Below are positions 1-38,548 of a DNA stretch of 38,548 nt, in pieces. Made by a program: the position numbers and the translations under genes. The first letter of the stretch is position 1, and every line of letters starts with the position of its first letter. The notes beneath the pieces are model-generated. The model made no database searches. It saw only the letters and a list, made by a program, of their open reading frames with translations, and was not told the origin of the DNA. This DNA comes from a virus (taxonomy: Duplodnaviria; Caudoviricetes), in the IMG/VR virus record IMGVR_UViG_3300005326_000034, positions 1 to 38,548 of that record. One strand, given 5' to 3'.

Positions 1-123
1 CCGCGCCGTCGACGAGCTGATCGCGCTCCGGACCGTACACGAGTCCGACCTGCCGCTGATCGAGCAGCTGGTCTTCGCCGCCTACATCTACCGCCGCGCC
101 GCTATGGAGCTCGAGGCCATGTC
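1..123. repeat. Terminal direct repeat (123 bp, identical to 38426-38548); circular-assembly overlap
   Basis: ccgcgccgtcgacgag...gaggccatgtc is identical at both ends, and the terS frame is continuous across the join. Confidence 0.97.
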
Positions 124-346
124 GCTCACGGGCTTCTCCGCGATGGGCAACGAGGTCGCCAACCCCCGGCTCAAGATCATGAAGGACGCGGCATCGACGT
201 ACGACCAGAAGGCCGAGAAGCTCGGCCTCACCCCGGTCGCGCGTCTGCGCATGGGTCTCATGCGGATCGCCGGAGAGACGATGCTCCAGGGACTCAACAA
301 CGAGCTCGCGACGGCCGTGGCCGCGCGGCTTGCGGCCGGCAAGTAG
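1..346 (+). CDS. terS: Terminase small subunit, P27-like (3' part; gene starts at 38256 and wraps, about 171 aa)
   Basis: Joined frame gives MTKGRKVDPTR...PPAWIPAPAHDIWHRAVDEL...NPRLKIMKDAA...AEKLGLTPVARLR; the GLTP.aR motif is typical of P27-type TerS; directly upstream of terL. Confidence 0.9.
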   Translation, partial: RAVDELIALRTVHESDLPLIEQLVFAAYIYRRAAMELEAMSLTGFSAMGNEVANPRLKIMKDAASTYDQKAEKLGLTPVARLRMGLMRIAGETMLQGLNNELATAVAARLAAGK

Positions 347-348
347 TC

Positions 349-1911
349 ATGGCCACCGCGCGCAAGCCCGCGGCGAAGAAGGCGCCGATCGCCGAGGCGA
401 TCGAACGCTCCGCTCCTGCGCGCAAGCCGGCCGCCAAGAAGCCCGCCGGTAAGCCGGCCTCCCCGTCGCGCCCGGCGTCGACGCGGTCCAAGTACTCTCG
501 TCCAGGCATCGCGCTCGCGACGGCCGTGCGCGTCTTCGGCGAGCTCTACGTCAAGCACCAGAAGGGCGAGTTCCGGGGGATGCCGTTCGTGCTCGACGAG
601 TGGCAATGGCAAGACATCATCCTCCCGATCTACGCGACGCTCAACCGGCACCGCAAGCGAAAACACCGCTTCGCGCTGATCGGGCTGCCGAGGTGGAACG
701 GCAAGAGCGAGATCACCGCGCTCATGGTGCTCTATCACCTCTTCGTCGAGCGCGTCTTCTCCGGTGAGTGCTACGTCGTGGCCTCCACCGAGAAGCAGGC
801 CATGCTCGTGTTCAACACGGTCAAGCGGATGATCAAGGCGTCGCCACAGCTGGCGGCGGCGTGCGACATCTACGCCAAAGAGATCATCGTCAAGGAGACG
901 GGCTGCATCTTCCGCTGTCTGCCCCACGACGCCGACACCGCCCAGGGTTATCACCCGAGCCTCTGCATCATCGACGAGGTGCACGTCCACAAGAAGTCCG
1001 ACCTGATCGAGGCCATGGTCTCCGGCTCGGTCGGTCACGCCGAGGGTCTGGTCGTCTGCATCACGACCGCGGGCCCGAAGCGCGAAGGCGTGCTCTGGGA
1101 CCTCATCAAGGCGTGGACGTCGAACCCCTTCGCCTACGTGCACTGGGTCGGTGCGCCGGACGGTGCGGACCCTCATGACCCGAAGGTGTGGCGCGCCGCC
1201 AACCCGGCGAAGTGGATCACCGACGAGATGCTCCGGATCCAGTACGAGACGCTGCCTATCTGGTCGTTCGAGCGGTACCACCTCAACCGCTTCCCGTCCG
1301 GCGTCGGCGGGATCCAGGCGTTCCCGGTCCAGATGTGGGAGAAGAATGGCGGCGTGCCCGAGATAGACCCGGCGCTCCCGGTCGTCATCGGCGTCGACTC
1401 CGCGCCGAGGCGCGACCGCTGCTCCATCACGGTCGCCCAGCGACACGCCGACGGCACGCACCACTGGCAGACGTTCATCTTCGACCCCGGGCGCACACTC
1501 GAGTACGACGACCTCACCCAGGTCGAGGATCAGATCCGGCTCCTTTGTGGCGAGTTCTACGTGATCCGGATCGTGTGCGACCCCGCGTTCATGTGGCTGA
1601 TCCTGAACCGGCTCAAGGCGGAGGGCTTCCCGGTCGAGACGATGCGCCAGGACAACGCCCACATGTGCGGCGTCGCCGGCATGCTCTACAAGCTCCTCTC
1701 AGGCGGGCTCATCAACCACGGCAACGACCCGGACATGACCGATGACGCGATGAACGCCGCGGTGCTCGAGCGCCCGCCGTACGGATGGCGGATCGGCAAG
1801 CTCGACGATGACCGCCACATCGACTCGGTCATCTCCGCCGGCATGGCGAGCTTCGTCTTAGAGGCCGAGTTCGGCGACATGTACTCAGGCCCGCCCGTCA
1901 TCGTCGGCTGA
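349..1911 (+). CDS. terL: Terminase large subunit
   Basis: Walker A-like LPRWNGKS, Walker B IIDEVH, ITTAG, ANP, nuclease VIGVD and HIDSVIS motifs. Confidence 0.95.
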   Translation: MATARKPAAKKAPIAEAIERSAPARKPAAKKPAGKPASPSRPASTRSKYSRPGIALATAVRVFGELYVKHQKGEFRGMPFVLDEWQWQDIILPIYATLNRHRKRKHRFALIGLPRWNGKSEITALMVLYHLFVERVFSGECYVVASTEKQAMLVFNTVKRMIKASPQLAAACDIYAKEIIVKETGCIFRCLPHDADTAQGYHPSLCIIDEVHVHKKSDLIEAMVSGSVGHAEGLVVCITTAGPKREGVLWDLIKAWTSNPFAYVHWVGAPDGADPHDPKVWRAANPAKWITDEMLRIQYETLPIWSFERYHLNRFPSGVGGIQAFPVQMWEKNGGVPEIDPALPVVIGVDSAPRRDRCSITVAQRHADGTHHWQTFIFDPGRTLEYDDLTQVEDQIRLLCGEFYVIRIVCDPAFMWLILNRLKAEGFPVETMRQDNAHMCGVAGMLYKLLSGGLINHGNDPDMTDDAMNAAVLERPPYGWRIGKLDDDRHIDSVISAGMASFVLEAEFGDMYSGPPVIVG

Positions 1912-1915
1912 GCGC

Positions 1916-1943
1916 GGGAGACACGCACCCCACGCTTGGGGTC
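1916..1943 (+). promoter_or_regulatory. GAGACAC-box promoter, leaderless for the 1944 gene
   Basis: GGGAGACAC-gcaccc-CACGCT-7 nt-ATG; one of 8 identically spaced copies. Confidence 0.7.
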
Positions 1944-2207
1944 ATGAAGCCATTCAAGCGCCAGCCTGAGCCCAAGCCCGAGACGCCGCGTTCCTATCTC
2001 GAGGAGATGGAGCGGTTCCGCGTCGTCGTGCACATGCGCGACGGGTCGGTCGAGGGCACGCTCTCGCACCTGTATCCCGACTGCCTGGTGCTCACCCATG
2101 CGTTCTACCTCGAACAGGGCGCCCGGACCGTGATCGACGGCGAGGCCGTGATCGAGCGCGTGAAGGTCGCCTGGATCCAGCGCATCGGCATCCCTGAGGG
2201 GGCGTAA
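1944..2207 (+). CDS. Small Sm/LSm-fold-like protein between terL and portal
   Basis: RVVVHMRDGSVEGTL..LYPDCLVLTHA...GEAVIERVKVAWIQ resembles the Sm1/Sm2 pattern. Confidence 0.6.
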   Translation: MKPFKRQPEPKPETPRSYLEEMERFRVVVHMRDGSVEGTLSHLYPDCLVLTHAFYLEQGARTVIDGEAVIERVKVAWIQRIGIPEGA

Positions 2208-2208
2208 G

Positions 2209-3579
2209 ATGTCTCCGATCACGCTGCGCAGCGAGGGCACCTACCGTGCCGTGGCGCTTGGCGGAGGCTTCGAGCGGCACATCGGTCCGTCTCCGGGCTA
2301 CATCCCGCTGCACGGCGTCCAGGAGATCACAGACCCGATCACCGGCAAGACGCTCACCGTCAGCCGCTCGGCGACCTACGACCTCATGTATCGCCGTCAG
2401 CCGGCGTTCTACGCCGTGGCGACGCTGCTCATCAAGGCGTTCGCCCGGCTGCCCGCGAAAACGTACATAGAGACGGCCGACTCTCGCGCGCGGTCGAAAT
2501 CAGCCCCGACCGCCAAGTTGCTTCGGACGCCGTATCGGCGTGGATCCGCGTGGGACTGGAAGGTGCGCCTCGGCTACGACCTCATGGTCCACGGCCGTCA
2601 CCTCCAGGTGAAGTACCGCCCTAACCCGGCGTCCCCGCCCACCGGCCTCATCCCCGTGCCCTGGAGCCGGGTCGAGCGTGTCGAAGACGACCTCGGCCTG
2701 CTCGGCTTCTTCGTGCACATGGGATCCGAGCGGATCCCCGTGCCGCTTGACGACGCGGTCTACTACGAGCTCCCCGGCGGCGTCGCGCCGTCTGAGGTCC
2801 TGCGCCGAACGCTCGCGCTCGAAGACGCAGCCACGACGTTCCAGGGATCCGCGCTGGAAAACGGCGTGACCCCTCGCGCCGCCTTCAGCTTCAAGAACCC
2901 GATCATGCCCCAGGACCGGCCGTTCGTCCGCGGCGAGATCGAGAAGCTCTACATGGGGCCCGACAAGGCCGCGAACTTCGCGATCCTTTCAGGTGATGCC
3001 ACGGTCTCCACGATCGGCGTCTCCGCCGTCGACCTCGCGCTCATGGAGCAGCGCAAGCTCTCCCGCGAGGAGTGCTGCGCCGTCTACAACGTGAGTCCCG
3101 CGATCGTCGGATGGGGGAGCGACAAGGCGATCAGCTACGCGAGCGCCAAGGAGTTCCACGGAAGCCTCTACGTCGACGCGCTCGGTCCCGTGATCACGAT
3201 GGTCGAGGAGACCATGCAGGCGCAGCTGATCGACGTCGAGGGCGCCTGGGACGGCCTGTACGTCGAGTTCGACCTCGACGAGCTCCTGCGCCCGGACATG
3301 ACGGAGCGCATGCGCGCCTACCTCCTGGGCCAGCAGTCCTCGACGTTCACCATCGACGACCGCCGGGCGGCCGAGAACAAGCCGGCGTTCAAGATCGCCG
3401 GCGTCACCGACGTCCCGCTGATCCCCGTGAACATGCGCCCGGCCGCCGCCGGGATGTTCGACAACGGAGAGCCGCCCCCCGTTCCCGGTGACCCCGGCGC
3501 GAGTGGCCTTATCGACCAGCTCGTCTTAGACACGGTGCGCGGCGGCTCTCGCCCAGACCCTGAGGAAGGTGGCCTCTGA
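2209..3579 (+). CDS. Portal protein (HK97 family)
   Basis: LEQRKLSREECCAVYNVSPAIVG, FDLDELLRPD, TIDDRRAAEN motifs; position after terL. Confidence 0.93.
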   Translation: MSPITLRSEGTYRAVALGGGFERHIGPSPGYIPLHGVQEITDPITGKTLTVSRSATYDLMYRRQPAFYAVATLLIKAFARLPAKTYIETADSRARSKSAPTAKLLRTPYRRGSAWDWKVRLGYDLMVHGRHLQVKYRPNPASPPTGLIPVPWSRVERVEDDLGLLGFFVHMGSERIPVPLDDAVYYELPGGVAPSEVLRRTLALEDAATTFQGSALENGVTPRAAFSFKNPIMPQDRPFVRGEIEKLYMGPDKAANFAILSGDATVSTIGVSAVDLALMEQRKLSREECCAVYNVSPAIVGWGSDKAISYASAKEFHGSLYVDALGPVITMVEETMQAQLIDVEGAWDGLYVEFDLDELLRPDMTERMRAYLLGQQSSTFTIDDRRAAENKPAFKIAGVTDVPLIPVNMRPAAAGMFDNGEPPPVPGDPGASGLIDQLVLDTVRGGSRPDPEEGGL

Positions 3580-4328
3580 TGAAGCCCAAGAACAAGCCGT
3601 GGTACCAGATCAAGGCCGCCGCCGAGAAGAGCGGTCCGGCTCAGGTCTACATCTACGAAGACATCGATCCGTACTGGGGGACCAACGCCCACACGTTCGC
3701 GATCGAGCTCGACGCCCTTGACGTCGAGGAGATCGACGTCCACATCAACTCCGCCGGCGGCAACATCTTCGAGGGCTACGCGATCGCGAACGCGATCCGC
3801 AACCACAAGGCGACGGTGACCGCGTACATCGACGGTCTTGCGGCCTCGATCGCGAGCGTCATCGCGCTCGCGGCCGACAAGGTGGTCATCGCTCCCGCCG
3901 CCATGTTCATGTACCACGAGGCCACCGGCGCGGCCTACCGCGCCAAGGCGAGCGACATGCGCCGCGTCGCCGCGATCATCGATCAGATGAACGAGACGAT
4001 CGCGCAGATCTACGCGGACAAGACCGGCAAGACCACCACGGAGATCCGCGCGGAGATGGCCGCCGAGACCTGGCTCAAGGCTCCGGCCGCGATCGAGCAG
4101 GGCTTCTGTGACGAGCTCGGCCCGGCGATCGCGGTCGCCGCATGCGCCGACGCCGAGACCTTCCAGGCGCTCGGCTTCAGCCACGTCCCGGATGAACTCT
4201 TGGCCGTGATCGAGCCGAGCGCACCGGAGGCTCCCGAGCCACCCGCGCCAGACGCGGGAGACACGGCCCCCACCATCGATAACGAGAGGCTGGCTGCGCA
4301 GCTGCGCACCCGATTCAAGGAGGTATAG
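3579..4328 (+). CDS. Prohead maturation protease, ClpP-like
   Basis: HINSAGGNIFEG, IDGLAASIASVIA, MYHEA, ETWL..AIEQGFCD. Confidence 0.95.
   Translation: MKPKNKPWYQIKAAAEKSGPAQVYIYEDIDPYWGTNAHTFAIELDALDVEEIDVHINSAGGNIFEGYAIANAIRNHKATVTAYIDGLAASIASVIALAADKVVIAPAAMFMYHEATGAAYRAKASDMRRVAAIIDQMNETIAQIYADKTGKTTTEIRAEMAAETWLKAPAAIEQGFCDELGPAIAVAACADAETFQALGFSHVPDELLAVIEPSAPEAPEPPAPDAGDTAPTIDNERLAAQLRTRFKEV
4256..4276 (+). promoter_or_regulatory. GAGACAC-box promoter for the major capsid gene (inside protease 3' end)
   Basis: GGGAGACAC-ggcccc-CACCAT, about 55 nt before the capsid ATG. Confidence 0.65.
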
Positions 4329-4329
4329 C

Positions 4330-5607
4330 ATGGCACCCCGATCCGATGCCGCGCGCGCGGCCCAGGCCGAGCTCGCACGGAAGCGTGGAGAGCACGCTTC
4401 CCTGGTCAAGCAGAACCAGGCCATGATGGATGCCGCGGTGGCAGAGGGTTCCGTCACCTCCGCGGACTTCATGGACAAGTACGACGAGGCCACCAAGGTC
4501 TCCGACACCATGGCCGAGGACATCCAGCGCCTCGACCTCTTCACCCGTCAGCACCTCGCTGACACCGAGAACGGTGGCGTGGATCCCATGGCGCCGTTCC
4601 AGCCCGCCGGCGAGGCGGCACCGAACGCCCGTGATTCATGGGCCAAGCGGTTCCGCAACTCCTCGGCCATGCAGTACCTGACGGACCGCGGGGTCACTAA
4701 GACCGACAGCGCGGAGATCGGCACGTCCCCGGCCGCGCTGCTCGCCGATCGTGACGAGTTCCGCAACACGCTGCTCACCACGAGCGGCTACCCGGGCCGT
4801 GAGGACCGCCGCGACGGCATCATCCCGCTGCCACTCGCGCCGCTCACACTGCTCGACCTGATCACGGTCTCCACGACCGATCAGGAGACGGTGGAGTGGG
4901 TCTTCGAGAAGACCTTCACCAACACCGCAGCAGAGACCGGCGAGGGCACCGCCGCCCCCGAGGGCGTTCTCGAGTTCGACTCGCGAACCGCACTCGTGAA
5001 GGACATCCCGTTCTTCTTGCCGGCCACCCGCCGGATCCTGCGCGACCCCGCCCGCCTGGACAGCTACATCAACCAGCGCCTGGGCTACGGCGTGCGCGCA
5101 CGCCTGCAGAACCAGGTCGTCGGCGGCAACGGTGCCGGCCAGAACCTGACCGGCATCCTCAACCAGCTCGGCATCCTGTCGCAGCCTCGCGGCACCGCGT
5201 CGCTCCCTGACGTCGTGCACTTCGCGATGACCGCGATCCGTGTCGCCTCCAACGGCATGTACGAGCCGCGCGTCATGCTCGCCCACCCCTACGACGAAGA
5301 GCGCCTGGTGCTCTCCAAGTCGACCGGGACGAACGAGTACCTCTTCGGTGGGCCGACCAAGCCGGCCGCGAACACCGCGTGGGGCATGCTCGTGGTCCCG
5401 CACGTGTCCGTCCCCGAGGGCAACCCGATCGTGTGCGACCCGGCGCTCGCCGAGCTCGCGATCCGCGAGGGTCTAACCCTGTCGATGAGCGACTCGCACG
5501 GTACGTACTTCACCGAGCGCAAGGTCGCCTTCCTGGCAGCGATCTCAGCCGCGTTCGGCCTGATCGACCCCAGCGGCTTCTGCGAGATCACGAACTTCGA
5601 CTCGTGA
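4330..5607 (+). CDS. Major capsid protein (HK97 fold, N-terminal delta-like domain)
   Basis: AAETGEGTAAPE, ATRRILRD, QVVGGNGAGQNLTGILN, FTERKVAFLA; RBS aaggagg. Confidence 0.95.
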   Translation: MAPRSDAARAAQAELARKRGEHASLVKQNQAMMDAAVAEGSVTSADFMDKYDEATKVSDTMAEDIQRLDLFTRQHLADTENGGVDPMAPFQPAGEAAPNARDSWAKRFRNSSAMQYLTDRGVTKTDSAEIGTSPAALLADRDEFRNTLLTTSGYPGREDRRDGIIPLPLAPLTLLDLITVSTTDQETVEWVFEKTFTNTAAETGEGTAAPEGVLEFDSRTALVKDIPFFLPATRRILRDPARLDSYINQRLGYGVRARLQNQVVGGNGAGQNLTGILNQLGILSQPRGTASLPDVVHFAMTAIRVASNGMYEPRVMLAHPYDEERLVLSKSTGTNEYLFGGPTKPAANTAWGMLVVPHVSVPEGNPIVCDPALAELAIREGLTLSMSDSHGTYFTERKVAFLAAISAAFGLIDPSGFCEITNFDS

Positions 5608-5636
5608 TCGTAAGGCTCGGCCGACTGTAGACCGAT

Positions 5637-5671
5637 GACGGGCCCGGCCTCATGTGCCGGGCCCGTTCTCT
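5637..5671 (+). terminator. Intrinsic terminator-like hairpin after capsid gene
   Basis: gacgggcccggc-ctcatgt-gccgggcccgtt, 12-bp stem followed by ctct. Confidence 0.75.
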
Positions 5672-5689
5672 ACGCGAGAGGGGACCGCC

Positions 5690-6670
5690 GTGCCGCGCGT
5701 GCTCTACCTGCTCCGCTCCGAGAACCGCGCCGGATCCGCGTACAAGTACCTCGAGATGTTCCAGCGCGTGCTGCCGGGGCAGATCGTCGCCGGCGAGGAG
5801 ACCGCGCTCAACCACGCGCTCCGGCAAGGCTGCGACGTCGCGGTCGTGCGGGGCGACATGTCGACTCACTTCGACCTGTGCCGCCGGCAGAAGACCCCGT
5901 ACCTCCTGATAGAGCAGGACGTCGCGACGATGCGCGGGGCCCGGTGCCCGGCCGAACGCTCCATGATCGAGGGCGCACTCGGCGTGCTGTTCAACAGCCG
6001 CGGCACGCGCGACTACTGCGTCGACCGCTACCGGATCAGGCATCACGAGGTCGTACCGCTCCGCCCGCTCGCCGAGCAGCTCGACTTCGAGCCGAGGACC
6101 AAGCTCGAGGGCCGCACGATGGTCTACGCCGGCGGCCTGGTCTCGTGGCGACACCGCCGGCAGCCGTGGGGCTACCGGGCGTACCACGACATCTTCGCGC
6201 GCATCATGGCCCACGGGTGGGAGATGCACGTCTACCCCGGCCGCGACACGCGACAGACCATCATCGACGAGTACACAGAGCTCGGCTGCACCGTCCACGA
6301 CTCCGTGCCCGAGGCGGTCCTACCGCGCGAGCTGAGCCGCTACAGCGCAGGCCTGCAGGCGTACAACCTCACGGACGTGCCGGGCCCCACTGCACGCTAC
6401 GTGGCCGCGTGCGCCCCGAACAAGACGTACCTGTACCTCGCTGCCGGGATCCCCACGGTGGGCTTCAGCCCCGGCGGGGCGGGCGAGGTCTATGACGGCC
6501 GCTGGGGCGTCGTGGTGGAGAACCTCCAGGACCTCGAGACGATAGAGCTCTCGCCGGTGCGCGCCGCCGATCGCCGGGCCGAGGTCATGGACCACGATCT
6601 GCCGGCGTTCGAGCGCCTCGCGGCGATCGTGGGAGACACCGAGCGCACAGTCGTATCACGGGCGCAGTAG
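5690..6670 (+). CDS. Glycosyltransferase, GT-B/GT4-like
   Basis: GTG start after gagagggg; VLFNS, MVYAGGL, VPEAVLPRELSRYSAGL and PNKTYLYLAAGIPTV match the GT4-type PnK..eY.aaG.Pv motif. Confidence 0.8.
   Translation: MPRVLYLLRSENRAGSAYKYLEMFQRVLPGQIVAGEETALNHALRQGCDVAVVRGDMSTHFDLCRRQKTPYLLIEQDVATMRGARCPAERSMIEGALGVLFNSRGTRDYCVDRYRIRHHEVVPLRPLAEQLDFEPRTKLEGRTMVYAGGLVSWRHRRQPWGYRAYHDIFARIMAHGWEMHVYPGRDTRQTIIDEYTELGCTVHDSVPEAVLPRELSRYSAGLQAYNLTDVPGPTARYVAACAPNKTYLYLAAGIPTVGFSPGGAGEVYDGRWGVVVENLQDLETIELSPVRAADRRAEVMDHDLPAFERLAAIVGDTERTVVSRAQ
6631..6651 (+). promoter_or_regulatory. GAGACAC-box promoter for the 6697 gene (inside GT 3' end)
   Basis: GGGAGACAC-cgagcg-CACAGT. Confidence 0.62.
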
Positions 6671-6696
6671 CCCGCCATTGATCAAGGAGGGACCAG

Positions 6697-7257
6697 ATGA
6701 GCGAGAAGCCTGTCATCGTCGACAAGCGCGTCTACGAGCGCGTACCTGGCGCACGGCACATGCGTCTGACGCACGTGCCCGGCGACGCGGTCGAGGCGGA
6801 GGAATTCGCGCGGATCCGCAAGGCTGAGGTCGCAGCCGAGGCCGAGAAGGCCAAGGCGGTCAAGGCCCGGCCCAAGGCGGTCGCACCGGTCAAGGAGCCG
6901 GAGCCCGCACCGGTCGAGGCGACCTCTGTCGCGCACGTGTACGGCGCGAAGGCTCAGGTCGACGGAGACCACGGCGTCATCGACCTCGTCTATGACGAGA
7001 CGGACGCGCAGTGGGTCCTCGAGGCGACCCTCGAGCCCTACGAGGGCGACGTCACCGACGAGGACCTCCTGGAGGACGAGGGCGCGTGCGCGCCCGCGGC
7101 CGAGGATGTCCCAGCCGAGGCGGAGGCTCCCAAGCCCAAGCCGAAGCTCAAGAAGGACATCGTCGACCGGCTGACCGAGCTCGGCGTCGCCTTCGACCCG
7201 AAGCAGCCGGCCAAGGATCTCAGCGCGATCCTCGCCGCCGCCGAGGCATCGGTCTAA
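6697..7257 (+). CDS. Acidic/Ala-Pro-rich protein with C-terminal HeH/Rho-N-like motif
   Basis: RBS aaggaggg; C-terminus KKDIVDRLTELGVAFDPKQPAKDLSAIL. Confidence 0.7.
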   Translation: MSEKPVIVDKRVYERVPGARHMRLTHVPGDAVEAEEFARIRKAEVAAEAEKAKAVKARPKAVAPVKEPEPAPVEATSVAHVYGAKAQVDGDHGVIDLVYDETDAQWVLEATLEPYEGDVTDEDLLEDEGACAPAAEDVPAEAEAPKPKPKLKKDIVDRLTELGVAFDPKQPAKDLSAILAAAEASV

Positions 7258-7274
7258 CCGACGCAAACCGCAGA

Positions 7275-7308
7275 GGGGCGGCGCTGGGGTCATCCCGGTG
7301 GCCGCCCC
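7275..7308 (+). terminator. GC-rich hairpin (terminator or mRNA stabiliser) after the 6697 gene
   Basis: ggggcggc-gctggg-gtcat-cccggt-g-gccgcccc; no U-tract. Confidence 0.5.
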
Positions 7309-7328
7309 GCGTGCGAGAGGGTGATAGC

Positions 7329-7604
7329 GTGGCGCTTCCCACCACAGGCCGGATGACGCTCCGGGTCGCGGACGCCGAGACGCGCTTCGAGTGCGGTCCC
7401 GGCGTCGCCGTGACCTGGCACCGGTCGATGCTCTCTCCGTGCGATGCCGCGCCGGACGGCGTAGAGCAGGCCACGGTGGAGTCATCCCCGGGGTGGGTCG
7501 AGGTCACGTACCCGGAGCCGCACGTCTGCCGGATCGAGATGTGCGACGAGCCTGTCCCCGAGCCGACTCTCGGCGACCTCCCTGCGCTCATGGGCGTGAT
7601 CTAG
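7329..7604 (+). CDS. Hypothetical protein
   Basis: GTG after gagaggg; MALPTTGRMTLRVADAETRF...; stop abuts next start. Confidence 0.65.
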   Translation: MALPTTGRMTLRVADAETRFECGPGVAVTWHRSMLSPCDAAPDGVEQATVESSPGWVEVTYPEPHVCRIEMCDEPVPEPTLGDLPALMGVI

Positions 7605-9446
7605 GTGGCGAACAGCTACGGCGCCAACACATTCGTCATCGACACCGACGTCAACGTTGCAGGGCTCACTGCCCTCAAGGGGTCGGCTCCGACGACCGCC
7701 GACAACATCCTCGTGGTGGGCACGGCCACGCTCACGATCGACGCGAGTCTTGACTGCAAGCAGCTTGCCGCCGGGTACGGCGCGCTTAACGGCGCATCTC
7801 CGACGAACCTCGTATCACGCATCGTCGTCTCCGACGGGATCGTGCTAACGCAGCTCGACGGTGAGCGGTTCTACCTGGCATCGGATTGTCACCTGACAAT
7901 CAACGGCACCATGCGGTCGATCGGCACCGGCACGGGTGCGGCGGACCAGTCGTACGCACAGCTGCACGCCGACAACGACGCGGTTCAGGTCGGTGGAGAG
8001 TGGTGGACGTACGTACCCTCCCTCACCGGGTACTGCGTCACTTGTGGCGTCACGAATGCGAGCAACACCATCCAGGTGGCCTCCGATCCGCGTCTCACGG
8101 GCCTGGCTGTCGGCGATGCGATAGAGATCCGTGCGACCGCCGACGGGACACTCGTCGCCTCGCGAACCGTCATCTCGATGACAGCCACGACCATCGTGGT
8201 GGGTGGCGGTCTCACGACCACCGCGGCGCACGCTGTCTATCGCGTCATCGCCGCCGGCGACAGGGTCTACTCGACGGTCGGCGGGAACATCGTCTTTGGA
8301 GATGGCACCGCGAGCGCGTGGAACAACAACGGCGGCGCGATTCCCGCGCTCGGGGACAGCATCACCTCGCCCGGCGTTACCTGGAGATCGTCAGCGGCTA
8401 CGACGGGTATCTACTGGATGGACGTGAGTGGCCGCATCGCAGTGGCGGGGTGCTGCGTGTCACGGCATCGCCAGTCGTCGCTCATCGGGTATCACGTCTA
8501 CCGCTGCCAAGGTCCGACGTTCACCGATTGCGCGTTCGGCCGCAGCCCCAGCTACGGTTTCTCCGCCGGTACCGGATGTGACCTAGTCACACTCACGCGG
8601 TGCATCGCGTACGCGAACACGAATTACGGGTTCACGATCGTGTCCTGCTCACGGGTGCGACTTGAGGGCTGCGTCGGCCACTCCAATTCGAGCTATGGCT
8701 TCAGCGTCAGCTACGCACCGGACGTGGTCATCACGGATTGCCGCGGCTACGCGAACTACGCCCAAGGCCTGTTCCTGCAGAACCTGAACGAGGCGACCGT
8801 GCTCGGTGGGGCCTTCTACCGGAATCAGAGCTACGGCATCGGCGTCTCGACGGCGTGTACGGGCGTCCGGATACAGGGGACTCGCGCACTCGCGGCCGCC
8901 ACTCCCGTACTCGTCTACAACCGCAACAGCGGGGTGAACTACTCGCTGTATCGGACGGAGCTCGCCGGAGATGCGGGCACGCTCTATCTGCAGCACTCCA
9001 GCCTACTGCCGGAGTACCCGTCCTCGGACTTCTACATCCGGACCGGCTCAGCGACGGTGTTCCTCGCCGTCGACTCCTGGTACGTCACGCGACCGATGCA
9101 CACCCCGGGTCTCGTCGCGTGGGGTGCAGCGACCAATGGCATGTCTCTAGGTGGCGGTGCCTCAGTAACGACCGAGTACCGCGTGAGCCACGACTACGGT
9201 CGCACTTGGACGGCGTGGGCCGCGATCCCGGCTGTCATCGCGGACGCTCCCGACCTATACGGCGAGGTCATCCAGTTCCGCGCCAAGCGGACCAATGCCG
9301 CCGGTACCGACCCCGTGTGGGCGAGCATCGCGGTCGCCTGCACCTTCGATCCCAACTTCGTCCGCCCGGCCGCCTGGGACGGCGTCCATGACGTGCTCGC
9401 GGCCATGCGATCGCGCGTCGTCTACCAAGGAGGACCGCAGCAGTGA
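7605..9446 (+). CDS. Right-handed parallel beta-helix protein (putative head fibre/glycan-binding protein)
   Basis: Periodic repeats C.a..N..YGF (SPSYGFS, NTNYGFT, NSSYGFS, NYAQGLF, NQSYGIG) about every 22-23 aa. Confidence 0.8.
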   Translation: MANSYGANTFVIDTDVNVAGLTALKGSAPTTADNILVVGTATLTIDASLDCKQLAAGYGALNGASPTNLVSRIVVSDGIVLTQLDGERFYLASDCHLTINGTMRSIGTGTGAADQSYAQLHADNDAVQVGGEWWTYVPSLTGYCVTCGVTNASNTIQVASDPRLTGLAVGDAIEIRATADGTLVASRTVISMTATTIVVGGGLTTTAAHAVYRVIAAGDRVYSTVGGNIVFGDGTASAWNNNGGAIPALGDSITSPGVTWRSSAATTGIYWMDVSGRIAVAGCCVSRHRQSSLIGYHVYRCQGPTFTDCAFGRSPSYGFSAGTGCDLVTLTRCIAYANTNYGFTIVSCSRVRLEGCVGHSNSSYGFSVSYAPDVVITDCRGYANYAQGLFLQNLNEATVLGGAFYRNQSYGIGVSTACTGVRIQGTRALAAATPVLVYNRNSGVNYSLYRTELAGDAGTLYLQHSSLLPEYPSSDFYIRTGSATVFLAVDSWYVTRPMHTPGLVAWGAATNGMSLGGGASVTTEYRVSHDYGRTWTAWAAIPAVIADAPDLYGEVIQFRAKRTNAAGTDPVWASIAVACTFDPNFVRPAAWDGVHDVLAAMRSRVVYQGGPQQ

Positions 9447-10408
9447 TCGCTACCTACAAGCTCGTCGACGCGTCGAACGCTCCTGTGACCGGGGCGACGC
9501 CCGTCGTCACGGTCGATGGTGCCGCGGCGGCCGGCACGAACGAAGAGGTCGGCAGTGGGTGGTATCGCTACACGCTGGCGACCGCGGAAGAGGCCGCGAG
9601 CGTGGTCGTCGTCGCGACGGCGCCGCTGGCGATCGCGGTGGAGATCGTGGTCGACCAGTCATTCGACCCGGCCTCGGATGACGTCACGGTCGGAGGGTTT
9701 GCGGCCGGAGTCGCGTCCGCGCTTGCCGCGCTCATCGAAGCCGCGCTCGTCAACGAGACGGACGCCACCGCCATGATGCAGGCGATCGTCGACAAGTTCG
9801 CCGCGGCATACCCGGATCTCGACGACGTGACGCTCGCCGCCCTCGCGGCAGCCCTGCGCGCCGACATCGAGCGCGCCGGCGGTCTGCTCGATCTTACGAA
9901 GACCTCCGCCGACACAGCCAACCGCACTGCGCCCGACAACGCGAGCGCCCAGGCCGCCGCCGCGAGTGCGGCTAGCGCAGACGGCAAACTCTCGGCCGAG
10001 CGGCTCGCTGCGATCGACGGCGCGCTGCAGGACGAGGACTACGTCGCGCCGCCTTCCGCCCTGGACATAGACGCCCAACTCTCGGGGACTCATGGTCCCG
10101 GAGCGTGGACGACCACCCTCGGCACCGGCGCGATCGCGTGGCCGTATGACGTCTTGCTCGACTCGAACGGCGACGGCATCGCGGACGATCCTCCCGTCGG
10201 GATCGAGGGTGTGTTCGTGATCGTGACGACAGACGCGGCGGGCACCGTCCGCGTCGACGAGGGCTACACGAACTCCGCGGGCCGCGTGGTCTTCCACCTG
10301 GACAACCTCGGGCTCGACGGAGAAGGCGAGCCGCTCCCGCACTACTTCTGGCGACGCCACTCGCTCTTCCGCTTCCCGGACGACCCCGACACCGAGGTGG
10401 TGAGCTAG
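9443..10408 (+). CDS. Putative virion structural protein (Ig/prealbumin-like ends, Ala-rich helical middle)
   Basis: LVDASNAPVTGATPVV, EVGSGWYRY, GIEGVFV...TNSAGRVVFHL; overlapping start/stop with neighbours. Confidence 0.65.
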   Translation: MIATYKLVDASNAPVTGATPVVTVDGAAAAGTNEEVGSGWYRYTLATAEEAASVVVVATAPLAIAVEIVVDQSFDPASDDVTVGGFAAGVASALAALIEAALVNETDATAMMQAIVDKFAAAYPDLDDVTLAALAAALRADIERAGGLLDLTKTSADTANRTAPDNASAQAAAASAASADGKLSAERLAAIDGALQDEDYVAPPSALDIDAQLSGTHGPGAWTTTLGTGAIAWPYDVLLDSNGDGIADDPPVGIEGVFVIVTTDAAGTVRVDEGYTNSAGRVVFHLDNLGLDGEGEPLPHYFWRRHSLFRFPDDPDTEVVS

Positions 10409-11320
10409 ATGGGTGGCACAGGCATCCCCGTAGCGGCCGCGGCCGCGACCGACGTCAGCCGGACTCTCACGCGGATCGCGCGAGGAGAGACGCTCGCGCT
10501 CAGCTTCGTCCCGCTCGACGATGAGGGCGACACGCTCACGGTGACGTCTCCGACGCTCACGGTGCGCGACAGCGCCGGGGCGCTCATGGTGGCCGTCGTG
10601 CCGACCGTCGAGCTCGACGGCAGTCTCACGGCCGTACTCGCCGCCGGGAACGTGCCGCTGCTGGACACCTACTCGCTCGTGTGGGCCGGTGTCGTCGGTG
10701 GCGTCGCGTACTCGTGGCCCGCGTCGTACCTCGAGCTCGTGGGCGGTCACCCGTTCGCGATCCACCAGCTGCGTGCGCTCTCCAACAACTCACTCGCCGA
10801 CACGACCAAGTACCCGACCGCCACACTCAAGGAGTGCCGCGTCTCGGCCGAGCAGCGCCTCGAGCACCCGGAGGCCGCCAACGTGGCATTCGTGCCTCGA
10901 GGCCGACGCGCCACGCTCTACGGCGATGGGTCGACCACGCTCCCGCTGCCGACGCCCGCGCTCCGGAGCGTCTACTCGGCATCGATCGACGGGACCGCTC
11001 TCACGCCCACCGAGCTCGCCGAGCTCGTGTGCCACGAGGACGGGCGCGTGTACAGGGCCGAGGGGTGGCCGCGTGACGCCGCGATCGTGATCCACTGGGA
11101 GCACGGCTACGACATGCCCTCGGGCCCGGCCGCCAACGCGCTCATGCTCGTGGCGTCCGAGTACGCCAAGGCGAGCAACCTCGCATCGCGTGCGACCGGC
11201 GAGTCGACCGACATCGGCTTCATCCGCTACTCCATCGCGAGCCGCGGCGGCCGCACCGGTATCCCGGACGTCGACGCAGTGATCGCCGACGAGCGCCGTA
11301 ACCGTCCTGTGGTCGGGTGA
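10409..11320 (+). CDS. Head-to-tail adaptor with N-terminal extension
   Basis: C-terminal half AEQRLE...FVPR, LPLP..LRSVYS, WEHGY..P, TGIPDVDAVI typical of actinophage adaptors. Confidence 0.7.
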   Translation: MGGTGIPVAAAAATDVSRTLTRIARGETLALSFVPLDDEGDTLTVTSPTLTVRDSAGALMVAVVPTVELDGSLTAVLAAGNVPLLDTYSLVWAGVVGGVAYSWPASYLELVGGHPFAIHQLRALSNNSLADTTKYPTATLKECRVSAEQRLEHPEAANVAFVPRGRRATLYGDGSTTLPLPTPALRSVYSASIDGTALTPTELAELVCHEDGRVYRAEGWPRDAAIVIHWEHGYDMPSGPAANALMLVASEYAKASNLASRATGESTDIGFIRYSIASRGGRTGIPDVDAVIADERRNRPVVG

Positions 11321-11324
11321 GGAC

Positions 11325-11765
11325 ATGGCCGACCGGCTGACCAAGATCAGAGAGCTGCACACGGCCCTCCTGGCGGCGATCGTGGCGCAGGCGCCCGCAG
11401 GCACAGCCATCAGCGACGGGTGGCCCGCGGGCGCTCCGCAAGACGCGCAGCTATGGCTCGCCGGTGACGTCGAGGTCGCCGAGATCGAGTACGAGGTGAC
11501 CGGCCTGCTCCAGCACGTCGAGCAGCTCGTCGTCGAGGCGAGGATCGTCTACCGCACCGCTACCGATACGCACGACGACGTCGCCGCCGGCGCGATGGCC
11601 CTCTCGGGCTACGTCGAGGCCGCCGTGCACAACGACCCCACGCTCGGCGGGGCGTGCCGCTTCGCACGGATCGCGAAGATCTCCGGCAAAGAGGCGGTCC
11701 CGGACGACAAGACGCGCGAGATGGGGCTCACGGTCACCGTCGTCGCTGAGTGCGTCGTCACCTAA
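11325..11765 (+). CDS. Tail terminator/completion protein
   Basis: VEAAVHNDPTLGG motif; position before tail tube. Confidence 0.65.
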   Translation: MADRLTKIRELHTALLAAIVAQAPAGTAISDGWPAGAPQDAQLWLAGDVEVAEIEYEVTGLLQHVEQLVVEARIVYRTATDTHDDVAAGAMALSGYVEAAVHNDPTLGGACRFARIAKISGKEAVPDDKTREMGLTVTVVAECVVT

Positions 11766-11774
11766 GAGCAGCAC

Positions 11775-11801
11775 GGGAGACACGGAAGCGAGGATGAGGT
11801 C
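11775..11801 (+). promoter_or_regulatory. GAGACAC-box promoter, possibly leaderless, for small gene plus tail tube
   Basis: GGGAGACAC-ggaagc-GAGGAT-6 nt-ATG(11802). Confidence 0.7.
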
Positions 11802-12017
11802 ATGGGCAAGCAGACGTACCACATCGAAGAGCCACTGCACGGAGAGATGCGGCTTCCACGGCGCGTGATCTCCTACGCGTTCGAGCCCGGCGACGTCACG
11901 CCTTCGGGCGATGACGCCATCGCGCTCAAGCGCCTCGAGGCCCAGGGCATCGTCAAGCGCGCCCCCAAGAAGGTCGACAAGCCGGCGACGCCGCCGGCCG
12001 CCGAGCAGGAGGGATAG
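11802..12017 (+). CDS. Small hypothetical protein preceding tail tube
   Basis: ORF fills the gap; ends in the RBS for the next gene. Confidence 0.7.
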   Translation: MGKQTYHIEEPLHGEMRLPRRVISYAFEPGDVTPSGDDAIALKRLEAQGIVKRAPKKVDKPATPPAAEQEG

Positions 12018-12020
12018 ACC

Positions 12021-12995
12021 ATGACCCCGCTGCAGACCGCACTGGGACTCGTCGGCTACTGCAAGCAGGCCGACAAGGCCACGCCTGCCGCCAACCCCGC
12101 GTTCGCTCACGGCGTGTCGGCCGGCCCGATCATCCTCACGGACATCGAACAGGCCCAGCGCGAGGTGACAGGCGAGCAGCGCATCGCGCACGCCGCCGAT
12201 CGCACCGGAGCGCCTTCCGGGGCTGACTTCTCGTGCCCCGCCTACCCGAAGTCGATCGGCGCGCTCCTGCACGCGGTCTTCGGGGACATCTCGACCTCAG
12301 GCGCAGGCCCGTACGTCCACGTCTTCGCCCCGGGCGCATCGCTCCCGTACTACACCTTCTGGCGGAGCTTCCTCTCCGAGATCACACGGCTTGCCGGTTC
12401 CAAGGTCGACGAGCTCACGCTGAAGTGGACAGGCCCCAAGCCGATCGAGGTCTCAGTCAACGGGCCCGGCTGCTCCTGGGCCAAAGACGGCGCGCTCACG
12501 TTCGTCCCTGTCGTCGATGACTCCCTGACCGAGCTCGTGCTCACGCCGGTCGGCGGATCCATGAAGGTCGACGTCGTCGGCGCGGCCCCGGCGACCCTGG
12601 TCGTGACCGCCGGCGAGGTCAAGTTCTCCAACGGTAGCGAGATCATCCCGGACTCGACCACGATCGAGAACGGCGACGTCGCCGAGGGTCTCATAGAGGC
12701 GGCCTTCTCTCTCACCTGTGTGCCGGAGGACCTGGAGATGTGGCAGGCCTCTGTCACCGGTGCCGTCGACGGCACCGCGATCGACACCGACGTGCTCTAC
12801 GGCTCGCTCGAGCTCAACTTCATCGCAGGCACGGACACGCTGAAGGTCGAGGCCGTCAGGGTGCCGTTCGTCATCGCGCATCCGGATCTCGACCCGAAGA
12901 ACGGCGCGGGCAAGCTCGAGCTCGCCGGCATCGCGTACTTCGATGGGACCGACTCCGTGGCCGTGACCCTCACGAACACCCAGGCGACCTACTAG
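12021..12995 (+). CDS. Major tail tube protein
   Basis: GPYVHVFAPGASLPYYTF, GSKVDELTLKW, C-terminal VAVTLTNTQATY. Confidence 0.88.
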   Translation: MTPLQTALGLVGYCKQADKATPAANPAFAHGVSAGPIILTDIEQAQREVTGEQRIAHAADRTGAPSGADFSCPAYPKSIGALLHAVFGDISTSGAGPYVHVFAPGASLPYYTFWRSFLSEITRLAGSKVDELTLKWTGPKPIEVSVNGPGCSWAKDGALTFVPVVDDSLTELVLTPVGGSMKVDVVGAAPATLVVTAGEVKFSNGSEIIPDSTTIENGDVAEGLIEAAFSLTCVPEDLEMWQASVTGAVDGTAIDTDVLYGSLELNFIAGTDTLKVEAVRVPFVIAHPDLDPKNGAGKLELAGIAYFDGTDSVAVTLTNTQATY

Positions 12996-13039
12996 GCCGC
13001 CTGACCAGATCAGCCGGGGACCGAGAGAAAGGGACTGTG

Positions 13040-13375
13040 ATGGGCGCAAAGAGCATCATGCATCTCCGTGTGGGGTACTACGACGAGGCGCGCGAGCCTG
13101 ACGACGTCATCGTCGGGCAGTTCGAGTACCTGGTCACGCAGCGCAAGCTCAACAAGAGCTTCCGCCAGGCCGTGCTCGAAGGCGACGTCGAGTACATGTC
13201 GTATCTCGCCTACTCGGCCGCCCGGCGCATGAAGATCATCACCCCCGACACGTCCTTCGACGCCTGGATGGCCAACGTCGCCTCCATCGTCGACGCCGAG
13301 GACGAGGACACGACCCCGGAGGCCGAGCCCGCCGTGGACGGGGCCGAGGGGGAATCTCCGACGTCGCCCGCCTGA
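13040..13375 (+). CDS. Tail assembly chaperone (gpG-like)
   Basis: Follows tail tube; RBS gaaaggga; acidic C-terminus; slippery GGGGGAA near end. Confidence 0.8.
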   Translation: MGAKSIMHLRVGYYDEAREPDDVIVGQFEYLVTQRKLNKSFRQAVLEGDVEYMSYLAYSAARRMKIITPDTSFDAWMANVASIVDAEDEDTTPEAEPAVDGAEGESPTSPA

Positions 13376-13533
13376 TCGCACGGGCGGCGTTGCGTGCAGG
13401 CTTCGGCCTGGACTTCGAGAGCTGCGATCCGGAGATCTTCGAGGCCGTACTTGACGAGCTTCGAGAGAGAGACCTGCACGCGGCTCGCGAGAACGCGTTC
13501 GCGAGATTGAGGAGTAGACGCCGAGGGAGGTAG
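13348..13533 (+). CDS. -1 frameshift extension of tail chaperone (gpGT-like)
   Basis: G GGG GAA at 13348-13354; -1 frame is open to TAG 13533 (GISDVARLIARAALRAGFGLDFESCDPEIFEAVLDEL...). Confidence 0.8.
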   Translation, partial: GGISDVARLIARAALRAGFGLDFESCDPEIFEAVLDELRERDLHAARENAFARLRSRRRGR

Positions 13534-13537
13534 GGCC

Positions 13538-14077
13538 ATGACGTCGCGGATCGTCACAGCACCAGGCCGCGGCGCCCAGATCAAGGTCCTCGGTCTGAAA
13601 GAGATCACCTACGCGCTCCGCTCCGCCGCCCCGGATCTGTTCAAGACCATGGACGGCATCATCCGCAACGCCGCCAAGACGGTCGCAGGTGCCGCGTCCG
13701 CGCGCATCAACCAGCGATCAGGCGCGTCCGCCAAAGGCTACAAGGTCCGCCGGGGCGGGTCCAAGACGACCCGCTTCGGCTACCGCGTCGTCAACACAGA
13801 GCTCGGCGCCGTCTTCACCGAGATCGCGGGGTCCGCATCATCCGGAAACCCGGGCATGGTCAAGGTGACGAAAGGCCCTCAGGCCGGCACGATGCGCCAA
13901 AGCTCGGGCCCGCAGCTGATCCGCACGCTCGACGCGGAGTACGGCCGCCCCGGCCGCGTGATGTGGGCCTCATGGGAAGAGCTCGAGGGTTGGGTCAATG
14001 AGCAGGTCGACCGCGCCGTCGTAGACGCCGAGCGCCAGATGCAGGAACGCTTCGACGCAGCACCGTCGGGGGTGTGA
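13538..14077 (+). CDS. HK97 gp10-like tail component
   Basis: IKVLGLKEITYALR...NAAKTVAGAASAR...RSG, RPGRVMWASWEE. Confidence 0.6.
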   Translation: MTSRIVTAPGRGAQIKVLGLKEITYALRSAAPDLFKTMDGIIRNAAKTVAGAASARINQRSGASAKGYKVRRGGSKTTRFGYRVVNTELGAVFTEIAGSASSGNPGMVKVTKGPQAGTMRQSSGPQLIRTLDAEYGRPGRVMWASWEELEGWVNEQVDRAVVDAERQMQERFDAAPSGV

Positions 14078-14078
14078 C

Positions 14079-16679
14079 GTGGCTGTCGTACTCTCCGTAG
14101 TCGGCAACGTCGACCTCAAGCAGCTCCAGGCGGCCGAGACCGCACTCGGTAAACTCGTCACGTCGGCCGAGCGCCATGCGAACGGGACCTGGGCCAAGGC
14201 GTTCGACACGATGGGCAACAAGGCCATCGCGCTCGGCAAGAAGATGGAGTCGACCGGGCGCAGCCTGACGATGGGGGTGACACTCCCGCTCGTCGGCCTG
14301 GGCGCGTTCGCGTTCAAGAGCGCGGCTGACTTCGAGACGGCCATGAACCAGGTGCAGGCCGCGACCGACGCGCCTGCCGACAAGATGGCCGAGCTCACCG
14401 CGCTCGCCAAGAAGATGGGCGCGGACACGATCTTCTCCGCCGGCGAGGCCGCCGACGCGATGCTCGAGCTCGCAAAGGCGGGCATGGACCCGGCAGCGAT
14501 CTCCGCTGGAGGACTCGACGCCGCGCTCAAGCTCGCGGCGGCAGGCAACGTCTCGCTCGAGTCCGCGGCCACGACCGCCGCCAACGCGCTCAACACGTTC
14601 GGCCTGGGTGCCGACAAGGCGAACGACGTCGCCAACGCACTCGCCGGCGGGGCCAACGCCTCGAGTGCGAGCGTCGACAGCCTGCAGCAGGCGCTCGCGC
14701 AGGTGGGCCCGGGCGCGAAGAACGCCGGGCTCGACTTGCAGCGCACGGTCGCGGTCCTCGCCGCGTTCGCCGACAAGGGGATCCAGGGATCCGACGCCGG
14801 CACATCGCTCAAGACGATGCTCTCTCGCCTCGTGCCACAGACCGACGAGGCCGCCGACGCGATGGAGCGGTACGGCCTGTCCTTCGTCGACGGCGCCGGG
14901 AACATCGATGACATCACCGTCGTCGCGAGCAAGCTGCAGCAACGCCTGGGCGGCCTCTCCGAGGCCCAGCGTATGCAGGCCCTACAGACGATCTTCGGCT
15001 CGGACGCCACGCGCGCCGCCACTGTGCTCATGCAAGAGGGCGCGACCGGGATTGAGAAGTACATCGCGGCCACGAACGACCAGAACGCTGCGCAGGCCAT
15101 GGCTGACGCCCGCATGAAGGGCTGGGCCGGGTCCATGGAGCAGATGCGCGGATCCGCGGAGACCGCCTCGATCGCGCTCGGCGAGGCGCTCGCCCCGGCC
15201 GTGACCGAAGTCGCCGGCGGGATCAAAGAGCTCGCGGACCGGTTCGCGCAGCTAGACCCGGAGCAGCAAGAGGCGATCGCCAAGGCGCTCGTCTTCGCGG
15301 CTGCGATCGGACCCGTGCTCATCGGCGTCGGTAAGCTCTCACAAGGCCTCGGCGCGGTCTTCAAGGTCGCGAGCACCGCGACTACCGGCATCAAGCACTT
15401 CACCGACGGACTCAGGGGCGCCGAGACCGCGTCAAAGACCCTGTCGGGCAAGGCGGGCACGCTCGCCGGATCACTCAAGGGTCTCGACGGGGCGAGCTTC
15501 GGCGCCACGCTCGGACTGGCGGGCCTGTCGTTCGGCGTCGGTATGGTCGCCGGCGAGTTCATCTCCAGCCTGCCTGCCGTGGAGAAGTGGCGCGACACGA
15601 TGGTCTCAGCCGTCGCCGACGCCGAGGACGCAGGCAAGAACGTCGACGTGAACGGCTGGCTCAACCCGATCTCCTGGGCCTACTCGAAGGTCGCCGAAGG
15701 CGCGTACAAGGCCGCCGGTGCCGGTAAGGCGAACGCCGAGGTTACGGCCGAGTCGGCCGCGATGTACAAGGAGCTCGGTATCGAGCTCGACAAGAACGGC
15801 GCCGTCACCGAGCGCGGCATCCAGCAGCTCAAAGAGCACAACGCCTCACTCGGCGCGGACACCGCGAGCGCCCAGGGCCTCGCCTTCGCCACGCGTGACC
15901 TCGCGCTCGCGCAGCAGGTCGCCCAGGGCGCCACCATGGCGTCGAACTCGGCCGAGCTCACGATGCTGCAGACCAAGCAAGCCGTGAAGGCTGCGACCGA
16001 GAACCTCACGTCCGCTATCAAGCTCCACGGCAAGGGCTCCGACGAGGCCCGCATCGCGCAGCTGCAGCTCACCCAGGCGCAGGAGAACGCCACCACGGCG
16101 GCCGCTGACTATAAAGTCAAGGTCGACGCAGCGAAGAAGGCCGAGGCTGAGCTCGCCCGGCAGAAGGATCTCGACGACAAGCTCAAGAAGATCGAGGCGG
16201 AGTGGCGCAAAGCAGGCGAGGCGGCGGACGTCTACCGGTCCAAGGCCCAGCGCGCGCTCGCGATCGACGTCCAGGACAGCGGGCACTCGACGTCGGGCCC
16301 GCAGGAGAAGGCCCGCGGCGGGTTCAACCCCGGCGTGGCCGAGCGCATCATCTGGGGCGAGGACGGCCCCGAGGTCATCATCCCGCTCTCCGCCAAGTAC
16401 CGTGCCGAGGCGCTGCAGCTCATGCCTCGCGTGTTCGCGTCCCTCGGACTCAACAACCGCTCGGCTGCGCAGAACTTCGCCGCGACCGCACCGGCGAGCG
16501 CGTCGATCGCGCCGGCGCACGGAGGCGGCGCATCGTCCGGCGGCGGCATCACGATCTCGGCCGGCGCCTTCCAGGTGCAGATCGTACTTGGCGATGGATC
16601 CGGCGACGCCCGCACGCAGGCCTACGACGGCGTGCACGCAGCCTGGCGCGAGATCAAGCAAGAGCTGGAGGCACTGTAA
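14079..16679 (+). CDS. Tape measure protein (TP901-core type)
   Basis: LTMGVTLPLVG, DFETAMNQV, FSAGEAADAMLELAKAG, GIQGSDAGTSLKTML; C-terminal ARGG...GEDGPEVIIPL. Confidence 0.95.
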   Translation: MAVVLSVVGNVDLKQLQAAETALGKLVTSAERHANGTWAKAFDTMGNKAIALGKKMESTGRSLTMGVTLPLVGLGAFAFKSAADFETAMNQVQAATDAPADKMAELTALAKKMGADTIFSAGEAADAMLELAKAGMDPAAISAGGLDAALKLAAAGNVSLESAATTAANALNTFGLGADKANDVANALAGGANASSASVDSLQQALAQVGPGAKNAGLDLQRTVAVLAAFADKGIQGSDAGTSLKTMLSRLVPQTDEAADAMERYGLSFVDGAGNIDDITVVASKLQQRLGGLSEAQRMQALQTIFGSDATRAATVLMQEGATGIEKYIAATNDQNAAQAMADARMKGWAGSMEQMRGSAETASIALGEALAPAVTEVAGGIKELADRFAQLDPEQQEAIAKALVFAAAIGPVLIGVGKLSQGLGAVFKVASTATTGIKHFTDGLRGAETASKTLSGKAGTLAGSLKGLDGASFGATLGLAGLSFGVGMVAGEFISSLPAVEKWRDTMVSAVADAEDAGKNVDVNGWLNPISWAYSKVAEGAYKAAGAGKANAEVTAESAAMYKELGIELDKNGAVTERGIQQLKEHNASLGADTASAQGLAFATRDLALAQQVAQGATMASNSAELTMLQTKQAVKAATENLTSAIKLHGKGSDEARIAQLQLTQAQENATTAAADYKVKVDAAKKAEAELARQKDLDDKLKKIEAEWRKAGEAADVYRSKAQRALAIDVQDSGHSTSGPQEKARGGFNPGVAERIIWGEDGPEVIIPLSAKYRAEALQLMPRVFASLGLNNRSAAQNFAATAPASASIAPAHGGGASSGGGITISAGAFQVQIVLGDGSGDARTQAYDGVHAAWREIKQELEAL

Positions 16680-16680
16680 G

Positions 16681-18324
16681 ATGAGCAAGTACATCGTCTA
16701 TCCCAACGGGAGCATCACGACCAGAGGCGCGGCCGCGACGATCTACGGCGGTTCGGCCTCGGTCCATGCCGCGCTTGGCGATGCGTCCGACGCCACGTAC
16801 GTGAAGGCGGCCGCGAAGCTCGGCCTGGTCGCTGACTCCGAGGTCACCACCCCCGCGATCGTCGCCGGCGAGCGCATCGTCGCCGTGTGCGCCGGCATGC
16901 GGCTGAGTAAGCCCTCCGCGTCGACCGGCCGCGCGAAGATGTACGCGTCGCTCCTGGTTGCCGGGGCGGTACTGCAGTCTGCGAGCGGGGTCATACTCAA
17001 CACGACCTCATCGATCACGAACCGGGAAGCCGCACCGTACGCGGTGGCCGAGGCCTCCTGGCTCGCACCCGACGGCTCGGAGTGGACCACGGCGCACATG
17101 GCCAACCTGATCGTGTCACTGTGGGACACGAACGACGTGCCATCGGCGAGCGAGTTCCTGTTCTACCGTTCGTGGATCTCGGTGTTCACCCACAAGCCCG
17201 CCGTCGTCTCTGTCGAGGGCCCGGTCGGTAACATCACCACGGTCTCTCAGCCTCAAGCCGAGGTCGACATCTCCACCGTGAACGATGACTGGCTCTCGAG
17301 CCTCACCTCAGGCGGCGACCTCGAGGTCAAGTGGTTCACGGCCGCTCAGTACGGAGCTCCGGGCTTCGATCCCGAGACGGCGACACCGTTCGCGAGCGGC
17401 ACGGCGCGCTACGACAATCCCAACTACGTCGACGGCGTCACGCCGGGCACCGTGACCGTCTTCGTCACGCCCGACAAGGCGCTCACCAACGACACGACGT
17501 TTCGGGCATACGCTCGAGCGAGCCGTGACGTCTTCTCCGGACAGAGCGCGTTCTGGGGGGTGTGGGACTACAGCGAGTTCACGATGGACCTCACGCCGAG
17601 TGCCACGCCGACACTGACCGCGACCGCTGTCACCGCAACGGGCACCATCGACGTCGAGGTCTCCGCTGCCGCGACCGCCGGGCACTCGGCGCCCGCCTTC
17701 GAGATCGAGCGCACGGAAGACGGCGTGACCTGGTCGGCCCTGCGCGGGTGCACCGCGCTTTCCGCCACCTTCGACGACACCTACACCATCCACGATCGCG
17801 AGATGAGCCGCGGCGTAGAGACCACCTACCGGGCGCGCGTGGTCACCACACTCGCCGGCGGCCGCGTCGCCTCGGAGTGGTCCGCCACCGACGCGGCGAC
17901 ACTCGCCGTCGACGGCTGGTGGCTCCGGATGCCCCAGCTCGCCGAGACACCGGCTGTCGAGATCGCGCACATGCACATCTCGGGCATGCCGGCGTCGCAG
18001 CGCAACGAGGACGTCGGCATCTTCCGGGTAAAGGGCTTCGACCTGCCGGTCATCGTCGGCGGTGACTTCAGCGGATGGGACGGTTCGTACAGCGTCTTCT
18101 GCGACAGCGCCTCCGCGTTCGACGCGCTCGTGGCGCTCCTCGATCGCCGGGGCCCGGTGTGGGTGGAGAGTCCCTTCGGCGACTCGAAGTGGGTGCGCTT
18201 CACCACGTCGGCCGAGGCCGTCAAGCGAGGCTCCACGCTCGCATCCGTGCGTCGCGCGGTCGAGCTCTCGTACGTCGAGTGCGAAGCCGCCGTCGGCGAG
18301 ACCATCATCGTCGACGTGACGTAA
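16681..18324 (+). CDS. Minor tail protein (FN3-like repeats plus Dit-like C-terminus)
   Basis: Directly after TMP; FEIERTEDGVTW, TYRARV, SEWS; C-terminal PVWVESPFGD...ELSYVEC. Confidence 0.75.
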   Translation: MSKYIVYPNGSITTRGAAATIYGGSASVHAALGDASDATYVKAAAKLGLVADSEVTTPAIVAGERIVAVCAGMRLSKPSASTGRAKMYASLLVAGAVLQSASGVILNTTSSITNREAAPYAVAEASWLAPDGSEWTTAHMANLIVSLWDTNDVPSASEFLFYRSWISVFTHKPAVVSVEGPVGNITTVSQPQAEVDISTVNDDWLSSLTSGGDLEVKWFTAAQYGAPGFDPETATPFASGTARYDNPNYVDGVTPGTVTVFVTPDKALTNDTTFRAYARASRDVFSGQSAFWGVWDYSEFTMDLTPSATPTLTATAVTATGTIDVEVSAAATAGHSAPAFEIERTEDGVTWSALRGCTALSATFDDTYTIHDREMSRGVETTYRARVVTTLAGGRVASEWSATDAATLAVDGWWLRMPQLAETPAVEIAHMHISGMPASQRNEDVGIFRVKGFDLPVIVGGDFSGWDGSYSVFCDSASAFDALVALLDRRGPVWVESPFGDSKWVRFTTSAEAVKRGSTLASVRRAVELSYVECEAAVGETIIVDVT

Positions 18325-18333
18325 GGAGGCGCC

Positions 18334-19434
18334 ATGTACCCGGTGAGCGCCGCCTTCGCAGCAGAGGTCAAAGGATCATACCACCGGGCACTCGCGGTCG
18401 AGCTGTGGCTCGGCTCGGCAAAAGTGCGCGACCTCAAGGTCCTCGACGGCTCGGTCTCGATCGATGCTCGCCGTGCGATCCTGCGCACGTGCACGCTCAC
18501 GATCGCGCCGGACCCGGACGACCTCGAGGCGGTCTGGGCCGACATCGCCGTCCCGGGCGCCGAGATCAAGATCTGGCGTGGGATCCACCTGATCTCAGGC
18601 GTGACCGAGCTCGTGCCGCTCGGCGTCTTCGTCTTCGACGAGCCCGACCGTGCATCGAATGAGACCATCTCGGTGACGGGTTCGGACCGCGCGACGCGCA
18701 TCGTGCGCGCACGCCTGCTCGACCCGTACGTCATCCCGGCCGGCACCGCGCTCGAAGACGCGATCGCGGACCTCCTGGTCGACCGCTGGTCCGCCTGCCC
18801 GACGTCGATGCCGGTGACCGGCGTGTCGCTGGGCGCGCAGGCCGTCATAGAGGCCGGGCCCTCCTCGGACCCGTGGCGTGATGCTGTCGCTATCGCGGAG
18901 GCGTACGGCTACGTCCCGTACTTCGACGGCGAGGGCACCGCGACGATGCGGCAGATCCCCGATCCGACAACGACGCAGCCCGTGGCCACGTACGACCGCA
19001 CTGTCGACCGGGTCATCGTCAGCGAGCAGCAGCGGATCTCGTTCTCGAAGACCTACTCCGGCGTCGTGGCAAGGGGCGAGGGGAGCGCCGTGGCGGTGCC
19101 CGTGCAGGGCGTCGCCTGGGACGAAGACCCGCAGTCCCCGACCTATTACCTCGGGCCGTTCGGTCAGGTCCCGTACTTCTACAGCTCGCCGCTCCTCACG
19201 ACCCAGGCCGAGGCGGACCTCGCTGCCGCGTCGCTGCTGCCGCGCGTGGTCGGACGGAGCAAGCGCGTCGTCTGGAGCTGGATATGCAACCCGGCCCACG
19301 ACGCCACCGACGTCGTCGCCTTCACCACGGGAGGCACGGGCGAGGAGCGCCACGTGCTCGACGAGCTCACGATCCCGCTCGTGGCCGCCGTCGGGATGAC
19401 CGCGACGGCCCGCGAGACGCGCCAGAGGAGCTGA
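18334..19434 (+). CDS. Tail tip hub protein (DUF5047-like)
   Basis: DGSVSIDARRAILRTCTLTI, IWRGI, VPLGVF, SPTYYLGPFGQVPYFYSSPLLTT. Confidence 0.82.
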   Translation: MYPVSAAFAAEVKGSYHRALAVELWLGSAKVRDLKVLDGSVSIDARRAILRTCTLTIAPDPDDLEAVWADIAVPGAEIKIWRGIHLISGVTELVPLGVFVFDEPDRASNETISVTGSDRATRIVRARLLDPYVIPAGTALEDAIADLLVDRWSACPTSMPVTGVSLGAQAVIEAGPSSDPWRDAVAIAEAYGYVPYFDGEGTATMRQIPDPTTTQPVATYDRTVDRVIVSEQQRISFSKTYSGVVARGEGSAVAVPVQGVAWDEDPQSPTYYLGPFGQVPYFYSSPLLTTQAEADLAAASLLPRVVGRSKRVVWSWICNPAHDATDVVAFTTGGTGEERHVLDELTIPLVAAVGMTATARETRQRS

Positions 19435-19438
19435 GGAC

Positions 19439-20077
19439 ATGCCGGACAAGCATGACGTCGCACAGATGCTCAAGCAGCCCGCAGCGGACCTCAGGATGCG
19501 CTACGGGGTCATCGCCGCGGTCAACGCGGACGGCACCGTCGACGTCACACTCGGCGGCTCGGTTGTGGTGATCGGAGACGTGAAGGTCGCCTCATCGTGC
19601 TGCCCGATCGCGGGCGCCACGTGCATCCTCATGCTCTCCGGGAACGACCTGGTCGTGCGTGACACACTCGCGACCGCCGTGGCGCACTGCCACGTCCGCC
19701 GCGCGGCCGTGCAGACGATCAGCACGGCCTCCTGGACGCCGGTCTCGTTCGACACCGAGGACGTCGATCCGTACGCCATGCGCGCTGCCGGCGCGCCGAC
19801 GCGGATCACGATCGCGACCCCGGGCATCTACAACGTCTTCGCAACGGCCGAGTGGGCGCTGAGCGCCACCGGCGCCCGGCTCATGAGCATCCTGCTCAAC
19901 GGCGCCGGCAAGGCCGCGCTCAAGCTCAACGCCACGGGATCCGGCTACATGACGACAGCACAGGAGATCCGGATCGCCCAGGGCGAGTACCTCGAGCTCT
20001 CGGTCTATCAGGACACGGGCGGAGACCTCAACCTCACCGCGGCCCGGCTGCGCGCGTCGTGGAAGAGCCCGCTCTGA
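19439..20077 (+). CDS. Tail spike/receptor-binding protein (OB-like N-terminus, C1q/TNF-like C-terminus)
   Basis: RYGVIAAVNADGTVDV; VSFDTEDVD, RITIATPGIYNV, GEYLELSVYQ. Confidence 0.72.
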   Translation: MPDKHDVAQMLKQPAADLRMRYGVIAAVNADGTVDVTLGGSVVVIGDVKVASSCCPIAGATCILMLSGNDLVVRDTLATAVAHCHVRRAAVQTISTASWTPVSFDTEDVDPYAMRAAGAPTRITIATPGIYNVFATAEWALSATGARLMSILLNGAGKAALKLNATGSGYMTTAQEIRIAQGEYLELSVYQDTGGDLNLTAARLRASWKSPL

Positions 20078-20096
20078 GAGACACGCGGGGCAAGGT
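20076..20096 (+). promoter_or_regulatory. GAGACAC-box promoter for lysis genes
   Basis: GAGAGACAC-gcgggg-CAAGGT, 36 nt before the endolysin ATG. Confidence 0.62.
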
Positions 20097-20132
20097 GGAC
20101 TCAGGGACCGAACACCAGGAGGGACCGCGATC

Positions 20133-20756
20133 ATGGCCGCGACACTCAACACGCTCGAGGAGTTCCGCCTTTTCGTCGAAGCCCAGCTCGGCGAGACCTA
20201 CCGTCTCGGCGCCGAGGTGCCACCGTCATCGTGGCCGCTCAAGGATCCTTCCGACGTGTGGGACTGCAGCGAGCTCGTGCAGGTCTCCTACGGCAAGGCC
20301 GGCGTGACGATCACCGACGGCGCGTGGCTGCAGTACGACGCCACCAGGGCCGTCTCCTCGCCCCGCGTGGGCGACCTCGTCTTCAAGCGCAACAATCCCG
20401 ATCGGCCGAACGGCATCGGTCACGTCGGCATCATCACCCGCGTGCCGTCCAAGGGATCGCCCTACATCGTCGAGGCCAAGGGTAAGGACTTCGGCGTCGT
20501 CATGAGCAGACTCTCGGACTGGCAGGCCTCGAGCACGTTCGCGGGGATCCGCCGGTATCCACCGTTCACCGCTCGATTCCCGAAGGAGGTCGCCACCGTG
20601 GCAGCCAAGAACAAGGTCGGCATCGTGCTCTACCGCCCAGGTCTGCAGTCGAAGCTCGTGGCCGCGATGGAGGCGCTCGGCGTGAAGTTCCTCGCCGTCG
20701 ACGCCGACACCACCGTGGTCGAGCGCCTGAACGCGCCGAGCGCGAACAAGCTGTGA
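20133..20756 (+). CDS. Endolysin, NlpC/P60 peptidase
   Basis: WDCSELVQ, GDLVF, GHVGI, IVEA catalytic motifs; RBS aggaggg. Confidence 0.9.
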   Translation: MAATLNTLEEFRLFVEAQLGETYRLGAEVPPSSWPLKDPSDVWDCSELVQVSYGKAGVTITDGAWLQYDATRAVSSPRVGDLVFKRNNPDRPNGIGHVGIITRVPSKGSPYIVEAKGKDFGVVMSRLSDWQASSTFAGIRRYPPFTARFPKEVATVAAKNKVGIVLYRPGLQSKLVAAMEALGVKFLAVDADTTVVERLNAPSANKL

Positions 20757-21223
20757 ACCTCGAGGTGATCATCGCTATCACCGCCGCTGCGTCCGCGGGC
20801 GTCGGCATCATCGGCGGTCTGGTGGCAGCGCGCTACACCTGGCGCAAGGACCGCCGGGAGAGCGCCGAGGCAGAGCAGGACCGCGTGAGCGCGTCGACGA
20901 CGGCCGATCGCGAGAAGGAGGCGGCCGATGATCGCGCAGCCGATCGGCTCGTGAGGCTCCTAAACGAGGCGAATGCCATCGCGATCGAGAACGAGCGCAT
21001 GAAGTACGAGCTCAAGCTGAACGATGAGATCACGAAGGTGAAGGCGCTACACAAGCGGCAGTTCGACGAGATGCGCACGAGCCTAATGGCGGAGATGCAG
21101 CGGCAGATCCGCGAGGCGCTCGACGTCTACGGCTGCGAGCTCGCCGCGGTCGGCTGCAAGAACCGCCGGCCGCGCATGCATGCTGCCACGTTAGACATGA
21201 GCCCTGCCACGCCAGACGTGTAG
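20753..21223 (+). CDS. Membrane-anchored coiled-coil protein in lysis cassette (holin-like)
   Basis: N-terminal hydrophobic helix then charged coiled coil; overlaps the endolysin stop. Confidence 0.65.
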   Translation: MNLEVIIAITAAASAGVGIIGGLVAARYTWRKDRRESAEAEQDRVSASTTADREKEAADDRAADRLVRLLNEANAIAIENERMKYELKLNDEITKVKALHKRQFDEMRTSLMAEMQRQIREALDVYGCELAAVGCKNRRPRMHAATLDMSPATPDV

Positions 21224-21225
21224 CT

Positions 21226-21307
21226 CCGGGCGGCACGTATAGGCATCCCGCCCGGTCCCCGCGGGCTGCTGACGGCCCTGTCTTGAGGCTCCCTCGAGGC
21301 GGGGCCG
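21226..21307 (+). terminator. Double hairpin ending the late operon
   Basis: ccgggcgg/ccgcccgg stem (21226-21255) and 16-bp stem cggccctgtcttgagg-ctc-cctcgaggcggggccg (21273-21307), whose 3 G-U pairs form only on the + strand. Confidence 0.65.
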
Positions 21308-21315
21308 CTCACTTC

Positions 21316-21741
21316 TTACGGGTGGACGAACTTGTCGATCCGCTTGCCGTCTCCGTCGTAGACCACGACCTCTTGGACTGCGGGGAACGCCGAGAGCACG
21401 GCTCCCGCGACACCCTTGGCGTACATCCGGTCCGGGCCGTCCAGGTACGTGTAGACGGACACGTTGGCGTCGTACGTGACGATGTCCTTGATGTAGTCGG
21501 AGACCCCCGCCTCAGCGAAGACCGCGCTCACCTCGGAGACGCTCACCACCGGCGGCGCTTGCGCGGTGTCCTCTCCGCTCCCGCACGACATACACCCGAC
21601 GAAGCCCACGGCCATGAGCAGGAAAAGCACCAGGCACGTGACGGCGCTAGAGCTCGTTGCCGGGGCGGCTGCCTTCGCACAATGCGGGCAGGCGTCGTAG
21701 TTGTCCTCGTACTCCTTGTCGCACTTCGCGCAGCGTTTCAT
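21316..21741 (-). CDS. Zinc-ribbon plus TM membrane protein (possible lysogenic conversion/superinfection exclusion)
   Basis: RBS gaggaggtg; MKRCAKC...CPHC, hydrophobic helix VTCLVLFLLMAVGFVG, extracytoplasmic domain. Confidence 0.75.
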   Translation of the reverse strand: MKRCAKCDKEYEDNYDACPHCAKAAAPATSSSAVTCLVLFLLMAVGFVGCMSCGSGEDTAQAPPVVSVSEVSAVFAEAGVSDYIKDIVTYDANVSVYTYLDGPDRMYAKGVAGAVLSAFPAVQEVVVYDGDGKRIDKFVHP

Positions 21742-21792
21742 GCGCACCTCCTCGCGCCGTTCTTCTCCGCCGGCGCTCGAGTTCCTGCTTCC

Positions 21793-21813
21793 GGGAGACA
21801 CAACGCTGAGGCT
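21793..21813 (+). promoter_or_regulatory. GAGACAC-box promoter pointing into attP/antisense to int
   Basis: GGGAGACAC-aacgct-GAGGCT; no + strand gene follows. Confidence 0.55.
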
Positions 21814-21905
21814 GACACAGGGGGGCGAGGGGCTTCCCGCGAGGCACTTGGCGCGAGATGGCGCGCGCCGGTGCCTCTTTGCCCTGGTAGGGTCCATACG
21901 CGCAA

Positions 21906-21948
21906 CGGTTTTTGAGACCGGCGCGTCTGCCTGTTCCGCCACCCGGGC
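21906..21948 (-). other. attP core: 5' half of a tRNA-Leu(CAA) gene
   Basis: Minus strand GCCCGGGTGGCGGAACAGGCAGACGCGCCGGTCTCAAAAACCG = acceptor 5' strand, D arm, anticodon arm (CAA); no T arm follows. Confidence 0.88.
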
Positions 21949-21987
21949 CGCTACTCAACGAGTCATACGTCTAACAAAGCGGCTCAT

Positions 21988-21996
21988 AATCTACCA
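21988..21996 (-). promoter_or_regulatory. Candidate extended -10 promoter upstream of tRNA half
   Basis: Minus strand TGgTAGATT about 40 nt upstream of the tRNA 5' end, in an AT-richer patch. Confidence 0.45.
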
Positions 21997-22019
21997 CGAA
22001 AGCTCACATTCTGGCGCGG

Positions 22020-23132
22020 CTACTTGGCGCGAGATGGCGCGTCGGAGCACTTGGCGCGAGATGGCGCGCGCCTGAGCGTCTCCGCCAGATCCGCCGCGTT
22101 CTCGTCCGCCGACCTACCCGGGCGCAGGTAGTAGCGGTCCGTGACGGTGATCGTCGAGTGCCCCAGCCGTCGCGACACGACCACGGCATCCACGCCGGCC
22201 GCGAGGAGCAGCGTCGCGTGCGTATGTCGCAGGTCTCTGAGCGGGATCGGCGGCAACTCGAGTTCCTCGAGGCGCGCCTTGAAGCGACGCGAGATCGCGG
22301 TGGGCCCGAACGCCACGACGGGGCCGAGGCCGCGATACGGCCTGAGCGCGTCACAGGCCCACTGGGGGAGCGTGACGGTCCGGTCGCTCGTCTCTGACTT
22401 CGGAGCCTCGGTCCAGCGTTCTCCGTGGCTCTCGTGCATCCCTCGCGCGATCGTCACTGTGCGGGCCTTGAGGTCCAGGTCGGTCCACAGGAGGCCGGCG
22501 ACCTCGGAGCGACGCAAGCCGGCGGCGAGCGCGAGCACGACGACCGGCTCAAGAGGATGCCCGGCGAACCCGTCGAGCACAGCGTTGGCTTCTTCGATCG
22601 AGAGGATCCGCGGCTCGTGCCGCGGCACAGACGGGGCCATGTGCTTGTTCGCGGGGTTCTTCTCGATCATCCCCCACGTGACGGCCTGCTCGAGCGCCCC
22701 GCGCAGGATCCGGAAGGCATGGAGGCGCGTCTGCGCACCGACCCCGCGTCGGGCCAAGTCGGCCAACCACTTGTCGAGGATGTAGCTCGACAGCGCGGTC
22801 AACTTCACGTGTCCGATCAGCGGGTAGGCGTGGGTCTTCATCTTGTCCGCGTACCCCTCGTGCGTCCGCCGGCGGACCTTCGGCGGCTCCATCGCCGGAA
22901 GCCACATATCCTCGAGGTAAGCGCGCACCGTCAGGTTCTTCGCGGTAGGCGCCACGGCCCCGACCTCGAGGAGCATCCGCGCGAGCTCGCGCTCGGCCTC
23001 GTTCCTCGTGCCGTGAAACGTACGATCCAGACGCCGGCGGCGCCGGGTCACAGGATCCACCCCCGCGGATACCTGGATGCGCCAGACGCCCCGCGAGGTC
23101 TCTCTGATCGACCCGAGCTGACGGCGGCTCAT
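22020..23132 (-). CDS. int: Tyrosine integrase
   Basis: GLRRSE, PKS, LRDLRHTHATLL, SRRLGHS, DRYY; N-terminal arm-binding GSIRE..GVWRIQV. Confidence 0.96.
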   Translation of the reverse strand: MSRRQLGSIRETSRGVWRIQVSAGVDPVTRRRRRLDRTFHGTRNEAERELARMLLEVGAVAPTAKNLTVRAYLEDMWLPAMEPPKVRRRTHEGYADKMKTHAYPLIGHVKLTALSSYILDKWLADLARRGVGAQTRLHAFRILRGALEQAVTWGMIEKNPANKHMAPSVPRHEPRILSIEEANAVLDGFAGHPLEPVVVLALAAGLRRSEVAGLLWTDLDLKARTVTIARGMHESHGERWTEAPKSETSDRTVTLPQWACDALRPYRGLGPVVAFGPTAISRRFKARLEELELPPIPLRDLRHTHATLLLAAGVDAVVVSRRLGHSTITVTDRYYLRPGRSADENAADLAETLRRAPSRAKCSDAPSRAK

Positions 23133-23142
23133 CGGATTGCGC

Positions 23143-23463
23143 CTACTCGACGCGCATGGAGGCGGTGAGTAGGTCGCGGAGCTCGGGGCGGATCGCCTCA
23201 GAGAACCACGCCCACCCGCCCGGGGGTTCGAGAATGACGATCAACGCCATCATGAGCTCAAGGCTCGGCGTCTGCAGGCCCTTCTCGATGTTGTACAGCG
23301 TCGGCTTCGATGCGGCCGTCCTTGGTGTCAGCTCTCTGATCCGGGCGCTCAGGTCCTCGACTTCGAGGCCCTTCAGTGCGCGCGCGGACTTGATGCGCCT
23401 TCCCATCTCGACGGGGTCCATGATCGTTCTCGTGGTCCCTTCCCCAGGGGCGAGATCCATCAT
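23143..23463 (-). CDS. Immunity repressor (XRE HTH); start uncertain (23421/23463 or further upstream)
   Basis: MGRRIKSARALKGLEVEDLS...SKPTLYNIEKGLQTPSLE; divergent from cro, upstream of int. Confidence 0.8.
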   Translation of the reverse strand: MMDLAPGEGTTRTIMDPVEMGRRIKSARALKGLEVEDLSARIRELTPRTAASKPTLYNIEKGLQTPSLELMMALIVILEPPGGWAWFSEAIRPELRDLLTASMRVE

Positions 23464-23630
23464 CTGCTCGTGCTCCGCGGTCATCATCGGCTCCACTAAC
23501 CTCCAGAACGTGTCGTCAAGATCCTGTACATGTTCCACATTATCCCCCAATTCGTAACGAAAGCTAACAAATAGCGTATTCCACGACACTGACACGACTC
23601 CCTAAACAGAATCTAAACGAAATTGCCCTA

Positions 23631-23660
23631 TTGACGAAGATTCTAGACTGCGCCTAATCT
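23631..23660 (+). promoter_or_regulatory. Early rightward sigma-A promoter (PR)
   Basis: TTGACG-18 nt-TAATCT upstream of cro. Confidence 0.7.
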
Positions 23661-23732
23661 ACGAGACACAGGCACAACAAGCAAGGCCAGACGCGGGTAA
23701 GTCTGCGCGGAGCCTAGTCTCAGGAGGTCGGG

Positions 23733-23954
23733 GTGGCAGTCGTTAGACTCACTGTTCGAAGGGACGGCCTGAAGCGCCTTCGCCTAGAACGCGGCCTTTC
23801 CCGTGAGACTCTCGCTGCCGCTGCCGGAGTCAACGGGCGCACGATCGAAGCTATGGAGCTCGGCCGGAACCTTCCGCGCCCTTCGACCATCCGTAAGGTC
23901 GCATCTGCCCTTGATGTTGCGATCGAGGACATCTCCGAGGTGGTCGAGCTGTGA
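23733..23954 (+). CDS. Cro-like HTH regulator
   Basis: LKRLRLERGLSRETLAAAAGV..RTIEAMELGRNLPRPSTIRKVASAL; RBS aggagg. Confidence 0.88.
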   Translation: MAVVRLTVRRDGLKRLRLERGLSRETLAAAAGVNGRTIEAMELGRNLPRPSTIRKVASALDVAIEDISEVVEL

Positions 23955-24160
23955 AGACCCCTCTACCGATGGAGCCCCTTGCTGTCTCCCCAGAGCGGGC
24001 GGCCGAGCTGACCAACCTCGGTATCAATCTCGTCAGGCATCTCATCGCCGAGAACCGTTTCCCGCACGTTCCTGTTGGCGGCCGCAAGGTCATCGTCCCG
24101 GTCGACATGCTCCGCGAGTGGCTGCGCGCCCAGGCCGAGCGCGGGATCCCGCTGCTATGA
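23951..24160 (+). CDS. Excisionase-like HTH protein
   Basis: LAVSPERAAELTNLG...VRHLI...FPHVPVGGRKVIVP..LREW. Confidence 0.82.
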   Translation: MKTPLPMEPLAVSPERAAELTNLGINLVRHLIAENRFPHVPVGGRKVIVPVDMLREWLRAQAERGIPLL

Positions 24161-24669
24161 CCACTCGACGACTTCCCTGGTTCCGGATGTACACGGAATC
24201 GCGCAATGACTCGAAGCTCGACGCCCTCGCCGATCGCGAGTTCCGCATCTGGCACAAGTTGCTGTGTTACTCGGCGGAATCAGAGCCTCGCGGCGTGGTC
24301 GACTACTCCGACCCGGAATTCACGGCGCTCGAGATCCGCGTCGACGCTGACGATCTCGACGCTGCGATCAAGCGCATGACGCGCGTCCGCCTGGTCGAGG
24401 TCGAAGGTCAGTTCGTCTTCTTCCCCTCGTTCGCTGAGCGCCAGTACGACAAGCCATCAGATCACCCGGGCCCGGTGCGCGAGCGGAAGAGAAAGAGCCG
24501 GGCCGCGAAGAGCCCGAGCGGCGGCGCGGGTCACACACAGTCACGCGGCGTCACGCCCTTGTCACGCGGCGTCACGCATAGAGAAGAAGAGATTAGAGAA
24601 GAGACAGATAAGAAAGACCTTGGCGTTTTGGAGCCTGTGGATAACTCGGCTGCGGCGTGGTCGATGTGA
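24157..24669 (+). CDS. Phage replication initiator (replisome organiser-like)
   Basis: PWFRMYTE..NDSKL, IWHKLLC, RERKRKSR, internal iteron-coded SRGVT repeats. Confidence 0.8.
   Translation: MTTRRLPWFRMYTESRNDSKLDALADREFRIWHKLLCYSAESEPRGVVDYSDPEFTALEIRVDADDLDAAIKRMTRVRLVEVEGQFVFFPSFAERQYDKPSDHPGPVRERKRKSRAAKSPSGGAGHTQSRGVTPLSRGVTHREEEIREETDKKDLGVLEPVDNSAAAWSM
24530..24644 (+). other. Putative replication origin: phased GTCAC iterons, purine-rich tract, DnaA box
   Basis: GTCAC at 24530/24540/24550/24561/24571; agagaagaagagattagagaagagacagataagaaaga; TGTGGATAA at 24636-24644. Confidence 0.75.
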
Positions 24670-25229
24670 CCCATCACCGCCGCGATTGGTCGACGTCTGA
24701 GGTCCAGTACCTCATCAAGCACTCCGAAGAGGGCGCCCCAGCGATCGCGTCTGCCCTCGACAGATCGGTCAAGTCGGTCAAAGACGCGGCCTCGAGGTAT
24801 CGCATCTCGCTGCGCCGCCCTGGTGAGTGCCGGGGGCTGCTCCTCACCCAGCCCAGGCGCACATCATGGCGCGATCGCGGCCGTCTCCGTGAAGCCGTGG
24901 TCCTTGAGGGGTTCGACCTCGCCGAGGCGATCTCCAGGATCCGCGCGGAGAAAGCCGCGCCGCTCTGCCCGAAGTGCGGGCTCCGCGCAGCGACCAGGCG
25001 GACCACGGGCTATTGCGACATCTGTCACTACAACGCGCTCGCCGACAAGCATCGCGAGCAGCCGGCAATCGACAAGGCCCGCCGGGACTACCGCGCTTGC
25101 AAGAAGGCAGCGGGCCGGCGCGTCGAGTGTGCCGAGTGTCACCAGGAGTACTCACCCAGAAAAGACGAAGAGGGCCGCAAGAGCGACCGGAACCTGTGTC
25201 CGGAGTGCCGCGGCGGTGAGTCCTCATGA
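24657..25229 (+). CDS. Myb/SANT-like HTH plus zinc-finger protein
   Basis: WSTSEVQYL...IASALDRSVKSVKDAASR; four CxxC pairs. Confidence 0.7.
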   Translation: MVDVTHHRRDWSTSEVQYLIKHSEEGAPAIASALDRSVKSVKDAASRYRISLRRPGECRGLLLTQPRRTSWRDRGRLREAVVLEGFDLAEAISRIRAEKAAPLCPKCGLRAATRRTTGYCDICHYNALADKHREQPAIDKARRDYRACKKAAGRRVECAECHQEYSPRKDEEGRKSDRNLCPECRGGESS

Positions 25230-25693
25230 CGAGTGGGATCTCCAAGACCTGCGCGTGCGGCCGCCGGATAGATGGTCCGGGTGCCCGGTGCGAGACATGC
25301 AAGACCTCCGCGTGGGGCGCCGGTGTCTGCCTCACGTGCCACCAGCCGACAGACGGCACCTCGGCGTTCTGCGACAGGTGCCGCCCGCGTCCGAACGAAG
25401 CCGCGCGCAACGCTCGGTTCAGCTACCGCCGCGTCTACGCGGACCCCGAGTACAAGCGCAACCGCCTGCTCCGCTACGAGCTCGTCGGCGGCCGCTGCGA
25501 GACGTGCAACGCCCCCCTCAAAGGTGACCTCCACCCGGATGGCGCTTCGTGGCAGTGCGACCACCACCTCGAGCCTCAGCTCTTCGCGGACCCGCTCGAC
25601 GCCAACGCGCTCGAGAACCTCCGCTGCTACTGCATGGCGCATCACAACGCGAAGACGCGGCTCTCCCGCCGCACGAGAAAGGCGAGGAGGTAG
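25226..25693 (+). CDS. HNH endonuclease with N-terminal zinc fingers
   Basis: GRCETC...QCDHH...ENLRCYCMAHHNAKT. Confidence 0.85.
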   Translation: MTSGISKTCACGRRIDGPGARCETCKTSAWGAGVCLTCHQPTDGTSAFCDRCRPRPNEAARNARFSYRRVYADPEYKRNRLLRYELVGGRCETCNAPLKGDLHPDGASWQCDHHLEPQLFADPLDANALENLRCYCMAHHNAKTRLSRRTRKARR

Positions 25694-25695
25694 TC

Positions 25696-26382
25696 GTGCG
25701 CACTTCCGACAGCATCATCGAGATCTCCAAGGCGCTCGTCGCCGCACGCAAGGAGATCACCGCACCGCTGCGGTCCCGCAGGGGCACCTCGGCATCCGGC
25801 GACGAGTACTTCTACGCTGACCTCGCAGACGACATCGCGGCGTCAGAGAGCGCGCTCCTCGGCCACGGGATCATGGTCATGCAGGAGTCGATCACCTCAT
25901 CGACACACCTCATCACCACGACCCGCCTGCAGCACGACAGTGGCGAGTTCTTCGAGAGCGAGCCGCTCGAGCTCGACCGCACCGGCATCTCGGCGCACGA
26001 CACCGGGACGCTCATCACCTACTCGCGGCGCTACCAGCTCGAGGCCCTGCTGTTCATGAGCGCGCAGCACGACCCCGACGCCGCCGAGGCGTCGCGCAAG
26101 CAGCGCGAGCAAGCCACCTCCCAGGCGCCGGCGGACTCCCCCCCGGTCACCACACCCCCCGGTGACCAGTCCGCCGGCGCCACCCCGAAGGCAGTCAAGG
26201 ACCCGACGAAGCCACAGGCGTCAGCCATCCAGGCGCGCATCCTCCGCCTCGGGTGGACCAAGTCACGAGCCTCGGGCTTCGTGGCGAAGGTCACGGGCCA
26301 CGACGGCCCCCCGAAGACGAGCCCGGAGGCCTCGGCCGTGATCACCGCGCTCGACGCCGAGTGCAAGAAGGCGGGTGTGTAG
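25696..26382 (+). CDS. ERF-family ssDNA annealing protein
   Basis: EISKALV, YADL, TTRLQHDSGEF, GTLITYSRRYQL. Confidence 0.88.
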   Translation: MRTSDSIIEISKALVAARKEITAPLRSRRGTSASGDEYFYADLADDIAASESALLGHGIMVMQESITSSTHLITTTRLQHDSGEFFESEPLELDRTGISAHDTGTLITYSRRYQLEALLFMSAQHDPDAAEASRKQREQATSQAPADSPPVTTPPGDQSAGATPKAVKDPTKPQASAIQARILRLGWTKSRASGFVAKVTGHDGPPKTSPEASAVITALDAECKKAGV

Positions 26383-26384
26383 CG

Positions 26385-26576
26385 ATGACGTACGCCGAGC
26401 TCCTCGAGGAGATCCGCCAGGCCGCCATGCGCATCGACGAAGGCAAAGCCACGCGCCACGACCTCGAGCTCATCAGCGTCCGGATCTTCTTCAACGACGC
26501 AGGGCGACTCGCGCCCGCGATCGACGTGCCGAAGGCGATCGCCGCCGGTCTGCTCGACCCGGGGGAGGGGCTCTAG
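26385..26576 (+). CDS. Hypothetical protein
   Basis: MTYAELLEEIRQ...; tightly packed in operon. Confidence 0.6.
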   Translation: MTYAELLEEIRQAAMRIDEGKATRHDLELISVRIFFNDAGRLAPAIDVPKAIAAGLLDPGEGL

Positions 26577-26711
26577 ATGCTCAAGACCGCCATCGCCGTG
26601 TTCGTGGTCCTCCTCGTGATCATCATCGCGCTCGCGTTCCTCGGCGCGTCGTACGCCCTGTCCGGCATCAAGCGGGATGACTTCCCGCGGATCGGAGGCT
26701 CCGATGAGTGA
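26577..26711 (+). CDS. 44-aa single-TM membrane protein (not in ORF track)
   Basis: MLKTAIAVFVVLLVIIIALAFLGASYALSGIKRDDFPRIGGSDE; fills the gap exactly. Confidence 0.6.
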   Translation: MLKTAIAVFVVLLVIIIALAFLGASYALSGIKRDDFPRIGGSDE

Positions 26712-27405
26712 GAAGAGGTACACCAACCGCCCGCGGACAAAGCGCATCGACCCGGCGGTGATCACGCTTACCACGCGCATCGTCCTCGCGGCCGTGATCG
26801 TCGTGCTCGCGTTCACCGCGGCGCTGTGGCGCTCCCGCGCCGTCGAGGCGGTAGCGGACATATCGATGGTCCGCGCCGAGCTCAAGCGGACGTCGGCCGC
26901 GCTGTCGACCGAGTACGAGCGCACCACACAACTACAGTCCGCGCTCTACACGACGAGCCTGGTGCGTGCCGGGCAGGCGATCGAGATCAACAGCCTCGAG
27001 GCGAGCCTGACCGCGCTTCAGAAGCAGCTGCAGAAGGCTCCCGCCAAGGCACCGGCGAAGACGACGGCCAAGGCGACGCCGAAGACGACCGCCACGCCGA
27101 TCCGCGCACAGGTGAGCCCAGGCGTGGATCAGTGGCGCCCGCTCGTGACGCGGCACTTCAAAGGCAACGCGGACGCCGCGCTCCGGGTCATGCAGGGCGA
27201 GTCGCACGGAGATCCGAGAGCGACCAACGGACCCTGCTGGGGCCTCTTCCAGATCGACCACGAGATCCACGCCGCCAAGATCGCCGAGAAGGCACGCGCC
27301 TGGGACATGAAGGCGGATCTCTTCGACCCCGAGTTCAACATCCGCTTCGCCGCCTACATGACCAACTACGGCGCATCCTGGGGTTCTTGGACGGTGCAGC
27401 CGTGA
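26704..27405 (+). CDS. Membrane-anchored lytic transglycosylase (SLT/lysozyme-like)
   Basis: TM helix, coiled coil, AKAPAKT linker, then MQGESHGDPRATN..GLFQI...FDPEFNIRFA...WGSW. Confidence 0.85.
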   Translation: MSEKRYTNRPRTKRIDPAVITLTTRIVLAAVIVVLAFTAALWRSRAVEAVADISMVRAELKRTSAALSTEYERTTQLQSALYTTSLVRAGQAIEINSLEASLTALQKQLQKAPAKAPAKTTAKATPKTTATPIRAQVSPGVDQWRPLVTRHFKGNADAALRVMQGESHGDPRATNGPCWGLFQIDHEIHAAKIAEKARAWDMKADLFDPEFNIRFAAYMTNYGASWGSWTVQP

Positions 27406-27710
27406 CAGCACCTTTCTGCATCAGCACCGGCTGCACGAACGAGGCGACCTGCGTCCCGAGGATCGTCGTGCCGGCGCAGGGGTGGCCCATCGACTCACAC
27501 GAGCCCCTCAGGCTGGTGCTCGCGGTCGAGGTATGCGACGAGCACTTCGACAAGCTCAAGATCGACGACCTCGCCCCCGCCGGACTCAAACGCGGGGTCC
27601 GCGACGTCGTCGCGATCCTTCTCCGAGACAAGTGCCCGCCGGATTGGGAGCGAGCCTTCATCGAGAAGGTCTCGCTCGACAGCGACGAGTACCGAGCTGG
27701 TGCGCGATGA
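27402..27710 (+). CDS. Hypothetical Cys-containing protein
   Basis: GTG overlapping previous stop; FCISTGCTNEA...VCDEH. Confidence 0.6.
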   Translation: MTAPFCISTGCTNEATCVPRIVVPAQGWPIDSHEPLRLVLAVEVCDEHFDKLKIDDLAPAGLKRGVRDVVAILLRDKCPPDWERAFIEKVSLDSDEYRAGAR

Positions 27711-27970
27711 AGACCGCCTGGCCTGCCGAGGTCACCGCCAAAGACGTCAAGGCGACGGCCGCCGTCGCGCGGTTCGCGATGGAGCATCACTACGCACCGT
27801 CGACACGCGACCTCATGGAGGCCACCGGCGTGACGTCGACGGCGACGGTGCACGAGCGCCTCAAGCGCCTCCAGGCCCATGGGCTCATCACCCGGATACC
27901 CAACACCCACCGGTCGATCCGCCTCACCGCCAAGGGCGTCGAGCTCGTCTGTGGGAGGTGCCCGCGATGA
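27707..27970 (+). CDS. LexA N-terminal-like winged-HTH protein
   Basis: HYAPSTRDLMEATGVTSTATVHERLKRLQAHGLITR...RSIRL. Confidence 0.82.
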   Translation: MKTAWPAEVTAKDVKATAAVARFAMEHHYAPSTRDLMEATGVTSTATVHERLKRLQAHGLITRIPNTHRSIRLTAKGVELVCGRCPR

Positions 27971-28443
27971 CGGCGCGTCACATCTCGATCGTCGTCGAGG
28001 GCCTACCCAGGGCCAAGCAGCGCGCCCGGACGCAGTTCTTCGACGCCCGCGGCAACAAGCTCGCCAAGCCGCGGACCTACACCCCGCCAGAGACCGTCGC
28101 CGCCCAGACCGCGGCGCAGGTCGCGTACCTCTCGCAGATCGGGGCACGCGCGCCGTTCGAGGGATCCGTCGCCGCGATCGTCACGGCGTTCTTCCCAGTC
28201 CCGAAGTCGTGGCTGAAGTGGAAGCAAGCCGTCGCGCTCGCAGGAGACTACCCGGCCGTCGACCGCGCCGAGGACGCCGACAACATCGCCAAGCTCTACC
28301 TCGACGCGCTCAACGGCTTCGCGTACATCGACGACCGCCAGGTGTGCGACCTCATCTCGCACAAGCGGTACACCGACGGCACGCCCAGAGTCGAGATCGA
28401 GCTCGTCTTCAAGCCGCTCCCGCTCAGGGTGGTGGCTCCGTGA
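27967..28443 (+). CDS. rusA: RusA-family Holliday junction resolvase
   Basis: GLPRAKQRAR, YTPPET, DADNIAKLYLDALNGFAYIDDRQV. Confidence 0.9.
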   Translation: MTARHISIVVEGLPRAKQRARTQFFDARGNKLAKPRTYTPPETVAAQTAAQVAYLSQIGARAPFEGSVAAIVTAFFPVPKSWLKWKQAVALAGDYPAVDRAEDADNIAKLYLDALNGFAYIDDRQVCDLISHKRYTDGTPRVEIELVFKPLPLRVVAP

Positions 28444-28658
28444 AGCGCAACTCCATCCGCACACGGCTCCGCCTGTGGCGGGTCCGTCGCGCCCAGCGCA
28501 GGGTGCACGCCGATCTGGAGCTCCTCAACGCCCAGATGATCGCGTCGCACGTCGACCGCGCGGCACGCCGGCGCATCTTCCGCGACCTCGTGAAGGTCAC
28601 GCGGAACTTCGCCGAGCTCGCGGACCTCGAGCGCGTACACGAGGAGGTGCCCCGGTGA
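28440..28658 (+). CDS. Hypothetical basic protein
   Basis: Overlapping GTGA junctions on both sides. Confidence 0.55.
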   Translation: MKRNSIRTRLRLWRVRRAQRRVHADLELLNAQMIASHVDRAARRRIFRDLVKVTRNFAELADLERVHEEVPR

Positions 28659-29131
28659 CCGAAGGCCAGGGATCGTTCGACGAGCTGCTCATGCAGCAGC
28701 GCCTGGTGAGCATCAAGGCGGACTCATGCGAGCTCGAGAGGGCCGTCGGCGACGTCGGCCGTGCGCTCAGGCGCACGCAGGAGCAGATCCTCGACGGATG
28801 GATCACCGCGAACCCCGAGGCGTACGCCGGCATCGTGTGGCTCGCGGACCGCGACGCCGCGGCCGGTCTGCGCGGCTCGATCGGCTACTACGCCGAGCTG
28901 CTCCGTCGCCCGCGCGATTGGCCCGCTGGCCTCCGCACGATCATGTCACGCGGCGTCACGCGGCCCGAGGGCCACGTCTACGTCATCAACAACTCCATCC
29001 GCGCGCTCCTCGTGCGCAGGATCGCCGCCGAACATCCGCGTATCGCCGACGTCTTCGAGACCCGGCGCAGCAAGGCGGACCCGGTCGGCGCGGCCTCGAC
29101 CTGGCAGGGGGTGGGGCACGCCGCACTTTAG
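28655..29131 (+). CDS. Hypothetical protein
   Basis: RBS gaggagg; WITANP, INNSIRALLVRRI..EHP..FETRRSKAD. Confidence 0.65.
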   Translation: MTEGQGSFDELLMQQRLVSIKADSCELERAVGDVGRALRRTQEQILDGWITANPEAYAGIVWLADRDAAAGLRGSIGYYAELLRRPRDWPAGLRTIMSRGVTRPEGHVYVINNSIRALLVRRIAAEHPRIADVFETRRSKADPVGAASTWQGVGHAAL

Positions 29132-29174
29132 TCGCGTCATGAAAGTCCCATCGATTTGGAACGGAGGGTTGACG

Positions 29175-29459
29175 ATGGAAGGACTGGTTGCAAGTGCGAT
29201 CGTGCTCGTGGCGGCGCTCATGAGCGTCGGGCTCATCCAGGCGTTCATCGGCCTGGCCAAGCGGTTCGGTCTTACCGGAGCCGCGATCAACCTCTACGCG
29301 ATCGCCGTCGGCATCGCGCTCGCGGTGCTCGCCAAGGCCGTGTTCCCCGAGGTGCTCACGATGATCACCTACCCGCAGGTCGCCGTCTTCGGCGCGCTCA
29401 ACGGCCTGTCGACCACAGGGCTGTGGGAGTGGCGCCGCGGCGACGGGGTGGCGGGGTAG
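29175..29459 (+). CDS. Holin-like multi-TM protein
   Basis: Hydrophobic helices ending in GALNGLSTTGLWE; RBS ggaggg. Confidence 0.72.
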   Translation: MEGLVASAIVLVAALMSVGLIQAFIGLAKRFGLTGAAINLYAIAVGIALAVLAKAVFPEVLTMITYPQVAVFGALNGLSTTGLWEWRRGDGVAG

Positions 29460-29461
29460 TC

Positions 29462-29839
29462 ATGCGCGTCGACGTCAACAACGTGCGCCTCACCGGCACC
29501 ATCTCGCGCGAGCCCCAGGTCGCCGCGACCGGACGGGGCACCACCGTGCTCACGCTCCCGGTCACGGTCGCCACGATGCGCCCCAACGGCGAGACCGCAG
29601 ACACGTTCGTCGACGTCGTCGTGTACGGCAAGACCGCGAACGGCCTGCTCGCGCTCGCGCAGACAGGCATGGAGGTCACAGTCGAGAAGGGCACCATCCG
29701 CTCGCGCTCCTGGCGGGACCCGAACACAGGGACCATGCGCAGCGCGGTCTACGTCGCAGCAGACGCGATCACGCTCGAGCACCCCCTGATCGCCGCGGCG
29801 CGCGAGCGGATGGCAGCCGAGGAAAGGAGCAGCTCGTGA
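29462..29839 (+). CDS. ssb: Single-stranded DNA-binding protein (no acidic tail)
   Basis: NNVRLTGTISREP, FVDVVVYGKTA, GTIRSRSWRD. Confidence 0.88.
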   Translation: MRVDVNNVRLTGTISREPQVAATGRGTTVLTLPVTVATMRPNGETADTFVDVVVYGKTANGLLALAQTGMEVTVEKGTIRSRSWRDPNTGTMRSAVYVAADAITLEHPLIAAARERMAAEERSSS

Positions 29840-30062
29840 GTCTTCAAGAGATCACCGCCGGCGAGCTCAAGCCCGGCATGCGCATCAAGTCGTACCGCGG
29901 CAAGAACGCCTGCCCTGTCGATCCGCGATGGGGGGGGTAGCGATCGCTGACGTGGCCGTCGAGGAGGGCATCGGTGAGTTCCGCGCCGTGCACGCCTACA
30001 TGGAGGGCCGCGAGACCCCCGTACGCCTCGACTCAGGGCAGCAGCTCGTCGTCGAGATCTGA
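29836..30062 (+). pseudogene. Small beta-barrel-like gene split at a G8 tract
   Basis: GTG 29836 frame stops at TAG 29938; adding one G (G9) gives a 75-aa ORF to TGA 30062. Confidence 0.6.
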
Positions 30063-30118
30063 TCCACCGTTCTGACCCCGGGCGCCGGAGCGCCCCTACT
30101 GAAGTAAGGAGGACCACC

Positions 30119-30763
30119 ATGGAGACCAGTGAAACCAAGGGCGCACGTGTGCCCGTGTTCGTCACCCGGGCTCATCGTGCGATCCTGAAGTTCGTGAGCA
30201 AGGACGAGACCCGCCCGATCCTCACCGCAGTGCGCGTCACCCCGGATGCGCTCGAGGCGACCGACAGCTACGTCGCCGCACGCCTCGTCTTCGGTAAGGA
30301 CCGCATCGACGCGCTGTCGTTCCCGACCTCACCGCGCACGCCCGCGATCGGCATCCCCGAAGAAGGCGTGAGCGTGGATGCCGCCGCGCTCCGCGACGCG
30401 ATCGCGCGCATCAACGTACGCTCGATGCTGCCGTCGCTATCGAGCGTCGCCGTGTCCGTCAGCCCTGACACGAACGAGGTCACGCTCACAACGAACGATC
30501 TCGAACAGGAGGTCGGCGCGACGTCGAGGACGGTCAACGGCGACTTCCCGCCGGTCCAGAGCCTCTTTATGACCTCGGAGCCCGCCGCGATCGCGTACAT
30601 GGACCCACGCATCCTCAAGCGCGTGGTCGACGCGTACGTGGAGTTCGGCGTCCCCGCGCTCGAGATCCGCTTCCACGCGCCACTCAGGCCCCTCGAGTTC
30701 TCGGCCGAGGGCAGCGACGGGCGTGCCCTGCACGCTCTCGCGATGCCACTAAGGAGGGACTAG
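30119..30763 (+). CDS. Short DNA polymerase III beta-clamp-like protein
   Basis: SKDETRPILTAV, ATDSY, SRTVNGDFPP, C-terminal ALAMPLR; RBS aaggagg. Confidence 0.8.
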   Translation: METSETKGARVPVFVTRAHRAILKFVSKDETRPILTAVRVTPDALEATDSYVAARLVFGKDRIDALSFPTSPRTPAIGIPEEGVSVDAAALRDAIARINVRSMLPSLSSVAVSVSPDTNEVTLTTNDLEQEVGATSRTVNGDFPPVQSLFMTSEPAAIAYMDPRILKRVVDAYVEFGVPALEIRFHAPLRPLEFSAEGSDGRALHALAMPLRRD

Positions 30764-30766
30764 CTC

Positions 30767-32143
30767 ATGCAGTTCATCGAGGAGATCGACATCACCCTCA
30801 TCGACCCGAACCCCGAGCAGCCGCGCGACAAGAAGCTCCGCGACATAGACGGCCTCGCCGCCGCGATCAAGGCGGCCGGTGGCATCATCGAGCCCGTCGT
30901 GCTCGTCGCTGCAGGCGATCGCTACGTCACCGTCGCCGGGCACCGCCGTATCGCAGCGGTACGCAAGCTCCGCCGGCGCACGGTGCCCGCGATCGTGCAC
31001 AAAGACCTCACGGTCGCACAGCAGCTCATCATGCTCATGGCCGAGAACGGCGCCCGGGATGACTTCGACCCGGTCGAGGAGGCGCGAGGCATACAACGCG
31101 CGCTCGCGCTCGGCGTCCCGCGCGAGCAGCTGTCCGCCTCAGTCATGCGCAAAGAGGCCGAGCTCGAGTTCGCCAAGACGATCACCGACAAGGCGACGCC
31201 CAAACTCATCGAAGACGTCACCGCCTCACAAGCGAACCTACTCGAGTCAGCCGCGCTCGCCGAGTTCGCGGGCGAGAAGGACGACTACGAGAGACTGCTC
31301 GCCAACGTGGGCTCGCACCAGTTCACCAACGTGCTGAAGCGGATACGGGAGGACCGCGCCCGCGAGGCGAAGGTCGCCTCCACGACCGACAAGCTCAAGC
31401 GCGCCGGCGTGCGGATACTCAGGGACTACCAACAGGCGTACGAGGGCCGCGAGGTCACATCGCTCCCCAAGGTCGACGGCAAACCCGTCTCATCGACAGC
31501 GCACTCGACCTGCCCCGGGCACGCCGCGCTCGTCACGTACGACGGCACCGCCAAGTTCTACTGCACGCAGCCCGAGCTCCACGGCCTCACCCCGCTCGCT
31601 CAGCGCGCCGCGGCGCGCCAGGCTGAAGCGGCCGAGGAGAACGCGGCCAAGCGGCGTAACCGCAAGGCCTGGAAGGCCGCTACCGCCGCGCGCCACGAGC
31701 ACATCAAAGCGTGGCTCTCCGCCGGCGGGGCGTATCCGATCGCCGCGTTCGAGACCTTCATCTACCACGCGGTGCGCGAGTTCGGCATCGCCTCGGCGCC
31801 ACAAAGGCTCTCGGCCGGTATCAGCTACGGCCCCACCAAGGCCGCGTTCGAGCTCGGCAGCATCGATGCCCCGACGTTCAAGAGCGTGTTCGTACTCGCC
31901 GCCGGCGCGGCCGAGTTCTGGATCGCCGGTCAGCTCAAGGGCAACGGCCTAGTGGATCCCGACCGCGTCGACAAGTACGACCGCGGCGCGCTCAAGGCCT
32001 ACTACGACGCGCTCCGCGCGATCGGCTACGCCCCCGAGTCCTGCGAGCTCACGCTCATCGGCGAGAGCACGCTCATGAGGGCACTCGACAAGGTGCTCGC
32101 GCCCGAGCCTGAGGTCGAAGACGACGTCCGCGAGGTGGATTAG
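30767..32143 (+). CDS. ParB/Spo0J-family protein
   Basis: IDPNPEQPR, LAAAIKAAGGIIEPVV, VAGHRRIAA, MAEN..RDD..PVEEA. Confidence 0.9.
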   Translation: MQFIEEIDITLIDPNPEQPRDKKLRDIDGLAAAIKAAGGIIEPVVLVAAGDRYVTVAGHRRIAAVRKLRRRTVPAIVHKDLTVAQQLIMLMAENGARDDFDPVEEARGIQRALALGVPREQLSASVMRKEAELEFAKTITDKATPKLIEDVTASQANLLESAALAEFAGEKDDYERLLANVGSHQFTNVLKRIREDRAREAKVASTTDKLKRAGVRILRDYQQAYEGREVTSLPKVDGKPVSSTAHSTCPGHAALVTYDGTAKFYCTQPELHGLTPLAQRAAARQAEAAEENAAKRRNRKAWKAATAARHEHIKAWLSAGGAYPIAAFETFIYHAVREFGIASAPQRLSAGISYGPTKAAFELGSIDAPTFKSVFVLAAGAAEFWIAGQLKGNGLVDPDRVDKYDRGALKAYYDALRAIGYAPESCELTLIGESTLMRALDKVLAPEPEVEDDVREVD

Positions 32144-32350
32144 ATGTCACAGGCCACCACACGTCGCACACGCCGCCTCAAGGGCCCGATCAGGCCGCTC
32201 GTGCACTGGCGCCGTCTCCGCACCGTCGAGCCGGTCACGGGCGTGATCATGGCCGCCGACAGCCGTGTGCTCACCGTCGTCGGGCCCGACCGTAAGGTCT
32301 ACGCCGTCGGCTACGACCAGGTGCGGCCGTTCAGGCAGAAAGGAGCGTAG
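32144..32350 (+). CDS. Hypothetical protein
   Basis: Abuts ParB stop; ends with RBS aaggag for next gene. Confidence 0.55.
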   Translation: MSQATTRRTRRLKGPIRPLVHWRRLRTVEPVTGVIMAADSRVLTVVGPDRKVYAVGYDQVRPFRQKGA

Positions 32351-32355
32351 CAGCC

Positions 32356-33468
32356 ATGGTCTATCTGCCGGGCGTCCGGGTCAGACACCAGTGCCACCAG
32401 TGCGTCAACTACAACCCCGAGCCGGGCCGCTCCTCAGCGTACTGCCCGATCGAGGACCGGCGCGTCTCGGGCACGGCCGCCATCTGCCTCAGCCCGGCTG
32501 CACGGATCCGTACCTCTGCAACCCCCACAGCGCCCGTGGAGACCCCGCAGGCGAGAAAGGAGGCACTGGTGAGTGCCATGAAGCGCAAGCCGCGAGAGGG
32601 CGAATGGACGCCCGAGCAGGACCAGGCGCTCAGAGACCACGCGCATCTCGGCAAGGAGGGATGTGCGGCTAAGGTGGGCAAGACGCCGAGCGCGATACTC
32701 AACCGCGCGCACACCCTCGGCGTGAGCCTCAAGAAGCGTCCGGCGCCGGAGAGCACGCCCGTCGCGCCCAACCCGGCGCCCGCGCCGCCGACGTCAGATC
32801 CCGCCGCATGGACGGACTCAGACCATGGGTCACTGCACGGGATCATCGACGAATGCTCGACACCCGCAACAAACGACGACGAAACCGACGACACTCGCAC
32901 ACCGCACCACGCGGGCGTCGAAGGGCTCGGAGAGGTGCAGACGACGGACAACGGCGACGGCACGTACACGCACGAACTGACACCCGAGTTCACCCCCGAC
33001 GAACCGGCGCCGAAGGCGTCGCCGTCGTGCCGCGGTTTCGGCTGTGTACGCGAGGCGACCGGCGAGGACGGCCTATGCGACGAGTGCAGGAGCGTGCTGG
33101 ACGGGGACCTCTTCGCGCTGAGGGAGTGTCGCGTGTGCGGCTGCACCGACGCGGAGGCCTGCGAGGACATCGACGGCTTAGCGTGTCACTGGGTCGAGGA
33201 GGATCTCTGCAGCGAGTGCGCCGGCGACAAGGTCAGCACCGAGACCACGTTCATCCCGACGCCCATGGCGCTCCTCGAGACGCTGCTCTCGGGCGGCGGG
33301 CCCGTCACGATCGTCATCGACAAGAGCGTCAAGCCAGCTGTACCGAGAGAGCACACGCTCACGCTCCAGCTCGTCGACACACTCCTCGAGGTCGCGCTCC
33401 TCTCCACCAACACGCGACGATACCTCGAGGCGGTCCACCAGGCCCGCGATCTCCTGAGGGGGCTCTAG
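32356..33468 (+). CDS. Multi-domain protein with Myb-like HTH and Cys clusters
   Basis: EWTPEQDQALRDH...VGKTPSAILNRAHTLGV; CRVCGCTD..AC....CHWVEEDLCSEC. Confidence 0.7.
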   Translation: MVYLPGVRVRHQCHQCVNYNPEPGRSSAYCPIEDRRVSGTAAICLSPAARIRTSATPTAPVETPQARKEALVSAMKRKPREGEWTPEQDQALRDHAHLGKEGCAAKVGKTPSAILNRAHTLGVSLKKRPAPESTPVAPNPAPAPPTSDPAAWTDSDHGSLHGIIDECSTPATNDDETDDTRTPHHAGVEGLGEVQTTDNGDGTYTHELTPEFTPDEPAPKASPSCRGFGCVREATGEDGLCDECRSVLDGDLFALRECRVCGCTDAEACEDIDGLACHWVEEDLCSECAGDKVSTETTFIPTPMALLETLLSGGGPVTIVIDKSVKPAVPREHTLTLQLVDTLLEVALLSTNTRRYLEAVHQARDLLRGL

Positions 33469-33472
33469 AGCC

Positions 33473-33949
33473 ATGGGAGACGGGTACGACGTCCATCCCC
33501 ACGCTGCGCGCAGGTGGTGCGAGCGCATCCAGCACATCGACAAGCCGTCGCGCGAACAAGTGCAGGCCGCACTGCCGCTCGTGCTCGCCGCGATCACCGC
33601 AGCGCGTCCGACACGTCGACGCCAGTCCAACCACTACGACAAGCGCCGGATCTTCGTGACCGACAAAGGCGTGCACCTGGTCGTGTCGGCCGGGACCGTC
33701 ATAACGACGCTCGACCCCGAGTGGACCGTCTTTCACTGCCCGTGCTGCCACTGCGTGCGCAAGCGCGCAGACGCGATCAAGGCAGGGTCATCGCTGATCG
33801 AGCACAACCCCGACCGGCAGATGATCCACCCCGCCGGCGAGTTCGCCTCGAGGCCACGCTCGCCCAAGCCACGTAAAAAGAGTGCGGCCGAGGCACGCTG
33901 CCGCGCACGGCGCCGCCGGCGCCGACGCGACGACCACGAGAGAGGGTGA
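33473..33949 (+). CDS. Hypothetical protein, possible RelE-like/DUF4258-like fold
   Basis: VHPHAARRWCERI ... LVVSAGTVITTL pattern. Confidence 0.55.
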   Translation: MGDGYDVHPHAARRWCERIQHIDKPSREQVQAALPLVLAAITAARPTRRRQSNHYDKRRIFVTDKGVHLVVSAGTVITTLDPEWTVFHCPCCHCVRKRADAIKAGSSLIEHNPDRQMIHPAGEFASRPRSPKPRKKSAAEARCRARRRRRRRDDHERG

Positions 33950-33956
33950 TGCACTC

Positions 33957-34361
33957 ATGACCGAGACCGAGACCGCGGGCTGCACGGCAGCCAATCCGCC
34001 CGGTATCAAGAGGTACACGCTGGCCGAGTGGCAAGCTGAGTTCGAGCACCTGCTCGGTGTGAAAGATCCATCGGCCGACGATGTGCGCAGGATCACATTC
34101 GTGTGTCCGCGCTGTGAGGAGACGCACTCTGTCGGCGAGTTCGCCGATCACCTCGAGGCGCAAGGCAAGCTCTCGGGTTGGGACCCGAGCGACGCGGCGC
34201 AGAAGTGCTACCACCGTTTCGTCGCCGACGGCGTCTGCGACTGGTGCGCCTTCGGGCTGTTCAAGACACTCGGCAAGGGCGCGGTGATCGTGCACCCGGA
34301 CGGCCACGAGACGGACGTCTTCGCGTTTGGCGCGCCCCTCCCGCCGGCGGTGGCCCGATGA
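33957..34361 (+). CDS. VVA0879-like conserved phage protein
   Basis: FVCPRC, QKCYHRF, CDWCAFGLF, VFAF. Confidence 0.7.
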   Translation: MTETETAGCTAANPPGIKRYTLAEWQAEFEHLLGVKDPSADDVRRITFVCPRCEETHSVGEFADHLEAQGKLSGWDPSDAAQKCYHRFVADGVCDWCAFGLFKTLGKGAVIVHPDGHETDVFAFGAPLPPAVAR

Positions 34362-34669
34362 AGCCCCCGTGTACCGCACCGTGCGACCAGCGCGCGATGC
34401 TCGAGCTCGCGATCGGGGCGATGGTCAACCAGCCGTGCCCGTTCGAGATCGGCGCGCCATTCTCAGGGTCGCTCCACGTCAGCTTCGGCGACGAAGAGTG
34501 CTACGCGCTCCACGCCGCCGCTGAAGGTGACTTCTGCTTCGCCCCGCACTGCCGCGCGTGCATCACCGAGTACCTCGAGGAGGCGATCGAGCCGGATCCG
34601 GCGATCGTGGTTGGAGGTGACGTCTCGTGGGTTGTCAGAGGCACCCCTACATGCACGCCGACGGCCTGA
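34358..34669 (+). CDS. Hypothetical Cys-rich protein
   Basis: ATGA overlap with previous gene. Confidence 0.55.
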   Translation: MKPPCTAPCDQRAMLELAIGAMVNQPCPFEIGAPFSGSLHVSFGDEECYALHAAAEGDFCFAPHCRACITEYLEEAIEPDPAIVVGGDVSWVVRGTPTCTPTA

Positions 34670-34821
34670 TCTACGCCGACGCAGACTCGTGCTCGGGCTG
34701 CTGCCTCAACCACTCGCAGGACTGCGACGGTTGGCGAAAGGCCAAGAAGCGCAACCGCCGCACGGCGAGCATGAAGCCGAAACGGAAGCCGGCCGACGTG
34801 GCCACAACAACGAAGGAGTGA
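34627..34821 (+). CDS. Small Cys-rich hypothetical protein (start uncertain)
   Basis: Fills gap; CSGCC...C; ends with RBS aaggag. Confidence 0.45.
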   Translation: MGCQRHPYMHADGLIYADADSCSGCCLNHSQDCDGWRKAKKRNRRTASMKPKRKPADVATTTKE

Positions 34822-34826
34822 ACCAC

Positions 34827-35144
34827 ATGAAGAAGCTCGTGCTCGTCCTCATCCTGACCGGCCTGGTCGTCCTCCTGGCAGGAGTGGTCGCACACGCGAC
34901 TGAGCCGCCCGTCATGACAGCAGAGATCCAAGTCTATCCCTCGGTGCGCGTAGTGACCGCTACGGGCTTTCAGGGCATCCAAGCGTACAAGAGGCTGGAC
35001 GGCGCGGTCATCGTCTCCTGGTACGGCGCACCGTACACCGTCGACGCATCCGGAGCGAAGCTGCTCTCGTGTGTCCGGGTCGGCAACAAGACGACAGCGA
35101 CCGTCGGCCCGATGGGCTCGTACTTCTACCTCAGGTCGCGGTAG
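34827..35144 (+). CDS. Secreted protein with signal peptide
   Basis: MKKLVLVLILTGLVVLLAGVVAHA-TEPP. Confidence 0.7.
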   Translation: MKKLVLVLILTGLVVLLAGVVAHATEPPVMTAEIQVYPSVRVVTATGFQGIQAYKRLDGAVIVSWYGAPYTVDASGAKLLSCVRVGNKTTATVGPMGSYFYLRSR

Positions 35145-35146
35145 CG

Positions 35147-35947
35147 GTGGAGATCACCCTCAAAGAGGCCCTCGTGGTGATCCTCCTCGGGCTCGTGGCC
35201 ACAGCCGTCATTGCGGTCGCCTGGTTGCGGCCACGCATCACGCGGATCGTCGGCAAAGCCGTAGTGGCAACTGCCGAGGAGCTGAACCTCGGGGTCGGCG
35301 AACACTATACTACTGCGCCCCACGACCTGAGCTACACAGACGCGCAGCGGGTCTACGAGTGGGCGATGACCCACAATGTCACCCCTCTGGAAGCCGCGTA
35401 CGTTCTCGACCTCATCCCCCGCGCCGATGTCCCCGACTGCTCCGAGTGTGGCAACCGCAACGATCTAGTGAACGCGGCGTGGCGCATCGTGGATGAAGCG
35501 CAGCACGAGAGCGAGGAGAGCGACTTCATGCTCATCGAGCCGAAGTACGTTGATGCGCTTGAGGAGATACTGGGCGAGATAACCCCCGACTCCGGCCACT
35601 ACCTAGAGGACAGCGCCCACTACATCCCCCGCGCCGAGCATGACGCCGCTATCGCTGCCGAGCGGGAGAGGGTGGCGGCGTTGGCGGAGGCGGCAGAGTA
35701 CGCAATCCAGGCGCTCATCTGGACGCAGGACTATGTGACGCCGGAGGTTCTCCCTGACATCGCGGGCTGGTCGCACTATGACGCAAGACTGCGCCTCCGC
35801 GCCGCGCTGGACGCCATGTGTCCTCTCAATGCGCTCAACTCGCAGATGGCCGAGGAGAACGTAGCCATCGCCGCCGAGGTACTGCCGGAGTGGGATGAGA
35901 GTGGGGCGGGCGCGACCTCCGGAGGTGTACAGACGTGGCTGAGATGA
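35147..35947 (+). CDS. Hypothetical mosaic protein with N-terminal TM
   Basis: TM helix then acidic domains; open frame in operon. Confidence 0.6.
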   Translation: MEITLKEALVVILLGLVATAVIAVAWLRPRITRIVGKAVVATAEELNLGVGEHYTTAPHDLSYTDAQRVYEWAMTHNVTPLEAAYVLDLIPRADVPDCSECGNRNDLVNAAWRIVDEAQHESEESDFMLIEPKYVDALEEILGEITPDSGHYLEDSAHYIPRAEHDAAIAAERERVAALAEAAEYAIQALIWTQDYVTPEVLPDIAGWSHYDARLRLRAALDAMCPLNALNSQMAEENVAIAAEVLPEWDESGAGATSGGVQTWLR

Positions 35948-36744
35948 TAGGTCCAGCATCGGCCACCCACACCGAAGCCACGCTCACCGAGGCGATCAAG
36001 AAGACGTGGCCGTCCGGTGTCGATCGCCCGCATCACATCGTCGCGGTCCAGGTCAACAACGGCGCGGGCTTCTCGTTCGGCCGCACGCTTGACGCGATCG
36101 TCTTCAACACATGGCCGAGCGAAGGCCTGACGCTTCATGGACTCGAGATCAAGTGCTCTCGGTCCGACCTCCGGCGCGAGCTCCAGGACACGCGTAAGTT
36201 CGCCGAGTTCGCGCCGTACCTCGATCACTTCTCGATCGTCGCCCCCAAGGAGATCGTGAGCAAGCTGGAGATCCCGGACAAGTGGGGCCTCTACCACCCG
36301 ACGGACGACGGACGGCTCAGGGCTGCACGGAAGCCGCTCATGCTCCACACCGAAGGCAGGCGGGAGCAGATGGACCGCTCGCTTGCCGCCGCCTTCGCCC
36401 GCGCTCTCGTGCAGCGATCGCTCGACGGGTCGTTCGCACGGGACGAATACGCCCGCGGTTACGCGGCGGGAGAGAGCCGCACCGCCGAAGAGGTGGCGCG
36501 GGCGGAACAGAATGCCGAGACGCTGAGGCAGGCAATCGCTCAGTTCGAAGAAGAGAGCGGGGTGCGGATCGACAGGTGGAATGGGGCACGCATCGGAGGG
36601 GCGGTCAAGCTGGTGCTGGACGGCAACGTGCTGCACCATCGCCTGAGCCACGCTGGAAGTCTACGCGAGCTTGGCGAAAGGATGATCAAGCTCGCTGGTG
36701 AGTTCGAGGTCCTATCAGCAGCACTGGAGGCGACCGATGGCTGA
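35935..36744 (+). CDS. PD-(D/E)XK-type (MmcB-like) nuclease domain protein
   Basis: RTLDAI...WPS.GL..HGLEIKCSRSDLRRELQD..K, EIPDKWGL. Confidence 0.75.
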   Translation: MAEMIGPASATHTEATLTEAIKKTWPSGVDRPHHIVAVQVNNGAGFSFGRTLDAIVFNTWPSEGLTLHGLEIKCSRSDLRRELQDTRKFAEFAPYLDHFSIVAPKEIVSKLEIPDKWGLYHPTDDGRLRAARKPLMLHTEGRREQMDRSLAAAFARALVQRSLDGSFARDEYARGYAAGESRTAEEVARAEQNAETLRQAIAQFEEESGVRIDRWNGARIGGAVKLVLDGNVLHHRLSHAGSLRELGERMIKLAGEFEVLSAALEATDG

Positions 36745-36937
36745 GTCCACGCTCTTCGAGCGCACCGACACCGACAGGTTCGCCGCCGTGCGCCTGTTCA
36801 TCACCCAAGAGATCAAGCAGCGCCGCCATATGCTCGTGCGTCACCCGGAGCAGGGCGAGTACTGGAGCGGCCGCGTGCAGCAGGCGGAGTCCGCGCTTGC
36901 GGACCTCGAGGCGATGGAGAGCGGGGTGAAGGCATGA
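36737..36937 (+). CDS. Hypothetical protein
   Basis: RBS ggagg; MAESTLFERTD... Confidence 0.6.
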   Translation: MAESTLFERTDTDRFAAVRLFITQEIKQRRHMLVRHPEQGEYWSGRVQQAESALADLEAMESGVKA

Positions 36938-37380
36938 GCTCCTCACTGGAGTACAGAGAGGCGCCTCTTAGACGACGGCTCCACACGCTTCCATTGTCAG
37001 GTGAACTGCACGTCCGTACCGATATCGTCACCTGCGAAATGCGCTGCGTCATCGCCCAGGCGATAGCGATCTGGCGTGGTGACCATGCGCCCGTCGAGGT
37101 ACACCAGGCCGCGATGCAGATCCGGCGCAGACTCCTCTTAGGCCAGGCCGATGACTATATGTTGCGCGCCATTCTACAGACCCACATGGTCGACCAGGTC
37201 ATGACGCGTTGTGCAGGTCGGCTGCGACACTTTTCGGCGATCGATGCGTACGGCATCTGGTGGATCGCTCCTGATGAGGGGCGCGCTGCGGCGCTGGCTG
37301 TGGCGTACAAGGAGCAATTCGACCGCCGCGCGGAGTACCTGGCGCTTACGTCGGGTGGGCTCACTGAGGTGAAGGCATGA
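36934..37380 (+). CDS. Hypothetical protein flanked by 15-bp direct repeats
   Basis: ATGA overlaps at both ends; more A/T-ending codons. Confidence 0.55.
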   Translation: MSSSLEYREAPLRRRLHTLPLSGELHVRTDIVTCEMRCVIAQAIAIWRGDHAPVEVHQAAMQIRRRLLLGQADDYMLRAILQTHMVDQVMTRCAGRLRHFSAIDAYGIWWIAPDEGRAAALAVAYKEQFDRRAEYLALTSGGLTEVKA

Positions 37381-37640
37381 GCGCCCCCTGCCCTCGCTGC
37401 GGTCGAACGGACTACGAGCTATTGCTGACGAAGTCGGGCAATCAGATTTACGTACATCCATTAAGGTCGGACGGCCGGATCGCAGTCTCGTCCGTCTGCT
37501 TCTCGGCGGAGGCGCTCGCCGAGAGCTTACTCCTGCTCCGCAGAAGAGCTGCCATGGCGCTGCACCTGGAGCACCAGCAGACTCTCGGCCTTAGGGCTCA
37601 GCCGCCCTTGACGCCGTTTCGGGGGGTGAAGCTCAACTGA
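37377..37640 (+). CDS. Hypothetical zinc-ribbon protein
   Basis: MSAPCPRCG; last gene before non-coding gap. Confidence 0.5.
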   Translation: MSAPCPRCGRTDYELLLTKSGNQIYVHPLRSDGRIAVSSVCFSAEALAESLLLLRRRAAMALHLEHQQTLGLRAQPPLTPFRGVKLN

Positions 37641-37840
37641 CACACGCTACGCCCCTGCACTGACATAAGCATCGACCCTCCTAGAAAACCCCAGGTCAGA
37701 GCATGCATAGGGGTAGGGGGGTCGATTCTTTCCGCCGTGCGCCCCGAAACCTCGACAGCCTGCGCCAGAGACACTCGCCCGAAATTGGAGATTCACGGGG
37801 CTATCCGGTGTGACGTTTTCTATGCACTTTGTTACGAATC
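37641..37840. other. Non-coding region likely containing the packaging (cos) site/genome end
   Basis: Non-coding gap between the early region and the terminase unit; contains AAAACCCCAGGTCAGA and GGGGTAGGGGGGTC. Confidence 0.5.
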
Positions 37841-37867
37841 GGGAGACACGCCCCGCACGCTCAGTCC
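37766..37867 (+). promoter_or_regulatory. Tandem GAGACAC-box promoters for the packaging operon
   Basis: CAGAGACAC-tcgccc-GAAATT (37766-37786) and GGGAGACAC-gccccg-CACGCT-6 nt-ATG (37841-37868). Confidence 0.68.
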
Positions 37868-38269
37868 ATGAGCGAGACCTTCGACAAGTGCCGCCGACCA
37901 GGTTGCGAGAACGCCGTCACGCAACCTAGCCGCGGACGTCGGCGCGAGTACTGCTCTCCGGCTTGCAAGCAGGCGCACTTCCGCGCCCGGCAGGTCGTCG
38001 AGGTCGCGCCTCCGCCACCGGTCCGGACGCCGTTCGCGGGTCCTCCGCCCGAAGACGCCGTCGGCGGGCTCCTCTTCGGCGTCCAGGGCACGAGCGATGA
38101 GCAGCTTGTCGGCGCCATCCTCCAGACCCAGGCGCTCATCCAGCAGTACAGCAGGCTCGCTCGGGACGCGCGCGGTCAGTTCGCGTGGCGGGCCCAGGGC
38201 ATGGCCGAGGATCTCACCGCGGCTCTTGGCCGCTACTTCGGAGAGGCGGTCGACGGTGACCAAGGGTAG
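37868..38269 (+). CDS. Zinc-finger protein (CGNR-like) preceding terS
   Basis: MSETFDKCRRPGC...GRRREYCSPACKQAHFRAR; leaderless ATG. Confidence 0.7.
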   Translation: MSETFDKCRRPGCENAVTQPSRGRRREYCSPACKQAHFRARQVVEVAPPPPVRTPFAGPPPEDAVGGLLFGVQGTSDEQLVGAILQTQALIQQYSRLARDARGQFAWRAQGMAEDLTAALGRYFGEAVDGDQG

Positions 38270-38548
38270 GAAAGTGGATCCCACTCGAGTAGACCGGCAC
38301 ACCGGTCACCGGGCGCTGCCCGGCGAGCAGAAGCCGCCCGAGCTGCCGCCGACGGCCGCGATCGTCGAGTCGGCGCTCGCCGCGCCGCCGGCGTGGATCC
38401 CGGCGCCGGCACATGACATCTGGCACCGCGCCGTCGACGAGCTGATCGCGCTCCGGACCGTACACGAGTCCGACCTGCCGCTGATCGAGCAGCTGGTCTT
38501 CGCCGCCTACATCTACCGCCGCGCCGCTATGGAGCTCGAGGCCATGTC
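38256..38548 (+). CDS. terS: Terminase small subunit (5' part; continues through junction to 346)
   Basis: GTG after ggagagg; no stop to the window end; frame continuous via the terminal repeat. Confidence 0.88.
   Translation, partial: MTKGRKVDPTRVDRHTGHRALPGEQKPPELPPTAAIVESALAAPPAWIPAPAHDIWHRAVDELIALRTVHESDLPLIEQLVFAAYIYRRAAMELEAM
38426..38548. repeat. Terminal direct repeat copy 2
   Basis: Identical to 1-123. Confidence 0.97.

Follow-up and report, generated by a model that had tools for sequence, protein, structure and literature searches.

The late genes of this temperate phage are likely to be switched on from eight promoters of a single fixed layout, in which a GAGACAC box stands just upstream of a -10 hexamer, and the protein that reads these sites is very probably encoded by the phage, whatever its make-up. 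We modestly favour a more specific reading in which two phage products, A and B, form an activator that acts at -25 to -20 and replaces the missing -35 contact at all eight. An earlier note on this DNA had attributed the box to host WhiA or to a phage factor mimicking it. Since the signal recurs in distant phages that carry A and B, the late promoters are likely to be run by phage proteins and not by WhiA; the note's second option is thus the likely answer, although it had overlooked both A and B.

We scanned both strands of the window, the whole 38,548-nt stretch of DNA analysed, for GAGACAC-N6-nAnnnT. The eight copies listed in the earlier note are all present, all on the + strand with none antisense, where 0.23 ± 0.49 are expected and none of 100 shuffles gave eight. 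A look-elsewhere control of 850 fourth-order Markov simulations, in which the best pairing of a 7-mer and a spacer with nAnnnT was scored, reached a minimum p of 4.7e-8 compared with 4.9e-12 for the window. The GAGACAC word alone occurs ten times on the + strand and never on the - strand, with the hexamer at N6 in 8/10; the two copies lacking it are at 17944, within a tail gene, and 23663, in the immunity region. A consensus -35 is missing, as had been claimed, the best TTGACA match 16–18 nt upstream of the hexamers being at most 3/6. The sites therefore combine a canonical -10, an absent -35 and a fixed box in the spacer (GACAC at -23 to -19, on a single strand), the combination by which sigma adaptation is recognised. 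A sigma-54 (-24/-12) geometry was rejected by eye because the GG/GC spacing of its consensus is missing. The sites and the genes discussed below are as follows.

1918–1936, + strand: promoter-like site; the ATG of a small Sm-like gene (1944) is 7 nt behind, followed by portal and Clp protease genes.
4258–4276, + strand: promoter-like site within the Clp protease gene, 53 nt upstream of the major capsid gene (4330).
6633–6651, + strand: promoter-like site within ORF 5654–6670, 45 nt upstream of ORF 6697.
11777–11795, + strand: promoter-like site; the ATG of 11802 is 6 nt behind, with the tail tube gene next.
20078–20096, + strand: promoter-like site 36 nt upstream of an NlpC/P60-CHAP gene (likely endolysin).
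21795–21813, + strand: promoter-like site with no late gene behind; it is directed across the likely attP region towards the end of the integrase gene, to which it is antisense.
23663–23669, + strand: GAGACAC lacking a -10; it covers the likely start point of an early promoter, TTGACG-N18-TAATCT (23631–23660).
24666–25229, + strand: gene B, 187 aa, in the early operon; three-helix HTH, Cys4 zinc ribbon and long helix; candidate activator and trigger.
37768–37786, + strand: promoter-like site, the weakest, 81 nt upstream of gene A and beside the probable cos region.
37843–37861, + strand: leaderless promoter-like site of gene A, with the ATG 6 nt behind.
37868–38269, + strand: gene A, 133 aa; Cys4 zinc finger with a basic helix, and a C-terminal helical hairpin; candidate activator.
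38256–38548, + strand: small terminase gene, 5' portion, read from the sequence; its start overlaps the end of gene A.

Seven of the sites precede morphogenesis, packaging or lysis genes, in line with the earlier note, except that the gene directly behind 37843 is the zinc-finger gene A and not terminase; the small terminase gene extends across the terminal repeat of 123 nt as far as 346. None of the eight falls in the early region at 23.7–37.7 kb, and the leaderless geometry described for three of them (1918, 11777 and 37843) is there, with ATG spacings of 7, 6 and 6 nt. A GTTAC word lies at 37831–37835, 12 nt upstream of site 37843. The early promoter at 23631–23660 was read by eye and scores under the scanner threshold; conservation of the 23663 word was not seen at the early promoters of G222 and G069. 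Two sites (4258 and 6633) do lie inside coding sequence, as noted before, and one precedes no gene, which could point to binding sites for packaging or repression instead of promoters. We regard this as barely credible: the nAnnnT hexamer is fixed, all sites face one way, and a start codon stands 6–7 nt behind it in dozens of genes. The place of site 4258 is also occupied in the relatives L051, L053, L055, L056 and L116, and site 21795 may have an antisense role against the integrase gene. The data support a class of late promoters spread over the whole genome, in which an activator box stands near the -10, the -35 is missing and the start is often leaderless.

The geometry is conserved in related phages while the word is not. 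An untargeted scan of 80 capsid-related loci recovered the same layout in the closest relatives, with GTGAC or CTGAC as the core. Among 59 distinct family-A genes, 48 were kept by the presence of nAnnnT 5–7 nt before an in-frame start; in 43 of the 47 such leaders outside the window, [G/C]TGAC occupies exactly -25 to -21, a position that had not been selected for. The expectation that the same motif would recur in relatives thus held for geometry but not for GACAC, which is present in 7/47. The window carries GAGAC at 8/8 sites and GTGAC at none, whereas 45/47 relatives have T at that base. No second GAGAC phage was found among 56 loci from an exact-word scan of viral contigs; the exact-word scans (16 + 56 loci) yielded chance matches, none with A or a site cluster. 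Single-protein searches found no close relative of this phage, the best capsid match being 44%.

We trained a matrix on 43 leaders from other loci and ran it on 38 of the 80 capsid-picked loci. In eight A-positive loci (132 kb, own leader left out) it gave 33 late-strand hits versus 2 on the opposite strand; ten near-complete A-negative loci (184 kb) gave 7 and 3, respectively (p = 0.0003 versus A-positive). G033, which is complete and has neither A nor B, has three hits, as does L115. In the window, site 37768 is absent from the top hits. In a held-out test of the leaderless pattern, 7/9 matches in five A-bearing genomes sit at the start of the A gene. The G222 prophage, picked by its integrase alone, has A and eight late-strand sites. 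The signal spans records of 49–75% G+C. Site flanks appear private to each genome (identity 0.548 within genomes versus 0.400 ± 0.015; 0/2000 shuffles; 97 sites, 17 genomes), a figure to which common descent, base composition and chance sites may contribute.

These data bear directly on the proposal that host WhiA acts on GACAC at -23 to -19 and so ties the making of virions, and lysis, to the division state of the cell, which we now consider highly improbable. GACAC lies within all eight window sites and WhiA is present in 5/5 and 2/5 of the host-class genomes tested; its C-terminal domain is described as flexibly linked and as recognising GACA in the manner of sigma region 4 (PMC10243135), and WhiA as also binding GACGC, at treZ (PMC3781837), GACGC being the commonest family flavour (14/47). 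Yet 26/47 leaders have neither GACAC nor GACGC, and among the strongest leader columns are -25 G and -24 T, neither of which belongs to the WhiA word. GACAC near a promoter is by itself no sign of WhiA. The WhiA sites described in PMC10243135 and PMC3781837 lie upstream of the -35, on either strand and at variable distance, unlike the strict orientation and spacing here. WhiB was found in 0/121 genomes of one likely host class and 2/151 of the other, the classes being presumed and the genomes incomplete. Nor do host chromosomes point to a regulon with this layout: in five host genomes (12.5 Mb), GACAC-N6-BAnnnT-N6-ATG occurs six times, once in a prophage, and with shifted spacing three times.

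Another host regulator, or an alternative sigma factor, might read GTGAC, with A and B as targets or bystanders. Across 121 host-class genomes the leaderless pattern matches 59 times versus 15 for a reversed control, with only about five matches at A genes, so some host promoters may share it. Because 75/121 genomes have no match and none has more than three, and the signal spans a wide G+C range, we judge this very unlikely. The genome-private flavours and the concerted switch to GAGAC in one phage would also better suit a phage-coded reader. Consistent with the earlier note, neither a phage sigma factor nor WhiB was found among 67 scanned ORFs (229 listed); the HTH of B is only weakly region-4-like.

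Gene A, first in the packaging operon behind a probable cos, matches zf-CGNR of Pfam (E 4e-5) and has 99 other family members at E <= 0.001. Judged from leader sequences, it would be transcribed leaderless from the signal itself nearly always across the family. Its predicted fold has no PDB match at E <= 0.001; VIA gave a best Z of 6.8, for the hairpin part only. A fold search also gave one unnamed viral match. Gene B matches phrog_323 (E 2.6e-7); its fold likewise has no PDB match at E <= 0.001, the weak rows being Myb, homeodomain and other HTHs. A stands alone in the 90% collection, and neither protein was found at full length in cultured phages (50,697 records). Families A and B are unnamed in Pfam, PHROGs and PDB, and none of the largely open-access literature searched described the promoter class, A or B. 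The window A protein has two unusual residues in a conserved helix, K34 where 127/134 have R and H37 where 112/134 have A; their link to the GAGAC switch is seen in one genome.

Signal, A and B tend to occur together, which partly reflects descent: in a quick capsid tree, 11 of the 14 signal-positive capsids form one clade, and the tree needs three changes, although a single one may suffice. B is found in 6/50 records, all signal-positive. Among 13 records at least 90% complete, B occurs in G012 and G044 only, the same two that have full-length A, and both carry the signal. B shares the locus with 16/58 A genes, in several directly behind A; it was not seen at the other 42, many of which are short. 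Weak A-like fingers in G038 and G026 come without the signal.

B might be the sole activator, its HTH reading the -35-like hexamer; A would then simply come first among the late genes and might, for instance, bind cos to assist packaging. B belongs to the early genes and carries a three-helix HTH, the family hits Sigma70_r4_2 weakly in 2/13 members (best E 6.5e-4), and G069 has A, with a divergent leader, but neither B nor a multi-copy signal. The same finger is gene 1 in phages Juicebox and Doucette, joined to another domain and without the promoter class. Such a role for B alone nevertheless seems unlikely: its recognition helix varies whereas GTGAC is constant, G222 has eight sites but no more than a weak match to B (E 0.026, in the zinc ribbon), the A-only islands L150, L151 and L157 keep the leader signal without B in up to 10 kb on each side, and the base change in the window parallels the changes in A.

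Conversely, A alone could be an autoregulated late activator with Ogr/Delta-like logic, primed by early-operon read-through, with B a travelling companion. The core in 43/47 leaders, retained by A-only islands and satellites, the conserved basic helix and the apparent absence of a terminator-like site separating A from the early operon fit this picture; G069, with A but neither B nor signal, and the restriction of B to signal-positive records do not, which makes it quite unlikely. A may also be just a target of the system, a point against an A/B activator. We lean towards A as the base-contacting protein within the favoured A/B reading.

If A and B act together, they would bind the spacer box at -25 to -20 and allow host RNA polymerase to use the -10 without a -35. 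B, made from the early operon, would trigger the switch; A, whose leaderless transcript would itself start at one of these sites, would amplify the switch by positive feedback. The packaging, head, tail and lysis units would fire together and site 21795 would yield antisense RNA against the integrase gene. [G/C]TGAC[A/G] resembles the -35 word TTGACA, except that its distance from the -10 is 7 nt and not 17, which brings it closer by one turn of the helix. It would thus lie on the DNA face expected to be occupied by sigma region 4, and the activator is probably wedged between the two, an arrangement suggested by the geometry and amounting to sigma adaptation of the kind solved for PafBC. More tentatively, A/B may be a sigma-adaptation device made of two proteins, so far undescribed, in actinobacterial phages and their satellites. 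A -35-like hexamer shifted by one turn towards the -10 would be read by a co-evolving zinc finger or sigma-4-like helix (K34/H37 accompanying T to A at all sites). Each phage would then have a late programme of its own, which satellites with their own A could tap or drive.

Late-gene switch-on in temperate actinobacterial phages is understood in few cases, and we point here to one class of promoter, with two families of candidate activators, in phages, prophages and satellites, likely of the poorly cultured Thermoleophilia and Coriobacteriia. With two small genes, a promoter of 21 nt and natural specificity variants, the system lends itself to direct tests; if correct, it would offer actinobacteria a compact orthogonal switch and add a second case, made by a phage, of activation from within the spacer.

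P2 Ogr and P4 Delta are small Cys4 zinc-finger activators of several late promoters, with copies on satellites, as the candidate A would be here; Ogr sites are inverted repeats near -55, whereas the present site is at -25 to -20. The finger of A is unlike theirs, and 75 A members had no Ogr/Delta or Lpa PHROG hit, nor the window ORFs such a Pfam hit. Howe and Smith reportedly described in 1996 phiC31 lytic promoters that require a phage function and whose conserved blocks lie around -10 and -18; dependence of actinophage-specific promoters on such a function would be shared. phiC31, the best cultured terminase match (29%), differs in that gp12 is annotated as a sigma factor, A is absent and there is no excess of this signal. 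The P1 Lpa box lies near -22; both systems would have several late promoters scattered over the genome, each with its box immediately before the -10 and switched on by a phage protein. Lpa, an RNA-polymerase-binding late activator (PMC8198154), differs in word, host phylum and protein, neither A nor B having an Lpa family hit. With WhiA/WhiB of Streptomyces the phage shares GACAC and perhaps the chemistry of sigma-4-like GACA reading; position, orientation, spacing, WhiB need and conserved word differ from those described (PMC10243135, PMC3781837, PMC13473873). Mycobacterial PafBC promoters are given as tGTCgg(N10)tA(N3)T, with the box at -23 to -28 (PMC8635444). Their activator is described as a host HTH-WYL heterodimer at TGTCGG and N10, compared with a [G/C]TGAC-type box, N8 and zinc-finger plus HTH-zinc-ribbon candidates here; PafBC word and spacing were unmatched, and the 67 window ORFs gave no WYL hit. 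In both, as far as PafBC is described in PMC8635444, a housekeeping -10 without a -35 is combined with a spacer box at fixed distance and orientation and, if A and B act together here, a two-protein activator, a geometry for which AfsR offers a further precedent (PMC10936776).

The window is the complete record of a temperate phage; its terminal repeat is 123 nt long and its G+C content 67%. Its layout, from the 67 of 229 ORFs that were scanned, and the two candidate activator genes considered below are:

+ strand: terminase, portal, Clp protease, HK97-type capsid, tail and lysis genes
Minus strand: integrase and repressor genes
+ strand, after the integrase/repressor block: early operon, 14 kb
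37868-38269, + strand: gene A, 133-aa protein with a Cys4 zinc finger and a helical hairpin
24666-25229, + strand: gene B, 187-aa protein with an HTH and a Cys4 zinc ribbon, in the early operon

No close relative of this phage was found (best capsid match 44%), and the best cultured match to its terminase is phiC31 at 29%. Integrase relatives (42-46%) occur in 3/151 genomes of a class labelled Coriobacteriia and in 1/151 of one labelled Thermoleophilia; the host probably belongs to one of these classes. A 20-nt sequence is present in three identical copies around where the integrase gene ends (21846-21865, 22022-22041 and 22049-22068); these are likely arm-type sites, and GCGGCTCATAATC near 21979-21991, which we take to resemble a tRNA CAT anticodon loop, is a possible attP core. 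Immediately 3' of the capsid gene, a 338-aa ORF (5654-6670) with coding-like base bias has no family match; by eye, its product reads like a candidate sugar-transfer enzyme.

GAGACAC-N6-nAnnnT occurs eight times in the window, only on the + strand, against 0.23 copies expected, and the excess passes a look-elsewhere control (p 4.9e-12 in the window versus 4.7e-8 for the smallest of 850 simulations). Numbering the hexamer -12 to -7 places GAGAC at -25 to -21. As the earlier note had reported, there is no consensus -35 (best match at most 3/6) and an ATG lies 6-7 nt 3' of the hexamer at three sites; three sites lie 36-53 nt upstream of a late gene and one 81 nt upstream of gene A. The remaining site, at 21795, has no gene behind it. 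Divergent from that site, between the lysis genes and the integrase, is a small zinc-ribbon/membrane protein gene (21316-21742, - strand), a probable lysogeny gene. In the early control region (23631-23669), a TTGAC-N8-TAGACT match at 23631 fits the family geometry and a GAGACAC at 23663 lacks a -10; the late activator might act on the early promoter too.

An untargeted scan found the same spacing in the closest of 80 capsid-related loci, with GGTGAC or CTGAC cores, and several of the closest carry a zinc-finger ORF upstream of terminase, as gene A is in the window. At E <= 0.001, gene A matches 99 other relatives. It received no informative family name and is confidently modeled as two parts, a finger with a basic helix followed by a helical hairpin (mean pLDDT 86.9, pTM 0.50). 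Loci of the A family came from viral (8), metagenome (54) and genome collection (5) sources; 84 full-length matches reduced to 59 distinct, and 11 were excluded because no leader could be assigned to them (the contig was cut, the gene was a second one or the start had been missed). [G/C]TGAC stands at -25 to -21 in 43 of the 47 A leaders outside the window; over all 47, positions -20/-19 read GC (14), GG (12), AC (7), GT (6), AG (4), GA (2) or other bases (2). A second GTNAC word lies ~11-13 nt upstream of the box at A's own promoter (37831-37847), and many A genes have it in their leaders; tuning of autoregulation or cos binding are possible roles.

Across 98 neighbours scanned, gene A is the first gene of packaging operons in phages; elsewhere it lies within primase-, integrase- or capsid-bearing islands. 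Six such islands (L143, L146, L149, L151, L160, L163) carry gene A and its promoter with no head-tail operons, and in some of them A adjoins ATPase/protease and methylase genes, a satellite-like arrangement. Four loci (L143, L161, L171, L185) have two A copies each, and in eight (L129, L131, L136, L137, L150, L157, L178, L180) the stretch that separates A from terminase, behind the late promoter, holds ParB-like genes and genes for a DNA methylase or a Mom-like protein. Gene 1 of the cultured phages Juicebox and Doucette (L305:219-839, L306:196-690) is leaderless and fuses an A-type finger to another domain; the annotated Doucette start (316) loses the finger, which an ATG 40 codons earlier recovers.

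The signal tracks phage genes, not the host. The matrix comparison covered 38 of the 80 loci picked by capsid, those for which entire records had been searched: eight A-positive loci gave 33 late-strand and 2 opposite matches in 132 kb, and the 30 others gave 23 and 11 in 505 kb, three of these (L055, L056, L060) being fragments within the signal-positive clade and two (L111, L115) having three unexplained matches each. A prophage chosen by integrase alone (G222) has A and eight sites. On a quick capsid tree of 41 rows, from which eight loci without a usable capsid match were excluded, 11/14 signal-positive capsids fall in one clade, and further capsid lineages carry the module as well. Among 121 genomes of the Thermoleophilia-labelled class, gene A is present in 8, and 75 have no leaderless match (maximum 3 per genome); the total of 59 against 15 in reversed controls is an excess not fully assignable. 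In five A-bearing genomes outside the derivation of the pattern, 7/9 matches lie at A starts. Sites are more alike within genomes (0.548) than between them (0.400). The T at -24, near-invariant in the leaders (45/47), is A at all eight window sites, where no GTGAC site is left, and the window A protein has K34 versus R in 127/134 sequences and H37 versus A in 112/134. No second GAGAC phage was found when one was sought, leaving the window as one case.

The earlier proposal that host WhiA reads GACAC at these promoters is very improbable. WhiA is present in 5/5 and 2/5 of the host-class genomes tested. The strict WhiA form of the pattern matched 6 times across 5 genomes, versus 3 times at shifted spacing. 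In the available text of PMC10243135 and PMC3781837, WhiA binds GACAC upstream of -35, on either strand and at variable distance, with WhiB bridging to sigma region 4, whereas GAGAC in the window is fixed at -25 to -21. The available part of PMC13473873 gives the M. tuberculosis word as GACACGCC and has WhiA and WhiB both required; WhiB was found in 0/121 and 2/151 genomes of the two likely host classes. GACAC itself occurs in only 7 of the 47 leaders.

Apart from A, gene B is the sole regulator-like ORF outside the structural genes that most signal-positive genomes share (5/8). It occurs in 6/50 records, every one signal-positive, including one outside the training set (G011). Among 13 near-complete records, B is found only in the two with full-length A (G012, G044); two further records have weak A-like fingers. 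Sixteen of 58 A genes have B at the same locus, often immediately 3' of A, and B is present in 4/121 host-class genomes, three of them with A. The G069 record, with a divergent A leader, has neither B nor a multi-copy signal, and the eight-site G222 prophage has only a weak B match. Activation by B alone is unlikely, and by A alone less likely still. In the favored reading, early B would be the trigger and leaderless A the amplifier. Two further early DNA-binding candidates, 32356-33468 (Myb-like stretch) and 27482-27970 (LexA-type HTH), had no counterparts in the signal-positive relatives compared.

In the proposed mechanism, the host housekeeping holoenzyme would use the nAnnnT hexamer, the box [G/C]TGAC[A/G] would mimic TTGACA one helical turn nearer, and a phage activator would stand in for the sigma-4 contact in a PafBC-like manner. 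In the portions of the papers available, PafBC replaces this contact at -23 to -28 (PMC8635444) and AfsR acts likewise on repeats at -40 to -19 (PMC10936776); both offer models for a putative phage activator at -25 to -20.

We found no description of the promoter class or the A and B families in the literature searched, which did not extend to supplements, nor did we find them among cultured phages. We conclude that the eight-site pattern is real, is very probably not a WhiA system and is probably a variant of phage late control whose promoter class and A/B families are apparently new. Control in which a phage-coded factor switches on late promoters at scattered sites is itself already known, as in P2 (Ogr) and phiC31. 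For phiC31, the available text of PMC13722658 only cites the promoter paper; for P1, that of PMC8198154 describes such activation by the phage-coded Lpa.
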